In this document: in pieces, positions 1-64,000 of the stretch
How positions within the stretch are numbered: position 1 is the first letter of the stretch
Layout of the letters: the number at the start of each line of letters is the position of its first letter
IMG/VR virus record: IMGVR_UViG_3300028888_000052
DNA: 64,000 bases
Source of the DNA: a virus
Taxonomy: Duplodnaviria > Caudoviricetes
Reading direction: 5' to 3' (one strand)
Program-made: the position numbers and the translations under genes
Notes under the pieces: model-generated
Database searches by the model: none
What the model saw: only the letters and a program-made list of their open reading frames with translations
Told to the model about the DNA's origin: nothing

Positions 1-1
1 G

Positions 2-1078
2 GTTAATACCAGAAACTTTCAATACATCTTTAAGAGCTTCAGCCATATATTCATAGTTTTGGCAAGATGAACCAGCATTAACTGAATGGAATACTGTTAC
101 ATTAACATTATCTTTAGCTTCAGTAATAGCTACAAATGTACCATTTGCACAGTTAAGAAGTTTAACATTGTTAAGTACACAAATGTTTTCCATGTTCTCA
201 AATAAATCAGCGCAATTAGAAGCAATATTCATAAATGCCATCTTTTCTTGAATTGGCATAGTCTTTGAAAGCATATTAGCATATTCACGGAACTTAATTG
301 ATTCAGTGAAAGTTTCATTGATTTTACCCTTTTCAAAAGTAATAGACTTTTCAAATTTATTCTCATCAATTTCTTTATCAGCAATAGTAATCTTATTCAA
401 ATCACCATGTGTACTTCTAAATTCATATATAAGATTATTGTCTTCATCTCTCTTAAATGATTCAAGAAGTTTGTTATATCTAGCAAATGCTTGGTCATCA
501 CATTTAACTTGATTAACTTTACCTTCAGAAATCTTATAAGATGTACCATTAATCATGAAAGTAACATCTTCACCTTCTTTAATAATATATGAAATAGGAG
601 AAGTTACTGTATATTGATTAGTATAAGCTTCTGTAACATTAGTCTTATACACTTCTTTACAAACTTGTCTGAATTCTGGAATATATTGGATATTCTTCAA
701 AGCACCAGCTTTAATATAAGATATTACATTAGATTCATCCATTTCTAAAATCTTTTCAACTTGTTGTACACCTAACTTATTGATGTAATTATAAGTTGAG
801 TTGTTGTTAGAAATACTTTCACATGCAGAAGCAAGTTTCCAAGAAATGTTATTTTCGTTAATGAACTTATTTACAGATTCCAATATACTCATCAAACCTG
901 TATCAAAGCTTAATTTAGATGCTTCAAGAACGAAGCCATTAACTATACCGCAACTTGCAGGATTAGTGTACACATATGCACGATAGTTGTTCAAAATCTC
1001 CTTACCTGCCTCTGTGATAGCTTCAGTTGAATTAATCTTTTCAGCAAAGTTAAGGTCTTTAAGTAATTTTATGCTCAT
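2..1078 (-). CDS. Partial CDS running off the left edge; probable prohead core/internal head protein
   Basis: Open frame from ATG at 1078 (MSIKLLKDLNFAEKINSTEAITEAGKEIL...) with no stop before the window edge; many (I/L/V)xE-(A/S/N) sites (ITEA, VLEA, ILES, INEN, VTEA); absent from ORF track because it is truncated. Confidence 0.6.
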   Translation of the reverse strand, partial: MSIKLLKDLNFAEKINSTEAITEAGKEILNNYRAYVYTNPASCGIVNGFVLEASKLSFDTGLMSILESVNKFINENNISWKLASACESISNNNSTYNYINKLGVQQVEKILEMDESNVISYIKAGALKNIQYIPEFRQVCKEVYKTNVTEAYTNQYTVTSPISYIIKEGEDVTFMINGTSYKISEGKVNQVKCDDQAFARYNKLLESFKRDEDNNLIYEFRSTHGDLNKITIADKEIDENKFEKSITFEKGKINETFTESIKFREYANMLSKTMPIQEKMAFMNIASNCADLFENMENICVLNNVKLLNCANGTFVAITEAKDNVNVTVFHSVNAGSSCQNYEYMAEALKDVLKVSGIN

Positions 1079-1180
1079 ACTTTATATATTTGTTATATTT
1101 TTGTCGGTATCATATAGTTATATTTAATAATATAACTATTTATATAATAATAAAATTTTTATTCAATTATTTTATAAGAT

Positions 1181-1459
1181 TTACATTTTCCAACCCATAG
1201 TAGTTCCAATAGCACCCATTACTAAACGAGAAGTAAGTAATGAACCAAATGAACCTTTTGGATCAACTCCTAAAGCTTTACAAATAGCACCACCAAGTTT
1301 TGGACCTAAAGCAGCACCTAATACAGCACCACCAATAGCACCAAATATACCTTCATTAATTGGTGTTCCATTTTCTTTAGCTTCATTAAGTTTTTGTATT
1401 ATATCATCATATGTCAAATCCTCATTTACTGGATTTGCAATTTCTTCCATTGACTTCAT
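1181..1459 (-). CDS. Small protein with acidic propeptide and glycine-zipper hydrophobic C-terminal part; putative internal head protein
   Basis: MKSMEEI...PINE/GIFGAIGGAVLGAALGPKLGGAI. Confidence 0.55.
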   Translation of the reverse strand: MKSMEEIANPVNEDLTYDDIIQKLNEAKENGTPINEGIFGAIGGAVLGAALGPKLGGAICKALGVDPKGSFGSLLTSRLVMGAIGTTMGWKM

Positions 1460-1466
1460 ATTAAAA

Positions 1467-1871
1467 CTATTTATTTAATTTATTCCAAATTTTATCAAAT
1501 GTCTCTTTGTCAGGTATAGGTATGAAACATCTATCAATAAATACTCCAAGTATATATTGCTCATTTTTAGTTTTCTTACCACTCATATAATCTGCTAAGA
1601 ACCCATCATATAAACCAACATTTTTAGAATTATCTGTACTGTTGTTTGGATCCCCAACTTCGATATTCAAAGAGTCTAAAGTAGCCCAAGCCATACTTGA
1701 AAAATTAATATCTGTTAAAAACATTGGCTCTTGTGAATGTTTACCAGAATTTGCATCCCATTTTTCAATACGTTTAGCAATCATTGATAACATTGAGTTT
1801 TCACCATCTTTGAACATTGATATAATTGATTGTTCTTTATCTTCGGTAATAATATCTTCTATAGTTCTCAT
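1467..1871 (-). CDS. Hypothetical protein with capsid-targeting-like N-terminus
   Basis: MRTIEDIITED; ends in TAG. Confidence 0.55.
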   Translation of the reverse strand: MRTIEDIITEDKEQSIISMFKDGENSMLSMIAKRIEKWDANSGKHSQEPMFLTDINFSSMAWATLDSLNIEVGDPNNSTDNSKNVGLYDGFLADYMSGKKTKNEQYILGVFIDRCFIPIPDKETFDKIWNKLNK

Positions 1872-1890
1872 TTTAAATATTGTTTATATA

Positions 1891-2898
1891 TTAAAAATAA
1901 TTCTTTTTTATAGTTTCTTTTATATGTGAGATATTAGATACTTTATCATATAAAATTTCTGGGTGAATGGTATTTGAATATTTATGTATAATTTTTCTAA
2001 TTATTTTATAATCTCCAAAAGTTATGTTATTAGAATTCATCAAATCCCATTTTCTAAAATATATTTTCAAAATATTCATTATAATTAAAGCTCCTAATGC
2101 ATTAGTATGATGTTTTTGAATATCTTCTATATCTCTTGAAAATGCATTTAATTCATAAAATTTATGTATCTTAAAAAAATTTATAACCGGTTGGTCGATA
2201 TTAAAATATTTTATATTATTCTCTAAGCATCCTTGTTTATATAAATCTTCTAATTCTAAACATCTTGGTTTTATTTTTATTACACCATCATCATAACGTG
2301 TAAATGGATATTGTCTACATAAATATTTTTTTCCTTGTGGCCAATATCTACATAATATACCTAAATCAATTGAAATATCATCTTGTTTTTGATCTCTTAG
2401 GGTATTAGCCCCATCCATTATAAAAATTATATCATTATCTGTTGGGTATACTGCTTCAAATTTATGTAATATATGTGTATGCCAATTTAAAGATTTTCCT
2501 GATTGTGAAAAATTAATAAACTCAATATTATCTTTTAAAAAGAATGGAATATATTGTGCATAAGACATATATGTTATTATATCTTTATGATAATAAGAAT
2601 GACTATCACCAATTAAGATAAATTTTCTAGTATTAGTTATTTTTTCTTTATTTATTATTTCGAAATTATATTGTTTTTTTCCAAATACAAAAAATTCAAT
2701 ATCTTTTTCCTTTAACCAACCAGGTTGTGTATGTCTATAAATCCAATTATGATAATTAAATATAATTGTATTTCTATCTTTATTTATATGGCCATAATAT
2801 AAAACACAATTTTTCATACCAAATATTATTATATCATCTGGTTCTTTTATATCTAATAATTTAATTGTAAATTTATATAAACCTACTTCTTCAGTCAT
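1891..2898 (-). CDS. SGNH/GDSL hydrolase-family protein
   Basis: Block I ILIGDSHS, block II NFSQSG, block III DGANT, C-terminal KHHTNALG. Confidence 0.65.
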   Translation of the reverse strand: MTEEVGLYKFTIKLLDIKEPDDIIIFGMKNCVLYYGHINKDRNTIIFNYHNWIYRHTQPGWLKEKDIEFFVFGKKQYNFEIINKEKITNTRKFILIGDSHSYYHKDIITYMSYAQYIPFFLKDNIEFINFSQSGKSLNWHTHILHKFEAVYPTDNDIIFIMDGANTLRDQKQDDISIDLGILCRYWPQGKKYLCRQYPFTRYDDGVIKIKPRCLELEDLYKQGCLENNIKYFNIDQPVINFFKIHKFYELNAFSRDIEDIQKHHTNALGALIIMNILKIYFRKWDLMNSNNITFGDYKIIRKIIHKYSNTIHPEILYDKVSNISHIKETIKKNYF

Positions 2899-2948
2899 GA
2901 AATGTTTTAAATATATATCTTTCTATGTCTTCTATATTTAAAAATAAA

Positions 2949-2969
2949 AAGGAGTAATAAATACTCCTT
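2949..2969. terminator. Intrinsic terminator hairpin
   Basis: AAGGAGTA-ataaa-TACTCCTT just downstream of the 2975-4582 stop; U-tract on - strand. Confidence 0.65.
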
Positions 2970-2974
2970 ATATT

Positions 2975-4582
2975 TTAATATTTTTTTCCTCCACGTTGTG
3001 CTTGTAATTTCATTTGTTCTTTAATCATTGACTTACAATCATCATCAGAAAAATCTGGCATCTTTCCACAAGATTCAAAAATTTTAGCACATATTGTGAA
3101 AGTACGAATAGAAACTTCCATCTTAGCATTTGATTCAAGCATTTCTATAAGATAATCATAAGCTTTTATCTTAGATTTAGAGCTTAAATGTTCGGGATCA
3201 AGAGCAGGCATAAGTTTTTTGATAATCTTAAGAATATCTTCTGTTGTGAAGTGAATATCTTGCACAAATGAACGTCCACGAAGAGCAGTATCTAATTGAC
3301 CAGCATTATAGTTTGTGATAACTATTATACCACCTCTATAATAGAATCTCTTAGGAAGTTCTTCACCATCATCATTCATAATCTTACCAGAAACACCATA
3401 AGATACAAGTCTTCCTTCATCATCGGATGTACTATCAAGTGCACCTTTCAAAATATTTATACAATCTTCAGGTGCTTTAGGTCCTACCAATCCATCGGCA
3501 TCATCAATTACAACTATTTGACCTTTATCTTGATATTCATATAAAGTACAATAAAGAACACGAGGAGTACATTTACCTTTAATTGTAAACATACCATGAC
3601 CTTCATGATAATCATGTGCTTTAAGTTGTTGCTTAATACGATATGTTTTACCTACACCAGGAGCACCACAAAGAATTACAGATGGGTTAGTTCCATCAAT
3701 AACCATATTTACATAAGCGGCCATCTTTTTGAAAACTACATCTGGGTCTTCTCTTTCTTGTTCAAATTCCTTTTCAACTTTTTGTTCATCATCATCAGGA
3801 ATATAAGATACTGATAAGTTACGTTTCAAAGCAACTTGAAGTTCTTCCATAGTAGAAGCTCCACCTTTAATAGCTTTTACTATTTCATCATATTCATCTT
3901 TTAAATTATTAAAACGTTGTTTAGCTTCTGGAGATTCTTTTCTATGTAAATAAGCTTCATCTCGTTCAGCACGTTTTCTATTCTTGTAATCTTTTACTTC
4001 ATCATCTGCTTCTTGAATATTCAAAAGATATGCTTCATCAATTATTTCATCTGACATATTTTCTAATATCCTATAACTAAGTGCTCCTACATAATATAAA
4101 GATTCTTTAACACCTTGTCCTTTGAATACAGATCTACCTAAATCTATAGCTTCTTTTTCTGATAAATCATATTTTTGGTTATTTGCTACAGTCCATATAA
4201 TAGGTAAGAAATAAACAATTGATTTACCTAAAGTATAAATTGTTAATGATGATTTTGATTTACCATTAAATAAAAGCTCAAGGTCTTTGAAAAAGTCTAT
4301 TGAATAAACTTCTGTTGTAGATGAAGATTTAATCCAGTTAATTTGGAATAAAGATGTTTGCCCATATTTCTTTCCATGAAGAACCATGAATTGTTTAGAA
4401 TAAACTTCTTTATCACCAATTTTATTAAGAACTATACCTTCTAATGGGATTAAACCATCTATCTTGTCAGTAAGTACTTTAATAATCAAATCTAAAGCTT
4501 TATCAATATTCTTTTCAGAAAAACCTTCATTAATATTAAATTGTTGACGTTTATCTATAAATTCTAAAAATGTTTTTCTCAT
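2975..4582 (-). CDS. AAA+ ATPase with long N-terminal domain and capsid-targeting-like leader
   Basis: Walker A GAPGVGKT, Walker B VVIDDAD, sensor ITN, Arg finger ALRGRS; leader MRKTFLEFIDKRQQFNINEG. Confidence 0.8.
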   Translation of the reverse strand: MRKTFLEFIDKRQQFNINEGFSEKNIDKALDLIIKVLTDKIDGLIPLEGIVLNKIGDKEVYSKQFMVLHGKKYGQTSLFQINWIKSSSTTEVYSIDFFKDLELLFNGKSKSSLTIYTLGKSIVYFLPIIWTVANNQKYDLSEKEAIDLGRSVFKGQGVKESLYYVGALSYRILENMSDEIIDEAYLLNIQEADDEVKDYKNRKRAERDEAYLHRKESPEAKQRFNNLKDEYDEIVKAIKGGASTMEELQVALKRNLSVSYIPDDDEQKVEKEFEQEREDPDVVFKKMAAYVNMVIDGTNPSVILCGAPGVGKTYRIKQQLKAHDYHEGHGMFTIKGKCTPRVLYCTLYEYQDKGQIVVIDDADGLVGPKAPEDCINILKGALDSTSDDEGRLVSYGVSGKIMNDDGEELPKRFYYRGGIIVITNYNAGQLDTALRGRSFVQDIHFTTEDILKIIKKLMPALDPEHLSSKSKIKAYDYLIEMLESNAKMEVSIRTFTICAKIFESCGKMPDFSDDDCKSMIKEQMKLQAQRGGKKY

Positions 4583-4585
4583 TTT

Positions 4586-6265
4586 TTATATAAAATATAT
4601 TTCGACTGGTTGTAATTTTATAAAATCATTCTTATTATCTAATTGTTTCTTATTTGGATAATATTTTATAGATGATATTATAGGCATTTCTAATTTACTA
4701 TTCAAAGATATGTTTCCAAATTTATCTAAACCTGGTTGCATATCAGATTCATACATAACTTTTCTCTTTACATAATCAAATGTTCCATTTATCTCTTTGA
4801 AAACATAATCATAATAATAAGTATTATAATAGCAACTTTCTGCTAAATCAGAATAAAATGTTATTTCTAATGATTTAATAGATTTAATATTATCTAAAAG
4901 ATATTTGGTTAAATCAGATTTAGGTATAAATTGAGTGTTAGTTAATTTATTCATGAAATACAATGCTATATACCTTTTAATAGTGGTTTTTATAGCATCT
5001 CTTTCATAGACATTATCTAATTTCACATAACACATAATAGCAAATTTTCTAATAATTGGATCTTCAAACCTAAGAGTAATTCCAGCAAATGATTTTTGTG
5101 AATTATCTAATGTATTTTGAATCATTTCTTTTTGTGATTCATCTAATAATATCTTATTGTCGGTCAACTCAAAATACTTTTCTGGATTACGTAATTCTTT
5201 AGAAAGATTTTTAGTACATGAGGCAATTACATACATAGAGTTTGTTTCACTCCAACAATTTACAGTACCTATAAAAGAAAATCTCTTGAAGAATAATTCA
5301 AAATTATCTTTAGATGCTAATACTAAAGATCTTGAATTTTTACCTACCATATTACGTATAAATTCAATACTATCTGAATTAGTTCCACCAGATACACATT
5401 TTTGTAATTGCAATATCAAATATCTATTCAAATCTATATTGTTACCAAATACATCTTTACCAACAGCGGCAAATTTGAAATTAGTTACTTCATCTGGTAA
5501 AATATTTCCAGTAACACCAGCATGTTTTAAATATTCAACTCTTATATTTTGACCTTCAATAAGCTTAGTGCCATATATTCCATTACCAAAAATTATATTA
5601 AAAGTATTTTCATAACCAACTTCACAAATATATTCATTTCCATTTTCTGACATATCATAAAGATTAGCTACTTGTTTATATTCAACACCATCTACTAATA
5701 CTTTAAGAGATTCTTTATCAAATAAATCTATAGAATATACACTAAATGTCTCTAATGGTTTTCCTTCTGATACAAAATTATGAACCGAAATGTTTCCTTG
5801 GATGATTTTAAATTCATGGTTAATCAATGGCTTAGAAACATCAACAACATAATAATCAGTTGGCAATTCAATCAAATATGTTACACCAGTATTTTTATTT
5901 ATAATTGGAGTATAATTTTGAATATATATTTTAGTTGTATTAGAATCTAATCCATTATTTAATATCAATTTACAAAGAATTGTTCCTCTAGCTGCTGAAC
6001 CATAAAAAGCATCATAACCGGATATCTTAGCTAATGAATAAACAGATTTTTTACGTGTAGCAGTAAATATATTTTGCTCATTCAAAGCATCTTCAATATA
6101 AAACATCATATTTTGCATTACACCCTTAATACCATCAAATATTACTCCAAATATTTGAGTATGAGTATATTGCAAACCAAGATTATTAAATGTCTTTGAT
6201 AGATATGATCTTATTGTTTGGTCATAATTATCAAAACTAGTTTGTATAATATTAAATAACTTCAT
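4586..6265 (-). CDS. Baseplate wedge protein, T4 gp6-like
   Basis: ATRKKSVYSLAKISGY, IIFGNGIYG...IRVEYL...G.TGN and SGGTNSDSIEFIR are typical gp6/baseplate J motifs; adjacent to a gp25-like gene. Confidence 0.75.
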   Translation of the reverse strand: MKLFNIIQTSFDNYDQTIRSYLSKTFNNLGLQYTHTQIFGVIFDGIKGVMQNMMFYIEDALNEQNIFTATRKKSVYSLAKISGYDAFYGSAARGTILCKLILNNGLDSNTTKIYIQNYTPIINKNTGVTYLIELPTDYYVVDVSKPLINHEFKIIQGNISVHNFVSEGKPLETFSVYSIDLFDKESLKVLVDGVEYKQVANLYDMSENGNEYICEVGYENTFNIIFGNGIYGTKLIEGQNIRVEYLKHAGVTGNILPDEVTNFKFAAVGKDVFGNNIDLNRYLILQLQKCVSGGTNSDSIEFIRNMVGKNSRSLVLASKDNFELFFKRFSFIGTVNCWSETNSMYVIASCTKNLSKELRNPEKYFELTDNKILLDESQKEMIQNTLDNSQKSFAGITLRFEDPIIRKFAIMCYVKLDNVYERDAIKTTIKRYIALYFMNKLTNTQFIPKSDLTKYLLDNIKSIKSLEITFYSDLAESCYYNTYYYDYVFKEINGTFDYVKRKVMYESDMQPGLDKFGNISLNSKLEMPIISSIKYYPNKKQLDNKNDFIKLQPVEIYFI

Positions 6266-6612
6266 TATTTCAAATCATAATTTCTATATTTTGTTTCTAA
6301 TCCATCATTTACTCTAATTTGAACGTGATACATACCATCATATTCATAATTAATAACATTAACTTCTACTTCAACAGTTAATTGACTTAAAAAATAAGTT
6401 TCACTAATTTTCTCATATATATAATTTCTTAAATCATTTGGTGATGGATTCATTTGCCATAAGAACTGTGTCCAGTTTGTACCAAATTCTGGATAACTTA
6501 TTAGTTCTGTATTTTCGGTATTAAACAATAAATCTAATTCTTGTAAAGCTGCATCTAATTTTGTTTTAATAAATACACTATTATCTAAAGCTAAATCAAT
6601 CATAATTATCAA
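6265..6612 (-). CDS. Baseplate wedge/sheath initiator, T4 gp25-like
   Basis: LLFNTENTELISYPEFGTNWTQFLW resembles the gp25 T..GER...P.FG motif; size and position fit. Confidence 0.7.
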   Translation of the reverse strand: MIIMIDLALDNSVFIKTKLDAALQELDLLFNTENTELISYPEFGTNWTQFLWQMNPSPNDLRNYIYEKISETYFLSQLTVEVEVNVINYEYDGMYHVQIRVNDGLETKYRNYDLK

Positions 6613-8955
6613 TTAATAAATTATCCATTTACCAGATGAGATATATTCATCATCTTGGTTAGTGATTGTATATACACCAGAACCTTTTTGGAATAAGTTG
6701 CTATTCAATGAGAAAATCACATAAATATCATTTCTACCAAATTCAACAAACTCAATTCCTTCAATAATAATCTTAAATGTATCAACTTTATTCATATAAT
6801 TACCCAAGTTAATACCAATATTTTGAGTTAAGTTAGCTCTCATCTTAATATTTTGCAATTCTTGAGTACGATAGAAAATAGGTTTATAAATAATGTTATT
6901 TACACCTACTGAAGATACATGTGAATTATTATCTTCTTCTTTTTTAATAATACAATTTATGTTATTAATGAAATTAAATGGTTGTATCATTGTATTATCT
7001 AATTCTTCATTAAATACCTTTTTAGCTGATTCTATAGCCTTGTTAAAATATTCATTGTTTTGCTCTCTTGAACTATTTTTGATAAATTCAACAGCAGTAT
7101 TGAAAATATCACTTATATGTTCTTTAACATCATTCTTGTCACCATTTAACTTGATTTCTTTCATATCATCATTTATATTATTTAATACATTAAAGCTAAA
7201 AATATTATCATCGTTTATAATATACTTGAAATATTCTTTAGTTATAACAACTGGGTTACTATAAATTACCCTATTTAATATTCTATCTATGAAAATTGTA
7301 CGGGCAATCAATAAATCTGTCAATTGATACCAATGGTCATAGATATTGTTTATATTAAATGAGAAGTCATCTAATTGACTAAAATCAACAGAAACTGTTT
7401 GGTTGTATACTAAATTTTTGAATTGTCCATCAGAAGCTATTTGAATTCTAAAACCTAAGAAATCCATTCCAGTCTCAAAATCTTCTTCGACTTCCCAATC
7501 CCTTAATTCATCATATATTCCATCATAATTCAATTGAATCATACGACGTAATCTTTCTTCAGTTGAAATATCTTCTAATCCTTCCCAAATCAATTCTCCT
7601 TCTTCATCAACATATTGTCTTTTTACAACATAATTCTCAGTACCATCATGCTTGCCTTGGTTATCAAACAATACTAAGAATTTATTCAAGAAATATTCTT
7701 CTCTTTCAGGAAAATCTCTTCTAAGTTTTTCTACCCAATAATAATCATAATAATATTGGTCAATATTGTTATAATATTTATATGCTTCTTTAAATGCCTC
7801 AGAAGTTGTTTTATGATTTTTTATATATTGGTCTCTTTTAGGATATTTGAATTTAGAAAGAATAGATATTTTATGATTCTCATCAAATCCTAATTTAGCT
7901 TTTAATTGGAATTTACAATCTATATTATAGACATCAGTATATAATGAGAGATCTTTTGATAATTGATATGTATTGGTATTCGTATCAATTTTATCATAAG
8001 GGAAAATTGTTATATTAAAAGGATTAGTAATATAATTATTCTCTATAGATATTTGTTGATTCAAATATAATTTTACATTATGTGTCTCATGAGTTACTGG
8101 GTCTTCATCTTCTATAATTCTATATGGTTGTAACAAAAGATTCAATGGGACTAATTGGTTTTCAAACTCAAAATAAGTATCTTTTCTTGAACTAATTTTA
8201 AATTTCATATATCTTTCTGAATTTTCTGATAAGATGTTAGTTATGAAATTCTCATTCTTAGCAGATACTATTGTATTTAGATTTTCATTAAAATAAACAT
8301 TGAATATTTTTTTACCATTATCAACTTTAATTAACTTAAACAAATCATCAATATTAGGTATATGCAATTCGATATATTCTGAATATGTTTGATTTTGATA
8401 AGTAATTTCAGTCTCTGAATTTGTAGTATAATTATTTAATGATTGACAAAAATAATACCAATGTATATTATTGATGTAGTTATCTATGCAAATTATACCT
8501 TTTAACTTTGTCTTGTTATTTGGGTGATAAATTCTTAATAAGTTACATTTAATACGTTTTGGTTTGTTTTCATAATCAACCAATGGATAAATATCATTTC
8601 CATATAAATAGTTTCCATCTGCATCTTTCTTGTAAAATGAATTCTTATTGAAATTCATATTAAAATCCATTGGAGTTACTGAATATCCTGTTATACTTGT
8701 ATTTGGAATAGGAAATACTAATGATTTAACTTTTGGGAACATTTCATCATCACTATCATCTAATTCTTTACTTAAAGATTCCCAAACACTCTTTTGAAAA
8801 ATGTAAATATGAGTATCATTAATAATGCTATTCATAATTGAAAAATTACGAATCATTACATACTCATGTGTTATATTATCAATGTTATCTGTATCTTGGC
8901 TTAATAAATCTATCAAATATTTATAATTGCCGATATTGACAAATTTTCTAATCAT
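6613..8955 (-). CDS. Large hypothetical protein, probably structural
   Basis: 780-aa ORF directly upstream of and co-oriented with the baseplate genes. Confidence 0.5.
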   Translation of the reverse strand: MIRKFVNIGNYKYLIDLLSQDTDNIDNITHEYVMIRNFSIMNSIINDTHIYIFQKSVWESLSKELDDSDDEMFPKVKSLVFPIPNTSITGYSVTPMDFNMNFNKNSFYKKDADGNYLYGNDIYPLVDYENKPKRIKCNLLRIYHPNNKTKLKGIICIDNYINNIHWYYFCQSLNNYTTNSETEITYQNQTYSEYIELHIPNIDDLFKLIKVDNGKKIFNVYFNENLNTIVSAKNENFITNILSENSERYMKFKISSRKDTYFEFENQLVPLNLLLQPYRIIEDEDPVTHETHNVKLYLNQQISIENNYITNPFNITIFPYDKIDTNTNTYQLSKDLSLYTDVYNIDCKFQLKAKLGFDENHKISILSKFKYPKRDQYIKNHKTTSEAFKEAYKYYNNIDQYYYDYYWVEKLRRDFPEREEYFLNKFLVLFDNQGKHDGTENYVVKRQYVDEEGELIWEGLEDISTEERLRRMIQLNYDGIYDELRDWEVEEDFETGMDFLGFRIQIASDGQFKNLVYNQTVSVDFSQLDDFSFNINNIYDHWYQLTDLLIARTIFIDRILNRVIYSNPVVITKEYFKYIINDDNIFSFNVLNNINDDMKEIKLNGDKNDVKEHISDIFNTAVEFIKNSSREQNNEYFNKAIESAKKVFNEELDNTMIQPFNFINNINCIIKKEEDNNSHVSSVGVNNIIYKPIFYRTQELQNIKMRANLTQNIGINLGNYMNKVDTFKIIIEGIEFVEFGRNDIYVIFSLNSNLFQKGSGVYTITNQDDEYISSGKWIIY

Positions 8956-9012
8956 TTAACATTATACTTATTTATATATAAAAATAATATTCATAAATTA
9001 TTTGCACAAAAA

Positions 9013-9042
9013 TTTGAAATTTTTATTTTATATACTATATTT
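9013..9042 (+). promoter_or_regulatory. Early promoter variant (TTGAA-N16-CTATATT)
   Basis: Same spacing as the other copies but lacks the TGTAA element; precedes the + block starting at 9072. Confidence 0.55.
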
Positions 9043-9071
9043 AATTATCAAAAAATAAATATTATTAAATA

Positions 9072-9344
9072 ATGAGACCAAGAATCAATTCAACATTTGG
9101 TATAATTAAAAGAAAGGAACTCGATAACTATTTAACAGAAAATCAGGTATATGGTTTTACTGTTAAGGTTAATGAAAGTACTTTTATTTATAGTTACCAT
9201 ATAATGTTTAGAAATACAAGAGAGCAACCAGAAATGCTTTTTATCGAGGTCTCTAAAGCATCTAAATTAGTTCTTAAGGCATGGACTAATAAAGGTAAGA
9301 ATTTCAAGACTATTGATGAACTTAAAAAATATACTAAAAGATGA
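9072..9344 (+). CDS. Hypothetical protein
   Basis: ORF after promoter motif; ATGA overlap with next gene. Confidence 0.55.
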   Translation: MRPRINSTFGIIKRKELDNYLTENQVYGFTVKVNESTFIYSYHIMFRNTREQPEMLFIEVSKASKLVLKAWTNKGKNFKTIDELKKYTKR

Positions 9345-9622
9345 TATCTGAAAGGTTAAAATCAAAGATCAAGAAATATTATGATGAACGTCCATTCTAT
9401 GATACATATCGTGGTTGGACAATTCGTAAGAGAGTTCAAGATTACCGATTACCTATAACAAAAGAAATCTTTCATACAGATATTTTTTACTGTTGTGATG
9501 TGACACCTGGATATAAATCTATTGAAGCAACACAATATGAAGAAGTTCTAAAATGGATAGATAAGCAAATTGAATTAGGAGAGAATCAAAAAGAAGATAT
9601 AAACCTTATAATGGATTTATAA
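9341..9622 (+). CDS. Hypothetical protein
   Basis: Translationally coupled ORF. Confidence 0.55.
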   Translation: MISERLKSKIKKYYDERPFYDTYRGWTIRKRVQDYRLPITKEIFHTDIFYCCDVTPGYKSIEATQYEEVLKWIDKQIELGENQKEDINLIMDL

Positions 9623-9682
9623 GGTAAACATAATAAAAATATTAACGTTATTGAATTTAATAATTCATATTGAAAATTAATT

Positions 9683-10156
9683 ATGATAGGAACTATGACA
9701 TTTAAGAAGTTCACTGGTGAAAAGCTGGAGAACGTATCTGACTACGTAAAGGAGTATGTAGCAGAGCACAAGGGTACGGACATCGAGATTATGATTGGTA
9801 CTGACTCTCAAAACAAGGGTAGGCATACCACTTATTCAACTGTTATTGTACTTTACACACCTGGACATGGTGGACACTGTATTTTCAAACGTTGGAAGAC
9901 AGATAAGGAAAAGGTTCGTCAAGTAAGATTGCTTAAGGAAGTTGAAGAATCTATTAATGTTGCGAATGAGCTTACAGAAGCCGGATGCCCAAAGCCAAAA
10001 TATATTGATATTGACATCAATCCTAATCCACAATATAAGTCTAATGAGGTTTATGCCACAGCTAAAGGTTGGGTAGAGTCTATGGGTTATGAAGTTCGCT
10101 TCAAGACTATTGCACCTCTTGTTACATCAGCAGCTGACTGGCTTGTTAGAATGTAA
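9683..10156 (+). CDS. RNase H-like YkuK (DUF458) family protein
   Basis: IMIGTDSQ, RLLKEVEESI, IDIDINP, SAAD motifs. Confidence 0.8.
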   Translation: MIGTMTFKKFTGEKLENVSDYVKEYVAEHKGTDIEIMIGTDSQNKGRHTTYSTVIVLYTPGHGGHCIFKRWKTDKEKVRQVRLLKEVEESINVANELTEAGCPKPKYIDIDINPNPQYKSNEVYATAKGWVESMGYEVRFKTIAPLVTSAADWLVRM

Positions 10157-10180
10157 AAAAATATATAAAAATACAAAAAT

Positions 10181-10206
10181 AAAGGAGTAACATTTGTTAC
10201 TCCTTT
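10181..10206. terminator. Bidirectional terminator between convergent genes
   Basis: AAAGGAGTAAC-attt-GTTACTCCTTT; nearly identical to the hairpin at 18562-18587. Confidence 0.8.
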
Positions 10207-10213
10207 TTTATAT

Positions 10214-11689
10214 TTATTTAATATAAAATCTTTGATTGAATATATTTTCTCTAATTTTGGTTTCAAGTTCATTTGGTATAAATTTTCCCATTTGAAAATA
10301 AATTTGATTATTAATACAATTAAATCTTGCTGTATAATATTTTACTTTTTTAGTATTAGAATATTCCGTTTCATTTGTATATATATAGTTATCAGTTTCT
10401 AAACGATATCTAACATTTGGTAATGATTGACCATCTTGACGCATTATTATATAACTATTATTGTCATAACATTGATTAACATATTCATGACCATCTAATC
10501 CGTATAAATATAATGGGTTAAATTCACCTTGAGTTAAAATTTCTGATGGGATATTATGATTTACAACATAAAAATCATTTTCATTATACATACCACCAGA
10601 GTCAGAAAATGTTTTATTTGTTATTTCAAAATATAATGAATTATTAAAATATGTATTTGGGTTAGCAAAAACATCAATATCACCATATTGTCCTTGAGAA
10701 GTTTTATAAACATCTTCTGATAAATTTTTAATATCTATTAAATATTCTAATACAACATTATTAGAATCATTATTTTGAATTGTAAATGTTGTTGATGAAT
10801 ATTCAGATAAAATTAAATTATCAATTATAATTTCACTATCATGATAAATACAATTTATTAAATTATTTTCTTTATCGAATATTTGTATATTATTTATATT
10901 ACCTAAATATTTTTTATCCTTTTTAAATAAACGTAATTGATAATTAATTTCAAATGCTGAATTATTGGTTATACTTAATTCTCTTTGGTTTGTTAATTCT
11001 TTTACTGTTTCCACTGAAGAAATTTCTAAAATTTTTATAGATGAACCAGAGCCAGAACCAGAACCAGAACCACCACTTGGATAATCAGGATATGTATATT
11101 GTACATTTATAGAATTACTAACTTGATTTCCTTTTATATCAAAAATCATTATATTTGCATCTATATTATGTTGACGAATCATTAATAATTGGTTATTTAA
11201 TTCTTCTATTGATAATGGTAAAGTATTCCATATCATATAAGAAGCCTCATCATTTACAATAATATAAAAATAAGGTATTGTTTTATTTATTTCTATATTA
11301 TTAATATTTTCTATTTCTAAGTATATTTTATATTGATCTTGATTATATGATAATTGTATAAGATCTTCTGATGTTTCAATTTCAATTTGTTCATCATTGT
11401 CGGATCCTGAATCAGAACCAGAACCAGCATTAATAGGCTCTTCTACTTGCTCATCAAATGGAATAATTTCTCCACCATGATTTATAATATATTGTTTCAA
11501 ATCATCGATATGATTGAAAATATTTCTAGGCTTGACAACTGGTACATATTTAGATGAATAGTAAACTTTTTCACATTCTTCTCCATCAAATAAAGCAGAT
11601 ACATTTACATCTTCTGCTCTACCTATTTTAAGACCATTGTCATTAAAGTTTTGGCCTAAATGTATAAGGGATATTTTTCTTAATGCCAT
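10214..11689 (-). CDS. Hypothetical (likely virion) protein with Gly-Ser linkers
   Basis: 491 aa; AGSGSDSGSD and SGGSGSGSGSGSS linkers encoded by GAACCA hexamer repeats. Confidence 0.5.
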   Translation of the reverse strand: MALRKISLIHLGQNFNDNGLKIGRAEDVNVSALFDGEECEKVYYSSKYVPVVKPRNIFNHIDDLKQYIINHGGEIIPFDEQVEEPINAGSGSDSGSDNDEQIEIETSEDLIQLSYNQDQYKIYLEIENINNIEINKTIPYFYIIVNDEASYMIWNTLPLSIEELNNQLLMIRQHNIDANIMIFDIKGNQVSNSINVQYTYPDYPSGGSGSGSGSGSSIKILEISSVETVKELTNQRELSITNNSAFEINYQLRLFKKDKKYLGNINNIQIFDKENNLINCIYHDSEIIIDNLILSEYSSTTFTIQNNDSNNVVLEYLIDIKNLSEDVYKTSQGQYGDIDVFANPNTYFNNSLYFEITNKTFSDSGGMYNENDFYVVNHNIPSEILTQGEFNPLYLYGLDGHEYVNQCYDNNSYIIMRQDGQSLPNVRYRLETDNYIYTNETEYSNTKKVKYYTARFNCINNQIYFQMGKFIPNELETKIRENIFNQRFYIK

Positions 11690-11708
11690 ATATTAGTTTA
11701 TATTTTAT

Positions 11709-13268
11709 TTAAAAATAATCAACAATTTCTGATAATTTATTTTCTAATTCTTTACTCCAACCTTCTACACTATTAGTTACAAATTTTATATTAGGATTAT
11801 CTAAAGCCTTTTGAAACTCTTCTTTATATATTTTATTATTCCAAATTCCTAAACGAATTTCATCATCCTTTATAGGTTCTCCATGTTTGAAATAATTAAA
11901 GTAAATATCTTCTACAACATAACTTTCTTCAAACATATTAAATTTTTTCCATATTTCATTAATCTTGTTAAATTCAAAATAACATGGATAATGTATAGTA
12001 TAATTATAATGAGGAAGGTTTTCTCTATTTAATAATTGTTTTGTTTTCCATTTATCATGACTCCAATATGAAACTGGTGATTTTTCATTACCTGTAAAAT
12101 TATTAGCTCTATAATATATTCTTTTAATATCATCAATATTAAAAGGTTTTATAGGATAATAATCATCACATATCCATATAAATCCATCATATATTTTATG
12201 ATATTGTTCATATATTACTTTAAATTTGTTTTGAATATCTATATGAGGAAAATATTGATTAGGTGTTTTCTTGAATAACTTGAAATAAATAAATTCCACC
12301 CAAGGAAATTCTTTTTTCAAATTCAAATCAAATTCACCTATAACTATAAAATGATATTTGAATTTACAGAATTTTTTCCAACCAGTTAATGTCAATCTAA
12401 TTTCATTACCTTGTGCCCCATTATATTTATAAGGCATAACAACTAATATTTCTTCATTCATAAGGTTTTCTTTTAAATAATTCATATCAGGATTTATTTT
12501 GAAAAATGCTTCACATGTTCTTAGTTTACCAAAGAAATAACCACGTGACTTCATTTTCCAAACATATTCTTCCCAAGATTTTGTAATATAATGCCTTATA
12601 TATATTTTATCAAATACTGGTTTATTTCTATTTTTAGTAAAATTAGTTCTACAAAAATTACAATATTTGCTTGGTTGGTGAGTATATAAGAAATAATTTT
12701 CTTGATAAGTATTTAAGTTATAACAAGTTTTAGTAAGTGATTGTGGAGTTGCACTCGGTACATAACCTTGTATTTCTTTAGTATATGTTTCTACAATTCC
12801 TTTATCTTTGTAATTTGGTTTATTAACTAATCCATTTGCTCCATAACATTTCCATTGCATTATAAAAGCATCATAATCATTAAATAAAGATATCACATTT
12901 TGTAGATTATTATTTTCTAATGTTATAAACTCATCATTATCTATTACAAAGCACCAATCATACTTTTTTAATGTTTTCAAATAAGATAATCCTTTTCTAA
13001 TATAAATATATTGTGGATTATCATTATGATTGTCACTTTTAATTGTCTTTGATTTTATAACTTTATTTTTATCATCTCCACTTAATATAGATGTAATTGG
13101 AAGTAAAGTAACTTTATCATATTTATTAGTTATTCGTTCATGAGAATCACTACCAATATCTTCAAAAATAAAAATATGATCTATTCCTAAATTTAGATGA
13201 TATCGAATCCATTCATCTAAATATTCATGTTCATTTTTTATAACTGTTAAAATACAAGATGTGTTCAT
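11709..13268 (-). CDS. Two-domain glycosyltransferase (GT2/GT92-like N-terminal domain plus a second GT-A-like domain)
   Basis: KNEHEYLDEWIRYHLNLGIDHIFIFED, DWCFVIDNDEF, IRHYITKSWEEY; second domain EIRLTL...FIWICDDYY. Confidence 0.75.
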   Translation of the reverse strand: MNTSCILTVIKNEHEYLDEWIRYHLNLGIDHIFIFEDIGSDSHERITNKYDKVTLLPITSILSGDDKNKVIKSKTIKSDNHNDNPQYIYIRKGLSYLKTLKKYDWCFVIDNDEFITLENNNLQNVISLFNDYDAFIMQWKCYGANGLVNKPNYKDKGIVETYTKEIQGYVPSATPQSLTKTCYNLNTYQENYFLYTHQPSKYCNFCRTNFTKNRNKPVFDKIYIRHYITKSWEEYVWKMKSRGYFFGKLRTCEAFFKINPDMNYLKENLMNEEILVVMPYKYNGAQGNEIRLTLTGWKKFCKFKYHFIVIGEFDLNLKKEFPWVEFIYFKLFKKTPNQYFPHIDIQNKFKVIYEQYHKIYDGFIWICDDYYPIKPFNIDDIKRIYYRANNFTGNEKSPVSYWSHDKWKTKQLLNRENLPHYNYTIHYPCYFEFNKINEIWKKFNMFEESYVVEDIYFNYFKHGEPIKDDEIRLGIWNNKIYKEEFQKALDNPNIKFVTNSVEGWSKELENKLSEIVDYF

Positions 13269-13573
13269 ACAAATGGGTTATCTTTTAAAGCTTCTAATAT
13301 TTTTTCACAATATATACAATCTTCTCTAAAACTTAGAACTTGTGCAACAGTCAAATCAAACCATTCATTTTTGACATTAGATAAATGGTGTTTATTATGC
13401 ATCATTTTCTCTATTTTTAATGGGTTATCTGTCTCATAATAAGAATGCAACCATATTTCATTAGGATTGCCTGTTTGAAGTTCTTTAATTCTCTTATTTA
13501 TATCTTTTTGTTTGGTCATTCCTATCTTGAATTTCTCACCATCACAAAGTAGATAAACAAAACCTCTATTCAT
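13265..13573 (-). CDS. GIY-YIG (T5orf172/MUG113-like) protein
   Basis: GFVYLL...FKIGMT...RIKELQTGNP...E..MH...NEWF. Confidence 0.85.
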   Translation of the reverse strand: MNRGFVYLLCDGEKFKIGMTKQKDINKRIKELQTGNPNEIWLHSYYETDNPLKIEKMMHNKHHLSNVKNEWFDLTVAQVLSFREDCIYCEKILEALKDNPFV

Positions 13574-13651
13574 ATCTATTAAATTTCAATATTTATATAT
13601 TTAATAATATCAAATAAATTTTAATTACTCAATAATATTTTATATATACTA

Positions 13652-13693
13652 TTTGAAATTTATAAAATAAATTCTATATTATATTTGTAAAAC
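13652..13693 (+). promoter_or_regulatory. Early phage promoter
   Basis: TTTGAA-N16-CTATATT-ATATT-TGTAAAAC upstream of 13709. Confidence 0.75.
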
Positions 13694-13708
13694 GAAATAT
13701 TTAATAAG

Positions 13709-13978
13709 ATGAAACAACTTATATCGGATAAAATGTTCATTAAAGCTCTTAGAGCTTATGGTGAAATAACACATAATGATTTAGTCAAAATTTTTAATGA
13801 TTATGATAATAATCCTCTTATTATACATGATAAGGTAATTGATTCAATGTATGTCGGTAGAGGAGTTGGTTTATGTTTTTCTTATAAAGAAAATGGTAGA
13901 GAATTTGAGTTTTCTGACCAAAGTATCGAAGATTTTGAAAATGAAGATATAAAAAAGGTATATAACTATATAAAATAA
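13709..13978 (+). CDS. Hypothetical early protein
   Basis: ORF directly after promoter motif. Confidence 0.55.
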   Translation: MKQLISDKMFIKALRAYGEITHNDLVKIFNDYDNNPLIIHDKVIDSMYVGRGVGLCFSYKENGREFEFSDQSIEDFENEDIKKVYNYIK

Positions 13979-13979
13979 T

Positions 13980-14234
13980 ATGAAGAATAGTCTTTATGTA
14001 AAGAACTCCATTGAAAATCTTAAGGAGTATGCAAAATCCAAAGGATTCAAGATTGTTTGGAGGAATGTAACAACCAACTGTGGAGATTTTTGTATTTTCA
14101 TTTACAAGCTCAATACAGGTTATCATTCAAGGTATTTAGTAGGTTTTGATGGTGATTGGGATGCCACAGATAATCGTTCTTTCGACAACTGTTGGGAAGC
14201 TGCACATGAATATATAAGAAATTATAATAAGTAA
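13980..14234 (+). CDS. Hypothetical early protein
   Basis: Tightly packed + ORF. Confidence 0.55.
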   Translation: MKNSLYVKNSIENLKEYAKSKGFKIVWRNVTTNCGDFCIFIYKLNTGYHSRYLVGFDGDWDATDNRSFDNCWEAAHEYIRNYNK

Positions 14235-14236
14235 TT

Positions 14237-14476
14237 ATGAGAGCAAATTTTCAATGGAATCCAGTAACTTGGGAGCCTAGAGATTTTAATGCACCTATAT
14301 TGGCTTGGACAAACAACAATAAGTTGATTGTTTTCAAAGATACTAAAGGTTATTTAAATGGTGATACTAAACACCCATTTTCTAATTGGAAATGGTTGGT
14401 TGAAAAGTATAACATCAAGTTTTGGGTTTATCAAACAGCCGTTATCAATGAACATCCTTATGATTATGATGATTAA
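14237..14476 (+). CDS. Hypothetical early protein, paralog of 35543-35767
   Basis: Shared W....E/P....P....T.NN....F..T......W.....K.WVYQ pattern. Confidence 0.6.
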   Translation: MRANFQWNPVTWEPRDFNAPILAWTNNNKLIVFKDTKGYLNGDTKHPFSNWKWLVEKYNIKFWVYQTAVINEHPYDYDD

Positions 14477-14491
14477 TTTTTTCTAATATTA

Positions 14492-14533
14492 TTTGAATTT
14501 TTTAAGATAGTTTCTATATTATATTTGTAAAAC
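14492..14533 (+). promoter_or_regulatory. Early phage promoter
   Basis: TTTGAA-N16-CTATATT-ATATT-TGTAAAAC. Confidence 0.75.
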
Positions 14534-14544
14534 AAATAAATGAT

Positions 14545-14802
14545 ATGAAATACGTAAATCTTTCAGAACTCGAATTAAATAAGGATTACATTTTCTGTTG
14601 GCTAGATGGTGAGAATATCTTCAACCCACTTAATGCCATAGTTAAAAGTGATGGTTCAAAGAGGATTTTGGTAGACCCAGATGATGAGTTTTATGTATTT
14701 CATTTTCTTGAATTTGTAAAGGACAAAGAAGCAAGGTTACTTGTTTTTGATAATGTCAAAGAAGCTTATGATTGGTGTTGGAATGCTAATTTAAATAATT
14801 AA
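14545..14802 (+). CDS. Hypothetical early protein (family with 41414-41737 and 63891-end)
   Basis: MKYVNLSELELNKDYIFCWLDGENIFNPLNAIV vs MEYKNIKKFKNNENVILAWKDDENKFWPYNVIV. Confidence 0.6.
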   Translation: MKYVNLSELELNKDYIFCWLDGENIFNPLNAIVKSDGSKRILVDPDDEFYVFHFLEFVKDKEARLLVFDNVKEAYDWCWNANLNN

Positions 14803-14934
14803 ATAATATGTATCACGAATATTTAGATCATCACAATGAAAATTATACTGGTATCGAAGGATGCTACAATGGTATGGATGCTAATGATTATGCATTTGAG
14901 AAGGCTTTAGAACAACTTGAAAATTGTTAATATT

Positions 14935-15096
14935 ATGGAAAGATCTGAACTTTGGGAAGTAATTGAAAATTTGAAAGATAGTTTAGGTGCAGAACAGCTT
15001 TTAGATGCTTTATGTATGTCACTTGATTCTGACACTCTTGAGGATCACCTTCGCTATATTGATAGAAATTATGAAACTAATTGTTTTGAAGATTAA
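14935..15096 (+). CDS. 53-aa protein, paralog of 18792-18977 lacking the capsid-targeting leader
   Basis: Manually translated MERSELWEVIENLKDSLGAEQLLDALCMSLDSDTLEDHLRYIDRNYETNCFED; below the ORF-track cutoff. Confidence 0.7.
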   Translation: MERSELWEVIENLKDSLGAEQLLDALCMSLDSDTLEDHLRYIDRNYETNCFED

Positions 15097-15102
15097 TATA
15101 AT

Positions 15103-18100
15103 ATGAAACTCATAAGTACATTACGATTAAAGACATCACTTGAGAAAACTACAAAAGTTATTTCAGAAGATTGTAGTCTTGGGCAAGCAATCACAATGAT
15201 TGAATCTTGGTGCTACGATAATGGAGCAAATTACCCACAAACTTGTGATTTGTGGAAAACTGATGGAAATATTCGTGTACGAGTTACAACCCGAGACAAT
15301 AAATATATTAATATTTTTGACATAACTGATTAAAATTAAATAATATGAACATTACACGTAAAGCATTAGAGTTTGAAAAGTGGTTTAATAGCCCTGAATT
15401 TCCTGAAAATTTAGAAAAGGCCGATGTTGAGGAATGCGTACTGGCTTGGGCTGATGCGACTGAAACTGATCTTGGTGATAACTTAAATGAGATTTGTGAA
15501 CGAATTGTTGAACTTGGTATTTGCTAAATAAGTAAAAAATGAAAAAGAATAATAGTTTTTATTACTGCTTGATTTTCTTGGTATTGTTTTTGGTTTGTGG
15601 TTTGTTTGAAGCCGCAATTGTAACGTCAGAAACATTGTCATCAAATGGTGAGAAGTTTTTTTGGTCTGCACTTAATGTAGGCATTATGATTGGCATTCCT
15701 GTAGCAATAATTTCAGTTAATAAATTGTCAGATTAAAATGAAAAACTTGGTTAACGATTATTATAAGTACGAAGATTCAGATAAGTATCAAAAGACTTCA
15801 AAGAAGAATAACAAGAATAAGTGGAAGTAAAATGAGAAAGAAAGTTATTAAGAATTGGAAGGTTATTATACCTAACCTTGATAGTGTAACGGCTTTTAAG
15901 ATTTTTAAAAATCGGACCATAGATGGTAAACTATATGATATCATTGGTCTTCGTTTGGGTTGGAGAGCTTTCCAGTCGGATATCAATTCTTTAGATAATG
16001 AGAGTTTTAGTTCTAAGGAGATATTATCAGATAAATGGGAAATTATGCTTCCTGATGACGAGATGGAAGCAATTCTCTACAAAATGAGAGATATGTATAA
16101 AGAGGAGCATTTTAGTGGATTAAGTTTTGATAAGATTGATAATATGTCCATTAGTGATCTTTATCATGCTCTTATAGATCATATGAGTAGTCTCGATGAT
16201 ATGAATAAATATCGTATTGCTAAGTGGATTATTGAAAATAAAATTTATAAGAAAGTATAATGGAAGCAAATATAATTAATTTGATAATGTTTGTTGTTAC
16301 CCTTTTGATTTGGGTTATACTTATAACTCATAAACATTTTAAGTGGTATACACATCTATTAGCAGGTATTTGTGGATTCTTTTTGGGTCAAACCATTGTT
16401 GGAGTATGTGGGCATGATACATTGATTAGTTTGTTAATGAAATAATATTATGGATTATTTTGATAATATTGGAAACAAAATTGAAGTAGGGGATGAAGTA
16501 TTAATCCTAGTTCCTAAAACTGATAAGACATATCGTCGTGGGACTGTTAAAGATTTTAAGAATGCATTCTCACATGGGCCAAATCATTTTCATTGTGAAG
16601 TTCTTGTTGAGTATGATGATGGTCGTCTTTATTGTAATCAATATAGATGGGATAGACAAGATAATACTCCTATAAAATTCACTAAGAAAGTTACAAAGGC
16701 ATGGAGAAGTAATTCAGATATTGTAAAGTATAAACCTGAATATTTTAAATAATTATGAGATTTGGAAATGTAGCTCTTTATTGCAAAGGTTGGTATGCAT
16801 ATCGACATGGTACTTGCAAGAATATGTGGATGGACATGATTCATTGTATCAATGCTGATGGGTGGTCACTTTGGTCAAAGAAAGATGTTGTAGAATGGTG
16901 TATACATCGTCTTGATGCTATGCGAAATGATGAGAAACTTTATAATATTAGTAATCAGCTATCATTGTCATATTTTTGGAATGAAGTGAATGAAATTATT
17001 CGTAGAGATTCTTGGTACTATCATGAGGGTCTTGATTTTGAAGATGCCATCATTCTTCATTTTAGAAATATTATCTCTAATCTCGAAATGAAGTATTTCG
17101 ATGAGATGCTTGTAAAGCCAAATGAGAATGTACTCCCATTGCATTATAGAGAGGCATATTATAATGATGGTAAATATAATTATAATCATGAACCGAGTTT
17201 TACATTTGCTGAGATGCATTGTGACGTAATAGATCGTATCAATGAGTCTTTTGCAGATTGTAAAGATCAAGAAATTGACGAAAATGAATTTGAGAAAACT
17301 GAAGCTTGGATTCGAGGAAAGAATTGGGAAGATGTAACTATCATTATTGGAACAGATAGTCTTCTTGATTGTGAAGAGGTGCAGCTTTCAGGAAATTTTC
17401 TCAATAATACTAATAATAAGCATTATAAAGATGATGATTTTCTTGATTTGAATATTTATGATCATACGGTGAATTTTGATGATAATAAAACATATGTATG
17501 TCGTGTCAAAAAAGAAATTGAACATTGGGAATGGGGAGATGATGTAAAATATAAATTGATGTCTGTATTGAAAGAAATTTAATTATGAAAGATTATTTAA
17601 TGTTTTTTTGCTTTACCTGTATTTTTATATGGTTTTTAGTTTTTCATGTGGATGAACATAAAATGCATGAAGAAGTATTAGATTCAATTAAAAAAGTAGA
17701 ATTGAAAATTGATACTTTACAAAATACTATGATAAAATATGAAGAAAATAATCTATAATGATATTAATGATGATAAGCAAAATCTTGTTTTAATTATTCG
17801 TAATATCATTCCATTTTATTCTAAGAAAAATTTTCATGTGAAAATCTTAAATTGTAATAAATGGATTACTGTATTAAATACAAGACCTTTGCAAACAGAA
17901 TTTTATTCTCATGAAATATTTAGGCTTCAAGAAATATTGAATGATAGTGCAAATATAAATCTATCTTTTGGTAATTTTGAAATAGGAAGATTATCAATGG
18001 ATCTTCTATTTAAAGTTGGTAATTTATTTTGTAAAGATGAATAATATGAAAGAATATGATCGGATAGGTACAGCCTATCAAGATTTAAAAGATCTTAAAG

Positions 18101-18563
18101 AAAAATATGATCAATGTCGTAAATATCAGACACAATTAAAGATGGATTATAATAATTGGCCTGGTCCTCCAGAATCATATTCTAAAAGAATATGGGAAGA
18201 TTCTATATCTGAACAAATTGGAATTAATCGTGAAGAACTAAGAGATAAAGAAAATCAAATTAAAGAGCTTCGCAAGATTATCAAGAAAATGAATAGAGAA
18301 CAAAACTTAAAGAATAATAAAAGAAATTCATAACATCTTAAATTATAATTAACATGAAAAATATTAAAATTTATTTATTGATTGCTTTGTTTAGTATCTT
18401 GTCATTTATTGGTGGTGTTACCATTAATTCTATGAATGCTTACCCAAGTCCTACCGAAATGAATTATGCTGGTAATATTCAATATAAGCGAGTATATGTA
18501 GATGGTAGATACTATGTTGTGTTTTGGAATTCAAATGGTCTTGCAGCTGTTAAGGAAAATTAA
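15103..18563 (+). other. Array of small hypothetical early genes (15103-15333, 15345-15527, 15539-15736, 15832-16260, 16260-16445, 16450-16752, 16755-17582, 17739-18044, 18016-18333, 18354-18563)
   Basis: Closely spaced co-oriented ORFs; 15539, 16260 and 18354 have hydrophobic TM/signal segments; no recognisable catalytic motifs. Confidence 0.55.
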
Positions 18564-18587
18564 AGGAGTAACATTAGTTACTCCTTT
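18562..18587. terminator. Bidirectional terminator between convergent genes
   Basis: AAAGGAGTAAC-atta-GTTACTCCTTT. Confidence 0.8.
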
Positions 18588-18592
18588 GTTGT

Positions 18593-18790
18593 TTATACAA
18601 TTTTATATCTTTTGAATTTCTTTCTTCTTTTATACATTTTTCCTGTCTTTATATCAATACAACATAATCCCATGTCACCACTGCCACCTTGTGTATTAGG
18701 TTCAGTTGGCATAGTAGGATTACCCATACCCATAGTATTAGTAGGTGTAGAAAATAATTCTTCTTGAAGATATTGTCTAATGTCTTTCAT
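18593..18790 (-). CDS. Small putative internal head protein
   Basis: MKDIRQYLQEE leader; basic C-terminus. Confidence 0.55.
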   Translation of the reverse strand: MKDIRQYLQEELFSTPTNTMGMGNPTMPTEPNTQGGSGDMGLCCIDIKTGKMYKRRKKFKRYKIV

Positions 18791-18791
18791 A

Positions 18792-18977
18792 TTACCAATG
18801 GATGTCGTAATTCCTGCAAATAAATTTTAATACTTTTTCCAAATCATCATCTGATAAACCTTGGCATATTTCATCAAGTAATTTATCAGCTCCTAATTCT
18901 TCTTTAAGTTCATCAATTTTATCCCAAAGCTTCTTATCTGATGAACCTTCATTAATTAAATCTTCTATTCTTTTCAT
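18792..18977 (-). CDS. Small putative internal head protein, paralog of 14935-15096
   Basis: MKRIEDLINEG leader + LWDKIDELKEELGADKLLDEICQGLSDDDLEKVLKFICRNY. Confidence 0.65.
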   Translation of the reverse strand: MKRIEDLINEGSSDKKLWDKIDELKEELGADKLLDEICQGLSDDDLEKVLKFICRNYDIHW

Positions 18978-18989
18978 ATATTATTTAAT

Positions 18990-19700
18990 TTATTTTCCTT
19001 CAAAATACCAACGTGCTTCTGCTTGGCGTCTTTTAATCAAACCTGGGTATTTTCTACCTTGAACATCTGATAAATGAGACCAAGTATTTCTAATTGCAGG
19101 ATTGTTTGGATTAGCAATAATCATTTTACAAATTTGTTTATTTAAGAATCCCATTCCAAAATTATAGCATCCTGAAGCTATTGCATCTTTTTGATTTTGA
19201 TTTAATTTAACTTTATTTGCATTAGCCCACCTATCAATACGATTTGCCGTATATTTAGCATGTTCTAAGAAAAGACCTTCTAATTCTTTTTGTGTCCATG
19301 TTCTTTTTATTGTGTCCATTAACTTACCATTTGGGTGATACAATAATCCATATCCATAAGTTAAATGACCTTTAGCATCATGTAAATCATAACCATTAAG
19401 ATCTTTTGAAGTCATAGTGTAGCCGAATTTTTTACCTGTCTCATATTGGCAAATAAAATTAATCATACCATCACTAAGTCCAGAATTATTAGTAACTTTA
19501 TTAGATGTTGTTTGTTGTGGTAATATAATAGCCCATGATTTAGGACCAACTACACCATCTGGGGTTAATCCTTTAGATTTTTGCCATTCTTTAACTTTTT
19601 TATCTGTATTAGGACCAAAGTTTCCATCTGGTGTCAAACCAAGATACTTTTGAAGTACCTTGACATCTTCTCCTTTAGAGCCTAATTTAATTGTAGTCAT
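18990..19700 (-). CDS. Endolysin: peptidoglycan-binding domain + GH24 lysozyme
   Basis: GSKGEDVKVLQ...DGNFGPNT..VKEWQ...GLTPDGVVGPKSW; YE, LTYGYG, LNQNQKDAIAS..YNFG, GLIKRRQAEARWY. Confidence 0.9.
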   Translation of the reverse strand: MTTIKLGSKGEDVKVLQKYLGLTPDGNFGPNTDKKVKEWQKSKGLTPDGVVGPKSWAIILPQQTTSNKVTNNSGLSDGMINFICQYETGKKFGYTMTSKDLNGYDLHDAKGHLTYGYGLLYHPNGKLMDTIKRTWTQKELEGLFLEHAKYTANRIDRWANANKVKLNQNQKDAIASGCYNFGMGFLNKQICKMIIANPNNPAIRNTWSHLSDVQGRKYPGLIKRRQAEARWYFEGK

Positions 19701-19709
19701 AATTGATTT

Positions 19710-19895
19710 TTATTTTTTTAAGTCTAAGTAAACTCTTGATAATATATTTGCCAAATCATCCCAACTTACTGGATCACGCATAGAATGATAACTGGCATTG
19801 AATAAATTAATTACTGAACTGGATGCACCATTATCTTGTAATTTATCAAGGTACATATTTTCATTTACTGAAATTAAATCTTCTATTTTTTTCAT
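19710..19895 (-). CDS. Small putative internal head protein
   Basis: MKKIEDLISVNEN leader. Confidence 0.55.
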   Translation of the reverse strand: MKKIEDLISVNENMYLDKLQDNGASSSVINLFNASYHSMRDPVSWDDLANILSRVYLDLKK

Positions 19896-19915
19896 ATTAT
19901 TTATTAAATATTTAT

Positions 19916-20347
19916 TTATGATAATGCCATATAGAATGTATCTTTACGAACTTCACCACCGACAATATAATATCTATCTAATGGGTATTTGTCTTGCAAT
20001 TTTTTATATGCTTCAAATTCCATATCATCATCAACAAATACTATAGAAGCTAATGTACTTCCCCATTTTGCAGATTCATGATTTTTATCAAATACTACAC
20101 GAACATTATAGGCATTTCTACTTTCTCCAGATATATTTTTAACACCTTTTAATAATCCTTTTGGATCGGCTTTATCTGGACAAGTACCCATGTTTTTCTT
20201 TACTTGGGATTCTTGATATTTACGATATTCTGAAGCTGTTTTTGAATCGGTTGTAATCCATCCACCATCCCAATTCTTTTCAGGCCATGGACCCATATAC
20301 ATTCTAACTTCATTTGATTCTGTTATATAACTATTTAGAGTTTTCAT
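19916..20347 (-). CDS. Putative internal head protein
   Basis: MKTLNSYITES leader. Confidence 0.6.
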   Translation of the reverse strand: MKTLNSYITESNEVRMYMGPWPEKNWDGGWITTDSKTASEYRKYQESQVKKNMGTCPDKADPKGLLKGVKNISGESRNAYNVRVVFDKNHESAKWGSTLASIVFVDDDMEFEAYKKLQDKYPLDRYYIVGGEVRKDTFYMALS

Positions 20348-20580
20348 TATTTATTTGGAAATAATTTTGATTGAACTTCTTTAACATTTGTTTTAAATTT
20401 ACTACTGTGGTCATATAAGACTCCAAGTATAGACATCTTTGCTCCATTTGCAAGTTTTGGTAATAAATCATCAAGTTTTTCTCCTTCTATAAGTTTAAGA
20501 ATTAAAACTTGTGGGGTCATTTTATCAAAATCTGGTGCTGCATAGTGGTCTTCATTTATTCTTTGTATTAAATCTTTCAT
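20347..20580 (-). CDS. Small putative internal head protein
   Basis: MKDLIQRINED leader. Confidence 0.55.
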   Translation of the reverse strand: MKDLIQRINEDHYAAPDFDKMTPQVLILKLIEGEKLDDLLPKLANGAKMSILGVLYDHSSKFKTNVKEVQSKLFPNK

Positions 20581-22226
20581 TATTTCTCCTTTTCTTTATT
20601 TTTCTTTTCTTCAGCTTCTTTAGCTTTCTTTTCTGCTTCTTCTTTGAAACTATAAGCTAAATCATCTTCAAGAATATGTTTCTTTGCAGGATTAATTTGA
20701 TAAGCCATACGAGACATTACATCACGATTTATAAGAACTTTTTGTTTCTTATTACGATTATCAACTAATGCAAATTCTACATCAAGAAGTTTACGTGAAC
20801 CAACTTGTATACATGGTATAATAACTGTAGTACGTTCTTCTGTTTGTTGACCAACAATAGCATGTGATTCACCTTCTTTCTTGAATTGATATTTCTTACC
20901 ATCAATAGTGGCAATAACAAGATTACCTTTATAATCTACTGAATCACATCCAATAGTTGAAGCTTTAGCACCATTACCTGTATCAAATTTAGCTTCAAAT
21001 TCAAATTCATCATCATTATCCATAATGAATTTTACATTTTCAAGATATCCTATAGCCTTAGGAGCAAGTACTAATTCATTAACATCATTGATTTCATCAA
21101 GAAGGATTTCCATAAAGTTATCATCAATAACTTCAGAAATACCATCTGTACCTGGAGAAGCATTATATTCAAGAACAACATTATCTCCAACTTCAGGATT
21201 AGAACCTTTTACAAGTGGCATAATGTCAACAGCACACCAAGGCATACCAGAAATTTTAGCAACTTTTAATGCTATTTCTTCTTGTTCTGGAGTAAGAGTT
21301 ACTTTTTCAGCAGTAGCACCAAGTGAAACATTAGAACGGAAGTCACCACCAATCTTCTTACGTTTCATTTGTGCAAGTATTTTTTGGTGAGTTCTCATTG
21401 TTAATACATGAACACGGATATCACCACCATCAGCTTCTTCTTTCTTTTGTACTAATAATTCACGTTCTTCATCAACTGCAAATACCATTTGAAGCATTGA
21501 AAGAATTGTTTTACCAGTTTGCATTGTAACACCAGTTCCACCATGACCATCAAGTATCTTTACAACATATTCTTTCTTTTTATCTTCATCTTCATTCTTA
21601 CCAACATCTGGATAAATTTCTTTAAGTTTCTTCTTAAGAGATTCTTCACCTTTGTTTATATCATTTTTTGATATAAGAGTAAATTTAGGTTGAGGAATTT
21701 CATAACGTTCCATTAAAACAGATGATTGATATTTATTAGAAGCTTTCTTAGCTGCTTGAATAGGGTTAAGTACAAAGAATCCCCAATCTTGAAGTTCTTT
21801 AATAAGTTCCATACATTCTTCAGAATCTTGTGCACCAAGACGAGTTATAACAATTGTATCAACATTAGATTGTTCATCAATTTTATATTTATTCTCATTA
21901 TCGTGCCATTCGATTACATCATCTGTAGCTTTATAATCAACTTCTTCTGCAACAAATGGGAATATATCAACACCTTTACCTTTAACAGCTTGTTCAAGAT
22001 TCTTTAATGTTTTATTAGTTTTTGAATCTCTATCATTTGTAAAGATAATGATATTTTTGAAGAAATATCCTTTCTTTTTATCTTCTTTTTCAGCTTCAGT
22101 TATTTGTGTTTCTTGTACTGGAGTTTCTTCTTTTTTTGATTCTTTGATACGACCAGCATATCTAAATTTCAAATCATCAACTGACTTGATATTTCTATAA
22201 TCAATAATATCGTTTAAATTTTTCAT
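20580..22226 (-). CDS. RimK-family ATP-grasp ligase fused to a retropepsin-like (RimB/PF05618-type) protease
   Basis: ATP-grasp motifs NKY, VVKILDGHGGTGV, DIRVHV, DFRSNVSLGA, AVDIM, VLEYNASPG; protease motifs IGYLENV, AKFDTGNG, VLINRDVM. Confidence 0.85.
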   Translation of the reverse strand: MKNLNDIIDYRNIKSVDDLKFRYAGRIKESKKEETPVQETQITEAEKEDKKKGYFFKNIIIFTNDRDSKTNKTLKNLEQAVKGKGVDIFPFVAEEVDYKATDDVIEWHDNENKYKIDEQSNVDTIVITRLGAQDSEECMELIKELQDWGFFVLNPIQAAKKASNKYQSSVLMERYEIPQPKFTLISKNDINKGEESLKKKLKEIYPDVGKNEDEDKKKEYVVKILDGHGGTGVTMQTGKTILSMLQMVFAVDEERELLVQKKEEADGGDIRVHVLTMRTHQKILAQMKRKKIGGDFRSNVSLGATAEKVTLTPEQEEIALKVAKISGMPWCAVDIMPLVKGSNPEVGDNVVLEYNASPGTDGISEVIDDNFMEILLDEINDVNELVLAPKAIGYLENVKFIMDNDDEFEFEAKFDTGNGAKASTIGCDSVDYKGNLVIATIDGKKYQFKKEGESHAIVGQQTEERTTVIIPCIQVGSRKLLDVEFALVDNRNKKQKVLINRDVMSRMAYQINPAKKHILEDDLAYSFKEEAEKKAKEAEEKKNKEKEK

Positions 22227-22281
22227 AAATTATAAGTATTTTATATCTATATTTAATAATAAATATATTGACTTTAATAGG

Positions 22282-23313
22282 ATGTCAGAGTATAAAAAAT
22301 TAGAGAACTTAATTAAAGACAAAAAAATTCTATATATTCCAATTTATTCATGTTTTGATTACAAGACTAATGAATTGAATTTTAAGGCTGATGGAAATAT
22401 TAATAGATTTTTAACTACATTTTTCTTTTGTAGAAATTATAAATCTTTAACAATTTTATATCCACCAACAGGAAATAATATTAATTGGTTTGAAACAACT
22501 TGTAAAAATATATTACATGATGTTAATTTAGAACCATGTAGTTTTATTGTAAAATCTGCTAAAATTGAGAGAAGTCTTGATTTTGCAAATAATGTTTTCA
22601 ATAGTTTAAAGTGTCTTTATGAATATGATTTTATTATTGTAGAATCTCAACATTTGTTTTTGAAATTTTATAATAATGGATATAAGAATTTAATTTATTG
22701 GTGTCCAGTTTGTGCAACTAATGAAAAGACAAGAGATTTTCTTGAACCATTCAAAGAATTAGATAGATATATATTTAGTATTGCTGAACATACAATAGTA
22801 GCATCAGATGACCAAGTAACATATTATAAAACTATTTGTAAAGATAAAGAACCTATTCAAATTAAAAAACTTATTAATAGAATTTTACCATGTTTTAATT
22901 ATACAAAACAAAAAGATGTGATAGAATTATTCAATAAGTTTAATAGTTATCATAAAATATTCTTACCATTTAGATTAACAGATAGAGGTTATCAAATGCA
23001 AGAAATATTTGATTATCTTTATAATGAATATAGAGGAACAAAGTCATTTAAAGTTTTTTATACTAATCCTAATAATTGTGACATATATCAATTTGCAAAA
23101 AATGACTCTTATAAGAAATTATTCATAGATAATAATTTTATTCAAGTTAGTAAAGATAGAGATACTTATTATACAATTATTGATGATTGTAATGTAATTA
23201 TTCCTTATTTTGAAGATATTGAATTTATATGTCATGCGGCAATTGATGAATTCAAATTTGGTCATTGTACTGTATGTAAAAATTTGGAAGAATTTAAATC
23301 TATATTGAATTAA
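22282..23313 (+). CDS. Putative DNA glycosyltransferase (GT-B; arabinosyltransferase-like)
   Basis: ILYIPIYS...DGN, YWCPV, IFLPFRLTDRGY, YTNPN; from memory resembles putative arabinosyltransferases of RB69-like phages; first gene of the modification operon. Confidence 0.55.
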   Translation: MSEYKKLENLIKDKKILYIPIYSCFDYKTNELNFKADGNINRFLTTFFFCRNYKSLTILYPPTGNNINWFETTCKNILHDVNLEPCSFIVKSAKIERSLDFANNVFNSLKCLYEYDFIIVESQHLFLKFYNNGYKNLIYWCPVCATNEKTRDFLEPFKELDRYIFSIAEHTIVASDDQVTYYKTICKDKEPIQIKKLINRILPCFNYTKQKDVIELFNKFNSYHKIFLPFRLTDRGYQMQEIFDYLYNEYRGTKSFKVFYTNPNNCDIYQFAKNDSYKKLFIDNNFIQVSKDRDTYYTIIDDCNVIIPYFEDIEFICHAAIDEFKFGHCTVCKNLEEFKSILN

Positions 23314-23330
23314 ATATATATCTTATTGTT

Positions 23331-23987
23331 ATGCCACAAAAAATACAAGATAAATTATCAAGTACTTTAAGAATTTTTAGTGATTTAATTGAATCACCTA
23401 GTTGTATAGATTTAATAAATGAATTAAAAGAAGTAAAGAATCCAACATTTATATTTAGTGGAGTAGGAAAGAATTGGTATATTTGTGAGAAAGAAGTGAA
23501 GACATTTATATCGATGGGATTAAATGCTAAATCATTAGATTGCACGCATGCATTACATGGTGATTTAGGTATGCTTATGAATGACAAAGAGTTAAAATAT
23601 ATATTCTTTGTATCTAAGTCAGGCAAAACAAATGAGATGCATAAGCTTATAGATGTCATAGTTGATTTAAAAGAGAAGAATATCATCAAGAATATCAATT
23701 TAATTATGCTTTGTTTGAATCCAACTATAGAAGATTCGATAGATGCGACAAAGTTTGAGTTTATATTAAAACCATCTATTAAATTTAAAGATATTGCAAA
23801 CATTGAATTAGATGATAGAAATCTTATACCAACATTGTCTATTAATATAACACAAGGTGTCTTAGATTATATTGGAGTAAATATCTATGAAAATAATCCA
23901 GAATTAATTGAAAATTATAAATATAACCATCTTGGTGGCTCAAATGGAAGAGCATTAGGAATGGAAAAATATTTAGAAGAAATATGA
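23331..23987 (+). CDS. SIS-domain sugar-phosphate isomerase (KdsD/arabinose-5-phosphate isomerase-like, no CBS domains)
   Basis: FSGVGKN, HALHGDLG, VSKSGKTNE, IPTLS, HLGGSNG. Confidence 0.85.
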   Translation: MPQKIQDKLSSTLRIFSDLIESPSCIDLINELKEVKNPTFIFSGVGKNWYICEKEVKTFISMGLNAKSLDCTHALHGDLGMLMNDKELKYIFFVSKSGKTNEMHKLIDVIVDLKEKNIIKNINLIMLCLNPTIEDSIDATKFEFILKPSIKFKDIANIELDDRNLIPTLSINITQGVLDYIGVNIYENNPELIENYKYNHLGGSNGRALGMEKYLEEI

Positions 23988-25546
23988 ATATAATTATAGT
24001 AGCAGGTGGATTAGGTACAAGATTTCAAGATCTTTCAGTTTTTCCAAAAATTTTATTACCAACAAAAGCATATAACTCATTATTAGAACAAAATTATGAG
24101 ATATTTGTAAATGGATGGGATCATAAATTGTTTTTAATTATAAATGAAAAATATTATGATATGACAGTTAATTATTGTCATGTTAATAATATTGATGTAA
24201 AAATTATTAAGTCTACAAATACAAATGGATCATATAATACAATATTAAGTGTATATGATCAGATACCTCATGAAAATGTTTTATTTATTTGGTCAGATTT
24301 GGAATTGTCTTCTATAGATGATTCATTCAATCTAATAGATGATGATACAATATTCACTTATAATGGAGAATATAGATATGGTATAGATGATGGTAAAATT
24401 ACATATCATGATTTTTATGATGGTAATATTCCAGGAATTTATTATTTGACAAATCTTAATAGATATTTTTCTGATTATAGATTGGATGAAAATGATAATT
24501 ATGATTTAATAGAAGCAATTAAAGAATTTAATTATGATATTAATGCATGTGAGTATCAAGGTAAATTAGAAGAGTATAGAGATAAACAAACATATATAAA
24601 TCATATTAAAGAAACTAATTCAAATGTAGAACTGTCATTCAAAACAAGATTTTTTAATATGATTGAACCTGATTATTCAATACCGGGTGAATATAAAATC
24701 AAAAAGTGGGCGGTTAATTCTGATTATTATCATCTTATTAGAAAAGAATATGATTGGTATAATAAGCTTAAACAACAAGATTTAGGTAATTATACTTATG
24801 ATATGATTGTACCAAAAGTATATGATGGTATGATAAAAAATAATACAGGATTTGTAATGGCTTTATTGGATAATTATATGCCATTACATGAATTTATTAA
24901 AACAAGACCAGTAGAAGATGTTCAAAGAGTATATAAGACAATTCATCTCCATTTAGATGCATTATCAAGATGCAAGAAAGAAGTTGATGATTTAGATTTT
25001 TATCAAGATTTGAAAAAAGAAATTATCACAAAAGTAATAGATAGATGCGAGAAAATTAAATATATGCTTATTAAATATGAACCAGAACAATTACAAGTTT
25101 TATTAGAGGAAACATATAATTATTTATGTGATAATACAGAAATTATAAATCATAAGACTTTATATTGTGTTTGTCATGGTGATTTAAATGGATCTAATGT
25201 TTTAGTTCATAAAATTACAAATGATGTTAAGTTTATAGATCCACGTGGATATTTTGGTTATACAACATTTTATGGTTGGCAAGATTATGAATATGCAAAA
25301 TTATTATATTGTTTAGATGGGTATGATGATTTTAATAATCTTCCACAAGTATATGGATTAGATATTCCACAAAGATTGAAGTGGTTTGGTAAGATTAACT
25401 ATCTTAATAAAAAGAAATATAAAGTACTTGTAGGAGTAATTTGGATAGCATTAGCAGGTTATATTTCACAAGATATTATGAAAGCAAATATAGCTTATGA
25501 GTATGGTATACAAATGTTGCAAGAGTCATTAAAGGAAAATGAGTAA
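23984..25546 (+). CDS. Sugar-phosphate nucleotidyltransferase fused to an APH/choline-kinase-like phosphotransferase
   Basis: N-terminal IIVAGGLGTRF...PKILL and WSD; C-terminal CHGDLNGSNVL...KFIDPRGYFG...YEYAKL. Confidence 0.8.
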   Translation: MNIIIVAGGLGTRFQDLSVFPKILLPTKAYNSLLEQNYEIFVNGWDHKLFLIINEKYYDMTVNYCHVNNIDVKIIKSTNTNGSYNTILSVYDQIPHENVLFIWSDLELSSIDDSFNLIDDDTIFTYNGEYRYGIDDGKITYHDFYDGNIPGIYYLTNLNRYFSDYRLDENDNYDLIEAIKEFNYDINACEYQGKLEEYRDKQTYINHIKETNSNVELSFKTRFFNMIEPDYSIPGEYKIKKWAVNSDYYHLIRKEYDWYNKLKQQDLGNYTYDMIVPKVYDGMIKNNTGFVMALLDNYMPLHEFIKTRPVEDVQRVYKTIHLHLDALSRCKKEVDDLDFYQDLKKEIITKVIDRCEKIKYMLIKYEPEQLQVLLEETYNYLCDNTEIINHKTLYCVCHGDLNGSNVLVHKITNDVKFIDPRGYFGYTTFYGWQDYEYAKLLYCLDGYDDFNNLPQVYGLDIPQRLKWFGKINYLNKKKYKVLVGVIWIALAGYISQDIMKANIAYEYGIQMLQESLKENE

Positions 25547-26096
25547 GAAATTAATAGTAATAGAAGGATTTGATAGATGTGGCAAAGATACTTTAATGTC
25601 AGATCTATCAAATCTTAATAATGATTTTTATATTTATGGTAATGATTTGACAGGATTGCCAAAATATGATAAAGAACAAGAAGAATTTTTAGTTTGGTTA
25701 AATAAATTCATTAATAAACAAGTTAATGATCTGAATGAATTATTTAAAACACATGATACAATTGTCATGTGTAGATTGTTGATTTCTGATGAAGTATATA
25801 GCACTTTATTTAATAGAGAGCATACAGCTATTAAATATATGGATCAACTTAAAGATGTAGAGATAATTCATTATTGTTTATTATTTAAGAATTTTGATGA
25901 ATATTGTGATAGATTGAAAAAAATTGGAGATGAAAATATCCAATATGATTATGAAAATTTTAATAAAATTAATCAATTATATTTAGATAAACTTCAAGAA
26001 GTAAATTACAAATATTATATAAATTATATTTATTCATATACATCTAAAAGAAGTATTTTAGAAAATTTTTATACTTATTATGATAAAGTTAAATAA
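25539..26096 (+). CDS. Deoxynucleoside monophosphate kinase (thymidylate kinase-like)
   Basis: P-loop LIVIEGFDRCGKDTL; R..ISDEVYS..FNR. Confidence 0.75.
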   Translation: MSKKLIVIEGFDRCGKDTLMSDLSNLNNDFYIYGNDLTGLPKYDKEQEEFLVWLNKFINKQVNDLNELFKTHDTIVMCRLLISDEVYSTLFNREHTAIKYMDQLKDVEIIHYCLLFKNFDEYCDRLKKIGDENIQYDYENFNKINQLYLDKLQEVNYKYYINYIYSYTSKRSILENFYTYYDKVK

Positions 26097-27324
26097 TTTT
26101 ACAAAAGGAGAAAAGAAAGGAAAGACCATAGGAATTTTTAGCCCAAGTAGATTATCACCATATAAAGAGACAAAATTACCTGGTTGGCAAGAGTCATATA
26201 ATCTTATAAAATTCTTGAAAGATTATGTTGGTTATGACAAAGTATATATATTGAATTGGTATAAGAATGACAAGAGATATGAAAAGCTTAAAGAGCAATA
26301 TCCATATCTTTATAACTTAAAGAATATAGAACAAGCTTCTAAAGATATTGATGAGATATTACAAAAGCCAGATGGGTTAGTATGTTTTGGTGGAGCTTTA
26401 CACCCAACATATTATTATATTTGTTCATTGATTTGGTATAAGAGAAATGATCCTAATTTCAAATTATATTATTATGATCATGACCCACAATTTAATAAAT
26501 TCAATTTTGTAAAAGGAATATCTTCAAGAAAATCTTTAATAAATGTTGGAATGGGAGATTTGGAAAAAGAATATTCTGATATTTATTTAGAGCACCAAAA
26601 AGAATTAATAGAATATATTGATAACAATACTATTGGTCTTTATGGCGGTTTAGATTATGACTTATATTGCAAAAAACTTAAGGGTGATATGCCCAATATG
26701 AAACAATGGTTATATTTTGACATCAATGAATATTCTTTTGCTAATAATTTTGATTTCTCAAAGATTTTAACTGATATTAAGTTTGAAGATAAATATAAGT
26801 TTGGATATTTTGGTATTAAACGTAGAAATAAAATTAGACAAGATATCATCAATAATTTATTAGGTCAATTAGATAAATCCGGAATTATTATTGGTAATGT
26901 TAGTGAAATTATTGATTGTTCTTCTAAGTTTAATTGTATAGAATCTATGCAAATACCAGATTTGTATTATTTCTTGAATAACAATATTAAGTCATCATTA
27001 TTTATAACTGACCCAGCAAATTGGAATAATTATAAAAGTTTTAGATTTTTTGAGAATTTACTTTTAGATTATGTAGGTTTTATTTATAAGAAACAAGATG
27101 TTAATAAAATCTATATTAATAATGAAGAACTTAAATCATACATATATGTTGATGAAGATGATTTCTTAGGAAAAGTAAATCAAATATCTAGTGATGAGAA
27201 ATTATATAAGCATTTAGTTTATCTTGAAAGAAAAGAGTTTTATACCCAAATGTCATCATATATGTTAGACGAGAATAAAGTAATATTTGAAGATTGGTTA
27301 AATAAGCATAAAGATTATGAATAA
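26080..27324 (+). CDS. Putative DNA glycosyltransferase, T4 beta-glucosyltransferase-like GT-B
   Basis: ESYNLIKFLK, YYYDHDPQF, FGYFGIKRRNKIR, KSFRFFENL parallel T4 BGT FTDP, YGGSFRSGQR and TLRVWE motifs. Confidence 0.6.
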   Translation: MIKLNNFTKGEKKGKTIGIFSPSRLSPYKETKLPGWQESYNLIKFLKDYVGYDKVYILNWYKNDKRYEKLKEQYPYLYNLKNIEQASKDIDEILQKPDGLVCFGGALHPTYYYICSLIWYKRNDPNFKLYYYDHDPQFNKFNFVKGISSRKSLINVGMGDLEKEYSDIYLEHQKELIEYIDNNTIGLYGGLDYDLYCKKLKGDMPNMKQWLYFDINEYSFANNFDFSKILTDIKFEDKYKFGYFGIKRRNKIRQDIINNLLGQLDKSGIIIGNVSEIIDCSSKFNCIESMQIPDLYYFLNNNIKSSLFITDPANWNNYKSFRFFENLLLDYVGFIYKKQDVNKIYINNEELKSYIYVDEDDFLGKVNQISSDEKLYKHLVYLERKEFYTQMSSYMLDENKVIFEDWLNKHKDYE

Positions 27325-28348
27325 ACAATTATCTGATAAAATATTTATATGTGGTCCATGTGCAGTTGAATCTAAGGAACAATTATTAGATATTGCAAAA
27401 GGATTAAAAGAAAATAATATAAATTGTCTTTTTAGAGCAGGTGTTTGGAAGCCAAGAACTAATCCTGGTAATTTTGAAGGTTTAGGAGAAATTGCAATCA
27501 AATGGATGTGTGAAGTTCGTAGAATATATGGATTTCAAATAGGTTGGGAAGTAGCTACCGAAGAACATATTTTGTTATCTCTTAAATATAAACCAGATTT
27601 TTTATGGATAGGAGCTAGAACTACGGTAAATCCATTTATGGTTGAAAAAATTGCCCAATTATTAGGAGATACAGATATTTCTATTTTTGTAAAAAATCCA
27701 TCAAATTCTGATTTTTCTCTTTGGTGTGGTGCTATTGAGAGATTATTAAATCATAATGTAAATGTAGTTGGAGTTATTCATCGTGGATTTTCTTCACAAA
27801 ACTTAGCAGATTATCGTAATGCACCTATGTGGTCAATTCCTATTAAACTTAAGAATAAATTCCCTAATTTATTATTGTTAGGAGATCCAAGTCACATGGG
27901 AGGTCATGATTTTCTTATTAAGGAAATTTCTCAAAAAATGATGAATTTGAATTATGATGGATTAATGATTGAAGTCCATAATAATCCTTTAGAAGCTTGG
28001 ACTGATGCTAAACAACAAATTACTCCCGAAGATTTAAAAGATATATTAGATACATTAGAAATACCTATCGAAAACACTAATAATGGTTTAGTTGAATATA
28101 GAATGCAAATTGATGAAATTGATGACCAAATTCTTTCATTAGTTAAACAAAGATTCGATATTACTAAAAAAATAGGTGAATGGAAACAAGAACATAATGT
28201 AGCTATATTCCAACAAGGTAGATATGAAGAAATATTAAAGAAAAATGAGATTAGAGCTAAACGATATAATTTAGATTTAGATTTAATAAATAATATCTTT
28301 AATGTTATACACGAAAAATCAGTAGAACAACAATTGAATAATGTATAA
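27317..28348 (+). CDS. DAHP synthase (type I-beta) with C-terminal chorismate mutase, Bacteroidota-type
   Basis: GPCAVES, RAGVWKPRT, WIGART, KNP, HRGF, DPSH, GLMIEVH, WTDAKQQ; C-terminal AroQ motif YRMQIDEIDDQILSLVKQR..I...IG..K. Confidence 0.92.
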   Translation: MNKQLSDKIFICGPCAVESKEQLLDIAKGLKENNINCLFRAGVWKPRTNPGNFEGLGEIAIKWMCEVRRIYGFQIGWEVATEEHILLSLKYKPDFLWIGARTTVNPFMVEKIAQLLGDTDISIFVKNPSNSDFSLWCGAIERLLNHNVNVVGVIHRGFSSQNLADYRNAPMWSIPIKLKNKFPNLLLLGDPSHMGGHDFLIKEISQKMMNLNYDGLMIEVHNNPLEAWTDAKQQITPEDLKDILDTLEIPIENTNNGLVEYRMQIDEIDDQILSLVKQRFDITKKIGEWKQEHNVAIFQQGRYEEILKKNEIRAKRYNLDLDLINNIFNVIHEKSVEQQLNNV

Positions 28349-28928
28349 AAATCGTCAAAAATTAGAAGTTTATAATAATTGGTTTGAGTATTTTAAAGAT
28401 TCTATAAGTAAAGATCATTTAGGATATAAAATTATATTTGTAAGTGATTGTGATGGTATTTTAACAGATGGTCGTAGCTATTTCAATGAAGTTAAGACTC
28501 ATAAGAGTTATGGATCCTATGATAAAGAAGCCGTCAAATTCATATGTGATTATATGGATGATGTAATATATTTTGTATCAGATGATAAAATAGGTTCTAA
28601 GATAACTGAGAATAGAATTAATCATCTAAAAAAATCTACTAATAATAAGCAAGTTTATTTCATGGTTCAATCACCTCAAGAAAGATATGAGTTGGTTAAA
28701 TCTTTGAAAACTCCAAAAAATATAGTTGTATTTATAGGAGATTCATTATCGGATATTCCAACATTATCTGTAGCTGATATTGCTATGACAACTAATAATG
28801 CACCTGGTGAAGTAAAGAAATATTGTAATTACATATCTTTATTAAATGGCGGAGTTGGTGGATTTGCTGATTGTATTTTTCACTTTTATGAAAATTTAAA
28901 AGATGTTAAATCTATTTTAAATATATAA
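28341..28928 (+). CDS. HAD phosphatase, KdsC-like
   Basis: VSDCDGILTDG, FIGDSLSDI, GGVGGFAD. Confidence 0.85.
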   Translation: MYKNRQKLEVYNNWFEYFKDSISKDHLGYKIIFVSDCDGILTDGRSYFNEVKTHKSYGSYDKEAVKFICDYMDDVIYFVSDDKIGSKITENRINHLKKSTNNKQVYFMVQSPQERYELVKSLKTPKNIVVFIGDSLSDIPTLSVADIAMTTNNAPGEVKKYCNYISLLNGGVGGFADCIFHFYENLKDVKSILNI

Positions 28929-28948
28929 ATATATGTTAAAATTTGTGA

Positions 28949-30040
28949 ATGGTTAACCAATTTAAAGTAGGATGTAATTTTGATTTAAAGTTAATAGACA
29001 AAGCAGTAGAATTAAACGAGAAATATAAAGGTAAAGCAGAAATTAAAGAATGGTTTGGTAGTGATGCACAAAATCATTTTGTAACTGCAAGACCAAAATG
29101 GAGATTACCAGAGATTGATGAAAAATTCTTTAAGGAATTTATTCAAAGATCAAGAGATAATGGTATTGTATTTAATTATACAATGAATAGCATTCAACCT
29201 TATGGATCAAAAGCAAATATGGTTGAACATAAACAAGAAATTCAAGATTTTGTTAAGAAACTTGAAGATATGGGTGTTTATCGTATCACATTTGCTAATC
29301 CAATGATGGGAATGTTTATTAGAGAAGTATCAAATATTGAATTAGAAATAAGTTGTATTTCACATATAGATACAGTTACACAATTCAAATATTTTCATGA
29401 GACATTAGGAGTTAATAAATTCTGTAATTCAATTTTGAAAAATAGAAATAGAGATTTCTTGAAAAATGTAGCAGAATATTGTAATGCTAATGGTATTATT
29501 CTTGAATTACTTGCTAATGAATTTTGTGGAGTAGCTGGCCCAAAATATGCAACACATTGCCCATATCGTGATTCTTGTTATTTATGTCATGCAACAAATG
29601 TGACAAAAGAAGATAGTATGTCATATGATAATTATCCAATGCATTTTTGTATGTTTGCAAGAGATGATCATAGTGATGAGGCTTGGTTAAGAATGAGATG
29701 GATTAGACCAGAGGATTTACATTATTACAATGACATTGGAATTAATTATTTCAAGATTTCTGGACGTACAGGTAGCACAGAATACGTTGCCAAGATGATG
29801 GAAGCATATATGTCAGAAAATTGGGAAGGTAATTTATTAAATCTTTGGAAACCACTACAAACAATATATAATGGCAAGAATGAATTTGAAGAAGAATTAC
29901 CAATACAGATTGATAATAAGAAATTAGATGGATTCTTAGACCATTGGTTTGATAAGAATTTTGAATGTGAAAATGAGATGTGTGGTACAACTTGTAATTA
30001 TTGTGAAAGATTTATGAATAAAATCAAAGGTAATGTTTAA
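28949..30040 (+). CDS. Peptidase U32-family Fe-S protein (probable prephenate-dependent hydroxylase)
   Basis: LELLANEFC...HCPYRDSCY...FC cysteine set, WIRPEDL..Y...GINYFKISGR, C-terminal CENEMCGTTCNYC. Confidence 0.85.
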   Translation: MVNQFKVGCNFDLKLIDKAVELNEKYKGKAEIKEWFGSDAQNHFVTARPKWRLPEIDEKFFKEFIQRSRDNGIVFNYTMNSIQPYGSKANMVEHKQEIQDFVKKLEDMGVYRITFANPMMGMFIREVSNIELEISCISHIDTVTQFKYFHETLGVNKFCNSILKNRNRDFLKNVAEYCNANGIILELLANEFCGVAGPKYATHCPYRDSCYLCHATNVTKEDSMSYDNYPMHFCMFARDDHSDEAWLRMRWIRPEDLHYYNDIGINYFKISGRTGSTEYVAKMMEAYMSENWEGNLLNLWKPLQTIYNGKNEFEEELPIQIDNKKLDGFLDHWFDKNFECENEMCGTTCNYCERFMNKIKGNV

Positions 30041-30051
30041 ACATTACCTTT
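30026..30051. terminator. Bidirectional terminator overlapping both convergent stop codons
   Basis: Palindrome AAAGGTAATGTTT/AAACATTACCTTT followed by a T-run. Confidence 0.7.
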
Positions 30052-30373
30052 TTTTTATGTATTTATTTTTTGAAGATTTATTATTTGTGACTTGTACTAT
30101 TATATCTTTTAATTTCTGTATATAATCTTTATTATCTTCTGGGTATATATCATTATCCACGAAATTCACAAATTCTTGTAATTGATTTTTTAATTCTAAA
30201 TTATCATTTAATAGTAGTTCTAATTCTTTTACATTAAATTTTGTTTTATTATATTCCGCAACTAATGTCAAAAATTCTGATAATTGATTTGGATTGAATT
30301 CAAACCATTTATCTAACATCCAAAATAAATTGTTATCTAATTCTTCTAATATAAATTCATTTAATGTTTTCAT
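30044..30373 (-). CDS. Putative internal head protein
   Basis: MKTLNEFILEE leader. Confidence 0.6.
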   Translation of the reverse strand: MKTLNEFILEELDNNLFWMLDKWFEFNPNQLSEFLTLVAEYNKTKFNVKELELLLNDNLELKNQLQEFVNFVDNDIYPEDNKDYIQKLKDIIVQVTNNKSSKNKYIKKR

Positions 30374-31032
30374 TTTTTATAAACTGCTATTTCACCATCT
30401 TTATTTTTCTTTATATCAAAATACTTTTCATATAATTTTGGTTTAGTATTATATTCTTTAATATTTAATGTCAAACCTTTATAACCTGAAAGTGATTTAA
30501 TTTCTTTAATAACAATGTTGATTAATCCTTCACTAATACCTGAATTAAAATGATTTTTATCTATTTGCATACTTAATATATGGTCATAATCTTTATACTC
30601 TAAAAATTCTGAAGGTCTTTCATATTTATCATGTGTTATAAAGAATAAACAACCATATACATTATCTTTATCTTCAGCAACTGCTATTCTTATTTTATTA
30701 TCATATCCTTTTTCAACAATATCTTTACCTTTATTAAGATTGTTGTTTTTGTAAATCTTCTCTTTTATTTGGTCATATTTATAAATATTATATTCGATTT
30801 TATTTTCTTCTGTATCTTGTTTATCTGAAGATTTTTCTGAAGATGTTTTCGAAGGTTCCAAAGTATGATGCTCTGGTTTTTCTTTTTTCTTTTTCTTGAA
30901 TTTTCCTTTAATCCAACTCCATGCTTTCTTAACACCATCTTTAAATTTTCCTTCATCTATTTGTTCTTCTAACAAGAATTTCAAGTCTTCTTCAATTTGG
31001 TATTTTATTAAATATTCTTTTAAGCTTTCCAT
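30370..31032 (-). CDS. GNAT-fold acetyltransferase-like protein with capsid-targeting-like leader
   Basis: IAVAEDKDNVYGCL...ILSMQIDKNHFNSGISEGLI...LTLNI...KLYEKY. Confidence 0.6.
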   Translation of the reverse strand: MESLKEYLIKYQIEEDLKFLLEEQIDEGKFKDGVKKAWSWIKGKFKKKKKEKPEHHTLEPSKTSSEKSSDKQDTEENKIEYNIYKYDQIKEKIYKNNNLNKGKDIVEKGYDNKIRIAVAEDKDNVYGCLFFITHDKYERPSEFLEYKDYDHILSMQIDKNHFNSGISEGLINIVIKEIKSLSGYKGLTLNIKEYNTKPKLYEKYFDIKKNKDGEIAVYKK

Positions 31033-31709
31033 TATAGTTTATATGTTAATATTTCTTTATTATCTTTCATTGAGGTAAATCCTAATTTTGTTAAGTTTGC
31101 TTTCATTTTAGGATGAAGTGGTTTAGCCGTTATACCATTATAATTTCCATCTTTATTAATAACATGTAAAGCCCAATCATTTAACATAGCTTTTAATACT
31201 GGTGTGCTTTCTTTTACACATAAAGAAGTTTCTATACCAACTAAATGAATAAACCCATCTACATAGTTTATATTTTTATCATACATTATTATACCAACAA
31301 AATATGTAGGATCTATAGAATCTTTTGAAGCTTTTGTTTCTTCTTCATTAGCTTCATTTTTAGTTGTGACTGGTCTGTACCAATATGGTAAACATTCTGG
31401 TTTTAATTCTTTTTCCTCAGTACCATTAGTATCTATAAGATATTTCTTAGGCATTTGTAACATTTGGTTAATTACTGTAAAACCTATGACTTTATCTGAT
31501 ATGATTTTCTTTACAATTTGATCTTTTGAAAAATCTTCAAACTTAAATGTTTGATTATTTTTAGGTTTAGCTAAATTGTCCACATCAACATCTATCGGTT
31601 GAAGTTTGTTATCTTTTATAAGTTGTTGCATTGTATCATAAACTTGCTTCAACCATTTTTCAACTTTAACACCTAAAGACTCATTTATAAACTCTTGTAA
31701 ACGTTTCAC
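31032..31709 (-). CDS. Divergent GNAT-like protein with capsid-targeting-like leader (GTG start)
   Basis: MKRLQEFINES; YFVGIIMY...IHLVGIET...ITAKP...LTKLGF. Confidence 0.45.
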   Translation of the reverse strand: MKRLQEFINESLGVKVEKWLKQVYDTMQQLIKDNKLQPIDVDVDNLAKPKNNQTFKFEDFSKDQIVKKIISDKVIGFTVINQMLQMPKKYLIDTNGTEEKELKPECLPYWYRPVTTKNEANEEETKASKDSIDPTYFVGIIMYDKNINYVDGFIHLVGIETSLCVKESTPVLKAMLNDWALHVINKDGNYNGITAKPLHPKMKANLTKLGFTSMKDNKEILTYKL

Positions 31710-31740
31710 AATTTTAACTTATTTATTATTTAAAAATAAA

Positions 31741-31766
31741 AAAGAGGTAATAATTATTACCTCTTT
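31741..31766. terminator. Terminator hairpin
   Basis: AAAGAGGTAATAA/TTATTACCTCTTT. Confidence 0.7.
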
Positions 31767-31792
31767 CTAATGATTTATTTAATTAAAGATTA

Positions 31793-33082
31793 TTAAATAC
31801 CTGCATAAGTATATGTATAATCATCAATTACTACTGGGATTTTTTCTGCCATTACACGTACAGTTGTTTCATCTACAATTGGGTTAGAAGTAATTATATT
31901 ACCATTTCTTACACCATTTTCAACAGTTGTTAATCTATAACCATTGTATGGTGTAGCTGTAGCACTAGCTTTACCACCTTCTTGTACAACCCTTGAAGAT
32001 GGACTTACATTACAATATGTTCCAACAAATTTTACAGTATATTTTTTAACAGCTGGAGCTGGAGTTTCTTCAACTTCAGTATTAAAGAATAATGTAGTTG
32101 ATGCTGCATCATAATGAATTTCTACTGGTGATACTTGTGATGTTTGATGAGAACAATTACATTCAACATTTGCAATCATATAAGATAAAGATTCAACTGT
32201 ATCATTCAATTTCTTGTTATCAACAAAACCATAGTTATATTTCAATTGAGAAGAAATATTGCTAATTGTTGGTTTATTAACTAAATCATAATAATTACCT
32301 GTTTTTGCAACTTTATGTAAGTTATTAACTTTGTTTTCAACACGAGTAACTCTTGCACCTACAGTATTGATTTGTTGATTTACTGCACCAGAAATATATG
32401 AAAGTTCATCACTAATATATGAAAGTTCATCACCAAGAAGAGAAGCAGCAAAAGCTTCAAATTCATCACGAGTTACATATTTCTCAACACCATTAAATTG
32501 TAATTGGGAATTTACATAATTAGTTACATATTGAGTAATAGTTTGATTACCAATATTCAATTTATTGTTAACAGTATTGAATTTACCATCAACATATTCT
32601 TTAACCGTTTGACCATCTAAACCTTTAAGTTTATCAATCAATGTTCCTAATAATTCAGGGCCACCATCACCAGTTTTAATTTCTTCAATTATATTTTCAA
32701 TAGTTGTCAAGAAACTAGAATCACCAATGTATGATGTAGTTAAAAGATTAACTCTTCTACCAAGACTTGCTAAAGATTTGCCAATTAAGTCAAGCAATTG
32801 TCCAGTAGAAACAATTCCAATTGGTTGTTCTTTACCTTCATTTGCATCATCACTAAATTTGGTAGCTTTTGGTACAAAATTACCATTTTCATCAGTAACT
32901 AAATAATTAAAAGCTAATCCACCCCAGTCAATATCAACGGCATCAATGACAAAAGTATTATTAGCATCATCATCTCTTTTAACTTTAGCACCTACTTTAA
33001 TTTTACCTAGTTTAGCCGCATTCCATTTAGATAAATCAAAATTACTATTTAAAAATTTACCACTATTTCCTGTTAAAGCCAT
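31793..33082 (-). CDS. Fibre-like virion protein
   Basis: Coiled-coil segments, KVAKTGNYYDLVNKP fibre motif, C-terminal Ig/InlB-like beta domain. Confidence 0.55.
   Translation of the reverse strand: MALTGNSGKFLNSNFDLSKWNAAKLGKIKVGAKVKRDDDANNTFVIDAVDIDWGGLAFNYLVTDENGNFVPKATKFSDDANEGKEQPIGIVSTGQLLDLIGKSLASLGRRVNLLTTSYIGDSSFLTTIENIIEEIKTGDGGPELLGTLIDKLKGLDGQTVKEYVDGKFNTVNNKLNIGNQTITQYVTNYVNSQLQFNGVEKYVTRDEFEAFAASLLGDELSYISDELSYISGAVNQQINTVGARVTRVENKVNNLHKVAKTGNYYDLVNKPTISNISSQLKYNYGFVDNKKLNDTVESLSYMIANVECNCSHQTSQVSPVEIHYDAASTTLFFNTEVEETPAPAVKKYTVKFVGTYCNVSPSSRVVQEGGKASATATPYNGYRLTTVENGVRNGNIITSNPIVDETTVRVMAEKIPVVIDDYTYTYAGI
32393..32433. repeat. 20-bp direct repeat, period 21, in frame
   Basis: AATATATGAAAGTTCATCAC x2, encoding DELSYIS-DELSYIS. 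Confidence 0.8.
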
Positions 33083-33112
33083 ATTTTAATATTAATATAT
33101 TTATAATTTAAT

Positions 33113-33982
33113 TTATCTTAAATCCATTGCAACAGTAGAAACCCATGCATGACCATCTGTTCTAAAGATATCATAATTGACACTTGTAGAATATGTTTTA
33201 ACTGTTCCTACTTTAATCCAACCACCTGGGAATGGTGCAGCTTTAGCATCATCTGATGTACTACCGATAAACAACTTAGTTTCAGGATTTACATTCCATG
33301 AAGAAGGAAGAGCTACATATACATAATTTCCATCACTTGTGTTAAATTGTTTTGTAAATGCTGTTTTAGCAGTTCCGTAAGTGGCAAATTTAGTCATCTC
33401 TCCAATATGGAATCCACCTGAAGTATTATTAGAGAATGTTAAGTTAGCATTTGAACTTGAAATAAAACCAACACCAACTTTATTCTTAGCAATTGTATTA
33501 GTAGTTTTTGTTCCAGTAGATTCAACCTTATTAGTTGATGGGTTTGGTATTGTACCATTTAAACGACCAACAGTTGCATTTATTGAAACACCATTAGCTA
33601 AAGTATAACTACCAGTACCTGTCCATTCAGGAGCTGAACCTGTAACAGTAAGAGAAGTACCACCAATTGACATAGTAGGTGTTCCAGTAACTGGTTGCCC
33701 ATTAGTCCAAGCTGTAACTGTAACTGTACCACTTATTGTTTCATCATATTCATAACTAGCACCATTTTTTCCACCAATAGAAAGTACAGCATCTTCCCAA
33801 GCTGGTTTAGTATAAGTAGTTTTAGCTAAAGCAAAACTACCATCATTATTTCTAACCAAAGATATAAAATCACCATTTGAATCTTCGAAAGTAACTGAAT
33901 TATTACTTACAATAGCTGTAGAGTCTTTAATTTGATAATCTTGGTTATTAAAATTAAGTTTATCAACGATCTTTTGTGCCAT
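33113..33982 (-). CDS. Thr/Gly-rich beta-sheet virion protein
   Basis: Composition; GNYVYVALPSSW...YDIFRT C-terminal motif; late strand. Confidence 0.5.
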   Translation of the reverse strand: MAQKIVDKLNFNNQDYQIKDSTAIVSNNSVTFEDSNGDFISLVRNNDGSFALAKTTYTKPAWEDAVLSIGGKNGASYEYDETISGTVTVTAWTNGQPVTGTPTMSIGGTSLTVTGSAPEWTGTGSYTLANGVSINATVGRLNGTIPNPSTNKVESTGTKTTNTIAKNKVGVGFISSSNANLTFSNNTSGGFHIGEMTKFATYGTAKTAFTKQFNTSDGNYVYVALPSSWNVNPETKLFIGSTSDDAKAAPFPGGWIKVGTVKTYSTSVNYDIFRTDGHAWVSTVAMDLR

Positions 33983-34085
33983 ACAAAATAAATATTTATT
34001 TTTATAGTTAAGGATTTCTAATCCATATTTATTAAAAATAATAATATTTCATTAGTAAAAATATATAATTATTTTTTATATTATA

Positions 34086-34127
34086 TTTGAATTTTTTTAA
34101 TTTATTTCTATATTATAAATGTAAAAC
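34086..34127 (+). promoter_or_regulatory. Early phage promoter
   Basis: TTTGAA-N16-CTATATT-ATAAA-TGTAAAAC. Confidence 0.75.
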
Positions 34128-34141
34128 AAATAAATAATTAT

Positions 34142-36237
34142 ATGAGACATACTTATTGCACCAAAGATTATAATAAACTTTCAGAAACTTTCTACATGCG
34201 CCTTTGTGGAACATCCGGTTATAAGACAGCTTATACTATAGATGATGCCATTAAGGAGCTTGGTGATTTTGTTTCTGGTTATAAGAAATATGAAAAAGAT
34301 CGCAATTACTGGTTGAACTTCAAGCCATTTGAGAATGCTAAAGGTCCTAAAGCTTTTGCTAATGCCATTCATTATGGAGAAGTGGAGCATCCTGAGAAGT
34401 CAATTTATATCGAAGGAATGAATACCCAGAAAAATCAGTTTATTGCCCTTGAAAAAGCTCTTATTCGTTTCATTGCTACTCTTTCAGAAAAGGAGCAGAC
34501 TAAGATTATCAAGAAGATTAATACTCGTAAAGCTAAGATGAATTTTTAATATGAATAAAATTTTTACTTTCAAGAAAACTTATATGGGATTGAATTATGA
34601 TATGATTACCGTTAATCTCCCATTAACTGTTAAAATATGTTCAAACAATCCTAATCAAAATGAAATGGATTTGGCTACACATTCACTTATTTCTGATATA
34701 ATTGAAGGTGTTGTTAGAGAAGAATTGGTTCAAAGGAATTTTGATGGGATTTGTTATCATACTTTTGAATTTTTGAAAGATATGTATGATAATATTAATG
34801 CTAATTTTAAGATTAGTGGAGTATTAAAGCCTCTTGAATATTATGTGGTAGATATTTATATCGGTGATGAAAAGATTACTGATGAGGCAAATTATATATT
34901 GAATATGAACAAGTATTTTGAAAACTCTAAATATTAAGATATGTATCATTTCGTAAAATTCAACAAGACTTGGTATCTTAAGCCTGAATGTCTACAGGAT
35001 GTAATTGATCATTTTAATAAGATCTGTGGTCGAGAGTTCAAAGAAGGATTTGAAGATTATAAAGATAATGTAAGTATTCGAACTAGTTCAGTTGATGGAC
35101 ACAAATATCTGTATAGTCGTAATCATTCAAGTTCTCATTGGCGTAATGCAGTTGAGTTGGAAATGCAAATGAAAGATAAGAGTTGGGTTGAAGCTGCATG
35201 TTCACTTGAGGATAGAACATATAGAGATAGAATTGAAAGATTCCTTTCAGGTAAGCCTATTTATCTTTTAAATAGTCTTGCATATAGTCCTTTTAAGGAG
35301 CATCCTGAGTATGATGAAGAAAAATGGGTCGAGGAACTTGTTTATCCTTTCGAATATAACTATGATGAAGTAAGGTTTATCAGGTGGCCAGAAGGACGTC
35401 ATTGGTATATAAAGATTGGAAATATCGATATTTGTGATAAGTGGGGAAATTACAAATTCTATGATAAATCTTATGCACAGGAAGTTGCAAAGAAATGGTG
35501 TGAATGTGGAGGTAATTGGAATATCGATAAAGATTTTGATGTATGAATGAAGTAAATAGATTTGTATGTTTTATGTGGCACGAAATTTCAGAAGTGCCCA
35601 AAGAGCTAGATGAACCAGTTATAATTCTTACAGAAAATAATAGAATAGTAACTTTTGCTAATACTAGGTTACATCCTGGTAAAAAAAGCGAAAATAAATC
35701 TCGGTGGGGAAGATGTTCATATAAAGGAAAATATTGGGTTTATCAAAAGGAATTATATAATATATGAAAAGAATTTTATTTGTATTAGCTATTTGTATTT
35801 TATTTGTAACAAGTTGTGGAGAAAAAAGAGTACCTGTCCCTGATGATAGATATCCTATGGAAATGACACCACAAGAGTTTTTTGACTATAAAATTAGGAA
35901 ATCAGAAATAGTTGATAGTGCTGGTCATATGTATTATTTTTATGAGAGTGGTACACGAGGAAGTCGAACTTATGCATTTGATCTAGAGCATAGAATGGAT
36001 TGCAAAGCTTGTTTAGATATTTTTGACTAATAATTATTTAAAGAAATTGATATGAATAAAGTAGTTAAAATCTTGATTGAACGTGATGAGATTGATCGTG
36101 AAACAGCTGAAGCTATTGTACGTGAAACTCGTGATGAACTTTTGAATCTTGAAAATCCATTTGAGGCAGATGATGTGATGAGGGATTATCTTGGGTTGGA
36201 GCCAGATTATATTTTTGACGTATTAGATATGGTTTAA
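34142..36237 (+). other. Array of small hypothetical early genes (34142-34549, 34551-34937, 34941-35546, 35543-35767, 35764-36030, 36052-36237)
   Basis: Tightly packed ORFs; 35764 has a lipobox (FVTSC). Confidence 0.55.
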
Positions 36238-36303
36238 TACTATATTTTATTTAAAATTGTAAATAATTTCATACATAATATAATTTACAAAATCACATAT
36301 AAT

Positions 36304-36690
36304 ATGGGAAAGGTTGTTGTAAATGGGAGAGTTTATAATACTCCTGATGGTGCGAGTGTTTCAGTTATAAATAATAAAGTTTATGTAGATGGTAAACTTT
36401 ATGAAGATTTTTCTGAAAGTAAAGAGAAAAATATTAAAATCACAATTGAAGGTGATATCCAAGCTGTAAAGCTAGATTGTGGTGATATTACAGTACATGG
36501 TAATGCTAATAGTGTTACTGGAGTAAATGGTGATATTAAAATCAATGGTGATGTAGCAGGTAATGTAAAGACTACTAATGGTGATATTTCTGCTCATTCC
36601 ATTAAAGGTGATGCTAAAACAATCTCTGGGGATATTTCAAATCGTAAAGATAGGTGGTTTAATAATATTGTAGAACATATATTTGACTAA
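36304..36690 (+). CDS. DUF4097/adhesin-like beta-solenoid repeat protein
   Basis: Repeated T..GDI.I.G.V units. Confidence 0.6.
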   Translation: MGKVVVNGRVYNTPDGASVSVINNKVYVDGKLYEDFSESKEKNIKITIEGDIQAVKLDCGDITVHGNANSVTGVNGDIKINGDVAGNVKTTNGDISAHSIKGDAKTISGDISNRKDRWFNNIVEHIFD

Positions 36691-36832
36691 TTATGGTTAC
36701 AAAACAAGATGTTAAAAATGTTCGTAATTTTTTAAACAAATTTAATACAAAAATGGACGTAGCTATTTCTGATGATGTTTTGAATTCAATTGAAAACATG
36801 GTAGCTGATTATGAATTTAAATATAATATGTA

Positions 36833-38971
36833 ATGACTGCAAAAGAGTTTAGACAAGTACTTCAGTATTTTTGTTGTAGATGGTCAAAGGGAGAATGTAA
36901 TTTAGTTATTAATGGTTCTGATTTTGATCCAGAAAAATGGAAGTATAGCCTTGGTGATCATATGTGGAAGAAATGGGAATTGGCATGTGAAAACCATCAT
37001 GGACCATTGGATTGCATTACATCTTATATTCTTGAAGGAATGGATGATGAAAATCTACAAAAGATAATTAATAGAACTAATGAACTATATAATAAATAAC
37101 TATGAGTTACAATAATGATAAAAAGAACAAAGAAAATGATAATGAAGGCTTAGGTCTTTATTTGAATCATGAAGGTATTAAGTTTGGATATGGACTTGGT
37201 AGTGGGGTCCATATTGATAGTGATGGATTTCATTTTGGTGGTTTGAAACTATGAAACAAACATTAATTTTTATCTTTGGTATACTAATGTTATCTGCATG
37301 CAATAAAGCAGATAGAATTGATCATCAAGATGATAAATACATTTATGTATGGCAATATGATAATGATGACTCAACTTTAGTTAAGTTTAATCAACCAGTT
37401 ATTAAAGAACTTAAAGTTATGGGTGGTCATCATAAACATCATCATATTAGAGTGGATTTGCATGATAATGGTAATTATGATTGTTGTAGATTACCTTCTG
37501 ATGGTAGTATAGATAGATGTGAAACTGTTCATAAAGCTCAAGCAGCATGGTCTAAAGGTACACCAATTATTGGTATTTTCCGAGAACAGTTTTATCCAAC
37601 ACATAGGTTTTATTTTATAAGATATAAATAATATGAGTGATTTTGCTAATAAAAGTTATGAAGATCGTATCAAAGACATTAAAGATAACCTTTACGTTGG
37701 TGGAGGTGAAGGACAGGCAAATATTCTTCTTAATGTCATGATGAGTTCTTTTAGTCAGCGTGAATTTACTGGTCATTCTGATATTTCTGTAGATAATGTA
37801 CTTTCAAATATCTCTCAGGAGATGAAGCATCTTAAGCGAGTAGTTAGAGATGGTGGAATTGTTCCTATTAAGTTTTTTGAAAGTCAATTCAAAGGAAGTA
37901 TTAGACAACATGATTGTTATGCGTGTCTTGATACTAATTTGAAATTTTGTGTAAAACATTATGGAGAAAAAGATTGGAATAATATCCTTTATGTATTTCC
38001 ATATATGAATTCAATGACCGCATTTGATGTGAGTTTTAAAAATGAAAATATTCACCAGTCAGATTTATCAATTTAACTGTTATGGAAATTAAATTACAAA
38101 CAAATATTATATCAAATGATCCTTGCATGGCTTGTCCTCCAAGGCCAAAAGTAGATGTATTTATTGAAGGATTCAACCAATTATGCCAAGCGTGTGGAAT
38201 GAATAATATTACTACATATAAATTGATATATAATGGTGGTGCAAAAATTCCTACAGTATTAAATTTTGATGATGGGACATCTATAGGTATATCAAAATTA
38301 TTTGATGAATGTGGGTTTAAAATTTTAGAAACATAATATGAAAGATAGATATGTATTAAAGTGTACAGCTATCAAAGATAGTAATACATATGGATTCAAA
38401 GTTGGTGATGTTTTCTATTTTAATAGAGAAGCAACTCAAATGAGATGTTTGCATTATAAACAGAATCCTTATAAGCCATTGGTAACATATTATAACTCTT
38501 GTATACCATTTACTTCTAATATTGATTCTGCAAAGATTTGGCAAAAACCATCTTATGCTAAAGAATTAATACCTATTATTGAGAAGGTTGGGCATTTTAA
38601 ATGCAAGATTATAAGAGTAAAATTAATAGAAATTGACGATGATTGAAAAAATATATTCTATTCAATTAGAAGAGCAATCTGAATATCATTTAAAAATTAG
38701 AGACTATTTTATAAATAAATATGGGATGCCACATTCATTAGCTCCTAAGATTATTTATAGAAATACTACTAATGAACATGGTAGTTTTCCATCAGATAAT
38801 TATATAGATGAATATCTTATTAATGAAAAACTTTTAGGATTTGCATATTTTCGCCGTAATGAATATAATCTTTGTGATGTATTTATAATTGATTTAGATT
38901 TATCTATTCCAGAAGATTGGTATAATGAAAATAAAGTTTTTGAAATAGAAGTATGTACGACTTATCGATAA
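36833..38971 (+). other. Array of small hypothetical early genes (36833-37099, 37251-37631, 37633-38076, 38082-38336, 38338-38646, 38633-38971)
   Basis: Co-oriented ORFs; 37251 has a lipobox (MLSAC). Confidence 0.55.
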
Positions 38972-39256
38972 TTACTGATGCAGATATAGCAAGAGCTGAA
39001 AGATATAAAATGTGGTGTGGCGGTAATGCTTATATTCCACCACAAGATATAGTATTGTATGAACGTAGTTATAAAAAAATATGTAAATGAATATGGAGGA
39101 AAAAATGATTTATTGTAGGGCTACTGATACATTAAAATGCCCTAAATGTGGTTCTAAGAAAATTTATGTTAAGTCAGGTATGATGACTGATTTATATATT
39201 TGCCAAGAATGTGGATTCGAAGCAAGGGATTTGGAAGATGAAAAAATTAAATAATA

Positions 39257-39297
39257 TTTGAATTTTTATATACAATATCTATATTAAATATGTAAAA
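39257..39297 (+). promoter_or_regulatory. Early phage promoter
   Basis: TTTGAA-N16-CTATATT-AAATA-TGTAAAA. Confidence 0.7.
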
Positions 39298-39307
39298 GAT
39301 AAATTAT

Positions 39308-39856
39308 ATGGAAAAAATTCTTTATATTTATGGATATGGTTCAAATCCATGGGATTCTTCAACAAAGGAAGTTGTAAAAGAAGTTGTAGAAGAATTAGGT
39401 TTTGAATTAGTTTCAATTGAATATGACCAGGAAGATCCAGATATGGGTTTGACCATGCTTGAAAAATATATTAGAGATCATAAAATAAAATATGTAATTG
39501 GGCATTCTCTTGGTGGATTTATGACACTTTGTCTTAATTCTAATGTAAAGAAGATTGTTATTAATCCATGTATGAAGCCACAGTTTGAACTCCCAAAGCT
39601 TGGTGATTTTACTGATGAAACTATTTATAATTATGAAGCTCTTGAAGAGTGGCTCCGAAGTGGAGATGATACACCATGGGTAAATCAGTCAGATGATGTT
39701 ATGGGGTTATTTGGGGATAGAGATGAGTTATTTAGCTTCTATGAATCATTTAAGAAAAGATACCCAAGATCATATTACATTAAGTCATTCCATCGCCCTA
39801 CAAAAGAATCATTTACCGAAGATATTAAAACAAAAATAAAGGAGTTCTTTAGTTAG
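39308..39856 (+). CDS. Alpha/beta hydrolase, YqiA/UPF0227 esterase-like
   Basis: ILYIYGYGS, VIGHSLGG, VINP, GDRDE, H. Confidence 0.8.
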   Translation: MEKILYIYGYGSNPWDSSTKEVVKEVVEELGFELVSIEYDQEDPDMGLTMLEKYIRDHKIKYVIGHSLGGFMTLCLNSNVKKIVINPCMKPQFELPKLGDFTDETIYNYEALEEWLRSGDDTPWVNQSDDVMGLFGDRDELFSFYESFKKRYPRSYYIKSFHRPTKESFTEDIKTKIKEFFS

Positions 39857-39864
39857 AACTCCTT
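39839..39864. terminator. Bidirectional terminator
   Basis: AAGGAGTTCT-ttagtt-AGAACTCCTT spanning the convergent stops. Confidence 0.7.
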
Positions 39865-40504
39865 ATTTATTTTCTAATAATTTTGAATCTGTTTTATCAT
39901 CAGCATCATATTTACGAGCTAATTCTTTAAGTTTTTGACGTACTTGTTCAGGAACATCTACTTTACCTTTTGGGTTACCCATCATAAGTTTTGTATGTGG
40001 GTGTCCTCCTATCTTTCTTGTATAATAATATCCATCAGGTTTAATTTCTAAAAATTCTTTATCTTTCATAATTTCCTGGGCAATTTCTGCTTTAACTGGC
40101 ATAGCACCTTGATTGAACATCGTAGAAACTGCTTTTCCAGAATATTCGCCCCATGCTTGTCTATCCGGTAATAAATTATCTTCAACCATTATTTTCTTAA
40201 GTGATTGTACTCCTAATTCAGTTCCATCTGTTCCAGCATAACAAGCTTTTCTTCCACCTCTTTTATTATTATAAACAATACAAGCAACTATCTTTCCTTC
40301 TTTTCTAACTAATTTCCAAAGAGTTGTTTCATTCATTAATTGTTCCACAGAATCCATACCTGCCATACCGCCACAATATTCATATGATTTTGTTAATATT
40401 TTCCAAACATCATTTGCATATTGTTTCATTTGGTCTTGATTATGACAATTAACAAATCTTTCACATATTAATTGTTCATTTATAAACTTTGATATATTCT
40501 TCAT
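39863..40504 (-). CDS. Putative internal head protein, possibly GNAT-like
   Basis: MKNISKFINEQ leader; VWKILTKSY..CGG, WKLVRKEGKIVACIVY, AWGEYSG. Confidence 0.55.
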   Translation of the reverse strand: MKNISKFINEQLICERFVNCHNQDQMKQYANDVWKILTKSYEYCGGMAGMDSVEQLMNETTLWKLVRKEGKIVACIVYNNKRGGRKACYAGTDGTELGVQSLKKIMVEDNLLPDRQAWGEYSGKAVSTMFNQGAMPVKAEIAQEIMKDKEFLEIKPDGYYYTRKIGGHPHTKLMMGNPKGKVDVPEQVRQKLKELARKYDADDKTDSKLLENK

Positions 40505-40554
40505 CTACAATTTAAGTTTAATTATATAAAAATAATATTTTATTTTATTTGTTT

Positions 40555-40593
40555 TTTGAATTTTTTAAATATTATTCTATTTTATAATTGTAA
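40555..40593 (+). promoter_or_regulatory. Early phage promoter
   Basis: TTTGAA-N16-CTATTTT-ATAAT-TGTAA. Confidence 0.7.
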
Positions 40594-40598
40594 TTTAA

Positions 40599-42576
40599 TT
40601 GATTATAAATATGAAATACATCATCAAAAATCTTGAGACAGGTGAATATTTGCGACAGGGTGATATGTTCTTTATTTGGACCCCTGATATTTATTATGCA
40701 AAGGTTTTCAAAGGTTTGAAAGGTGCACAGAATACTTTGAAGAAAATTGTTAATTCAGATATTCGTTTTGATAATCTATCGGTTGAATACAAGATTTTTG
40801 GAATTGAAATGAAAGAAGTGGAGGTAGCATAATGGTTACAAAAGAAGATTTCCTCAAATATTATAAAGTACAGATGAGTGGTAAGTACAATATGATAATG
40901 CAAATGTCAGAAGTACTTGTGGAAGCTGGAATTAATTATCATACATATATTGAAATAATTTCTAATTATAAAAAATATTACAATAAGTATGTTGGTTCAA
41001 ACTAAGACATTCTATAATGCGGTAATTGATGGTGATTTATTTTTCACTATTTATGATTACCTTCGTTTCAACCCATCAGCAGCTTTGAATGATTATAAAA
41101 TTCGGACTACTAACGATTTTGATAATCTTTCATTAGAAGATTGGGGAGATCTTGCTGAAGATGCAATTTTTTGGTTAGAGCATTACCAATTACCTGAAGT
41201 AAAGATGCTTGATGATATTGCCCCTTCTATGGACACCTGGGGAACTCTTTATTATCAAACAGTAAATTATATAAGTATTAAAGAGGTTGGGCAACCTACA
41301 TTACACAGCCGCGACCTGAATGGCATTGTAAAGGCATGCATCAATTGTATTGAATATCTTAAGGAAAAAAGATTTGAGATTCGTGAAGTAACTGATGAAG
41401 ATTTGAAAAATATATGATTCAATTTGAGTTAAAAGATTTAGAAACTGGTAAGGAATACATTGTTGCCTATCATAAAGGAGAGCGATGGATTCCTTGTGTT
41501 GTTAAAGTAGTTAAGGAATATACTGTAAGATTTGTTCGTCCTAAAACCCAAACACATTCTCCTTTAGAGTTTGATAAGGAATATTCTATTAAAGATTTTT
41601 ATCATGAACATAGAGGAATAGATTTGTTTGGTAATAAATTTAGGATGTTAAATACATTTGAAACATTTGGTATTGCCCAAGCTTGGTGTGATTTTGAAAA
41701 GGCTATTTGTGATTTTAAGGATGAAAACCCATTTTAAATATGTGTAAATTTTGTGATTCTCTAAAAGAAAAATCATTAGTTTCTTACAACAATCGTAAGA
41801 ATATGGATATTTATTGTGGACAATATCAAGGAGTCAATGTATATGGTACAGTCTACATGAAAGGTAATATGCTATCTATAGGATGCAGTGGTTCATATAG
41901 GTCACGTTTTGATTGTTATTATGAAGATGAAGGCCTTGAATGTGATAATGAAAATGCATATGATTCAAAGAATAGTTATATTCATATTCAATATTGTCCA
42001 TTTTGTGGCCGAAAATTAGAAGACCATACTTATGAAAAGCAAAAGACAAATGATGATCTTAAAAAATTAAAAGAAAAACTTAAATGGCTAGAACAAGATT
42101 TAAGGGATTATAGTCTTGTTGTTGTTTGTGATTGGTTTTGTAATAAAAGGATATTGCATAATGTGGAAATATGGCCAGGAAAATTGGGAGACAGAACGGA
42201 ATATGATTATATTGAATATAAAAATGATTCACCTTTGACATTTAACCAAATTTCTGAAAAATTTCCTAAAGTATCTTTAAAAGTATATTATGGACGTCCA
42301 CAAAAAGACTGGAATAAATATATTAGAGCAAAATTGCCATTATTTACATTTAATACAAAAATAAAGTCTAATGGATATTATTCCGGTGAATATTCATCAT
42401 GTGATTATGTATTAACTGATGAAATGTATTTTAAATTGGTTGAATTAGGATATATTAAACATAATAAAGAGAAATATGATGATTTGAAAAAAGAACAAGA
42501 AATTATTACGAAAGATATAATAAATGTTAAAAAGAATATTAAAAAACTTGAACATTATTTGAAAACTCTTAAATAA
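40599..42576 (+). other. Hypothetical early genes (40599-40832, 40989-41417, 41414-41737, 41740-42576)
   Basis: Co-oriented ORFs; 41740 has CKFC...YCPFCGRKL Zn motifs. Confidence 0.55.
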
Positions 42577-42623
42577 TAATTAATTTTTTTCTATATTGTA
42601 TTATTAAAATAAAAAAGATAATA

Positions 42624-43001
42624 ATGGAATTTATAAAGAAAAATTGGAAGATGATTCTCATTGCATTACTTGTTGTATTTAGTTTGAATAAATGCACAGT
42701 AGCATGCAACAGAGATACAAAGATTAATAAGCAACAAACTGAACTTGTACAAAAAGATTCTATTATCAAAGTACAAGCTGATTCGTTGAATATTTTAAAG
42801 ATTCGTTGGGATGATGCACAAACTAATAAAAATGATTTGGTAGGTGTAGCATTAAATACTAAACAAGAACTTGTAAATCAAGTTAATCAATTGACTAATG
42901 ATAACAATATCCTTTTACAAAAAGTTAATCAATTGACTTCTGAAGTAAATAATCTTAAAAAAGAAAATAAACGATTAAAGGAACAATTAAATAATAAGTA
43001 A
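42624..43001 (+). CDS. Membrane-anchored coiled-coil protein (possible i-spanin)
   Basis: N-terminal TM segment followed by a long heptad region. Confidence 0.4.
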
Positions 43002-43219
43002 TGGCAAAACAAGGTTCAATAGAGCAATTTGGTATTATAACAGAAAATCTTTCTAATTCAATGTTTAGGGTTGAATTAGATAATGGTATTGAAATATTGT
43101 GTCATATATCAGGGAAGATTCGTATTAATAATATTAGATTGATGACAGGTGATAAAGTAAAAGTTGAGATGAGTCCTTATGATTTGAGTAAAGGAAGAAT
43201 TGTTACAAGATTGAAATGA
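43001..43219 (+). CDS. infA: Translation initiation factor IF-1
   Basis: [65 protein letters not shown], 72 aa. Confidence 0.95.
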
Positions 43220-43956
43220 TTGAGTTAAATAAGATATATAATCAAGATTGTATTTATGGAATGGAACAGATTGATGACCATTCCATAGATTGTATATTAA
43301 CTGACCCACCATATGCTACAACCAATTGCACATGGGAGACTGAAGTAGATTTAGATGCACTTTGGAGTAAATGGAAACGTATTCTTAAACCAAATGGTGT
43401 TGTTTTAATTTGTGGTTCAGAACCATTTTCATCAAAAGTCCGCCTATCTAATCTTGAGTGGTATAAATATGATTTGTATTGGGTTAAAGAAAAACCAGTC
43501 AATTTTTTCCAACTTAAGAGACGTTTTGGGAAGACTACTGAGAATATAATGGTTTTTTATAAAGGACAACCAACATATAACCCTCAAATGGTTAAGTATG
43601 ATGGTAAGAAAGTTACAAACTCAACTAAAAAATCACATACATCAGTCACAACTGGTATTTCAAAATCTACTATAACACCATATAATGATACTGGATATCG
43701 CTATCCTACAGACATATTACGTATAAATAGAGAAAAGCTTGGTTCAACAATACACGAAACCCAAAAACCATTAGGGTTAGCAAAGCTTCTTATAAATACT
43801 TTCACTAATGAAGGTGATATAGTATTAGATTGTTTTTCGGGAAGTGGAACTTTTGCATTGGCAAGTTCTATATTAAATAGAAATTATATAGCATTTGAAA
43901 GGGATAAAGAAATATTTGATAAATCAATTAAAAGAATAGAAGAATATGAAAGTTAA
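43216..43956 (+). CDS. DNA N6-adenine/N4-cytosine methyltransferase (beta class), orphan
   Basis: ILTDPPY ... HETQKP ... [10 protein letters not shown]. Confidence 0.92.
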
Positions 43957-46748
43957 AGATTTAATGGGATTAAATCCAGAAGCAGAAATTAGAGTTGGTT
44001 TTGTCAATACAGGTATGTTATACACTGGTAAAATTAGTTATGGGTGGGATGCCGGTGGAGATTGTGAGCCAGGAATAGATACCAAAGCAACAGCTAAAGA
44101 AGTTTGCATATTTCTTGGTGATACATCTGAAAATATAGGAAAAGCATAATTATGGGAGAAATGCCGGATTTCCATTATCTTCAAGCTATAGAAGAATCCA
44201 ATCGACGAATTGGTTTATATTATGATTATAGATTGAATAGATATGTCAAAAATAAAAATATATCCTTGGTAATATGAAAATTGAATTAAAACCAATTGTT
44301 GACCAATTAACAGAAGCTATTGGACTTAGGGAAGGTTATAAAGTTTCTGCAATGATTGATGATGATCATGATGATAAACTTGTAGGTTGGATGATTGTTA
44401 AAGTATTAGAAGATGGTACTATATTACCTCAATCAACTGATAGATTTAGTAGTATTAAAGAATTAATTGAAGCATATAAATGAAAATAACAATTGATACA
44501 AAAAATGGTGAAGTAAAAGTAAATGGTAAGTTACTTAAAGAAGCACCCGAACATTATAAACAAATTGCTGAATATACTTTAAGGTTAGCATATCAAGATA
44601 ATTATCCTCTTTCTGATTATGAAGAGGATTGTATGTGGATGTCATATAGATATTGTATTGGTAGACATACAATAGCTTCACATATGCATGCTAATGAAAT
44701 CTGGAAGAATTGTAAAGGTCGTATGTCTAAAGAACGTCAATTGTTTACAGCTTTTGATATCAATAGAGAAATTGAAAGCTCATTGATGTTTATGAAGCCA
44801 TACTTTCATTTTCCATCAACTTCTCTTAATAAAATTTATACACCAGCTGTAGATATTGTTTGTCAGTTCTTGGAAGATTATGATATTAAATCAATTGAAG
44901 ATTTTATTAAATATCGTGATGTACATGTTATATTAACTGATAATGAAAGAGGTTACAAGTTTGAAACCGTAACTTGGGAAGAATGGCTTAGACCTAGACT
45001 TTTAAAATTAATGCAAAGATTTTATAATAATGATGCACTATCAGAAGATTATGCATGGAAACATTATCTATCTTGGGTTAATAATGAAGATGATTATGGG
45101 GCATTAGGGAATCAAATATCGGAATTAATAAAAGATATGCCAAGAGCTGACCATTATTATTTTCATGATTTTGAAGATTTGTTTGTTTGGAATGATTTAG
45201 TACATTGTTTTGATTATGAACATTATCATAAATCAATTCTTGTAGATGGATCAGAAGTTGAATGGTTCTGGGCTTGGACTAATAATTTAGAAAAACACGA
45301 TGATGGGTATTATTACAGATCTTTTGGTTATCACCAAATAAGAGTTCCTGTAAATGAATGGAATGGTAATTGTAATAAATATATACCAAATGAATCTATT
45401 AAGAAAGATTTATATTAATGAGAAATAAAAAGATACATAATCCATTTGCACGATGATAAAATTTAGTGATTTAAAAGACGGGAGTTATATTTGGGTAGTT
45501 TGGAATCTTAATTGGGATAAATCTGTACCTTCAGAATATAAATTTTATCCATGGGAATTTGAAATAAGAAAAAGTTTAGTTCTAAAAAACCAATTAAATG
45601 TACCTGAAACATATGATCGTGGTGATAGATGGGAATCAGATATTGTAACTATTTCTACAAATTATTTAACTATTTTCTTTAATAATATTGAATATAGAAG
45701 AAGTTATGATGAATTCTATAACAATAAAGGTCAAATGACTTTTACACCACCTTATAATAAAATTGGCCCACATATTGAAGTATTTACAGAAGAGCAAGAT
45801 GCTAAAGATTATGTAATTGCTAGATGTGAAAGCCGAATGAAAAGTATAGAAGAGCAAATGAAAGAATTGGAATTTGAAAAAAGTTTATTAGAAAAATCTA
45901 TAAATAAATTATAAAGAATATGGCAAAAGATGATATATTAGGAGGAATGGGAGTATCAAGAGGACCTATGGTTGATCCTACAAAATATCCTCGTATTACT
46001 TGTGATAAATGTGGACATCATGTTTTTAGAAGTGCAGTAATTATATACAATATTCCTGGAATAGCAGTAGGTAATGGTACTGAAGATATACCTTATCCTG
46101 TTCCGGTATATGTATGTGATAAATGTGGAGAAATTATCAAGACTGTTCGTGATGAACTTGATAAGATTGAAGCAGAAAAAGAAAAGAATAAAGAAGCAAC
46201 TAAAGGTAGTTCATTAATACTTTAATATGGAAATAAAATTATTTAATAGAGATGGTGCTAATTTAAGATTGGTATCAGAAGATGAAAAACTTTGGCAATT
46301 CAAAGTTGATTTGGATCATCAATATATATTTGATTATATGAGATATGAGTTTGCAGAAGATAATAAGACAATTCAAATGATTGATCCTTCTGGTGGCCCA
46401 TATTTAACTATAGGAACAAAGCTTAATAATGATTATGTTATTGATGCCTTTGTTGAAGTAGATGATATTTTATATATTCATACTAACAAAATAGAATAAT
46501 CATATTATATTTGAAATTTTTCCAATAATTTCTATATTATATATGTAATAAATAACATAGATATGGGAATTATTGGATTTATTGGAATTATCTTTTTAGG
46601 AATTTTTGGATTTGTATTCTTTGGTATTCTTGGTTGGATAATCAAAATACTAGGATATGTATTTGAATTTCTATTAGATGGATGTTTCCATTCTATGGGA
46701 TGTTTAGTTGTCATTATATTTATAATTCTGTTAATGATGATTTTATAA
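43946..46748 (+). other. Hypothetical genes (43946-44149, 44274-44483, 44480-45418, 45453-45914, 45920-46225, 46227-46499, 46563-46748)
   Basis: Co-oriented ORFs; 45920 has two CDKCG Zn-ribbon knuckles; 46563 is a small membrane protein. Confidence 0.55.
46510..46548 (+). promoter_or_regulatory. Early phage promoter
   Basis: TTTGAA-N16-CTATATT-ATATA-TGTAA. Confidence 0.75.
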
Positions 46749-46767
46749 TATTATTATATAAAATTAA

Positions 46768-47532
46768 TTGAGTATGAGAAAACGTATAGTGATTGGTGAT
46801 CCTCATGGCCGATGGGGATTTGTCAAGCAGGCATATGATAAAGAGCAACCAGATGAAGTGATTATTTTGGGTGATTATTTTGATTCATTTCATATTCACC
46901 CAGAAGATCAAAGAGATTGTTATGATAATATAATTAATCTTCGTAAAGAGCATATTAAGAAAAAGAAAGGTAATAAGTTTATAATGCTTATTGGTAATCA
47001 TGATATGCATTATATGGATGAGAATTTTGGCCGTTGTTCTGGTTGGAATGCTTATACTTGTTCTTTAGCAATGTTTAGGCTTTGTAGAGATTGGGATGCT
47101 GAAATTTTGAAAATGTGCTATGTTGATGAGCTTAATTCTACTATTTATTCTCATGCTGGTATTTCTCAAGCTTGGTTTGATACTTGGTGTCAAAAGAGTT
47201 TAGGAAATATTAATACATTAGCAACTAAAGCATTTGTATTTACATACCGAGAAGGAGGTGATTCTTATGGGAGTTCTATTTATAGTTCACCATTGTGGTT
47301 GCGTCCTGAAGGATTGAAAAAATCCCCATTAGTAGAATATGTAGACGATGATGGTGAAGTGTATTGTTGGAATCAAGTATTTGGTCATACAGAACCTGAT
47401 ACTCCTATGAGGTGGGAACAAAATAATGGAATATTCTATGGAATTGATTGTATTTATAAGCATTATCTAGTTCAGGAAATCGGAGATGATGGAATAATTA
47501 CAAAAACATATCTTGGGAATATACAAGAATAA
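46768..47532 (+). CDS. Calcineurin-like metallophosphoesterase
   Basis: GDPHG, GDYFD, GNHD, HAG, FGHT; probable start at ATG 46774. Confidence 0.9.
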   Translation: MSMRKRIVIGDPHGRWGFVKQAYDKEQPDEVIILGDYFDSFHIHPEDQRDCYDNIINLRKEHIKKKKGNKFIMLIGNHDMHYMDENFGRCSGWNAYTCSLAMFRLCRDWDAEILKMCYVDELNSTIYSHAGISQAWFDTWCQKSLGNINTLATKAFVFTYREGGDSYGSSIYSSPLWLRPEGLKKSPLVEYVDDDGEVYCWNQVFGHTEPDTPMRWEQNNGIFYGIDCIYKHYLVQEIGDDGIITKTYLGNIQE

Positions 47533-47533
47533 A

Positions 47534-47559
47534 AAATGGAGCTCTAAAGAGCTCCATTT
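47534..47559. terminator. Bidirectional terminator
   Basis: AAATGGAGCTCT-aa-AGAGCTCCATTT. Confidence 0.8.
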
Positions 47560-47585
47560 ATATTTTAAATCAAATTGCTTATCAA

Positions 47586-48746
47586 TTAAGCAAGTTTTAC
47601 TCCAATTTCTAATGTATAGTTATTAGATGAAGATGGAGCTGTCTTTTCATACAAGCTTACTGTTGCTGTAACATTAGATGATGAGTTTGCAGTAAATGCC
47701 TTAGAACCGCTTTGACCAGCAATTGTTAATGTACCATTATTAACTGTAGGCATAGCTGGTGCAACAGGTGTCTTAAATACAACAGTACTTCCACCACCAG
47801 TTAACTTATAATAAGTATTATATTCTAATTGTGTACCACCACCTGTTGTAGTAGCATCTTTAGCTAATGATACACCATGTGGCATTGTCATAGTTCTGTT
47901 GGTAACAGTTATTTGACCATTAGTAGCTTGGGCAACTTGTGGAATTACAAATGTACTTTGACTTGATAATGTTGCATCAGCAGTAGGACCACCACTTGCA
48001 GCAGTATATTTTGGTGCAGCTGGCATGGTGAATATGAATGAAGTACCACCGGCATTCAATGCATATTTAGTTCCAAATGCTAATGTAAGTGCATTAGTAC
48101 CAGTTGAAGTAGCAATTGTAGTTGTGTGAGTGTGGTTACCGGCAGCAGCTGTAGTAGCTGTAGTACCAATAGATGGTGCGAATGTAGATGGTTTACCACT
48201 AAGAGTTGACCATGTTGTAGCAGCAGGCATAGTCATTGTTCTATTTGTTACAGTTACTTGACCACCAGCAGCTTGTGATACTTGTGGAACAGTAAATGTA
48301 CCACCATGTGTTAAAGTTGCATTAGCAGTAGGACCACCAGAAGCAGTAGTAAATTTAACAGCAACTGGTTTACCACCACTAAAATAAACAGGATTAGTTG
48401 AACTACCTCCATTAGTTGTTAATGCAATAGCGGAATTAGCTGAATCACCATTGAATTTATTAAATAATGAGTCAAGTACAGAATCTGCTAAACCATTATT
48501 ATCTTGTCCAATTTTTGTTAATTCATTATAGATAGTTCCAACTTTGTGCATCATGCTTTGGAAACCTGTGTCAGCATAAGAGTTCAAATTATCCAAATCC
48601 CCAACAAGACCATCAAAATTATCTTGTAATTCTTGAATTGCTAAACGGGCAGTATCATCCCAAAGTTCATAAGTTTTACTATTAACAGACAATTGTGATA
48701 ATCTTGGATGTGCAGAATTTTTTAATTGATTAACGTTTATAGCCAT
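47586..48746 (-). CDS. Tail-fibre-like protein with internal duplication
   Basis: Thr/Gly/Ala-rich; GSSTNPVYFSGGKPVA; WSTLSGKPSTFAPS; duplicated ASGGPTA.ATL....TF..PQV.QA..GQ.TVTNRTMTMP. Confidence 0.65.
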   Translation of the reverse strand: MAINVNQLKNSAHPRLSQLSVNSKTYELWDDTARLAIQELQDNFDGLVGDLDNLNSYADTGFQSMMHKVGTIYNELTKIGQDNNGLADSVLDSLFNKFNGDSANSAIALTTNGGSSTNPVYFSGGKPVAVKFTTASGGPTANATLTHGGTFTVPQVSQAAGGQVTVTNRTMTMPAATTWSTLSGKPSTFAPSIGTTATTAAAGNHTHTTTIATSTGTNALTLAFGTKYALNAGGTSFIFTMPAAPKYTAASGGPTADATLSSQSTFVIPQVAQATNGQITVTNRTMTMPHGVSLAKDATTTGGGTQLEYNTYYKLTGGGSTVVFKTPVAPAMPTVNNGTLTIAGQSGSKAFTANSSSNVTATVSLYEKTAPSSSNNYTLEIGVKLA

Positions 48747-48766
48747 AAATTATTAAATCAGTTTTT

Positions 48767-49090
48767 TTATTTTATTAATAATGTATATGAAGATAAATAA
48801 GATATCTCATCATAATTATTTAATTGTAATTCTATATTATTTTGGTGTAAAATATTTTGCTCTAAATTTTCTATTCTATTTGAATGATCCAATGTTTGGG
48901 TAGAAAGAGCATCTAATCTTGTATTTTGTGAATCATTAACAGTTTTTAAATTTTCAATATCCGTATCTATATTATTATTGATATGGTCACTAATTGCATT
49001 TAATTTAATAGAATGTGTTTTGTATTTTTTAGAGACCTTTTCAATAAATTCTTGTAAAATTAGAAAATGATTAGTTATTTGGTCATTCAT
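48767..49090 (-). CDS. Coiled-coil hypothetical protein
   Basis: Heptad pattern; upstream of the fibre gene. Confidence 0.5.
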   Translation of the reverse strand: MNDQITNHFLILQEFIEKVSKKYKTHSIKLNAISDHINNNIDTDIENLKTVNDSQNTRLDALSTQTLDHSNRIENLEQNILHQNNIELQLNNYDEISYLSSYTLLIK

Positions 49091-49154
49091 ATTAAATTAA
49101 TTCATATTTATATATAAAAATAAAATTATTTTTAATCAAAATACAACAATATTT

Positions 49155-49661
49155 ATGAACAAGAACATATTTGATTTAATGGATTTTGGGAAATTATTTG
49201 AGAATTTAGATACATCAATGTTTAAACTCAATAATGAAGTTATTGATCTTGCTTCTAAAGAAGGTTTAGATAAGTTTAATAAGAAACTTGATGAACTTGA
49301 AGAGAATGAGTTTGGTAAACTTTTCTTAGAGCATATTACTGGTAAAAAGATTTATGAACTTAGAGACTTAGCAAAGAATTATTATGATATTAATAATCCT
49401 AAAGATGTTAAAGTTGATGAGTCATTAAAAGAAGTAAAGCAAGATTTAAAAGAACTTCCTAAAAAAGAATTCGATAGACCATCAAAGCATATTGATATAA
49501 ATGTTGGTTTACAAATTCATAAATTAGTTCAAGAATATATTGATACTAAAATCAAACCTTATGCAAAAGGTATTATGAGTGAAAAGTCAATTAATGATGC
49601 TTATGCTGGTTTATATGAATTTGCTTGTTGGATTTATAATAAACCATCAAATAAAAAATAA
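49155..49661 (+). CDS. Hypothetical protein
   Basis: 168-aa ORF. Confidence 0.55.
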   Translation: MNKNIFDLMDFGKLFENLDTSMFKLNNEVIDLASKEGLDKFNKKLDELEENEFGKLFLEHITGKKIYELRDLAKNYYDINNPKDVKVDESLKEVKQDLKELPKKEFDRPSKHIDINVGLQIHKLVQEYIDTKIKPYAKGIMSEKSINDAYAGLYEFACWIYNKPSNKK

Positions 49662-49676
49662 GTATTATGGGATCTG

Positions 49677-50009
49677 ATGCTTAAAAAAGATGATTTACAA
49701 AAGAAATTAAAAGAAGCATTTTCTGGTATTATTCCTCAAGCAATAGAAACTTGCATGAAGAATAATCAAAAGACTAAATCTAAAAAAGGTGATAAAGATG
49801 CTGAAGAATTTGCTAAATCTTTTGATGAAATAGTATCTGACCAATTAGCAACTGCAATTTCATCTGCTATTGATTATTATATTAAGAATGCAGATATAAC
49901 AGGGACTATCATTACAAATGGTGGTCCCACTACTCAAGTAGCCCAAATATCACCTCCACCTACACCTATAGTAGGTGGAAAAATTCCAAATACTTTTGGT
50001 ATAAATTAA
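49677..50009 (+). CDS. Hypothetical protein
   Basis: 110-aa ORF. Confidence 0.55.
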   Translation: MLKKDDLQKKLKEAFSGIIPQAIETCMKNNQKTKSKKGDKDAEEFAKSFDEIVSDQLATAISSAIDYYIKNADITGTIITNGGPTTQVAQISPPPTPIVGGKIPNTFGIN

Positions 50010-50145
50010 AGAAAAAATTTATTTTTAAATAGAAGATTTGAAATAACAACGTTTGACAATTCTATTTTAAATTAAATTAACAGAAAGATTAAAATTGTTT
50101 AAAAACAATTTAATCACATTTGACAAAAATATTTTTACATTTATT

Positions 50146-51258
50146 ATGACAACAGAAAATGACATTTTAGGATTTGACCCACAAAGTTTGTCAGTATTTA
50201 ATCAAGACGAAGCACCTAAATCACAAGGTAATTCATTAATTTACAAAACTAAACCAGCTGATTCTAGATCAGAAGATAAGGTTTATCGTGCTACTATTAA
50301 GGTAGTTTATAATCCATTCGATCCAAAGCATTCAATCCTTGATCAACAATCTTATGCACTTCAAGATTCTGAAGGTTGGCTTACTGTAGTTAGTTCATTG
50401 ACTACTGGTGATACTTCTTGTCCTATTTTTAAGGCATGGAAGAAATGTCACTTTGCAGAAAAGAATTCTACTCTTTGGAAGCAAGCTGCATCTGCAGAAG
50501 ATGGCGGTAAAGCATTATTTGATAAGAGATTTGCACGTTATTGTGTAGTTCAAATTTTGGAAGATAATAATCAACCTAATTTGGTAGGCAAGTTTATGCT
50601 TTGGAAACTTCCTAAGTCTGTAATGGATATTATCATGGCTAAGATGAATCCTTCACCAGAATCTAAGAAACCAGCTATTCCTGTAATGGACTTCTTGTTT
50701 GGTCGTTCAATTGATATTGAAGTAACTCCGGGCCCAGGTAATCCAGGTGATGAGCGTTATGCTCGTGAAACTAAGTATATGGCTGAACTTTCTGAAGATG
50801 TAGTAAGTTGTATAAATCCTGATGGAAGCCCACTTCTCAATGATGAAGAGCAAAAAATTCTTGACCATTATGTTGAAGCCATGAAGGAAGTTTGGAAGGA
50901 AAAGGATCCAGAAGTACGTGCTACAAAGAAAGCTGCTGTTGATAATGATCCTAATACTGCCGCACTTGGTAAGATTTATAATAGTAAAGTAATTCCTACT
51001 ATTAAGTCAGTATGTCCTAACCTTATTGAAGAACTTGGTTACAAGCCATGGTCAGATAATGTTAAAGCCCGTGTACAAAAGTGGATTGATATTGTATTAG
51101 CAGGTAATGATCCAAAGACTGTTGATGCTGCTCCTGCAGCTGCTGCAACTGTTGGAACAACTACAGAAACTCAAGCACAAGCTCCAGCTTCTACAGCTAC
51201 CGTAACAACTGCTCCTACAGAATCAGAAGTAGATCCAACTAGTGATCTCCCATTCTAA
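50146..51258 (+). CDS. Single-stranded DNA-binding protein, T4 gp32-like
   Basis: SSLTTGDTSCPI, RYCVVQILEDNNQPNLVGKFMLWK, Ala/Thr linker and acidic SDLPF tail; ATG at 50146 preferred to the TTG at 50095. Confidence 0.75.
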   Translation: MTTENDILGFDPQSLSVFNQDEAPKSQGNSLIYKTKPADSRSEDKVYRATIKVVYNPFDPKHSILDQQSYALQDSEGWLTVVSSLTTGDTSCPIFKAWKKCHFAEKNSTLWKQAASAEDGGKALFDKRFARYCVVQILEDNNQPNLVGKFMLWKLPKSVMDIIMAKMNPSPESKKPAIPVMDFLFGRSIDIEVTPGPGNPGDERYARETKYMAELSEDVVSCINPDGSPLLNDEEQKILDHYVEAMKEVWKEKDPEVRATKKAAVDNDPNTAALGKIYNSKVIPTIKSVCPNLIEELGYKPWSDNVKARVQKWIDIVLAGNDPKTVDAAPAAAATVGTTTETQAQAPASTATVTTAPTESEVDPTSDLPF

Positions 51259-51282
51259 TTGTAGATAATTAATTTTTAATAT

Positions 51283-51310
51283 AAAAGACAGTTCATTTGA
51301 ACTGTCTTTT
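51283..51310 (+). terminator. Intrinsic terminator
   Basis: AAAAGACAGTTCA-tt-TGAACTGTCTTTT + T-run. Confidence 0.8.
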
Positions 51311-51349
51311 TTTATTTATCTATATTTATATAAAATTAACTTTAATAAT

Positions 51350-51694
51350 ATGGAAAGCAAAGTTAGTGAATATTTATGTCACAAAAATTTAAATGAACAA
51401 ATAAATTTAGATAATTTTCTAATGGAAAATAAAGAAATGCGTACAGGTATGATTATGGATGCGGTTAATCAAACCGACACTCAAAAGCAAGCTAAAGAAA
51501 ATTTAGATGCCGCTGTTGGAGTAAAACAAGAGCAATTGTTAGAAGCTATGGCAAGATATAAAGCAGCTCATACACCTAAAATTAAGGAATATAAAATAGG
51601 TCGTAATGATCCTTGCCCTTGTGGCAGTGGAAAGAAGTATAAGAATTGCTGCTTATCATCAGGTAAATATGAAAATTATAAGTTAGTTAAGTAA
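51350..51694 (+). CDS. SEC-C metal-binding motif protein
   Basis: [20 protein letters not shown]. Confidence 0.85.
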
Positions 51695-51695
51695 T

Positions 51696-52675
51696 ATGAA
51701 ATACACATTTGACGTTACAACTCGTGAAAACGAGAATATAATTAAATTAGATGTTAGTTATGGTTCTTTATCTAATAATGTTACTCGTACGGTTACATTT
51801 GTAGGTGGAGAAGATCATGATGATCCAGCTTTAGATGAACTTTTAACTAATTGCATAGATAATATGCGTTTAACTGTTAAAGAACGTGAAGAAGCAATCT
51901 ATAATGCCGGAGTATTTAAATGGTATATTCAACAATATGGAATAAATACTCAAAAAAAGGAAACAGAAAATGTCATGATTGTTGAAAATAATGACTCAAG
52001 TGTAATACCACAAGAATTAGTATAATGTTAAGTTTATTTGAGCAATTAAAAGAATATCCTGAAGAATTCATCAAAGCATTGGATATAGTCAAATACAAGA
52101 ATTTCGAAATATTTTTTACTGATGCATTAAAACGATTTAATGTCGTTGAAGATTATAATAAAATGTCACCTGAAGAAAGAAATGGTGCTTATGAATTATT
52201 TAAAAGAGTATATGTCTATGGATTTTATAATGGTGTAAGTTTTACACTTAATCCAGATAAATATTTTGATGAAACAGTAAAAGATTATCCAAATGACACC
52301 GATCCTAGAAAAGACTTGTAAATGCATTAAAGAATGTATATTTGATGGTTATGAATTTCATAAAGGAAGAGAATATCAAGTAGATATTTATCCATTATTT
52401 AATAAAATATATAATAATGGCGGGTGGGATGACTACATATTCTTTGAAGATAATAATGAAAATAAATTTAACGAATATTTCAAGTTAATAGAATGATTAA
52501 AGATATTGAAGTATTAAATGAGATAAAGGCAATTAGGAAGAAAACTGAATTATTAGCTAATCCTTTATATAATGATTTTTGTGGTTCTCATTTTTGGGGA
52601 GATATCGATAAGAGATTAGAACAAATTGAAAACGATATTGAAAAAGATTTAAAAGCATTTAATTTTTTAAAATAA
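51696..52675 (+). other. Hypothetical genes (51696-52025, 52025-52321, 52293-52496, 52493-52675)
   Basis: Overlapping, co-oriented ORFs. Confidence 0.5.
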
Positions 52676-52700
52676 AAATGGAGGTCTTAGACCTCCATTT
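52676..52700. terminator. Bidirectional terminator
   Basis: AAATGGAGGTCT-t-AGACCTCCATTT. Confidence 0.8.
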
Positions 52701-52702
52701 AT

Positions 52703-53878
52703 TTATTTCATTTTTTTCTTCATATCTTCAATCATTTTTTCAACTTCTTTACAATATTCATCTACATCATTAAATTTTTCTTTAGCAGATGATTTGTCAA
52801 AGTTCCATTTATCAAAGTCCTTTTCATCAAAATCTTCACCTTTATCTTTTGCTCTTTGTTTTGCTCTTTCAGTTGCTTTATCACCTTTTGCTTTATATTT
52901 GAATGCATCATAGAATGATTCATAAGCATGTGAACAATAAGATAAAAGTCGACCAACATCAAAGTATTCATCCATATTTTCAGGATTAGACATAATCTTT
53001 TCCATTGTGGCAATAGCTTCAGCATGAACTTTATTGATTCTTTCCATCAATTGTTTTGGATCTCCTTCAAGTTTCTTTGCTTTCATTTCTTTTACCATTG
53101 CTTGATAACGGGCTTTTTGTTCTTTAAGCATCTTCTTAAGAGATTCTTCATCATAATTAATTATACCTTTTTGTGAAGCAATACGTGTGTCATGAAGTTT
53201 GGTGTATTCTGCTTTCATATTATCAGTAATTTGAAGTACATAAACATCTAAACCACTAATTACCGTCATTGCTTCCTCAAACTTAAGAGATCTTTCACCA
53301 TATTTATATTTTGTTGCTGTTTTTTCTGTAACGGCATCTCTATTACCATATTTTGATTTGAATCCAAAAACTCTTACATCACCAGGAGTATTTGAATATC
53401 CTTTAATGAACATTACTACATTTTGAGTACCTGGTTCGCAACAAATAAAATTAGCTTGGTTTTTCTTTGAATAGCAATCCTTAAGTATTTTACTAAAAGT
53501 TTTGTCATCGGCACTAACTGATTTATATAGTTCAAAATCATCATCTTTAATTTCATTCCATTTAAGACCTTGTAAACCAGTTTTTTGATCACCATAACGT
53601 TGATGGAGTGTTATTGGGCCAAATATTGATGCAAATGATTTTGCCGTTTTACTTGGAGTACCAGAATAACCGTTATCTTTATAATGTTGTTCTGTTTTTC
53701 TATCATGTTCAGCATTATCCTTTTCTGCATCTTGAATAGCTTTAGCAAGAGCTTTTAAAATAGAAGCTTTAAAACTTTCATTAATTTGAAGAACTTCTTC
53801 TCCTTCAAGTATAGCATATTCTTCTAAGACTTGTTTCATATACACAGCCTTATTCAATGATTCATATAAACTTTGCAT
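52703..53878 (-). CDS. Putative internal head protein
   Basis: MQSLYESLNK...ILEG..VLQINES leader; isolated - strand gene preceded by the late motif. Confidence 0.55.
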   Translation of the reverse strand: MQSLYESLNKAVYMKQVLEEYAILEGEEVLQINESFKASILKALAKAIQDAEKDNAEHDRKTEQHYKDNGYSGTPSKTAKSFASIFGPITLHQRYGDQKTGLQGLKWNEIKDDDFELYKSVSADDKTFSKILKDCYSKKNQANFICCEPGTQNVVMFIKGYSNTPGDVRVFGFKSKYGNRDAVTEKTATKYKYGERSLKFEEAMTVISGLDVYVLQITDNMKAEYTKLHDTRIASQKGIINYDEESLKKMLKEQKARYQAMVKEMKAKKLEGDPKQLMERINKVHAEAIATMEKIMSNPENMDEYFDVGRLLSYCSHAYESFYDAFKYKAKGDKATERAKQRAKDKGEDFDEKDFDKWNFDKSSAKEKFNDVDEYCKEVEKMIEDMKKKMK

Positions 53879-53938
53879 ATTTATAAAAATTATATTTAAT
53901 TTTATTTATTAAAAATAATTATTTTCAAAACAATAAAA

Positions 53939-53980
53939 TTGAATTTTTACATATAATTTCTATATTATATTTGTAAAAAC
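53939..53980 (+). promoter_or_regulatory. Early phage promoter
   Basis: TTGAA-N16-CTATATT-ATATT-TGTAAAAAC. Confidence 0.75.
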
Positions 53981-53993
53981 AAAGAGTATAGAT

Positions 53994-54266
53994 ATGGCAC
54001 AAATTTATCCTTATTATGTAGTAGCTCGTATTGATGCAGGTCAAATGGTAAAAATCTTTCATGATAAGAAGTTTAATTCTTACATGGCAGCTGTAGATGC
54101 TATGAATAGAAAATATGAGTCATTAAGAAAGGTTTATAACAGAAATCTAATGGAGGATTCTCAAATTGTTATTTTAGAATATACTAAACAATATCAAGGA
54201 AAAATTTGTACAATATATAGCTTTAATAAACGAATTCAAATAAGTGATCCAGAGGAGGCAATATGA
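53994..54266 (+). CDS. Hypothetical early protein
   Basis: ORF after promoter. Confidence 0.55.
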   Translation: MAQIYPYYVVARIDAGQMVKIFHDKKFNSYMAAVDAMNRKYESLRKVYNRNLMEDSQIVILEYTKQYQGKICTIYSFNKRIQISDPEEAI

Positions 54267-54456
54267 TAATTAAAACGGCACATGGTAGACGTAGTGGAAT
54301 CCATGCTAAAGAACATATAAAATATAAACCATTCGGGATTTATATTACTAGACCAGAAATTCCACCATTTGGTAGAGGTAAATATATGAAAGGAATTTAT
54401 TATCTTAATTTTAGGTGGAAACTTAAGATATTTCAAATAATGTTTAATTTTAATAA

Positions 54457-55152
54457 ATGAATAAGCCAATTAGAAATATACTTTGTTATTCTCATTATGA
54501 TTTTGATAATATAATGAGAGATCACTGTTGGACAGATAAACTTCCTGAAGGGGTTTCTGCAATATCAATATGTTCTCCAAATGAGGGTGATCTAGCAGAA
54601 CATTGGTTTAAGAAAGAGCATAAAGATGGATTAACTAGTTCAAGAGTATTTAATCTTGATATTGATGATTTAAGTCCATTTTGGTTTGAAAATCATGAAA
54701 GTAAATGTTATGATGATGCTTTAGATTTATTTAATGATGGAAAAATTAAAGAGTCAAACAGATATTTCAACTATCTCTATATATCTGGTCCAAACAGAGA
54801 ATGGGTGGATATTGTACATGCTCTTGACTATGAAGAAGCATTTGACCTCGCAAAATGGATTGATTTTAGAATCAAACATGATGAAACAATTTATATACAC
54901 TGCGCAGTCGGGGCTTCAAGAAGTCAAGGTGTTGTAAGATATATTGTTGATACTTATAAATATGATTATGATATTAGATTGAATCCAAACAATCCTAATA
55001 ATACATATAATCCACATGTATTGATGATGTTGAAACGTGCATATATGAATAGTGATTTTTATTCTTGTATAACACGTGATGATGAACATGATTATTTGAA
55101 TTATACAGAACCAATGAAGTTTAATAAAGATATTAAAATCAATTTAGTATGA
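54457..55152 (+). CDS. Protein tyrosine/dual-specificity phosphatase-like protein
   Basis: CX5R loop IYIHCAVGASRS; AISI; PNxxV-like end (YNPHVL). Confidence 0.8.
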   Translation: MNKPIRNILCYSHYDFDNIMRDHCWTDKLPEGVSAISICSPNEGDLAEHWFKKEHKDGLTSSRVFNLDIDDLSPFWFENHESKCYDDALDLFNDGKIKESNRYFNYLYISGPNREWVDIVHALDYEEAFDLAKWIDFRIKHDETIYIHCAVGASRSQGVVRYIVDTYKYDYDIRLNPNNPNNTYNPHVLMMLKRAYMNSDFYSCITRDDEHDYLNYTEPMKFNKDIKINLV

Positions 55153-55343
55153 CAGATATAAAAGCAATTGCAGAAGAATTAGTTAATCTAACAGCACAAG
55201 AAGTAAATGAACTTGCTATGGTTATGAAACATGATATGGATATACCAGCAGTTCGTTATGAAGAACCCAAATATAGAGATAATAAAAATCTTACACCAAA
55301 GCAATATGGTCAAATGAAAAATTATAAACACAATAAAAGATAA
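55149..55343 (+). CDS. Ribosomal protein bL12 (L7/L12) N-terminal-domain-only protein
   Basis: MTDIKAIAEELVNLTAQEVNELA.VMK....I matches the Bacteroidota bL12 N-terminus; no C-terminal domain. Confidence 0.75.
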   Translation: MTDIKAIAEELVNLTAQEVNELAMVMKHDMDIPAVRYEEPKYRDNKNLTPKQYGQMKNYKHNKR

Positions 55344-55545
55344 TAATATGACTAATAAAGAATTGATGATTGCCTATAAAGTTATTTCTAAAATGATGAA
55401 AGAAAATACAAGAGCAAGTTATAACAATTCATTTGTAACTGTAAAGAATTGTTTAGCTAATAAAATTTGTGAGCAATTAGAAGATGGCCAGCAATTTTAA
55501 TAAGGAATAACTAATACGAAAATCCTAATTATATTAAAGTAGTCG

Positions 55546-55571
55546 AAAGAAGAGATTAATTTCTCTTCTTT
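55546..55571 (+). terminator. Terminator hairpin
   Basis: AAAGAAGAGA-ttaatt-TCTCTTCTTT. Confidence 0.65.
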
Positions 55572-55606
55572 TGTTCTATATTATATTATAAATAAATATT
55601 TAGAAT

Positions 55607-56665
55607 ATGGAACAGAAAGATTATTTAATCATTTATCATAGAGAAGATAATGATGGTGTATTTTCTGCTGCTATTATAGAAGATTATATCATTAATTCTC
55701 TTGGTAAAAACCTCGAAGATTTAGTATTTTTAGGTGCAGATTATAATATGCTTAATGGTTTTATTAAGGATAGTTATAATACTCCTGAGCAATTACATAA
55801 AGATTTTAAGCATATTGTCATGACTGACATTTCATTTAATGATACCAAGTTCATGAAGAAACTTTATAAAGAGTTTGGTTCTGATTTTATATGGATTGAC
55901 CATCATGCACCTATAATTCAAGAATCTATTAAGATGAATTTTGATGAGATTCCTGGAGTACGTGATACACAACGTTCAGCTATTCTTAATGCTTGGAAAT
56001 TTTTATATGATCCATTTGATGAAGCTTACAAAGAAAAGAAAGTACCTGAATTACTTCGAATTTTGTCAGGTTGGGATTCTTGGTCATATGAAAGAGAAGG
56101 TTACACTAATGATTATGTAAGAAATATTAATAAAGCTGTAACTATCAAGTATCATTTGTCATTAAGTGAAGCTCGTAAAATTGTACATGATTTGGTTAAT
56201 GTATATGTTAAGAATGAGCCTTCCGGTAATATGTCAGGAGTTTTTAAGGATGGACCACTTATTGAACAACTTCATGAATATGGAAAACAACTTAATGATT
56301 ATGATGATATAACTAATAGAAGTATTATTGAAATATCAGGAGATAAATCTTGGGAATTAGTCATTCATGATAAAGATTTAGACGAGACAAAAGTTCGTAA
56401 GTGTTGTGCAATATTCCATCAAGGTGCTACCAATTCATTAATGTTCAAATCATTACATAATACTGATATTAGAAATGGTATAGTGTTTAAGCATAACCCA
56501 AGTGGTACATGGACAATATCATTATATAATATTAATGATGATGATTGGTTCCACTGTGGAGAATATTGTAAAGAAACTTATGGTGGTGGAGGGCATAAAG
56601 GAGCTGCTGGTTGTCAAGTTTCTGAATCACAATTTATTAAGATTCTTAAAGCTAAGAAGATATAA
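55607..56665 (+). CDS. DHH/DHHA1 phosphoesterase
   Basis: YHREDNDG, MTDIS, WIDHH, GGGHKGAAG. Confidence 0.9.
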   Translation: MEQKDYLIIYHREDNDGVFSAAIIEDYIINSLGKNLEDLVFLGADYNMLNGFIKDSYNTPEQLHKDFKHIVMTDISFNDTKFMKKLYKEFGSDFIWIDHHAPIIQESIKMNFDEIPGVRDTQRSAILNAWKFLYDPFDEAYKEKKVPELLRILSGWDSWSYEREGYTNDYVRNINKAVTIKYHLSLSEARKIVHDLVNVYVKNEPSGNMSGVFKDGPLIEQLHEYGKQLNDYDDITNRSIIEISGDKSWELVIHDKDLDETKVRKCCAIFHQGATNSLMFKSLHNTDIRNGIVFKHNPSGTWTISLYNINDDDWFHCGEYCKETYGGGGHKGAAGCQVSESQFIKILKAKKI

Positions 56666-56687
56666 GAATAATTAAAATATGTTAAAT

Positions 56688-56715
56688 AAAGGTTGATTTC
56701 AAAGTCAACCTTTTT
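56688..56715 (+). terminator. Intrinsic terminator
   Basis: AAAGGTTGATTT-c-AAAGTCAACCTTTTT. Confidence 0.7.
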
Positions 56716-56879
56716 CTATTTTAAATTGATTATCTAATCACAAAAATTTTAACAATTATTTACGAAATATTATTAAATTTTAATTAAATAATATATGGAT
56801 TTAAAATCTATGTATTGAATATTTTTATATACTATCCTATTAAAATGATAGAATTTGACAAAAATATTAACGAATATGA

Positions 56880-59444
56880 ATGATTATAATTAAACGAGAT
56901 GGTACTCCCCAAGAATATTCTTTCTTGAAAATCGCGGATGCCGTACATAAAGCGTTTGCTTCGGTAGACCAAGATGTTCCAGATAAGTTTCTTGAGCAAG
57001 TAAAAGATTCAGTAGAAAAGCTAATTATCAAAAACAATGGTAATGGTACGGGTATAGAAGAAATTCAAGATTGCATTCAAAATGAGCTTATTAAGCGTAA
57101 TAAGTTTGAAGTTGTAGAATCATTTATTGCATATCGTAAAGAACGTGAACGTATTCGTTTGGAAAATACCGATTTGATTAAACAAATTGAAGAAAAGCTT
57201 TATGCAACAAATGTACAAAACCAAAATGCTAATTTAGATGAAGACTCTTTTGGTGGTCGTTTAGGAGAAACTTCAGGTGTTGTCGCTAAAGATAGAGCTC
57301 TTAAGAAGATGTCTAAAATTGGTCGTAAGAATCATGAAGGAAATATGGTTTATATCCATGACTTAGATCATTGGTTAGTAGGTGATCACAACTGCTTGTC
57401 ATATCCATTTGATAGTAAACTTAAAGATGGTGTTGTTACAAGACAAACTGATGTTAGAACAGCCGGTTCAATTAATACTGCTATGCAACTTGTTGCTGTT
57501 AATTTCCAATTACAATCATTACAACAATTTGGTGGTGTTGCTGCTACACATATTGACTGGTCTATGGTACCTTACGTCCGTAAATCATATAGAAAACACT
57601 ATATCTTTGATTGGATTAAGAAACAACCAGAATTTTCAGATCTTGATATTTTAGGTTTAACATATGAAGAGCTTAAACACTGGGTTGAAAATATGATTAC
57701 TAAGTTTTATTTAACTACAAAACTTAAGGATGAAGATTTTACATTTGCTAATAAGAATCTTGATAATCAATTACGTCAAGAATCATTATTAGATACAAAA
57801 CAAGAAACATACCAAGCGGTTGAAGGTATGTATCATAATTTAAATACTCTTCAATCACGTTCAGGTAATCAACTTCCATTTACTTCTATAAATTATGGTA
57901 CTTGTACAGAATTAGAAGGACGTATGGTAACTAAAGCCCTTCTTGAAGTTTCTATAGAAGGACTTGGTAAACATGGTGTAACATCAATATTCCCTTGTGG
58001 AATTTTTCAAATTAAAAAAGGAGTTAATTTCAAACCAGGTGATCCGAACTATGATTTGAAGCGTCTTGCATTGAAATCAACAACTATGCGTATTTATCCT
58101 AACTATGCTAATTGTGATTGGTCAAATCAAGTAAATTGGTTTAATGCTGATAGAAAACAAAAACAAGAATATATTGAGTCATTATCTGATCATGATTATG
58201 TACAATTGACAAGTGCTATTGAAGATGAACCAAAAATATGTTTTGATAAAGTTGGTTTATATGTTGATGATAGTAAACGAATTCGTGTAGATATGACAGA
58301 ACGTCCTATTGAATATTTCTCTACAATGGGTTGTCGTACTGTAAATGGTCTTGATATTAATGCATTTGATAATTTCAAGAGAAACGTACAATGCATTATG
58401 GATGGTAGATATGATGATATAGATGATGTGTTCTCAAGTGTTATTAAAGATGGTCGTGGTAATATTTGTCCTACAACAATTATTATGCCAACACTTGCAG
58501 CTATGACTCGTAAGAAACTTGAAAAGAAATGGGAAGATTCTGGTGCTGAATATGTTAAAGGACCTGAATATGAAGAAATGATGTTCTCTGAATTTATGAA
58601 ACTTCTCGACAAGAAGATTCATGAGGCTAAAGATATGTTACTTGAACGTTTCAATCATATTTGTTCACAATCACCAAAATCTGCTCGTTATATGTATGAA
58701 AATCATACTATGGCTGGATATCATGAAGAAGAAGGAATTATTTCAGCTCTTAAGCATGGTACAATTGTTATTGGTCAATTAGGTATGGCCGAAACTCTTC
58801 AACTTTTATTTGGTTATGATCATACTACAAATAAAGGAATGGAATATGCTAAGAAGATTGAACAATTATTCTTAGATAGAACCTCAGAATTCAAAAAAGA
58901 ATATAAACTCAATTTTGGTGTTTATTATACTCCTGCTGAATCATTATGCCATACAGCTATGAAGAAATTCCGTAAAGCATTCCCTCAATATTGTCTTGAA
59001 AATGTAACATATTACATTAAGAAAGATGGTGAAAAGAAAGAGAAAGAATATTTTACAAACTCTATTCATGTACCAGTTTATTATGAATGTGATCCATTTA
59101 AGAAGATTGATATTGAAAGTCAATTGACAACTTATTCAAATGCCGGTTGTATTACTTATGTAGAGTTACCAAGTATATCATTCAATAATATAGATGGTGT
59201 TGAAAAAATAGTTGATTATGCTATTGAACATGATATCCCTTATTTTGCATTGAATTTCCCTCTTAATAGATGTGCAAGATGTGGTGAACCTATTTATGAT
59301 TCTGATTTAGAAGAATGTCCAAAATGTGGTTGCAAGAAAATAATTAGATTAGGTCGTGTAACTGGTTATCTTTCTACAACAGTTGAACATTTTAATAAAG
59401 GTAAACAAGATGAATTTTATGATAGAGTAAAACACATGAAATAA
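56880..59444 (+). CDS. nrdD: Anaerobic (class III) ribonucleoside-triphosphate reductase with ATP cone
   Basis: IIKRDG ATP cone, YIHDLD, HNC, TMGCRT, TPAESL, YFTNS, CxxC...CPxCG, glycyl-radical motif RVTGYL. Confidence 0.95.
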   Translation: MIIIKRDGTPQEYSFLKIADAVHKAFASVDQDVPDKFLEQVKDSVEKLIIKNNGNGTGIEEIQDCIQNELIKRNKFEVVESFIAYRKERERIRLENTDLIKQIEEKLYATNVQNQNANLDEDSFGGRLGETSGVVAKDRALKKMSKIGRKNHEGNMVYIHDLDHWLVGDHNCLSYPFDSKLKDGVVTRQTDVRTAGSINTAMQLVAVNFQLQSLQQFGGVAATHIDWSMVPYVRKSYRKHYIFDWIKKQPEFSDLDILGLTYEELKHWVENMITKFYLTTKLKDEDFTFANKNLDNQLRQESLLDTKQETYQAVEGMYHNLNTLQSRSGNQLPFTSINYGTCTELEGRMVTKALLEVSIEGLGKHGVTSIFPCGIFQIKKGVNFKPGDPNYDLKRLALKSTTMRIYPNYANCDWSNQVNWFNADRKQKQEYIESLSDHDYVQLTSAIEDEPKICFDKVGLYVDDSKRIRVDMTERPIEYFSTMGCRTVNGLDINAFDNFKRNVQCIMDGRYDDIDDVFSSVIKDGRGNICPTTIIMPTLAAMTRKKLEKKWEDSGAEYVKGPEYEEMMFSEFMKLLDKKIHEAKDMLLERFNHICSQSPKSARYMYENHTMAGYHEEEGIISALKHGTIVIGQLGMAETLQLLFGYDHTTNKGMEYAKKIEQLFLDRTSEFKKEYKLNFGVYYTPAESLCHTAMKKFRKAFPQYCLENVTYYIKKDGEKKEKEYFTNSIHVPVYYECDPFKKIDIESQLTTYSNAGCITYVELPSISFNNIDGVEKIVDYAIEHDIPYFALNFPLNRCARCGEPIYDSDLEECPKCGCKKIIRLGRVTGYLSTTVEHFNKGKQDEFYDRVKHMK

Positions 59445-59462
59445 TTTATCTATTTTATATTT

Positions 59463-59744
59463 ATGAGTAGATCTATTGTTTCAAGAAGACATAAAAATGC
59501 TGTTATCATGAAATTATGGGGTGGAGACTCCGATAAAAAAGATAAACAAAAAGCAAATAGATCTTTTAGACGTCTATCTCGTATGGACGCTAAAAGATCT
59601 ACTTTATTAGAAGAAGATGCATTTAAGTATTATGATATGAAAGAAATATCAGATACATGGTCATTTAGATCTGATGGTTTATCTCATTACTGGGATATAT
59701 CGAATTATGATAAAGAAGAATTTAATAGGTTAAAAAGCAAATGA
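59463..59744 (+). CDS. Hypothetical basic protein
   Basis: ORF between nrdD and nrdG. Confidence 0.55.
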   Translation: MSRSIVSRRHKNAVIMKLWGGDSDKKDKQKANRSFRRLSRMDAKRSTLLEEDAFKYYDMKEISDTWSFRSDGLSHYWDISNYDKEEFNRLKSK

Positions 59745-59893
59745 TAGTATATAATAAGAAAACAAATAAACTTGAAGCTTCCGGTCCTGGAGGATATAAT
59801 GGTTTACCATTTGATAATGGTTGCGGAGGTATAGTTATTTGTTTTATTTTACTAATTTTAATGTTGATAGGAATAAAATATAATTTAATTTAG
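59741..59893 (+). CDS. 50-aa membrane protein
   Basis: Manually translated MIVYNKKTNKLEASGPGGYNGLPFDNGCGGIVICFILLILMLIGIKYNLI; TAG stop 1 nt before the nrdG ATG. Confidence 0.45.
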   Translation: MIVYNKKTNKLEASGPGGYNGLPFDNGCGGIVICFILLILMLIGIKYNLI

Positions 59894-59894
59894 C

Positions 59895-60395
59895 ATGCTT
59901 AGAATAGTAGATATAACTGCACCAGATATAAATAATGGAAATGGATTAAGAGTAACTTTATGGGTTGCTGGATGTAATCATAGATGTAAAGGATGTCATA
60001 ATGCTTGGACATGGAAATATGAACAAGGTAGAGTTTTTTCTGAAGAGCAAAATAAGATATTTGAAGAACTATCAGAATGGTTAGATAGAGATTATATAGA
60101 AGGATTAACATTATCTGGTGGAGATCCGTTGGCTCAAGATAACGATGGTCTTTGTGAACTTTATTCAATCATTAAATGGTTTAAAGAAAAATACCCTACA
60201 AAAAATATTTGGCTTTATACTGGATATACTAAAGAAGAAATTGATAGTATGAATGATTATATCTTACATAAAATAGTTGATTCTATCAATGTTTTAGTAG
60301 ATGGTCCTTATATAGAAGAAAAAAGAGATATCGCCCATACTCCATTTAGAGGAAGTACTAATCAAAGGTTAATTTACATAAATAATCAAAAATAA
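59895..60395 (+). CDS. nrdG: Anaerobic RNR activating enzyme (radical SAM)
   Basis: NGNGLRVTLWVAGCNHRCKGCHN, LTLSGGDPL, WLYTGY, VLVDGPY, FRGSTNQR. Confidence 0.95.
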   Translation: MLRIVDITAPDINNGNGLRVTLWVAGCNHRCKGCHNAWTWKYEQGRVFSEEQNKIFEELSEWLDRDYIEGLTLSGGDPLAQDNDGLCELYSIIKWFKEKYPTKNIWLYTGYTKEEIDSMNDYILHKIVDSINVLVDGPYIEEKRDIAHTPFRGSTNQRLIYINNQK

Positions 60396-60438
60396 TTTAT
60401 TTTTAAATAGATAAATTGAATTATATTAAAAATATGTT

Positions 60439-61143
60439 ATGATTATTAAATCGAAAATTCCTATTTTTATAGTAGTAGATACACATACACCAGAGATTAA
60501 GAAGTTGAATGTTGCATTATTACCTTATGCATTTTATTATGTAAAAATATTGCAAACTCTTGAAAGAGTTGTTATTATAGCAGAAGATGATGAGGTATTG
60601 GAATATGCGCAAAAATTAGGATTTAAGTATACTTATAAAACAAAGAACCAAAGTACTAAATATACTTTAAGATATACAGGTATATATAATCATATGATGG
60701 AATTTCCGACAGATTATGATTGGTTTATCGCTCTTAGATTAGACCAACCATTTAAATCTGAAAATCTTATTTTAGATGCTATTCGTGGAATAAAATGGGA
60801 TTTGGATTTTATAGTATCTACTTCTAAAATGACTGATAGAGAAAGATTGTTTATTAATGAAGATAATAAATTTATACAATTGATAAATAATTCTAATAGA
60901 AATTTTGAAGAATGTGTGGTTACTGATATGGTGGATCTTTCAGTACTTTGTATTAAAACTGAATTTTTTAAAAAGTGTGTAGAATCAAATGATTTCTATG
61001 GAACTCTTTGGACCGGTAAATTTGAAACAATTAAAAATGATTCAATGTTTATACAAATTTTAGGGCACCATCACACAGAAAGATTTGAGAAGGTACACGA
61101 TATATTTATGGAGGTACAAAAACTCCCAAAATTTGGAGAATAA
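60439..61143 (+). CDS. Divergent cytidylyltransferase-like protein (NeuA/KdsB fold)
   Basis: KKLN...L..Y, VVIIAEDDEVLEYAQKLG, FIALRLDQPFKS; the canonical PAR..S.R motif is degenerate. Confidence 0.5.
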   Translation: MIIKSKIPIFIVVDTHTPEIKKLNVALLPYAFYYVKILQTLERVVIIAEDDEVLEYAQKLGFKYTYKTKNQSTKYTLRYTGIYNHMMEFPTDYDWFIALRLDQPFKSENLILDAIRGIKWDLDFIVSTSKMTDRERLFINEDNKFIQLINNSNRNFEECVVTDMVDLSVLCIKTEFFKKCVESNDFYGTLWTGKFETIKNDSMFIQILGHHHTERFEKVHDIFMEVQKLPKFGE

Positions 61144-61164
61144 ATAATTTGATTATTATATCAT

Positions 61165-61196
61165 AAAGCCTTACATAAATTTTATGTAAGGTTTTT
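61165..61196 (+). terminator. Intrinsic terminator
   Basis: AAAGCCTTACATAAA-t-TTTATGTAAGGTTTTT. Confidence 0.75.
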
Positions 61197-61228
61197 CTAT
61201 TTTAAAATTTAGATAAATTATATTAAAT

Positions 61229-62071
61229 ATGGAAAATATACATACAATTGTTATTCCGGATATACATGGCAGAAAATTCTGGAAAGATATATTAACAAAA
61301 TATAATAAAGAAGATTACCAAAATTTACCAATTGTATTTTTGGGTGATTATGTTGACCCTTATGATTTTGAAGGAATTTCTAAAGAAGATGCCATAATTA
61401 ATTTCCAAGAAATAATCGATGTGGCTAAAAATGATAATCGTATTCATTTGTTAATAGGTAATCATGATATGCATTATTGGTATGATGCCCAATATAAATG
61501 TAGAGTAGATACAAGAAATTATAATGAAATTAAAGATATGTTCTTGCAAAACTTTACTTTATTTAATGTGGCATATGAAGAAATAATTGATGGTGAAAAA
61601 TTTCTTTATACTCATGCTGGTATGACTAAACAATGGTTAGACCATTTGCATCTTATTGGTAAAATATCTGTAGAAAATAATAAGAAATTTAGAATTGATC
61701 ACTTTGGTAATAAAGTAAAACAACTATCAGATGAACAATTACCATTTGCAAAGATGCTTAAATCAATGACACCTGATGCAGATAAATTAAACAAAATGAA
61801 AGATAATTTTCAAGGTCAAGCAAATCTTTGGATGGCATCATGGGCTCGTGGTGGAGAACATCAAATGGGTAGTTGTATTTGGGAAGATTTATCAGAATGG
61901 AAATTTGGCGGAACAGAAATTCCTGGTATTTGGCAAGTATTTGGCCATTCAAGATGGTCTAAACCTAATCCAGATGATGCTTATATAGATTTTGATAGAA
62001 AATTTGCATGTGTTGATACAGCTTCTGGATGGATTATTACAAATAACAAAGAATTTATTAAGATACAATAA
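61229..62071 (+). CDS. Calcineurin-like metallophosphoesterase, paralog of 46768-47532
   Basis: PDIHG, GDYVD, LIGNHDMHY, THAG, QVFGHS. Confidence 0.9.
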   Translation: MENIHTIVIPDIHGRKFWKDILTKYNKEDYQNLPIVFLGDYVDPYDFEGISKEDAIINFQEIIDVAKNDNRIHLLIGNHDMHYWYDAQYKCRVDTRNYNEIKDMFLQNFTLFNVAYEEIIDGEKFLYTHAGMTKQWLDHLHLIGKISVENNKKFRIDHFGNKVKQLSDEQLPFAKMLKSMTPDADKLNKMKDNFQGQANLWMASWARGGEHQMGSCIWEDLSEWKFGGTEIPGIWQVFGHSRWSKPNPDDAYIDFDRKFACVDTASGWIITNNKEFIKIQ

Positions 62072-62102
62072 TTAACAGATTTTAACACTATTATATACAG
62101 AG

Positions 62103-62174
62103 AGCACACAGGTTAATTTAATTCAATATGATAATAAGATATTGATAATCTAAAAATAAATTAACCTGTGTGCT
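62103..62174. repeat. 18-bp perfect inverted repeat enclosing a second 7-bp stem
   Basis: AGCACACAGGTTAATTTA (62103-62120) / TAAATTAACCTGTGTGCT (62157-62174); inner TCAATAT/ATATTGA. Confidence 0.85.
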
Positions 62175-62205
62175 TTTATTTTTTTCTAAATTTTTTTATA
62201 TAATA

Positions 62206-62247
62206 TTTGAAAAATTTTGATTTGTTTCTATATTATATATGTAAAAC
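62206..62247 (+). promoter_or_regulatory. Early phage promoter
   Basis: TTTGAA-N16-CTATATT-ATATA-TGTAAAAC. Confidence 0.75.
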
Positions 62248-62262
62248 AAATAAATATCAAAT

Positions 62263-63678
62263 ATGGTTAAGAATTTTTATTACCGTTTCATTTTGGTTCT
62301 CACAATTGTTTTTGGAACTCTTTTTATTGGTAGCGTTCCTGAGATGATGAAGACTTCAAACTGGGTCACACTTGCCTTTGTTTTTTTTGGTCTTTATTTT
62401 CTTACTTACAAGGAGTTTGGCAAACTTTCCAATGAGCGTCGTAATGAAATCCTTTACTTGGATTTTTTCAAGAAGATTGGATGTGATTTTTCAAAGGAGT
62501 AATTAACTTAATCATATAAATATCTATGACTTACAATCCTAATAAAGTTTACATTGTTTTTGATGGTACCTCACATTATGGAGTATGGGGATGTGATGTA
62601 GAGATGGAAATTGCATCCAATGATGTAGAGGTAGTTAAAGGTCCTTATTCCGATTGGGATGATTTTGTAGAAGACGAGATTACAAAACTCAATGATGAGG
62701 CTTATGGAACCCACATGTATAGATAATATAAAGTAAAATTATAATAAAGTAATAATATATGAATACAAAGAACAATCTTCGAGTTAGACTTTTCCACCCA
62801 GGAACAATTGGTTTTGAATTTTATTGTGCATTGTTCAGAACTTCTAAGGATTCTGATGGTCATGTAAGAATGTATTGCAATTTCGATTGGGAGAAAGAAG
62901 ATGGTCAAGGAGATTATGATCGTGAATTTGGTGCACCAGATGCAGTTAGGATGTTCCTTTTTCAGGTTAGAATGAACAATGATGATGTTGAAAAGAGATT
63001 TAATTTTGATAAGCCTTATATTAAGGCCGGTCAGTTCTCTAAGAATGGTGTTTATATTGATAATATTGAAACTCTAAATATTGAAGTTACAAATTAATAT
63101 GAAAAAGTGCGTAATTAGAAATTCTGGTGAAGGAAATAATAAGATTTATAAGGAATTGACTGATGAGCAATTTAATTTTCTTGATAGTCTTTTTGATGAA
63201 ATCAATAATTCTCCATATGGTGAATGCTATGCACCTTATATAAGTATTTGGGAAGCAGAAAGTGATGAACTTAAAATGTTTGAGAACAATGACAATTAAG
63301 CAAGCAATTTTGAATGAGAAGGAGTATAATAACATAACTCCTCGTATACTCCCAAGTGTAGAATTTCGCGCACCAGTTAGAAATTATAAAGAGTTTTATA
63401 CTCAAGAGCAAATTGATTATCTTTGGGATCATGGAATGCTTGAGGAATATCAAAAGTGTGGTGCCACATGGGAACGTCCTTGGATGGGTGAGTATTGGGA
63501 GTTCACCGATAAAGGCAAACGTTGGAGAATCTGGTATACAACTGACTTATGGACTTTGATTAAGATTTATGTTCTTCGAGTATATTGGTTCAAATACAAG
63601 TGGCAGAAACTATGTATAAAGTTTGGTCATCATTATGATTGGCAAGATTATGAAGGAGTAAGTCTTGATGAAATTTAA
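62263..63678 (+). other. Hypothetical early genes (62263-62502, 62526-62726, 62759-63097, 63081-63299, 63262-63678)
   Basis: Co-oriented ORFs after the promoter; 62263 has two TM segments. Confidence 0.55.
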
Positions 63679-63837
63679 TCATAATAGAGAAAATGATTAG
63701 CATTAAATATGAAGAAAATAAAGAATTGGTTTAAGAAGCTATTTGTTAAAGATATTACACAAAAGAATATTAATGATGATATTCCTGATATCGATTTCGG
63801 AGAAGTATTTAAAATGAAATTTTAATTTAATAATACA

Positions 63838-63876
63838 TTGAATTTTTTTAATAATATTCTATATTTATAATGTAAC
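63838..63876 (+). promoter_or_regulatory. Early phage promoter
   Basis: TTGAA-N16-CTATATT-TATAA-TGTAA. Confidence 0.7.
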
Positions 63877-63890
63877 AAAATTCAATTTAT

Positions 63891-64000
63891 ATGGAATACA
63901 AAAATATTAAAAAATTCAAGAATAACGAAAATGTTATATTAGCTTGGAAAGACGATGAAAATAAATTCTGGCCATATAATGTAATAGTTATCAAGAATAA
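63891..64000 (+). CDS. Partial CDS, paralog of 14545-14802
   Basis: MEYKNIKKFKNNENVILAWKDDENKFWPYNVIVIKN..., open to the window edge. Confidence 0.55.
   Translation, partial: MEYKNIKKFKNNENVILAWKDDENKFWPYNVIVIKN

Follow-up and report, generated by a model that had tools for sequence, protein, structure and literature searches.

Why should many otherwise unrelated proteins, encoded on one strand of a phage genome, begin with nearly the same ten residues? We addressed this question in a window of 64,000 nt (IMGVR_UViG_3300028888_000052; Caudoviricetes) from an uncultured giant phage of the sheep gut. The leader was defined by the regular expression ^M[KR]x[LI]xx[FYLIR][IL]xE (in summary form, M-K-x-[I/L]-x-x-[Y/F]-I-x-E), and was scored independently with a PSSM trained only on the leaders of a related phage genome, G001 (376 kb, 98% complete, syntenic with the window, about 60% protein identity). 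An earlier note had named about 14 proteins with a common leader, and all 14 N-termini were located at starts of minus-strand genes. The count needs grading: eight leaders are canonical, and six are longer or shifted, two of these being tentative. The canonical leaders all score at least 7.3 (range 7.3-23.4); they are listed below with a slash at the predicted cleavage site, and genes are hereafter named by their start positions.

1467-1871, minus strand: canonical leader MRTIEDIITE/D, 134 aa; PSSM 7.3
18593-18790, minus strand: canonical leader MKDIRQYLQE/E, 65 aa; PSSM 7.8
18792-18977, minus strand: canonical leader MKRIEDLINE/G, 61 aa, tagged copy of a paralogue pair; PSSM 13.1
19916-20347, minus strand: canonical leader MKTLNSYITE/S, 143 aa; PSSM 20.7
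20347-20580, minus strand: canonical leader MKDLIQRINE/D, 77 aa; PSSM 11.0
30044-30373, minus strand: canonical leader MKTLNEFILE/E, 109 aa; PSSM 20.2
31032-31709, minus strand: canonical leader MKRLQEFINE/S, GTG start, 225 aa, GNAT fold; PSSM 23.4
39863-40504, minus strand: canonical leader MKNISKFINE/QLICE/R, 213 aa, GNAT fold; PSSM 17.8, family alignment A1, Foldseek GNAT matches

The N-terminal motif search and strand-enrichment test that the earlier note had proposed bore out its claim that the leader is essentially absent from plus-strand genes, with the canonical pattern in 8 of 28 minus-strand ORFs and 0 of 86 plus-strand ORFs (Fisher p = 5.6e-6). A six-frame scan of every ATG, GTG and TTG added only two PSSM matches, one in a membrane protein without Glu10 and the other in an out-of-frame ORF of 23 codons. 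The signal also appeared without any motif: in the window, 13 pairs of decapeptides from residues 2-11 had at least five identities, whereas internal offsets yielded 1 and 0 such pairs, and in G001 the N-termini gave 389 and the internal offsets 27 and 15. With 27% G+C, the genome is rich in Lys, Ile, Asn and Glu codons, as would suit a functionless resemblance arising from AT-rich composition or from recent duplication of gene 5' ends. However, none of the 18,455 internal 12-mers of the window reached a PSSM score of 8, the reversed DNA pattern gave no match in genomes G001 and G002, and the gut jumbo phage Lak-A1, which has the same capsid type, gave no leader match in 542 kb. Moreover, in the family of the 31709 protein the leader persists in members with as little as 41% identity, although neighbouring positions have drifted. 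These controls refuted the by-product reading, to which we give almost no credence.

The constrained positions of the leader are 2, 4, 7, 8 and 10. Because the leaders differ in synonymous codons and exchange I with L and Y with F, it is the peptide and not the RNA that is constrained. In the 31709 family, which was not selected by the regular expression, the leader is present in 88 of 97 representatives; positions 4, 7, 8 and 10 conform in 91, 90, 93 and 91 of the 97, and positions 3, 5, 6 and 9 vary freely. Among 32 leaders of G001, picked by a pattern that already restricts positions 4, 7, 8 and 10, position 4 is I/L in 32/32, position 7 is Y/F in 26 and I/L in 6, position 8 is I/L in 32/32 and position 10 is E in 32/32. 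Orthologues of individual window genes begin alike: MKSIYDIINES and MKSLKTMITES for 1871 (a protein with no Pfam or PHROG match) and, in G001, MKDLKQFIKEE for 18790, MKHLNELIKED for 20580 and MRSLKDYIFEE for 30373.

The six remaining leaders are longer than the canonical form or shifted against it.

1181-1459, minus strand: variant leader, 92 aa; low canonical PSSM score
2975-4582, minus strand: AAA-type ATPase, 535 aa, extended leader shifted by one residue (MRKTFLEFID...INE/G); Pfam AAA, phrog_1250
19710-19895, minus strand: tentative variant leader MKKIEDLISVNE/N, 61 aa; 7 of the 8 first residues as in 18977, first-half score 0.9
20580-22226, minus strand: RimK-like ATP-grasp enzyme, 548 aa; Pfam RimK 9.6e-21
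30370-31032, minus strand: tentative variant leader MESLKEYLIKYQIEE...IDE/G, 220 aa; first-half score 5.3
52703-53878, minus strand: extended leader, 391 aa, INE/S at residues 32-34 before the conserved body; orthologue comparison

For 4582, 53878 and 1459, orthologues conserve an [I/V]-x-E-[S/A/G] site. Six orthologues of 4582 retain TFLxF[IL] followed by [IV]xE[SAG]. The G001 orthologue of 53878 begins MKQLFEYIVD, lies downstream of the late-promoter-like motif described below and keeps INE/SFK. The 1459 protein has an acidic pro-region of about 36 residues with two conserved [I/V]-x-E sites (VNE/D and PINE/G), then a glycine-zipper hydrophobic body, and its orthologues in G001 and in loci L001-L006 keep both sites. 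The ATP-grasp protein 22226 has a strong first half (MKNLNDII, score 12.8) without Glu10, and an I-K-E/S site at residues 27-29 that recurs as IIKE/Q at the equivalent place in its G001 orthologue. Assignment of 19895 and 31032 to this class is tentative; 19895 had no orthologue among the loci compared, and the 31032 protein has a weak Pfam Acetyltransf_7 (GNAT) match below the cut-off (E = 1.3e-3).

The leader behaves as a transferable module, being attached to unrelated bodies whose Pfam domains start at residues 17-22. Without their first 14 residues, the 14 proteins retained no similarity to one another in BLAST (14/14 singletons). Their description as unrelated thus stands at the level of sequence; it does not extend to the folds of 31709 and 40504, which are both GNAT proteins. 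At least two tagged proteins, and perhaps three, have this acetyltransferase fold, that of 31709 being closest to TacT/KacT/AtaT-type acetyltransferases (Foldseek on the AF2 model). In AF2 models the leader is a low-confidence N-terminal helix set apart from the fold. The 31709 model has a pLDDT of 82.5, with residues 1-10 below 50, and in that of 40504 the leader is helical from residue 4 to residue 11, with a floppy stretch (12-14) after it. A natural control for modularity lies on the opposite strand.

14917-15096, plus strand: untagged paralogue of 18792-18977

The two proteins share 46% identity over 46 aa (E = 1e-13), and the alignment begins past the leader. We therefore regard the leader as an add-on module.

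Several genes of the structural and lysis modules are untagged, as the earlier note had observed for baseplate, fibre and endolysin genes.

4586-6265, minus strand: baseplate wedge subunit without leader; phrog_219 at 2e-28, N-terminus MKLFNIIQTSF
18990-19700, minus strand: endolysin without leader, with leader genes on either side; Pfam Phage_lysozyme and PG_binding_1

The tag is therefore not general to late proteins, as its absence from the baseplate wedge indicates. It is also missing from 31793-33082 and 33113-33982, the two ORFs earlier called fibres, for which no family match was found. Tagged and untagged genes have in common a late-promoter-like motif, found ten times in the window against 0.67 expected, including the following sites.

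8971-8987, minus strand: late-promoter-like motif TTATTTTTAWATAWAWA upstream of the baseplate operon 6613-8955 (genes without leader); motif match
31723-31739, minus strand: late-promoter-like motif TTATTTTTAWATAWAWA upstream of leader gene 31709; motif match
40519-40535, minus strand: late-promoter-like motif TTATTTTTAWATAWAWA upstream of leader gene 40504; motif match

In G001 this motif lies upstream of the genes for protease, capsid and tube. Across both genomes, the putative promoter is thus common to protease, capsid, tube, baseplate and leader genes.

The closest known counterpart of the leader is the capsid-targeting sequence of phage T4. T4 internal proteins IPII and IPIII begin MKTYQEFIAE/A, and both this tag and the longer IPI leader are removed by the prohead protease gp21 (Mullaney and Black 1996; PMC9026906, PMC3012670). 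Mutagenesis has assigned residues 4 and 7 to targeting and residues 8 and 10 to processing, and Asp at position 10 blocks cutting while leaving targeting intact (PMC9026906). When the G001-trained profile was run blind on 611 T4 ORFs, IPIII ranked first (9.4) and IPII second (8.9). The T4 and window leaders are alike in having ten residues, an M-K start, hydrophobic residues at 4 and 7, Ile at 8, Glu at 10 and then a small residue, and in standing on otherwise unrelated proteins. Both systems also include an extended two-part form (MKTFKEF...ITE/A in T4 IPI), and leader genes adjoin a lysozyme gene in each: ipII and ipIII beside gene e in T4, and both sides of 18990-19700 in the window. They differ at position 4, which is Tyr in T4 and Ile or Leu in the window clade. 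The T4 system is experimentally defined; that of the window clade is predicted from sequence.

A gp21-type protease, the family to which the T4 enzyme belongs, and a gp23-type capsid gene are known from the syntenic relative G001, not from the window's own genome. The G001 protease shares 28% identity with T4 gp21, keeps the GELxHP (His) and SSRG (Ser) motifs, matches phrog_207 at 3e-45 and PF03420 at 45.9 bits, and carries a repeat-rich C-terminal extension of 360 residues with 20 I/L-x-E sites. The capsid protein (PF07068 at 4e-28) has a candidate site, IHE/S, at residues 44-47 before its conserved body, much like LTE/A before the body of T4 gp23. The leader itself occurs in 36 of 604 G001 ORFs, and the corresponding DNA pattern has 27 occurrences in G001 and 18 in genome G002 (reversed control, 0). 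Leader genes of G001 are neighbours in 19 pairs, where random placement would give 2.1, and often stand in tandem arrays. They lie on both strands, beside late modules, and the strand bias is local to the window.

Could the leader be an N-terminal signal unconnected with the capsid? It might be read by a host or phage protease as a mark for degradation or regulation, direct the proteins to a location, or belong to the translation-initiation signals of one class of genes. The link to the capsid is indirect, the motif occupies the first codons of its genes, a region that can also carry translational signals, and the leader genes have no Shine-Dalgarno sequence. Against this, the varying synonymous codons and tolerated conservative swaps argue against a signal at the RNA level, and the leader is missing from the late proteins made in greatest abundance (capsid, sheath, tube, baseplate). 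It is insufficiently hydrophobic for a secretion signal, its closest T4 match is an experimentally defined capsid tag, and a gp21-type protease whose I/L-x-E logic matches occurs in the clade. We therefore consider a non-capsid signal very unlikely.

We consider it likely that the shared N-terminus is a capsid-targeting sequence of the T4 type that itself contains a site for the prohead protease, and we infer that the tagged proteins are packaged, cleaved and injected. The profile, the mutagenesis positions, the protease and capsid protein of the relative, the promoter-like motif and the paralogue pair all support the T4-type identity that the earlier note had suggested. The leader genes would be transcribed late, along with the head genes; contigs from RNA libraries are no proof of this timing or of transcription itself. 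The ten residues would form a short amphipathic helix (hydrophobic at 4, 7 and 8) that may dock the protein on the scaffold or protease core during prohead assembly. The gp21-type serine protease would then cut after Glu10 (I-x-E, then S, A, G or E), leaving the mature protein free inside the shell; in the longer leaders the docking part would be separate from the downstream I-x-E site, as in T4 IPI. DNA would be packaged around this cargo, which would exit with it at the next infection.

The cargo would be a changeable set of small proteins without known family and of enzymes, the latter represented in the window by GNAT-fold acetyltransferases, an AAA ATPase and an ATP-grasp enzyme, and in G001 by a P-loop kinase and a HAD hydrolase, together with a ferritin-like protein. 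Since many unrelated late proteins appear to start with a T4-type head-loading tag, the phage probably delivers many enzymes with its DNA, some possibly with effector roles. T4 has three internal proteins plus Alt, whereas the window clade has 8-14 tagged genes per 64 kb in the window and at least 36 per 376-kb genome; the best reading is that this clade uses the T4-type tag roughly ten times as widely as T4 does. Its cargo also differs from that of T4 in containing several recognisable enzymes. Some observations sit less easily with this reading. Certain proteins would be awkward to eject through the portal (the G001 ferritin-like protein and the 535- and 548-residue window enzymes), the cargo shows no enrichment in basic proteins, in contrast to the internal proteins of T4, and six of the 14 leaders depart from the consensus.

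Alternatively, the leader could be a prohead-protease propeptide on core, scaffold or maturation helpers that act in the assembling head and are then degraded or retained there, not delivered to the next host as effectors. T4 offers precedents in gp67, gp68 and gp22, core proteins that are cut by gp21 and largely expelled (PMC9026906). Many of the tagged proteins are very small (57-143 aa) and of no known family, and the large AAA and ATP-grasp enzymes lie among baseplate genes and are conserved rather than variable. However, the window leader matches the IPII/IPIII tag and not the termini of gp67, gp68 or gp22, and the tagged set includes ordinary soluble enzymes without a plausible structural role (GNAT folds, the kinase, the HAD hydrolase). 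In addition, about half of the window leader genes have no orthologue in G001, a turnover expected of host-interaction genes and not of assembly factors. Helpers confined to the head are thus an unlikely explanation, and delivery of a T4-type tagged cargo remains the reading that we prefer.

Other giant phages also load their heads with many different proteins. In phiKZ, 201phi2-1 and SPN3US, head and ejection proteins are cut after Glu by gp175/gp245-type proteases (PMC5694885, PMC9026906), which are distant gp21 homologues, and the propeptides are thought to be targeting signals. There, 8-19 proteins are processed at an S/A/G-x-E motif, and the propeptides are mostly 80-160 residues long rather than one short common tag, whereas the window clade reuses a single ten-residue T4-like tag with I-x-E. 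Processing of the phiKZ type was considered and rejected: in the 32 G001 leaders the second residue ahead of Glu is Ile (29) or Leu (3), and the leader is a common ten-residue peptide.

The exact leader is absent from more distantly related phages that share the capsid type (PAU, PTm1, pT24, Lak-A1 and LR756500). It is therefore clade-specific, and relatives that have been studied offer no basis for assigning its function. The published account of Jug (jumbo gut) and related ruminant-gut huge phages (PMC12880540) does not contain the term 'N-terminal' and has nothing on leaders or packaged cargo. Those phages resemble the window clade in being T4-like, of about 360-400 kb and 27-30% G+C, and in coming from the animal gut. 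Window genes resembling the Jug core are NrdG and, by reading of the sequence, a candidate IF-1-like protein, and the relative G001 has a capsid protein of the same type.

The earlier note had proposed that about 14 unrelated proteins in the window share a T4-type leader, and all 14 N-termini were located at their gene starts on the minus strand. Eight of them (genes starting at 1871, 18790, 18977, 20347, 20580, 30373, 31709 and 40504) fit M-[KR]-x-[LI]-x-x-[FYLIR]-[IL]-x-E and are referred to as canonical, and the other six are variants, two of which (19895 and 31032) are tentative. The canonical leader was detected in 8 of the 28 minus-strand ORFs and in none of the 86 plus-strand ORFs (Fisher p = 5.6e-6), bearing out the strand enrichment. 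This bias is local to the window, because in the related phage genome G001 the leader genes occupy both strands, adjoining late modules. The window (G+C content of 27%) has its virion genes in minus-strand blocks and its nucleotide-metabolism and other non-structural genes in plus-strand blocks, with the following landmarks:

4586-6265, minus strand, baseplate wedge gene (phrog_219)
18990-19700, minus strand, endolysin gene
22282-30040, plus strand, operon of eight co-oriented ORFs that breaks up the minus-strand late genes

Relatives of the AAA protein encoded at 2975-4582, with identities of 57-62%, are found on IMG/VR contigs 86-435 kb in length; one of these contigs is G001 (376,291 bp, 98% complete). 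The window is syntenic with G001 across roughly the 33-86 kb region of the latter, and 54 of the 114 window ORFs have a match there. Near word-for-word copies of the window sequence were found in sheep-gut metagenomes from several studies, whereas exact-pattern scans of two contig collections (viral and metagenome) returned no contig containing the window. The fibre-like protein at 31793-33082 had no match in a tblastn search against GenBank phages.

To avoid circularity, a position matrix was trained on 32 leaders of G001 alone. With this matrix the eight canonical starts in the window scored 7.3-23.4, and none of the 18,455 internal 12-mers in the window reached a score of 8. A six-frame scan of every start codon added only a membrane protein without Glu10 and a 23-codon out-of-frame ORF. 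A motif-free count of decapeptide pairs with at least five identities gave 13 pairs at residues 2-11 in the window versus 1 and 0 at internal offsets, and 389 versus 27 and 15 in G001. Among the variants, that of gene 4582 has the motif displaced by one residue and Asp in place of Glu10, with a downstream [I/V]-x-E-[S/A/G] kept in six orthologues. In gene 53878 a retained INE|S (the bar marking the putative cleavage point) precedes the conserved body, and the G001 orthologue starts with MKQLFEYIVD immediately after a late-promoter motif. Gene 1459 has two [I/V]-x-E sites, both kept in all orthologues, and in gene 22226 a strong first half is combined with an I-K-E site around residue 29.

The leader behaves as a module at the peptide level. 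Synonymous codons vary (ATA is about as frequent as ATT) and I/L and Y/F interchange, so the constraint is on the peptide, and the varying codons rule out an RNA-level signal as the explanation. The description of the proteins as unrelated was upheld, since without their first 14 residues they showed no within-genome BLAST similarity (14 window and 32 G001 proteins). Where Pfam domains were detected, they start at residues 17-22. In AlphaFold models of two families the leader is a low-confidence helix apart from the confident fold; one model has a helix at residues 4-11 followed by a floppy stretch at 12-14, and in the other residues 1-10 have pLDDT < 50. A tagged small acidic protein (18792-18977, minus strand) and its untagged paralogue (14917-15096, plus strand) are 46% identical (E = 1e-13), and their alignment begins just past the leader. 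Of 97 representatives of the family of 31032-31709, with identities as low as 41%, 88 keep the leader, with positions 2, 4, 7, 8, 10 and 12 fixed and positions 3, 5, 6, 9 and 11 drifting; the leader-less exceptions look like truncated gene calls.

The capsid tag of T4 is a textbook route for delivering proteins alongside DNA. When all 611 ORFs of T4 bases 1-126,000 were scored with the G001-trained matrix, the internal proteins IPIII and IPII ranked first and second, and gp61.1 (MKTFKEFIKED) ranked third. The latter is a 54-residue hypothetical protein (AF158101, 18966-19130, minus strand), and its rank makes it a possible capsid-tagged protein of T4 that has so far gone unrecognised. T4 IPI has a two-part leader, MKTFKEF...ITE|A, parallel to the extended leaders of the window. 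T4 mutagenesis assigned targeting to residues 4 and 7 and processing to residues 8 and 10, and Asp at position 10 blocked cutting and left targeting intact (PMC9026906). These same four positions are the most conserved in the present leaders. We consider it likely that the leader works as a T4-type tag for capsid targeting and cleavage, deployed here on a much larger scale. In T4, the lysozyme gene e has ipII and ipIII as immediate neighbours (AF158101, 65416-66997), and in the window leader genes lie on both sides of the endolysin gene (18593-20580), which may be a conserved neighbourhood or a coincidence.

A prohead protease is encoded in the head module of G001:

G001 212537-214165 (12537-14165 of segment L018), prohead protease, 542-residue reading frame

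It is 28% identical to T4 gp21 (BLASTP E = 1e-9), with the GELxHP and SSRG catalytic motifs aligned, and it matched phrog_207 (3e-45). A six-frame search assigned it to PF03420 (S77) with 45.9 bits, whereas hmmscan against Pfam returned a sub-threshold S80 match alone; the BLASTP match to gp21 and the phrog_207 match settle this discrepancy in favor of a gp21-type enzyme. No relevant match was obtained among PDB sequences. The protease gene is followed by that of a gp23-type capsid protein (PF07068, 4e-28). The capsid protein carries IHE|S at residues 44-47, and T4 gp23 has LTE|A. At its C-terminus the protease continues into a fused region of ~360 residues, in which the unit W-[VI]-[VT]-E-E-F-A-P-E-V-Q-[NG] recurs six to eight times in tandem and I/L-x-E sites number 20, 2.7x the genome average. 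This region might serve as a scaffold or offer the leaders a surface for docking. In PTm1 and pT24 the gene beside the capsid gene is annotated as prohead core scaffold, and that of PTm1 is a scaffold-protease fusion.

The motif TTATTTTTAWATAWAWA has 10 matches in the window versus 0.67 expected; 8 of them lie on the minus strand and precede virion operons and leader genes. Those lying 10-60 nt upstream of virion or leader genes include:

1137-1153, minus strand, TTATTTTTAWATAWAWA site
2931-2947, minus strand, TTATTTTTAWATAWAWA site
8971-8987, minus strand, TTATTTTTAWATAWAWA site
11702-11718, minus strand, TTATTTTTAWATAWAWA site
31723-31739, minus strand, TTATTTTTAWATAWAWA site
40519-40535, minus strand, TTATTTTTAWATAWAWA site
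49107-49123, minus strand, TTATTTTTAWATAWAWA site

In G001 it occurs upstream of the protease, capsid and (tail-)tube genes and of several leader arrays. We regard it as the probable late promoter of these phages as a group, and its sharing would fit late co-expression of the head and leader genes. Three sheep-gut RNA libraries contained exact contigs over the leader genes, which say nothing on expression or timing because plus-strand genes were equally covered and DNA carry-over is possible.

The leader was found in 36 of the 604 ORFs of G001 (57-295 residues long), and these are clustered, with 19 adjacent pairs versus 2.1 expected at random. Counts of the leader DNA pattern were 27 in G001, 18 in the half-complete genome G002 and 0 for the reversed control. 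The strict pattern occurs only 0-2 times in LR756500, pT24, PAU, PTm1 and Lak-A1, all of the same capsid type; the tag is therefore clade-specific and is ruled out as a general trait of the wider group with this capsid type. About half of the window leader genes have no G001 orthologue, indicating fast turnover. The T4 internal proteins are themselves a diverse set with the tag alone in common, and the tag is perhaps a general loading route for T4-like phages (PMC3012670, PMC9026906). The mechanism itself would not be new, and the novelty lies in the scale and the enzyme types carried: 8-14 tagged genes per 64 kb in the window and at least 36 in the related 376-kb genome, compared with just a handful in T4. 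Among the papers searched, we found none that describes such an expansion of capsid-tagged genes in huge phages of the gut or rumen.

Two putative cargo proteins of the window have a GNAT fold with moderate matches (TM-scores of 0.4-0.57 across both): that of 39863-40504 matched GNATs in general, and that of 31032-31709 best matched TacT/KacT/AtaT-type acetyltransferases. A third GNAT candidate had a weak match. Other window cargo includes an AAA ATPase, a RimK-like ATP-grasp enzyme and several small proteins without a known family, and G001 cargo includes an AAA_33/zeta-like kinase, a ferritin-like protein and a HAD hydrolase. The RimK-like protein (20580-22226, minus strand; Pfam 9.6e-21) is encoded amid leader genes, shares 87% identity with the G001 orthologue and has a ~160-residue N-terminal extension. 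In the 92-residue product of 1181-1459 (minus strand), an acidic pro-region of 36 residues, with a conserved P-I-x-E-G at its end, precedes a glycine-zipper hydrophobic segment, GAIGGAVLGAALGPKLGGAICKALG. The product may be a membrane-active peptide freed by cleavage.

T4 internal proteins are basic and coat DNA, whereas the tagged cargo here has the same pI distribution as other proteins, leaving such a role unsupported. That most of the cargo is ejected and acts on the host is less certain than the reading of the tag, with the case nearly evenly balanced; the presence of large or oligomeric cargo and the lack of basic character call for caution. Just short of even odds is the broader proposal that, in a clade of ruminant-gut jumbo phages, the ten-residue tag is a general plug-in by which dozens of proteins per genome (~6% of genes), including kinases, hydrolases and GNATs nearest in fold to tRNA-acetylating toxins, would be loaded into the capsid and delivered before any phage gene is expressed, with some activities doubled as an injected, tagged late copy and a newly made, untagged early copy. 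If true, the tag would open up, from sequence alone, a large catalogue of proteins with which uncultured phages make their first strike in host takeover and anti-defence. Candidate injected proteins, those likeliest to meet host defences first, could be listed by sequence alone even for unculturable phages. The capsid-tag prediction is testable, since the tag is short, modular and close to one already used for loading foreign proteins into T4 heads.

Gene starts throughout the window lack a Shine-Dalgarno sequence and have merely A/T-rich upstream regions, a pattern typical for Bacteroidota and the phages that infect them. On the plus strand, the window encodes what we take to be an IF-1-like protein (43001-43219; 92% identical to G001), named by reading the sequence, and NrdD-like (56880-59444) and NrdG-like (59895-60395) proteins, presumed from the sequence and G001 matches. 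These three genes resemble core genes listed for the Jug gut jumbo phages (PMC12880540).

Follow-up and report, generated by a model that had tools for sequence, protein, structure and literature searches.

An eight-gene phage operon related to arabinosyl-5-hydroxycytosine systems suggests an oxygen-independent route to a modified DNA base

By sequence comparison, an eight-gene operon in the window (the whole 64-kb stretch of phage DNA that was analysed) is related to the arabinosyl-5-hydroxycytosine system found in the phages RB69, HY126, and DLP3. A U32-family protein encoded beside a phage chorismate mutase, with the known O2-dependent hydroxylase missing, suggests an oxygen-independent route to a modified DNA base. 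Our preferred reading of the pathway as a whole, to which we assign a probability of about 0.6, is the self-contained synthesis of a glycosylated 5-hydroxy-pyrimidine in a jumbo phage replicating under anoxic conditions, the product being most likely arabinosyl-5-hydroxycytosine with a second sugar. Gene content, homologies, catalytic motifs, conserved linkage, and phyletic pattern could be established directly, whereas the chemistry and the identities of base, sugar, and host could not. If the reading is correct, the sugar-coated DNA would be shielded from restriction and CRISPR nucleases.

Operon layout, sugar-nucleotide genes, and glycosyltransferases

The operon comprises the following features:

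22282-23313, + strand: g1, glycosyltransferase of the GT-B fold, homologous to DLP3 gp79 / RB69 gp46:47 (first DNA 5-hydroxycytosine arabinosyltransferase)
23331-23987, + strand: g2, single-domain SIS sugar-phosphate isomerase of the arabinose-5-phosphate isomerase type
23984-25546, + strand: g3, AfhE-type protein with an N-terminal sugar-1-P nucleotidyltransferase and a C-terminal APH/choline-kinase-type sugar kinase
25539-26096, + strand: g4, Tmk/YorR-like P-loop nucleotide kinase (weak scores)
26080-27324, + strand: g5, second glycosyltransferase, T4 beta-glucosyltransferase-like, variable across relatives
27317-28348, + strand: g6, DAHP synthase type I-beta (~27317-28069) with AroQ chorismate mutase (~28070-28348)
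28341-28928, + strand: g7, HAD phosphatase of the KdsC/YrbI family, put forward as an analogue rather than an orthologue of AfhF
28949-30040, + strand: g8, Fe-S protein of the U32 family, proposed to hydroxylate pyrimidines at C5 in dependence on prephenate
30026-30051, no strand assigned: bidirectional terminator hairpin closing the operon, with an 11-bp stem and a + strand T-run, overlapping the U32 stop codon

Overlaps of 4 to 17 nt occur at five of the seven gene junctions, and the hairpin is the sole terminator-like site within 21800-30600, an interval in which promoter-like sites are no more frequent than expected by chance. The ORF list and hairpin search thus bore out the eight contiguous + strand genes at these coordinates, their overlaps, and the single terminator described in the initial annotation, and all eight of its family calls hold on profile, Pfam, NCBIfam, phrog, and fold evidence. 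Its main interpretation, a DNA hypermodification operon, is supported by comparative evidence. The cassette goes far beyond chance, as it is kept in 20 other metagenomic phage loci.

In the proposed pathway, g2 would convert ribulose-5-P to arabinose-5-P, the g3 kinase domain and the g7 phosphatase would turn this into arabinose-1-P, and the g3 nucleotidyltransferase domain would form NDP-arabinose, all inferred by homology. From its context, the U32 Fe-S enzyme g8 is inferred to hydroxylate dCMP at C5 with oxygen from prephenate, in place of the 5-hydroxy-dCMP synthase that RB69 and DLP3 use, a ThyA-type enzyme dependent on O2 and flavin. The resulting demand of one prephenate per modified base would be met by g6, whose DAHP synthase would raise the flux through the shikimate pathway and whose chorismate mutase would convert chorismate to prephenate. 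Phosphorylation of the modified dNMP by g4 would allow its incorporation by the polymerase, after which g1 (gp79-type GT-B) would place the first sugar onto the 5-hydroxyl in DNA, post-replication, and g5 (BGT-like) would add a second.

The RB69-like arabinosylation logic invoked by the initial annotation is sustained by g2, g3, and g8, which are homologues of RB69 gp55, gp53:52, and gp50, respectively. The isomerase g2 matches phrog_5670 (4e-25) and the KpsF/GutQ/KdsD models (3e-12 to 8e-9, KpsF/GutQ at 3e-12) and is 29% identical to RB69 gp55 across 214 aa. Protein g3 combines Pfam NTP_transferase and APH domains (phrog_4098, 1.5e-67), has 30% identity with RB69 gp52 and 24% with gp53, and carries GxGxR/K and HGD..N motifs that are invariant across DLP3 gp82, Thanatos TH1_060, and PTm1 gp165. 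The phosphatase g7 has NCBIfam matches to KDN-9-P phosphatase and KdsC and profile matches to the PDB entries 2p9j (4e-20) and KdsC 1j8d (3e-16); it has no similarity to DLP3 gp81 and is not an AfhF orthologue. A HAD gene directly follows the nucleotidyltransferase-kinase gene in cassette types B, C, and D.

That the glycosyltransferases act on DNA, as had been assumed, is backed by homology of g1 to DLP3 gp79 and of g5 to T4 BGT. The AF2 model of g1 (pLDDT 87.4, pTM 0.87) matches GT-B enzymes in Foldseek (MshA 3c4q, PimB', and BshA), its family profile aligns with DLP3 gp79 (hhalign 97.8%, E 1.2e-12, 293 columns), and its orthologue in the phage L023 matches both RB69 gp47 and gp46 (tblastn). 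For g5, the profile match to T4 BGT 1bgt/1nzd (E 5.8e-6) covers the C-terminal region only (residues 311-396 vs 247-329), Atlas feature matches include PF09198 clusters, and the AF2 model is unusable (pLDDT 46). The gene is missing from L003/L010, including the closest IMG/VR relative, and has a 24% identity counterpart in type B cassettes. The assignment of g4 as a Tmk/YorR-like P-loop kinase is tentative, with weak scores against TIGR00041 (3.7e-5) and phrog_761 (1e-9) and weak profile matches to YorR 3kb2/2axp and yeast Tmk; its P-loop matches that of RB69 gp45. Such a kinase is present in every cassette examined and is fused to a g1-type glycosyltransferase in four loci (L018, L021, L022, and L025). 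A minimal block of all-alpha NTP pyrophosphatase, Tmk-like kinase, g1-type glycosyltransferase, and U32 lies between the primase and Pol III alpha genes of L023, a complete 44-kb phage.

The DAHP synthase-chorismate mutase and its link to U32

The initial annotation had merely listed g6, without using it in its interpretation. To us it is more informative than any other gene of the operon, being the proposed source of prephenate. Both domains are recognised by Pfam (DAHP_synth_1 7e-26, CM_2 1e-20), and their catalytic residues appear intact: the DAHPS motifs GPC, KPRT, and DPSH are invariant, as are the chorismate mutase residues R11, R28, K39, R51, S84, and Q88. Its nearest cellular relatives are from Bacteroidales and other Bacteroidota (43-50% identity); donor order was not resolved by the DAHPS-CM tree.

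KdsD-like, KdsA-superfamily, and KdsC-like proteins together resemble the Kdo pathway, and a GT2 gene is found on the late strand (11709-13268), so the SIS isomerase, DAHPS/KDO8PS-family enzyme, and phosphatase might instead make a Kdo/DAH-like 3-deoxy-ulosonic acid for LPS, capsule, or virion proteins. We give this very little credence, as NCBIfam identifies g6 as DAHPS (1e-40 vs 4e-11 for KDO8PS), with its KPRT motif and intact chorismate mutase, no KdsB-type cytidylyltransferase is found among the eight proteins, cassettes without DAHPS still keep SIS and HAD while HAD is also kept without SIS, g1 and g5 have DNA glycosyltransferases as homologues, and in L023 the module is surrounded by replication genes.

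Members of the U32 family hydroxylate their substrates without O2 and need prephenate to do so; one of them, RlhA, makes 5-hydroxycytidine (PMC10990095). The g8 protein matches PF01136 (37 bits) and phrog_5757 (1e-130), is 52% identical over its full length to RB69 gp50 (RB69ORF050c), and has homologues in 222 phage records, whereas no NCBIfam model matches it. Invariant cysteines form two groups (C193, C204, C210, and C213; C340, C345, C349, and C352), of which C210 aligns with a Cys conserved in RlhA, TrhP, UbiU, and UbiV. Identity to the E. coli U32 paralogues is 16-21%, with RlhA as the best match, and the phage protein (363 aa) is without the long C-terminal extensions of RlhA (653 aa) and TrhP (453 aa).

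U32 and chorismate mutase are linked in three gene orders across related loci: the window-type order of DAHPS-CM, HAD, and U32; U32 followed directly by DAHPS-CM (L008, L017); and U32 followed by a bare 107-aa chorismate mutase, which overlaps the U32 stop by 8 nt in L007, L014-16, L020, and L024 and starts just after it in L019. The bare forms are 64-65% identical to the chorismate mutase domain of the fused forms. In these sister phages DAHPS was lost and chorismate mutase retained beside U32. In Shewanella phage Thanatos-1, an 85-aa ORF overlapping the U32 stop is a CM_2 protein (34.7 bits, above cut-off). Some U32 cassettes have no chorismate mutase anywhere in a near-complete genome (G008, G012, G013, and G015).

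The candidate hydroxylase, oxygen, and host

The published hydroxylase for 5-hydroxy-dCMP in RB69 and DLP3 is an O2- and flavin-dependent ThyA homologue that alone is enough for 5-hydroxy-dC in E. coli, the modified base of RB69 is made at the mononucleotide level, and RB69 gp50 was listed by the authors only as 'sugar or heterocycle reductase' (PMC13326640). The ThyA homologue lies within the cassette in RB69, DLP3, Thanatos, PTm1, and L026. A search that detected RB69 gp48 at 2e-16 found no ThyA-family gene in the 64-kb window or in complete relatives, including the gp42-like homologue that the initial annotation had thought of; the family was missing in 16 of 16 related virus records with a U32 at least 50% identical. 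Seven of these reach 90% completeness or more, three as DTR-complete genomes (294, 283, and 44 kb). A homologue elsewhere in the genome is not excluded, since only 64 kb is visible and the type A relatives, which share the gene order of the operon, have a completeness of 14-53%. No ThyA being found, U32 is left as the hydroxylase candidate, and we judge it probable, by inference, that it hydroxylates dCMP using oxygen donated by prephenate. The earlier claim that U32 makes a hydroxylated dNMP therefore survives as a candidacy, the role itself remaining an inference because a ThyA homologue does this step in RB69 and DLP3. Against it stands that no chemistry has been shown for any phage U32 and that RlhA and TrhP, the known nucleic-acid U32 enzymes, have RNA polymers rather than mononucleotides as substrates.

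Four of five near-complete relatives encode ThyX, likewise a flavoenzyme, at a distance of over 100 kb from the cassette and in the company of dCMP deaminase. This pair is the usual source of dTMP. Neither ThyA nor ThyX is found in the complete L023 genome. The hydroxylase may still be an unknown enzyme, or a divergent ThyA or ThyX, encoded beyond the window, with U32 in accessory redox chemistry on sugar or base and DAHPS-CM as a general auxiliary gene for aromatic amino acids that is linked by chance, a possibility favored by the sufficiency of the ThyA homologue and the unassigned U32 in RB69 and DLP3, the frequency of ThyX, the U32 cassettes without chorismate mutase, and the limited view of the genome. 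We nevertheless hold it to be unlikely, given the seven relatives without ThyA, the U32 and glycosyltransferase of L023 without either enzyme, the distance of ThyX from the cassette and its company, the adjacency of U32 and chorismate mutase in three gene orders and a Straboviridae phage even with DAHPS lost, and the absence of U32 exactly where O2 is constantly available.

This last pattern concerns phages of strict aerobes: four Acinetobacter phages (four genera) and Tenacibaculum phage PTm1, all with AfhE, lack U32, and a ThyA homologue is moreover annotated in DLP3 and PTm1. RB69 and Thanatos, phages of facultative anaerobes, have U32 together with the ThyA homologue; that U32 is lacking also in E. 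coli Dhakavirus dhabil counts against our reading. The window encodes the anaerobic RNR proteins NrdD and NrdG; NrdD occurs in 8 of 17 related records and NrdB in none of the 17, whereas RB69, DLP3, Thanatos, and PTm1 encode NrdB. The host is probably an anaerobic member of the Bacteroidota, both host and oxygen physiology being inferred. Of the "Bacteroidota megaphage" proposed initially, the size is better described by relatives that are jumbo phages of ~283-294 kb, and the host rests only on DAHPS-CM architecture and nearest relatives.

It is also conceivable that U32 and chorismate mutase form an RNA-modification module (tRNA wobble uridine or rRNA cytidine) that tunes translation and is merely co-located with DNA glycosylation genes: tRNA and rRNA are the only proven nucleic-acid substrates of U32 proteins, by routes that both need prephenate, and RlhA is the top E. 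coli match. This is highly improbable in view of U32 forming part of the cassette in all lineages examined (in L023 between a DNA glycosyltransferase and a DNA polymerase), the missing RNA-binding extension, and the aerobe phages that have a ThyA homologue and the remaining cassette without U32, which fits functional substitution.

Quite unlikely, too, is that U32 hydroxylates cytosines or uracils in polymeric DNA post-replication, for decoration by the glycosyltransferases, with another role for the Tmk-like protein. Every characterised nucleic-acid U32 enzyme modifies polymers, the Tmk-like domain is fused to a DNA glycosyltransferase in four loci, and the dCTPase that the initial annotation suggested looking for was not found (no gp56-type, MazG, or dUTPase_2 enzyme in the window or jumbo relatives). 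Against it speak the constant presence of the Tmk-like kinase, the L023 pyrophosphatase and kinase directly before glycosyltransferase and U32, an arrangement with the logic of a nucleotide-level pathway, the short phage U32, and the mononucleotide origin of the RB69 base.

Comparison with known systems

The T4 hydroxymethylcytosine glucosylation system (gp42, gp1, gp56, and alpha- and beta-glucosyltransferases) follows the same logic, in which dCMP is modified at C5, phosphorylated, incorporated, and glycosylated in DNA, and its BGT is related to g5. However, the T4 acceptor is a hydroxymethyl group and that of the operon would be a hydroxyl on C5, gp42, gp56, and gp1 have no homologue in the window, and the operon phage would make its own NDP-sugar.

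The Straboviridae arabinosyl-5-hydroxycytosine cluster, experimentally characterised as RB69 gp45-55, the HY126 Afh proteins, and Acinetobacter phage DLP3 gp76-83 (PMC13326640), shares with the operon the arabinose-5-P isomerase, the AfhE-type nucleotidyltransferase-kinase followed by a HAD phosphatase, the Tmk-like kinase beside a gp79/gp46:47-type GT-B, extra glycosyltransferases, and, in RB69, U32. The operon differs in lacking the ThyA-type 5-hydroxy-dCMP synthase, in its added DAHPS-chorismate mutase, in a phosphatase of the KdsC family that is not AfhF-like, in its T4 BGT-like second transferase, and in its carrier, a low-GC jumbo phage with anaerobic RNR only.

The Bacteroidota bifunctional DAH7P synthase with C-terminal AroQ chorismate mutase has the same domain order and catalytic motifs as g6, which in contrast is phage-encoded within a DNA-modification operon and whose chorismate mutase domain alone is kept beside U32 in sister phages.

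The bacterial U32 hydroxylases (RlhA for ho5C2501 of 23S rRNA, TrhP for ho5U34 of tRNA, and UbiU/UbiV for ubiquinone; PMC10990095, PMC6599085) belong to the same Pfam family as g8, and their conserved Cys cluster lies in the corresponding region. RlhA and TrhP, like g8 as proposed, hydroxylate pyrimidines at C5, and g8 is genomically linked to chorismate mutase, the maker of prephenate. Unlike them, g8 is a shorter protein with a C-terminal CX4CX3CX2C motif of its own and no RNA-binding extensions, and its proposed substrate is a deoxynucleotide for DNA, with no activity shown. RB69-type phages, with both ThyA homologue and U32, would share the dual-pathway logic of the aerobic/anaerobic pairs TrhO/TrhP and UbiIHF/UbiUV.

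Operon layout and relation to arabinosyl-5-hydroxycytosine systems

The operon at 22282-30040 comprises eight open reading frames (ORFs) on the + strand, at exactly the coordinates first given in the initial annotation, and the families proposed there for all eight genes hold on checking: a GT-B glycosyltransferase (g1), a SIS isomerase (g2), a nucleotidyltransferase-kinase (NT-kinase, g3), a Tmk-like kinase (g4), a T4 BGT-like transferase (g5), a DAHP synthase-chorismate mutase (DAHPS-CM, g6), a KdsC-like HAD protein (g7), and a U32 protein (g8). Most genes had been described as overlapping, which applies to five of the seven junctions (4–17 nt), and the operon is indeed closed by a single terminator, an 11-bp hairpin with a T-run at 30026-30051 that is the sole terminator-like site in 21800-30600. 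Both flanks are on the opposite strand, with small late-type ORFs downstream and one larger gene upstream:

20580-22226, - strand: RimK-type ATP-grasp protein, divergent from the operon

RimK-type genes are found at the same place upstream of the cassette, i.e., this gene set across related phage loci, in L007 and L008, one of which also has NLPC_P60.

The SIS protein g2 is a single-domain protein of the arabinose-5-phosphate isomerase type, g3 consists of an N-terminal NTP_transferase half and a C-terminal APH-type kinase half, g6 combines DAHP_synth_1 with CM_2, and g4 is a Tmk/YorR-like P-loop kinase, with weak scores. No Pfam match was obtained for g1 or g5. Searching the PDB by sequence with the g1 profile also gave no match and a fold search was needed, in which the AF2 model (pLDDT 87) showed a GT-B fold with MshA (3c4q), PimB', and BshA among its structural neighbors. 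The g5-family profile matches T4 DNA beta-glucosyltransferase (E 5.8e-6) over the C-terminal 85 residues only, and the feature similarity of g5 to PF09198 clusters has a score of 0.96; its AF2 model (pLDDT 46) was too poor for a fold search.

Glycosylated 5-hydroxycytosine has been described only recently, and the only entry step known for its biosynthesis depends on molecular oxygen. Phage RB69 and the Acinetobacter phage DLP3 contain poly-arabosylated 5-hydroxycytosine in place of cytosine, as reported in a 2026 paper (PMC13326640). In this system, 5-hydroxy-dCMP is made by a flavin-binding, O2-using ThyA homologue, the sugar donor is provided by an arabinose-5-phosphate isomerase, a bifunctional kinase/nucleotidyltransferase (AfhE in HY126), and the HAD phosphatase AfhF, and GT-B enzymes then act on the DNA; the U32 protein in the RB69 cluster, gp50, is labelled only “sugar or heterocycle reductase” (PMC13326640). 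The isomerase, NTP-transferase, and U32 genes that the initial annotation named for RB69-like phages turn out to be real homologues of gp55, gp53:52, and gp50. The identity of g2 to gp55 is 29%, that of g3 is 30% to gp52 and 24% to gp53, with motifs common to DLP3 gp82, and g8 shares 52% identity with gp50 along its entire length. Further, the g1 family aligns with the first arabinosyltransferase of DLP3, gp79 (hhalign 97.8%, E 1e-12), and the g1 orthologue in the related locus L023 directly matches RB69 gp47 and gp46.

Because g1, g2, g3, and g8 match RB69/DLP3 counterparts, the operon is, on sequence evidence, related to a DNA hypermodification system that is already known. It has a predicted arabinose-5-phosphate isomerase and an AfhE-type kinase/nucleotidyltransferase, the substrate specificity of which is inferred, as well as a gp79/gp46:47-type GT-B enzyme plus the Tmk-like kinase, for which homology is established and activity on DNA remains putative. 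The original interpretation as DNA hypermodification is thus supported in outline and sharpened, with the relatedness to the RB69/DLP3 system resting on homology, and we estimate the probability that the operon serves DNA hypermodification at roughly 0.85–0.9. A SIS protein, a KdsA-superfamily enzyme, and a KdsC-like HAD could instead form a Kdo-like pathway, a reading that fails on several counts: g6 scores far better as DAHPS (1e-40) than as KDO8PS (4e-11) and has a KPRT motif and a CM domain, there is no KdsB-type match among the eight proteins, the SIS and HAD genes persist in cassettes without DAHPS, and the transferases are of the DNA-glycosyltransferase type.

Within the hypermodification reading, the operon departs from the Afh system in its phosphatase, since g7 belongs to the KdsC/YrbI family of HAD proteins and is not of the AfhF type. 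No similarity of g7 to DLP3 gp81 or RB69 gp51 was detectable, and g7-type HAD genes directly follow the NT-kinase in three cassette types; the same position without similarity makes g7 an analogue of AfhF rather than an orthologue. Unlike the Afh system, the operon also has DAHPS-CM inserted between the kinase/GT genes and HAD-U32, and it is missing the ThyA-type hydroxylase.

The missing hydroxylase and the level of modification

A ThyA homologue of the gp42 type, which the initial annotation proposed to look for in the rest of the genome, was found neither in the window nor in 16 related records. Searching with RB69 gp48 by tblastn gave nothing in the 64-kb window, and PF00303 was absent from all 16 IMG/VR records encoding a U32 protein at least 50% identical to g8, while the positive control, RB69 gp48, was recovered at 2e-16. 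Of these records, seven are at least 90% complete, three of them being DTR-complete genomes (294, 283, and 44 kb). Wherever a ThyA homologue is present (RB69, DLP3, Thanatos, PTm1, and the related locus L026), it lies inside the cassette. A hidden hydroxylase elsewhere in this genome cannot be excluded, as its absence rests on the 64 kb that are visible plus relatives, and those with the gene order of the window are at most 53% complete.

Neither the window nor the jumbo relatives yielded a dCTPase. The search for the gp56 type relied on one query sequence only and had no positive control; searches for the MazG and dUTPase_2 families were also negative in the jumbo relatives. The latter encode a dCMP deaminase and ThyX, both far from the cassette, i.e., a normal dTMP supply, which makes cytosine more likely to be the modified base. 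A simpler arrangement occurs in L023 (IMGVR_UViG_3300045988_181920):

L023, 8235-11089: minimal module in a complete 44-kb DTR phage

Here the primase gene and one unknown ORF are followed by genes for an all-alpha NTP pyrophosphatase (dUTPase_2) and a Tmk-like kinase, then by a g1-type GT gene and U32, with Pol III alpha last, so that the block, in which most genes overlap, is located within replication genes; no NDP-sugar genes, ThyA, ThyX, or CM were found in L023. As far as gene content can tell, this is the set expected for nucleotide-level replacement, in which a canonical dNTP would be hydrolyzed, the dNMP hydroxylated and re-phosphorylated, and the DNA subsequently glycosylated. Hydroxylation of the DNA after replication stays a live alternative, both because of the missing dCTPase in the window and jumbo relatives and because a g1-type GT and the Tmk-like domain are fused in one ORF of 550–605 amino acids in four related loci:

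L018, 2594-4411: GT-Tmk fusion
L021 and L025, 5243-7060: GT-Tmk fusion
L022, 5360-7012: GT-Tmk fusion

The fusions are a hint that the “kinase” might act in physical association with the DNA glycosyltransferase.

U32 and chorismate mutase

The assignment of g8 to PF01136 is clear (37.2 bits versus a cut-off of 22.4), and the closest E. coli paralogue by profile is RlhA (E 0.0012 over 205 columns), with only weak hhalign scores for the phage U32 proteins against single E. coli sequences. A set of 13 phage U32 proteins shares four invariant cysteines, C193, C204, C210, and C213; C210 is also invariant across RlhA, TrhP, UbiU, and UbiV, and the other three are spaced differently from the bacterial four-cysteine motif for a 4Fe-4S cluster. 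A gp50-type U32 gene is carried by 222 phage records, mostly of T4-like phages of Enterobacterales.

Prephenate is the product of chorismate mutase. The U32 proteins UbiU/V, RlhA, and TrhP perform O2-independent hydroxylations, in which prephenate is the oxygen donor for UbiU/V and 5-hydroxycytidine the product of RlhA, although direct U32 hydroxylase activity has not yet been reconstituted (PMC10990095). Among 20 related loci, four cassette layouts were distinguished:

Type A (the window): DAHPS-CM, HAD, U32
Type B: U32 and a bare 107-aa CM with an 8-nt overlap with the U32 stop (in L019, CM begins just after)
Type C: U32, then directly DAHPS-CM
Type D: no CM adjoining

The bare CM is 64–65% identical to the CM domain of the fused phage proteins, which argues that CM stayed beside U32 when DAHPS was lost. 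Residues R11, R28, K39, R51, S84, and Q88 are conserved in every CM copy, as are the GPC, KPRT, and DPSH motifs in the DAHPS domain. A similar pair is found in Thanatos-1, a T4-like Shewanella phage whose DNA has an O-linked pentose on cytosine (PMC12838424):

L031 (Thanatos-1), 11886-12143: TH1_066, a CM_2 ORF that overlaps the stop codon of TH1_065 (U32)

This 85-aa ORF reaches 34.7 bits, above the Pfam cut-off (hhalign 90%), and is an unannotated “hypothetical protein” in the record and absent from the discussion in the Thanatos paper. The U32-CM pair is not universal, since no resemblance to CM could be detected in RB69 gp49, the small ORF that follows U32, and no U32-CM fusion protein was found. 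Overall, the comparative data support a link between U32 and CM, with the need for prephenate and the independence from O2 being inferred from genomic linkage and phyletic pattern.

Two DAHPS-CM homologues, P0147 and P0149, were considered as HAD fusions and rejected, their length being due to internal duplication. Cassettes of types B and C (L007, L008, L014-L017, L019, L020, and L024) have an NT-kinase and a HAD gene and no SIS isomerase within 10 kb. Their NT-kinase is only ~29% identical to g3, and their sugar may be other than arabinose.

Phage lineage, host oxygen type, and the candidate hydroxylases

With its C-terminal CM, g6 has an architecture of the Bacteroidota type, and its nearest cellular relatives (43–50% identity) all belong to Bacteroidota, mostly to Bacteroidales. 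In a quick IQ-TREE phylogeny of 86 DAHPS-CM rows, the phage sequences were placed on long branches and the donor order and number of captures were not resolved, so only a Bacteroidota origin of DAHPS-CM is claimed. The term “megaphage” used in the initial annotation does not apply, as the complete relatives of 283–294 kb are jumbo phages. A distant T4-like lineage is suggested by a gp2-like gene in L008 and by three genes in the window:

50095-51258, + strand: T4 gp32-like ssDNA-binding protein
18990-19700, - strand: lysozyme with peptidoglycan-binding domain
9683-10156, + strand: RNase H-like protein

Two further genes are of interest with respect to modification and glycosylation:

43216-43956, + strand: N6/N4 DNA methyltransferase (PF01555, 2e-33)
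11709-13268, - (late) strand: 519-aa protein with N-terminal GT2 domain (PF13704, 3e-14)

The methyltransferase may add a second level of DNA modification in this phage; the GT2 protein, unrelated to the GT-B enzymes of the operon, could glycosylate virion or host components.

Anaerobic nucleotide metabolism is encoded downstream of the operon:

56880-59444, + strand: NrdD, glycyl-radical (anaerobic class III) RNR (PF13597, 2e-122), with ATP-cone and glycyl-radical domains
59895-60395, + strand: NrdG, radical-SAM activase of NrdD (Fer4_12, 2e-40)

NrdD occurs in 8 of 17 relatives and the O2-dependent NrdB in none of them (0/17), and NrdB is encoded by RB69, DLP3, Thanatos, and PTm1 alike (4/4). 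The U32 profile detected RB69 and Thanatos (E about 1e-150) and nothing in DLP3, Octan, AbTZA1, and Acj9, which come from four Acinetobacter phage genera, in the Tenacibaculum phage PTm1, or in E. coli phage dhabil, the last indicating that the U32 gene is optional in facultative hosts. AfhE homologues are present in 374 phage records, 57 of them from Acinetobacter phages; the genera listed for the 222 U32 matches do not include Acinetobacter. In PTm1, a jumbo phage whose Bacteroidota host is aerobic, AfhE and ThyA homologues occur in what is probably an uncharacterized glycosyl-hydroxy(methyl)pyrimidine system. Besides RB69 and Thanatos, L026 (IMGVR_UViG_3300037424_000553; GC 55%, phage of about 97 kb) represents another lineage with both candidate hydroxylases:

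L030 (PTm1), 8308-11246: gp165-167, comprising an AfhE-like gene, a ThyA homologue and, in place of HAD, a histidine phosphatase; no U32
L026, 9980-14659: distant U32 (34% identity), 3 kb from an RB69 gp48-like ThyA homologue

The distribution of U32, ThyA, and Nrd genes gives a three-way pattern, with only the ThyA homologue in phages of aerobes, both in those of facultative hosts, and only U32, often with CM, in phages equipped for anoxia. A U32 protein acting purely on RNA, as could be supposed from the proximity of g8 to RlhA, is difficult to reconcile with the constant position of U32 within the cassette and with the loss of U32 precisely where the ThyA route can always be used. For U32 as a DNA-modification enzyme, phages of anaerobes would use U32 alone and feed it through a phage-encoded chorismate mutase, whether or not DAHP synthase accompanies it, phages of facultative anaerobes (e.g., RB69 and Thanatos) would have both the O2-dependent ThyA-type and the O2-independent U32 routes, and those of strict aerobes would rely on the ThyA-type route only. 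No chemistry has been demonstrated, and we consider the full mechanism, in which U32 and a phage-encoded prephenate supply replace the O2-dependent hydroxylase, reasonably probable; we lean only slightly toward the wider claim that phage U32 proteins are the first prephenate-using, O2-free deoxynucleotide hydroxylases and that the oxygen type of the host sets the complement of U32 and ThyA. A literature search that combined U32 and prephenate with phage and hydroxycytosine turned up no paper drawing this link, although He et al. (HY126) and Mahler et al. 2025 were outside its scope and may discuss U32.

An O2-dependent entry step leaves open how phages in gut, rumen, and sediment make the base; the operon points to an answer and also accounts for a U32 gene without a role in 222 phage records. 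If true, it would be the first case known to us of a phage shikimate-pathway auxiliary metabolic gene that provides an oxygen-atom donor rather than amino acids. With a small, soluble nucleotide as the presumed substrate, phage U32 could allow the first tractable in vitro assay of prephenate-dependent U32 hydroxylation, and a substrate the size of dCMP would make reconstitution of U32 activity much easier. DNA modified in this way would resist restriction enzymes and CRISPR nucleases and may distort the sequencing signal in gut viromes. The proposed partition of the two routes according to oxygen parallels the TrhO/TrhP and UbiIHF/UbiUV pairs of E. coli.

Follow-up and report, generated by a model that had tools for sequence, protein, structure and literature searches.

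The closest described system is the arabinosyl-5-hydroxycytosine (5hoC) pathway of the T4-like phages RB69, HY126 and Bas46 (Lee et al., NAR 2026, PMC13326640), whose gene cluster is also known from DLP3, Bas47 and two phages of Serratia, LC53 and 92A1. This pathway operates at the dCMP level, and in the enterobacterial phages a ThyA-like enzyme is by itself enough for 5hoC under air. The cluster further includes a U32 gene, gp50 in RB69, that was left unexplained (PMC13326640). Prephenate-dependent Fe-S hydroxylases of the U32 superfamily are RlhA (ho5C2501 in 23S rRNA), TrhP (ho5U34 in tRNA) and UbiU/UbiV (anaerobic ubiquinone synthesis) (PMC10990095; PMC10470549). The RlhA product is 5-hydroxycytidine and prephenate is the established oxygen donor of UbiU/V (PMC10990095). 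Aerobic and anaerobic enzymes can form pairs for one modification, as TrhO and TrhP do for ho5U, and UbiI/H/F and UbiU/V for ubiquinone.

We analysed 64 kb of phage DNA (64,000 nucleotides, hereafter the window) that is found in ruminant gut metagenomes (sheep, goat, bovine). It carries a rumen phage operon of eight genes (22282-30040; Table 1), closed by a DAHP synthase-chorismate mutase fusion (DAHPS-CM), a phosphatase of KdsC-like type and a divergent protein of the U32 family (27317-30040). Adjacent genes overlap at 23984/23987, 25539/25546, 26080/26096, 27317/27324 and 28341/28348, and the remaining genes abut. Strong family matches and conservation across many related contigs show that these genes are not chance open reading frames. 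Judged by sequence, the operon and the characterised arabinosyl-5hoC cluster are homologues, a link that the preliminary description of this DNA had not recognised. Identities to the RB69/HY126/Bas46 proteins are 52% for U32, 28% for the SIS protein, 26% for AfhE and 22% for the glycosyltransferase. Both are single clusters in T4-like phages and have in common an arabinose-5-phosphate (A5P) isomerase, a kinase/nucleotidyltransferase, a Tmk-like kinase, a glycosyltransferase and U32. In contrast to the described cluster, the window lacks the ThyA-like, flavin/O2-dependent 5hodCMP synthase and adds the DAHPS-CM fusion, its HAD phosphatase is of the KdsC type and hence of another family, the host habitat is strictly anaerobic, and the product is predicted from the genes.

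Table 1. Features of the operon and its surroundings in the window, with predicted functions and the matches behind them
Feature	Predicted product	Coordinates	Strand	Length (aa)	Matches
ORF1	Glycosyltransferase, related to first arabinosyltransferase of RB69/Bas46 cluster (bas46_0141)	22282-23313	+	343	tblastn: 22% identity, E 3e-5
ORF2	SIS-domain sugar-phosphate isomerase, arabinose-5-phosphate isomerase-like	23331-23987	+	218	Profiles: phrog_5670 4e-25; TIGR00393 KpsF/GutQ 3e-12; bas46_0148 28.5% identity
ORF3	N-terminal nucleotidyltransferase and C-terminal kinase, AfhE-like (RB69 gp52:53)	23984-25546	+	520	NTP_transferase and APH (weak Pfam matches); phrog_4098 1.5e-67; bas46_0146 26% identity, E 9e-38
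ORF4	Thymidylate-kinase-like (Tmk-like) dNMP kinase; RB69 equivalent gp45	25539-26096	+	185	TIGR00041; phrog_761
ORF5	Probable second DNA glycosyltransferase, T4 beta-glucosyltransferase-like (lead only)	26080-27324	+	414	Atlas feature search 0.96 to clusters with PF09198 T4-Gluco-transf
ORF6	Type I-beta DAH7P synthase (aa 9-250) with C-terminal AroQ chorismate mutase (aa 255-343)	27317-28348	+	343	PF00793 DAHP_synth_1 91 bits (aa 9-244); PF01817 CM_2 74 bits (aa 261-339)
ORF7	KdsC/YrbI-type HAD sugar-phosphate phosphatase	28341-28928	+	195	NF058599; NF007019; TIGR01670
ORF8	Divergent Fe-S protein of the U32 family, proposed to hydroxylate cytosine C5 with prephenate	28949-30040	+	363	PF01136 Peptidase_U32, weak but above cut-off (37 vs 22.4 bits); phrog_5757 1e-131
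Hairpin	Terminator-like, 11-bp stem, T-runs on both strands; ends operon and convergent minus-strand unit	30026-30051
NrdD	Anaerobic ribonucleotide reductase	56880-59444	+		PF13597 410 bits; ATP-cone; Gly_radical
NrdG-like	Radical-SAM activase	59895-60395	+		Fer4_12 138 bits; Radical_SAM 38 bits

ORF1, for which no Pfam family was found, has counterparts of 53-59% identity in the related contexts L004 and L005, and ORF4 is 62-64% identical there. The function of ORF3 is assigned after AfhE as described in PMC13326640. ORF5 had no Pfam match and no counterpart in L004, and is 24% identical to an ORF of L014. In ORF7 the DCDGILTDG motif is readable in the DNA; the HAD protein bas46_0145 gave no tblastn match to it, and ORF7 appears to be an analogue of AfhF in function and not an orthologue.

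The preliminary description had read ORF6 as a DAHP synthase with a KPRT motif and a C-terminal chorismate mutase (CM), lying two genes upstream of U32 and inside a modification operon. This assignment holds: ORF6 is the second gene before ORF8 in the eight-gene unit, KPRT stands at aa 45-48, and alignment to the P. furiosus DAH7PS 1ZCO recovers IGAR and four of four metal ligands (Cys14, DPSH His, IEVH Glu, TD Asp). In the CM domain R11, R28, K39, R51, S84 and Q88 are invariant. The closest cellular homologues, at 45-50% identity, are the bifunctional 3-deoxy-7-phosphoheptulonate synthase/chorismate mutase type II enzymes of Bacteroidota, which agree with ORF6 in domain order, metal ligands, KPRT and the CM active-site variant, with Gln at EcCM position 48 and Tyr/Trp at position 52. 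Porphyromonas and Prevotella DAH7PS/CM enzymes of this C-terminal AroQ type are catalytically active and inhibited by prephenate. ORF6 differs from the Bacteroidota enzymes in being phage-encoded and placed in a DNA-modification operon, and the phage proteins form a separate long-branch clade.

The comparison covered 41 phage records of IMG/VR and 11 contexts from metagenomes or GenBank. The constant element of the compared clusters is U32; of the 23 IMG/VR records with a CM, 22 place a CM_2 match within about 1 kb of it. The CM takes three forms, and gene order varies. A DAHPS-CM fusion is found upstream of U32 in the window, L004, L005, L059 and L060, and directly downstream in L009 and L017. 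The L014 type has a stand-alone CM of 151 aa with 50% identity to the CM domain of the L017 fusion, so that the DAHPS part is absent and the CM kept. Mini-CMs of 80-120 aa, annotated as "hypothetical", occur among enterobacterial T4-likes, including Serratia phage 92A1. On this gene content, it is the CM moiety, not the aldolase, that is conserved as the partner of U32. In one lineage the entire shikimate pathway is located inside the modification cluster (L052/L008/L053, three assemblies with a uniform 25% GC): genes for DHQ synthase, shikimate kinase, DHQase-EPSP synthase, chorismate synthase and shikimate dehydrogenase stand between U32/Tmk and SIS/AfhE. The co-occurrence and synteny expected earlier were thus found, and more broadly than foreseen; none of the clade contexts L004, L005, L006, L059 and L060 has DAHPS-CM apart from U32. 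No CM was recognisable in the Mosigviruses (RB69, HY126, Bas46) and several further U32 phages. Six small phages have just a glycosyltransferase (ORF1 homologue) directly upstream of U32, and AfhE, SIS, ThyA-family and CM genes were all absent from five near-complete small-phage records.

This linkage bears on two other explanations of ORF6. It could be an ordinary auxiliary gene for aromatic amino acids, taken from a Bacteroidota host and placed beside U32 by chance, as its host-type relatives of identical architecture would suggest. Likewise, stand-alone DAHPS genes of enterobacterial T4-likes lie distant from the cluster, and in G010 U32 and DAHPS-CM are 136 kb apart. However, CM and U32 lie side by side repeatedly, across three architectures and in several gene orders, a modification cluster houses shikimate genes, and no prephenate dehydratase or dehydrogenase was seen among the Pfam-annotated neighbours. 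Moreover, between the window and L004/L005 DAHPS-CM (79% identity) is as strongly conserved as U32 (69-87%), these being the best-conserved operon proteins, and we give a chance neighbourhood hardly any credence. Alternatively, aldolase, A5P isomerase, KdsC-like phosphatase and nucleotidyltransferase, the formal counterparts of KdsA, KdsD, KdsC and KdsB, might together yield a DAH- or KDO-like 3-deoxy-ulosonic acid sugar for glycosylation of DNA or virion, with a merely allosteric CM. DAH7PS and KDO8PS belong to one family, and the HAD and aldolase genes overlap. This route is nevertheless very improbable: ORF6 has KPRT and not KANRS and scores 130-140 bits with the NCBIfam DAH7PS models and 42 bits with KDO8PS, catalytic residues of the CM do not vary, CM is the U32 partner across lineages, also without an aldolase in the L014 type, and L052 carries the whole shikimate pathway with no HAD homologue found within 10 kb.

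The phage U32 family had no NCBIfam match and is remote from RlhA, TrhP and UbiU/V, with no orthology to them. The top PDB match of the predicted ORF8 fold is the U32 protein Mk0906 (5D88). Ten Cys are invariant among 45 homologues; invariant Cys occupy the region of the Fe-S ligands, with window C210 aligned to UbiU C176. Their spacing is unlike CX6CX15CX3/4C, and an additional invariant C-terminal motif, CX4CX3CX2C, is present. Unlike the cellular enzymes, which depend on housekeeping PheA/TyrA, the phage protein comes from a viral gene linked with a CM of its own, and a deoxynucleotide or DNA is its proposed substrate. The proposed chemistry, O2-free C5 hydroxylation of a pyrimidine, is the reaction credited to RlhA. 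By hhalign the E. coli proteins gave 96.7% (E 4e-10) for TrhP and 87% for UbiU. Since TrhP, which hydroxylates tRNA uridine, matches best by profile, and sequence does not reveal substrate specificity, U32 and CM might instead target tRNA U34 or rRNA of host or phage in a TrhP/RlhA-like takeover of translation, or convert dUMP to 5-hydroxyuracil. We regard such targets as quite unlikely, because U32 is always within DNA-modification clusters, with a DNA-glycosyltransferase homologue immediately before it in small phages, cytosine is the sole base replaced in chemically analysed relatives, and ThyA-less clusters without U32 would have no enzyme making the glycosyl acceptor.

No ThyA-like synthase was found in the window or in partial records of its clade, the sole IMG/VR record of which is 30% complete. 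The gene is confined to enterobacterial T4-likes plus a single record whose U32 is distant; outside enterobacterial T4-likes and G041, 0 of 23 searched records had the gene, complete genomes G005, G009 and G012 included. In L007 and G013 the ThyA-family genes show the dUMP-type RSGD...N signature, not RSQN. An O2-dependent RNR small subunit is encoded by 12 of 12 near-complete enterobacterial T4-likes, all with the ThyA-like synthase. No such subunit was found among the remaining U32 phages (NrdD is encoded by eight of these), and in the U32-only phages RNR is anaerobic or missing. The anaerobic setting deduced earlier from nrdD/nrdG is borne out by both genes in the window and by its occurrence in gut metagenomes. 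Enterobacterial T4-likes, with the flavin/O2-dependent synthase and U32, with or without CM, resemble the aerobic/anaerobic pairs of cellular enzymes, whereas phages without an O2-dependent RNR have U32 only. As the ThyA-like enzyme is enough under air, U32 would be redundant or conditional in the enterobacterial phages, a redundancy read from gene content alone.

Taken together, U32 is probably a prephenate-dependent cytosine C5 hydroxylase whose co-substrate is supplied by DAHPS-CM. The earlier proposal of prephenate-fuelled base hydroxylation gains support from the CM-U32 linkage, the embedded shikimate genes, the absence of the ThyA-like synthase from the window, partial clade records and related complete genomes, and the anaerobic habitat. 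The activity of phage U32 is inferred twice over, because in vitro hydroxylation has not been demonstrated for any U32 protein (PMC10990095). In the proposed pathway, PEP and erythrose-4-phosphate would be drawn by the DAH7PS domain into shikimate synthesis and the CM domain would turn chorismate into prephenate, meeting a need for one prephenate for each cytosine of all progeny genomes. U32, an Fe-S enzyme with a TIM barrel and homology to TrhP, UbiU and RlhA, would hydroxylate cytosine C5, most likely on dCMP, with prephenate as oxygen donor yielding phenylpyruvate and CO2. Hydroxylation of cytosine in polymerised DNA after replication would parallel the characterised nucleic-acid U32 enzymes, which work on polymers, and small phages with glycosyltransferase and U32 mostly lack a Tmk-like kinase within 10 kb (L044 has a weak match). 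We consider this unlikely, however, because the window and all large relatives retain the Tmk-like dNMP kinase, which suits a modified mononucleotide intermediate, and the known 5hoC pathway acts on dCMP. Following the dCMP route, the kinase would phosphorylate 5-hydroxy-dCMP for incorporation into DNA, isomerase, AfhE-like kinase/nucleotidyltransferase and HAD phosphatase would provide an NDP-pentose, probably arabinose, and one or two glycosyltransferases would then decorate the 5-hydroxyl on DNA. The operon would thus lead to glycosylated 5-hydroxycytosine DNA without oxygen. If true, this is a prephenate-fuelled route to 5-hydroxycytosine DNA that was not previously described.

The eight open reading frames at 22282-30040 on the plus strand abut or overlap each other, and the operon closes with a hairpin and T-run (30026-30051). 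Since family searches identify the operon genes, the preliminary description of a DAHP synthase-chorismate mutase fusion (DAHPS-CM) accompanied by a U32 protein was correct; the KPRT motif that it claimed for the synthase is present at aa 45-48, and nrdD and nrdG were both identified in the window. Functional assignments throughout this work are drawn from gene content. A promoter scan of this AT-rich DNA was uninformative (86 sites, 87 expected), and GenBank phages gave no megablast match to the operon. Divergent from the operon lies a gene for a RimK/ATP-grasp protein of 548 aa (20580-22226, minus strand). Such a neighbour is also found in the phage loci L005, L059 and L060 and occurs twice in L009, where one copy has an NlpC/P60 match. 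The window further encodes an N6/N4 DNA methyltransferase at 43216-43956 on the plus strand (PF01555, 116 bits), pointing to a further layer of DNA modification that is independent of the first.

Genes of the putative modification operon
Feature	Coordinates	Strand	Basis
Glycosyltransferase, 343 aa (ORF1)	22282-23313	+	weak match of Bas46 first arabinosyltransferase (tblastn)
SIS sugar-phosphate isomerase, 218 aa (ORF2)	23331-23987	+	family searches
Nucleotidyltransferase + kinase, 520 aa (ORF3)	23984-25546	+	phrog_4098
Thymidylate-kinase-like (Tmk-like) protein, 185 aa (ORF4)	25539-26096	+	family searches
No family, 414 aa (ORF5)	26080-27324	+	feature search: T4 beta-glucosyltransferase-cluster likeness, lead only
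DAHP_synth_1 + CM_2, 343 aa (ORF6)	27317-28348	+	family searches
KdsC-type HAD phosphatase, 195 aa (ORF7)	28341-28928	+	family searches
U32 protein, 363 aa (ORF8)	28949-30040	+	family searches

The aldolase part of ORF6 matches PF00793 with 91.1 bits (cut-off 25.5). Among NCBIfam models it scores 130-140 bits with DAH7PS compared to 42 with KDO8PS, the DAH7PS scores lying below the equivalog cut-offs (267-335). Alignment to the Pyrococcus furiosus DAH7PS 1ZCO shows conservation of GPC, DPSH, IEVH and TD, with the four metal ligands, and of KPRT and IGAR; ORF6 carries KPRT, not KANRS, and deviates at ERG (HRG) and KRG (KN). By profile and metal ligands, ORF6 is a predicted type I-beta DAH7P synthase. 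The C-terminal domain matches CM_2 with 73.9 bits (cut-off 27) and aligns gap-free to the E. coli chorismate mutase (CM; 1ECM), with six of the eight catalytic residues kept (R11, R28, K39, R51, S84 and Q88). The two deviations, D48Q and E52Y/W, are likewise the norm among 91 sampled Bacteroidota bifunctional DAHPS/CM enzymes, and are thus a lineage trait rather than a sign of decay. Hence, the fusion looks functional. Bacteroidota bifunctional enzymes are also its closest cellular homologues (45-50% identity), and in a quick tree the window DAHPS-CM clade forms a long branch among Bacteroidota sequences; because of the long branches, this tree cannot separate one from several phage acquisitions. 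Further phage relatives were sought and rejected: a protein search of GenBank phages returned DAHPS-CM in short "phage" records resembling host contigs only, and locus L001 contains no U32 and groups with bacterial sequences. Two other roles of ORF6 fit part of the data, namely that of an amino-acid auxiliary gene and that of a step in a KDO/DAH-type sugar pathway.

The U32 protein matches PF01136 over a short stretch (37.2 bits, cut-off 22.4). A broad family profile (A5) aligned by hhalign with E. coli TrhP (96.7%, E 4e-10, 256 columns) and with UbiU (87%); only this profile gave matches, a narrow one (A2) giving none of significance to UbiU or UbiV. A sequence search of the PDB with the U32 profile gave no match. 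The AF2 model of the protein is confident (pLDDT 91.7), and among PDB structures it best matches the U32 protein Mk0906 (5D88). Homology to characterised members together with the modelled TIM-barrel fold places the protein in the U32 family. It finds no match in NCBIfam, and the TrhP and UbiU models are matched only by distant members of its family, with 16-30 bits. By sequence, it is orthologous to none of RlhA, TrhP, UbiU and UbiV and belongs to a separate phage-associated subfamily; at 90% identity the phage-associated family comprises 636 clusters, and at 50% it has 1446 representatives. Ten cysteines are invariant in its close relatives. Of these, C193, C204, C210 and C234, together with the near-invariant C213, fall in the aligned Fe-S ligand region, and C210 aligns with C176 of UbiU, mutation of which leads to loss of the Fe-S cluster. 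In most U32 subfamilies the four-Cys motif of the [4Fe-4S] cluster reads CX6CX15CX3/4C. The spacing in the window protein is non-canonical (CX10CX5CX2C...C234), and between the TrhP and UbiU alignments the register shifts by one Cys. A further invariant motif of the family, CX4CX3CX2C at residues 340-352 of the window protein, lies outside the canonical U32 motif; its last three cysteines have the radical-SAM-like spacing CX3CX2C, and a Tyr precedes the last Cys. This C-terminal motif is possibly a second metal site, either Fe-S or Zn.

Among U32 proteins, RlhA and TrhP are needed to form ho5C and ho5U, respectively, without O2, and prephenate is the oxygen donor in UbiU/V-dependent hydroxylations (PMC10990095). 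In vitro activity has been shown for no U32 protein (PMC10990095). RNA as the target of the phage U32 also fits part of the data. A distant member of the U32 family (212 bits) is encoded in the replication module of another phage, at L055:6167-7288, next to genes for a UDG, a GT9-methyltransferase fusion, a radical-SAM protein, a NUDIX protein, DNA polymerase A and a ligase. A different hydroxy-base modification system may be encoded there.

Comparative genomics reveals a conserved linkage of U32 and CM. Loci were gathered by exact-protein look-ups and by a U32-profile search, which gave 42 IMG/VR loci; 41 records from this set were searched whole for marker families. A CM_2 match occurs in 23 of the 41 records and lies within about 1 kb of the U32 gene in 22 of these 23. 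In the window DAHPS-CM clade (73-99% identity), the order DAHPS-CM, HAD, U32 was found in every context examined (loci L004, L005, L006, L059 and L060), and no operon proteins are better conserved than U32 and DAHPS-CM. One clade member (L060:3866-9654) encodes, in this order, a glycosyltransferase, an AfhE-like enzyme, Tmk, DAHPS-CM, HAD and U32 and lacks the SIS gene, indicating that DAHPS-CM and U32 are constant where the sugar branch is variable. In a 212-kb relative, an IS605-type element with a TnpB/Cas12f-like gene and a Y1 transposase (L005:5425-7187) is inserted between glycosyltransferase and SIS in the modification cluster. The form of the CM differs among phages. The fusion lies upstream of U32 in some and directly downstream in loci L009 and L017, and in phages of 244-294 kb a stand-alone CM of 151 aa directly follows U32. 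The latter shares 50% identity with the CM part of the L017 fusion, hence the aldolase part is absent and the CM is kept. Enterobacterial T4-like phages carry mini-CMs of 80-120 aa (40-46 bits to CM_2) between U32, there called a "peptidase", and a ThyA-like gene, such as that of Serratia phage 92A1 (L058:6391-6648, WJZ27917.1, annotated "hypothetical") and that at L036:11152-11496 (likewise "hypothetical"). By profile, the small "hypothetical" ORFs at this position in many enterobacterial T4-likes are AroQ chorismate mutases, and phrog_10027, an unannotated family matching the CM domain in the window, may be the mini-CM family. The 79-aa ORF that follows U32 in Mosigviruses (bas46_0143) is not a CM, and the idea that every arabinosyl-5-hydroxycytosine (ara-5hoC) phage has one was therefore dropped; no recognisable CM accompanies U32 in Mosigviruses and several other lineages. 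Enterobacterial T4-likes with the ara-5hoC gene set often have, at a distance of over 100 kb from that set, a separate gene for a DAHP synthase of about 330 aa with a strong profile score of 225-270 bits (records G013, G017, G018, G020, G023, G025, G026, G030 and G031; for example G026:136955-137821), which may also contribute to prephenate supply. The linkage of U32 and CM is left unexplained by each of the other readings, be it an amino-acid auxiliary gene, a KDO/DAH-type sugar or an RNA target.

An uncultured low-GC phage lineage takes this association further. Three independent assemblies (L052, L008 and L053), with a uniform GC content of 25%, share the order glycosyltransferase, DAHPS-CM, U32, HNH, 276-aa ORF, Tmk and 170-aa ORF, followed by DHQ synthase, shikimate kinase, DHQase-EPSP synthase, chorismate synthase, shikimate dehydrogenase, SIS and AfhE. 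The block from DHQ synthase to shikimate dehydrogenase occupies L052:14314-19311 and includes a DHQase II-EPSP synthase fusion. Thus, every step from PEP and E4P to prephenate is encoded inside a DNA-modification cluster. Among the records compared, the full pathway is confined to this lineage, and chorismate synthase was found in none of the 41 IMG/VR records. Between U32 and the Tmk-like gene, L052:11169-13194 encodes the HNH endonuclease and the 276-aa protein, the latter with weak DndB/GmrSD_N-like matches. None of the three alternatives accounts for the embedded shikimate pathway. Support for prephenate dependence of the phage U32 is genomic and consists of CM adjacency and this pathway.

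The window operon is related to gene clusters of well-studied phages. Its U32 is 50-55% identical to a protein encoded in 222 GenBank T4-like phages, among them HY126, Bas46, the Serratia phages 92A1 and LC53, and Shewanella phage Thanatos; in RB69 this protein is gp50 (Lee et al., PMC13326640). In these phages, cytosine is replaced by arabinosylated 5-hydroxycytosine, and the ThyA-like 5hodCMP synthase uses flavin and O2, as established by 18O2 labelling (Lee et al., PMC13326640). The same work lists gp50 (U32, match 5D88) only as "sugar or heterocycle reductase" and calls RNA pyrimidine hydroxylation pathways unrelated to the ThyA-like synthase (Lee et al., PMC13326640). In the searchable literature, we found no paper that ties a phage U32 to cytosine hydroxylation. 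When the Bas46 cluster was compared with the window by tblastn, the isomerase, the AfhE-like enzyme and U32 matched, and the first arabinosyltransferase matched ORF1 weakly. The window thereby holds Afh/Aat-type components, namely an arabinose-5-phosphate isomerase, an AfhE-like kinase/nucleotidyltransferase, a phosphatase, a Tmk-like kinase and a DNA glycosyltransferase; however, its sugar phosphatase is a HAD protein non-orthologous to that of the Afh-type cluster, and the Bas46 ThyA-like synthase has no match in the 64 kb.

ThyA-family genes are absent from all records with a U32 at least 58% identical to that of the window, including the complete G005, G009 and G012, and neither PF00303 nor the Bas46 synthase finds a match in records G001-G012, G035 and G039; for the window phage, this absence refers to its 64 kb and the genomes of its relatives. 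The ThyA-family genes of L007 and G013 carry the dUMP-type RSGD...N motif, not the RSQN of 5hodCMP synthases. Six small phages have an Aat-like glycosyltransferase directly upstream of U32 and nothing else of the cluster, and the five near-complete records with this gene pair (41-49 kb) contain no ThyA-family, CM, AfhE or SIS genes. In this minimal module, U32 stands apart from sugar activation and is linked to the glycosyl acceptor; neither auxiliary metabolism, nor a KDO/DAH sugar, nor an RNA target accounts for the module. An O2-dependent ribonucleotide reductase small subunit is encoded in all twelve near-complete enterobacterial T4-likes and in no other U32 phage of the set, and eight of the U32 phages that lack it carry NrdD. 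The window phage is uncultured and known from metagenomes only, its DNA being found in sheep, goat and bovine gut metagenomes of several studies.

Comparative genomics thus supports the earlier proposal of U32 hydroxylation fuelled by prephenate. In the most economical reading, the phage U32 would make the cytosine 5-hydroxyl without O2, a linked CM, DAHPS-CM fusion or whole shikimate pathway would supply the stoichiometric co-substrate, and the kinase, sugar-nucleotide enzymes and glycosyltransferases would complete the modification. Action on dCMP is favoured because a Tmk-like kinase is retained; the main variant is action on DNA. For enterobacterial phages, this reading would make U32, alone or with CM, the oxygen-free partner of the ThyA-like synthase, a pairing that parallels TrhP/TrhO and UbiUV/UbiIHF. 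U32 hydroxylases and 5-hydroxycytosine hypermodification are both known already, and the window system would be a variant of both. Taken as a whole, we see an even chance that phage U32s are a large, unrecognised family of O2-independent, prephenate-dependent 5-hydroxylases of dCMP or DNA cytosine, serving phages of strict anaerobes as their only route to glycosylated 5-hydroxycytosine, with dedicated supply by CM, DAHPS-CM or the shikimate pathway, and RB69/92A1-type phages of facultative anaerobes as an anaerobic backup of the ThyA-like synthase.

If true, U32 hydroxylation of DNA building blocks would be without precedent, as would a virus-encoded pathway dedicated to making an organic oxygen donor. 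It would explain how phages of anaerobes could have hypermodified DNA based on 5-hydroxycytosine when the only known synthase needs O2, and would give a function to RB69 gp50 and the "hypothetical" mini-CM genes of well-studied T4-likes. A potentially soluble mononucleotide substrate would offer the U32 field a realistic first in vitro assay of prephenate-dependent hydroxylation. Phage shikimate and chorismate genes would be recast as co-substrate supply for DNA modification and not as amino-acid auxiliary genes, and the combination of U32 and a glycosyltransferase, whether or not a CM is present, would become a sequence marker by which to predict, in gut and rumen viromes, which genomes are modified and restriction-resistant.

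Follow-up and report, generated by a model that had tools for sequence, protein, structure and literature searches.

A phage protein family that joins the N-terminal domain of ribosomal protein bL12 to a conserved basic module common to a second phage family

A stretch of 64,000 nucleotides of viral DNA (Caudoviricetes; IMG/VR record IMGVR_UViG_3300028888_000052), referred to here as the window, encodes a protein of 64 residues that sequence and profile comparison identify as a chimera. Its first 36 residues are, on these comparisons, unambiguously a captured anchor domain of host bL12, and its basic C-terminal module is homologous to the end of a coiled-coil protein that forms a second phage family. 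The protein is not a bL12, since it lacks the hinge, the C-terminal domain (CTD) and the operon context. It belongs to a family that, by the homology, gene-context and codon evidence given below, is real, restricted to phages and under purifying selection. That such a protein would take the place of bL12 on uL10, with a basic helix where bL12 has its GTPase-recruiting head, has in our estimate an even chance of being correct.

The gene (Table 1; coordinates include the stop) begins in an ATGA overlap, its ATG lying on the stop of the upstream gene, and it ends in two TAA codons in a row; the translation is exactly that of a preliminary description made from the letters of this DNA. The window has a GC content of about 27% and contains phage hallmark genes for a baseplate wedge subunit, a clamp-loader-like protein, a gp32-like SSB, NrdD and NrdG, and therefore belongs to a large T4-like phage. 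Within it, the bL12-like gene sits inside a terminator-bounded unit among genes of replication and nucleotide metabolism (gp32-like, NrdD/NrdG, DHH), surroundings that are typical of early or middle phage genes. The terminator scan detected 7 terminator-like sites against 1.0 expected from shuffles, and a scan for sigma-70 promoters, uninformative for a Bacteroidota phage, did no better than shuffles (34 sites against 32.6). Elsewhere in the window a perfect hairpin with an 11-bp stem (52676-52700), terminator-like on both strands, lies between the convergent genes 52493-52675 (+) and 52703-53878 (-).

Table 1. Coordinates of the bL12-like gene, its parts and neighbours in the window, and of genes of the coiled-coil family at related loci (L numbers)
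Feature	Coordinates	Strand	Basis
Whole gene, chimera of bL12 N-terminal domain, linker and basic C-terminal module	55149..55343	+	ORF, translation, family of at least 55 sequences, dN/dS 0.12-0.22
bL12 N-terminal (dimerisation/uL10-binding) domain, Prevotellaceae type, residues 1-36	55149..55256	+	hhalign, PF16320, AF2 helices
C-terminal module, residues 38-64, homologous to the C-terminus of the sibling family	55260..55340	+	hhalign, motif statistics, tail profile
Upstream gene, 231 aa, Cys-phosphatase-like (C-x5-R signature)	54457..55152	+	weak PF00782 DSPc match, phrog_5614
Downstream 50-aa ORF, same transcription unit, no family assignment	55348..55500	+	Pfam/PHROG comparison
Terminator-like hairpin and T-run at the end of the five-ORF unit 53994..55500	55544..55573	+	terminator scan
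Sibling gene, L004	805-1059		
Sibling gene, L005	4152-4406		
Sibling gene, L006	1295-1549		
Sibling gene, L116	3155-3439		
Sibling gene, L119	2501-2752		
Sibling gene, L120	2501-2728		
Sibling gene, L121	2501-2749		

The neighbourhood of the gene is that of a phage and not of a ribosomal protein operon. The gene does not lie beside rplJ (uL10); it is flanked by the phosphatase-like gene and small phage ORFs, with DHH and NrdD genes nearby, and for comparison the cellular rplKAJL-rpoB arrangement is seen at L008. The upstream protein matches PF00782 (DSPc) with an E value of 1.9e-4, which is below the cut-off, and phrog_5614 with an E value of 1.3e-11. The order of phosphatase-like and bL12-like genes is kept in L002, L004, L007, L116, L119 and L121, and also in L005/L006 with a 35-aa ORF in between, and the phosphatase-like neighbour is missing beside the bL12-like gene of the distant family members L009-L012. 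The idea that the C-terminal tail recruits this neighbour was accordingly demoted, the neighbour being kept in the close clade only. The downstream 50-aa ORF has a presumed counterpart, recognised by eye only, at L116 3490-3648. Further downstream in the window follow a DHH/DHHA1 phosphoesterase (phrog_4771; 55607-56665, +), the anaerobic ribonucleotide reductase NrdD (56880-59444) and its activase NrdG (59895-60395, +), an order also kept downstream of the bL12-like gene in L002, L007 and the 45-kb contig of P0014. In the related phages L005 and L006 one more translation-related gene, for a 72-aa IF1-like protein (PF01176), follows the bL12-like gene at a distance of about 3 kb (L005:7071-7289, L006:4214-4432). 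In the window itself, the gene at 20580-22226 (-) has a product of 547 aa that contains a RimK-like ATP-grasp domain (PF08443, E 9.6e-21). RimK glutamylates the ribosomal protein bS6, and the RimK-like protein may be a second ribosome-directed function of the same phage.

The evidence for the bL12 origin of the N-terminal domain (NTD) is strongest at the level of the family. Taken alone, residues 4-34 match the Pfam family Ribosomal_L12_N (PF16320) with an E value of 0.0045 and 17.1 bits, under the gathering score of 25, and 50 of the 55 family members match it at E<=0.01. When the family alignment was compared with 30 cellular bL12 sequences of Bacteroidota, hhalign gave 99.0% probability and an E value of 3.7e-18 over columns 1-36 only. 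These results bear out the preliminary description, which had recognised a Bacteroidota bL12 N-terminus in the first approximately 30 residues and had proposed a comparison with the Ribosomal_L12_N model. Residues 1-32 are 72-75% identical to full-length cellular bL12 proteins (125-126 aa, with PF16320 and PF00542). Among 80 genome loci the closest are bL12 of Prevotella/Prevotellaceae with 22-24 of 32 residues identical, followed by the types of Bacteroides, Flavobacterium and others with 17-19 of 32; this points to a Prevotellaceae bacterium as the probable host, and the phage is probably a large one infecting Prevotella-type bacteria of the rumen or gut.

AF2 predicts two helices in the domain, at residues 4-12 and 16-29. 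NTD structures of L12 have been solved for Thermotoga maritima in complex with L10 (PDB 1ZAV) and in the entries 1DD3/1DD4. A sequence search of the PDB returned L7/L12 NTD chains as its only matches, at the weak E values of 0.7-1, and a Foldseek search of the PDB with the AF2 monomer, a small and uncertain model (pLDDT 69), gave no match. The similarity to bL12 ends with the anchor. The Ala/Gly-rich hinge is absent, the alignment with cellular bL12 stopping at column 36, and in the Pfam scan the C-terminal domain PF00542 was not matched at E<=1, PF16320 being the only family listed. The polar residues E9, E10, N13, E18, N20 and E21 are invariant or nearly so throughout the family. Position 30, an invariant aromatic residue in the cellular set, is Met, Ile, Val or Phe in the close clade, and Gly31 of cellular bL12 is Asp there, so that the interface is not identical to that of the host.

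The domain was captured long ago and has been held close to the host protein since. The bL12-like gene has a GC content of 28% and a GC3 of 12%, as against 53.5% and 54% in host rplL, and in the comparison with host rplL the identity at third codon positions is 41%, with pS 0.84 and pN 0.15. The low third-position identity, the high pS and the phage-like GC3 indicate an old capture, in which selection and not recency keeps the domain host-like. Between close pairs, dN/dS, a check proposed in the preliminary description, is 0.12-0.22 for the whole gene, which indicates purifying selection, and approximately 0.09-0.21 for the NTD alone. Compared over one and the same set of phage pairs, identity is 64-88% in the NTD, 68-93% in the neighbouring enzyme and only 24-71% in the plain coiled coil of the sibling family, whose drift goes down to 24-28%. 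The NTD is thus conserved like the neighbouring enzyme, and hence more constrained than a mere oligomerisation helix.

Where cellular bL12 carries its Ala-rich hinge, the phage proteins have a linker of approximately 5-27 residues that is variable in sequence and rich in Tyr, Glu, Lys and Pro. It leads into a basic tail with the core motif [LST]-[ST]-P-[KR]-x-Y-G-x-x-[LK] and, after it, a run of K/R, the part from [ST] to [LK] corresponding to residues 49-57. Across the 55 sequences the motif Tyr is present in 55, the Gly in 54 and the Pro in 53, and this Tyr and Leu11 are the only invariant residues of the whole protein. About 50% of the tail residues are K or R and only 5 of 624 are acidic. 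The net charge is +5 over residues 50-64 and -5 over residues 1-32, and AF2 predicts a helix at residues 50-63. The preliminary description had noted correctly that the hinge and CTD are gone and that a basic tail stands in their place. It had called this tail new and had missed that conservation within the protein is highest there and that the tail is a module common to a second phage family. Two further origins of the tail were considered and rejected. A relic of the bL12 hinge and CTD is not indicated, since hhalign finds no detectable similarity between them (P 0.84), and neither is a mimic of a host protein or of a solved peptide, the best matches of the tail profile being at chance level both in five Prevotella-type genomes (E 0.09) and among PDB sequences (E 3.5). 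Within the 64-kb window there is only one such tail motif.

The second family, here called the sibling family, comprises at least 90 clusters of proteins of 75-94 aa on contigs of up to 474 kb and has no Pfam family. Its most conserved part is a C-terminal H-P-E-W-F-E-T-T-S-P-K-E-Y-G followed by a basic run, and the pattern E-x-P-x-[WY] ... [ST]-P-K-x-Y-G-x-x-L plus basic run is shared by both families. When the part of the bL12-like family outside the NTD was aligned with the sibling family, hhalign gave 96.9% and an E value of 1.6e-10 over 30 columns, with a score of 46.7, whereas 30 shuffles of the columns reached 9.2 at most. Furthermore, a tail profile built from the bL12-like family alone finds the sibling gene at E 5.3e-8 in the 376-kb phage, and nothing else there. 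Residues 38-64 are therefore homologous to the sibling C-terminus, which makes the protein a chimera. The N-terminal parts of the two proteins differ: AF2 models the sibling as one long helix over residues 10-59, with a pLDDT above 90, and a tail helix at 69-83, and its N-terminal part has no similarity to bL12, while the 64-aa protein lacks this coiled-coil helix of about 50 residues and has the two-helix NTD of bL12 instead.

The two genes are also frequent neighbours. The sibling gene lies directly 3' of the bL12-like gene and overlaps it, usually by approximately 38-44 nt, in L004, L005/L006, L116, L119 and L121. At L116 the sibling has 94 aa and is placed between the bL12-like gene and the counterpart of the 50-aa ORF. 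In the 64-kb window no sibling gene was found, and none separates the bL12-like gene from the 50-aa ORF; at L120, conversely, a sibling is present without an adjacent bL12-like gene.

The architecture of the 64-aa protein recurs in at least 55 distinct sequences, which form approximately 30 clusters at 50% identity, with overall identity across the 55 falling to approximately 31-40%. A word-indexed search yielded 30 clusters of 61-73 aa, and 1.84 billion representatives, searched exhaustively with the profile, likewise yielded approximately 30 clusters (50% identity) that span the whole profile including the tail; all other profile matches among these representatives were NTD-only, to cellular bL12 or fragments thereof. 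Contigs with family members range from 14 to 376 kb and, where this can be judged, show phage-like contexts, namely in this window, in L005/L006, L007, L010 (DUF3310), L012 (YopX-type) and L119-L121, and in a 376-kb IMG/VR genome. The latter, L116, is a UViG that is 98% complete and was found in a second IMG/VR scan with P0014 as query, a first scan with an alignment query having confirmed no locus. The atlas neighbours of the protein are labelled viral in 100% of cases. Among 401 Prevotella-type genomes searched with the profile, 342 had a match and two of them a second one, and among the matches listed none is a tail-bearing copy, all being of rplL type (NTD at 1-37, frames of 126-155 aa).

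Megablast of the GenBank phage collection found nothing, and the sole tblastn match there, MT836236.1, was discarded as a bacterial rplKAJL-rpoB locus mislabelled 'Bacteriophage sp.'. This entry (1-5839, human faeces) holds a complete rplK-rplA-rplJ-rplL-rpoB that is 81-93% identical to a Prevotella-type locus, with a GC content of 42%, and has probably come from a bacterium and been filed under phages by mistake. Short catalogue 'proteins' that combine a bL12 NTD with other tails were rejected as further families, being frameshift or chimera artefacts of cellular rplL.

Phage-encoded ribosomal proteins as such are already known; phages tend to copy exchangeable ribosomal proteins, of which bL12 is one (Mizuno et al. 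2019, PMC6375957). The present family resembles those proteins in being phage-borne, of the exchangeable type and under purifying selection. The published viral bL12 proteins carry the factor-binding Ribosomal_L12 C-terminal domain, often within larger proteins (PMC6375957), so that the opposite half, the NTD, is kept in the 64-aa protein. The nearest precedent in logic is a mycobacteriophage homologue of bL9, in which the anchoring N-terminal domain is kept and the C-terminal domain is non-homologously replaced (PMC6375957). Basic/aromatic extensions of phage bS21 are predicted to aid binding to the ribosome or to RNA (PMC7162821), and 'L7/L12' is merely listed among the ribosomal proteins of huge phages by Al-Shayeb et al. 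Compared with Prevotellaceae bL12 (L7/L12, rplL) itself, the likeness consists in residues 1-36 and in the two-helix prediction, which fits the NTD hairpin, whereas hinge, PF00542 and rplJL context belong to bL12 and the phage-encoded protein has an unrelated basic module instead. In architecture it is also similar to archaeal aP1 and eukaryotic P1/P2, which combine a dimeric anchor on uL10/P0, a linker and a short recruiting peptide (see PMC3794596). The peptide of P1/P2 is acidic and hydrophobic whereas the phage tail is strongly basic, and the 64-aa protein has no Pfam match to these proteins, so that the likeness is one of analogy only. A full-text literature search returned no paper describing a phage bL12 that consists of the NTD only, or the shared tail module.

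In bacteria, the NTD dimer of bL12 binds segments of 10 residues in helix alpha-8 of uL10. The CTDs recruit IF2, EF-Tu, EF-G and RF3, and fewer bL12 dimers per ribosome slow the steps that depend on IF2 and EF-G (PMC3299993). Given the bL12 origin of the NTD, the stalk, that is uL10 or bL12, is the most economical target of the phage protein. The captured domain would form a dimer of the type that clamps onto helix alpha-8, and in early or middle infection homodimers, or mixed dimers with host bL12, would fill bL12 sites on uL10. Each site filled in this way would lose one factor-recruiting head and gain a basic helix near the GTPase-associated centre. This Tyr-containing helix of approximately 25 residues could bind a ligand, either rRNA, mRNA or tRNA or an acidic protein, and the outcome would be that IF2, EF-G and EF-Tu are recruited differently or that the ligand is tethered to the ribosome. 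By analogy with the extensions of phage bS21, the basic and aromatic composition of the tail suggests RNA as the ligand, and an acidic protein surface is equally possible. A complex prediction for the C-terminal part of a host-like uL10 (residues 110-172) with two family copies scored 0.07 (mark 0.32) and allows no call. Against this reading, weaker recruitment of factors would also slow the synthesis of phage proteins, so that the phage would gain nothing obvious from a mere decoy. The earlier proposal of a ribosome-stalk mimic finds partial support in a phage-encoded, host-derived NTD without hinge and head that is maintained by purifying selection, a putative displacement of host bL12 being its further step; nothing points to two of the roles proposed with it, the blocking of stalk-dependent defence toxins and the titration of the L10 operon.

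The main alternative, which we consider rather unlikely, is that the protein acts away from the ribosome as a dimeric nucleic-acid binder, in which the bL12 NTD only dimerises and shows two basic helices in the manner of a reversed bZIP to phage or host DNA or RNA (in a genome of 27% GC), for instance in gene regulation or nucleoid handling. The sibling family speaks for it, as the same module, with its invariant Tyr, approximately 50% K/R and nearly no acidic residues, is found there on an unrelated coiled-coil protein predicted to consist of a long helix and a tail helix; the tail may therefore have a target outside the ribosome, with the NTD perhaps doing no more than dimerising it. In addition, the [ST]-P-[KR] start of the motif resembles the SPKK-type motifs that bind the minor groove, but the fourth motif position is mostly Q/E and not basic, unlike in SPKK. 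Simpler dimerisation helices are open to phages, the sibling having one, and the NTD is far nearer to host bL12 than dimerisation needs, polar surface residues included. These conserved, host-identical polar residues, together with the enzyme-like conservation of the domain, favour a ribosomal target over mere dimerisation.

The same NTD homology that argues for replacement of bL12 on the stalk also speaks for a decoy acting off the ribosome, which we consider distinctly improbable. Newly made host bL12 would be drawn into mixed dimers, or free uL10 would be capped, with the tail adding only solubility or affinity; new host ribosomes would then be starved of stalks, or the autoregulation of rplJL by uL10-bL12 would be disturbed. 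Such a role fits the background in that bL12 NTDs form stable dimers and that, in E. coli, translation of rplJL is repressed by the uL10-(bL12)n complex. However, it leaves a specific, shared tail motif with an invariant Tyr unexplained, and the assembly of new ribosomes is probably a minor target within one lytic infection. The conservation of the tail and its presence in a second family argue for a gain of function, in which the tail binds something, and against a plain headless decoy. Finally, a functionless decaying rplL fragment or an assembly or annotation artefact, an option raised in the preliminary description and suggested by the many short bL12-NTD catalogue entries that are singletons with random, frameshift-like tails, can practically be set aside, in view of a tail conserved in at least 55 sequences, a dN/dS of 0.12-0.22, and the exact 64-aa protein on 9 contigs, the longest of 213 kb, with synteny kept.

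What is new in this family is that the head of bL12 has been replaced by a conserved module common to a second phage protein. If the anchor only dimerises, the family would show clearly how a virus can exapt a domain of a ribosomal protein and put it to an unrelated use. If, on the other hand, the anchor docks on uL10, the protein would be a naturally evolved means of rewiring the ribosomal region that recruits every translational GTPase, in hosts of the Bacteroidota, which dominate gut and rumen communities, and would offer a scaffold, small and natural, on which cargo could be tethered to the stalk of bacteria. A bolder extension, which we put forward tentatively and consider rather unlikely, is that of a phage-built stalk arm, in which the host-matched anchor brings a basic docking helix to the GTPase-associated centre and the coiled-coil sibling competes for the ligand or hands it over, the two forming a system that re-addresses ribosomes. 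If true, this two-part system could steer host ribosomes towards phage mRNAs or towards a phage or host factor, and it would be, in architecture, the bacterial-virus counterpart of the eukaryotic and archaeal P-stalk peptide system.
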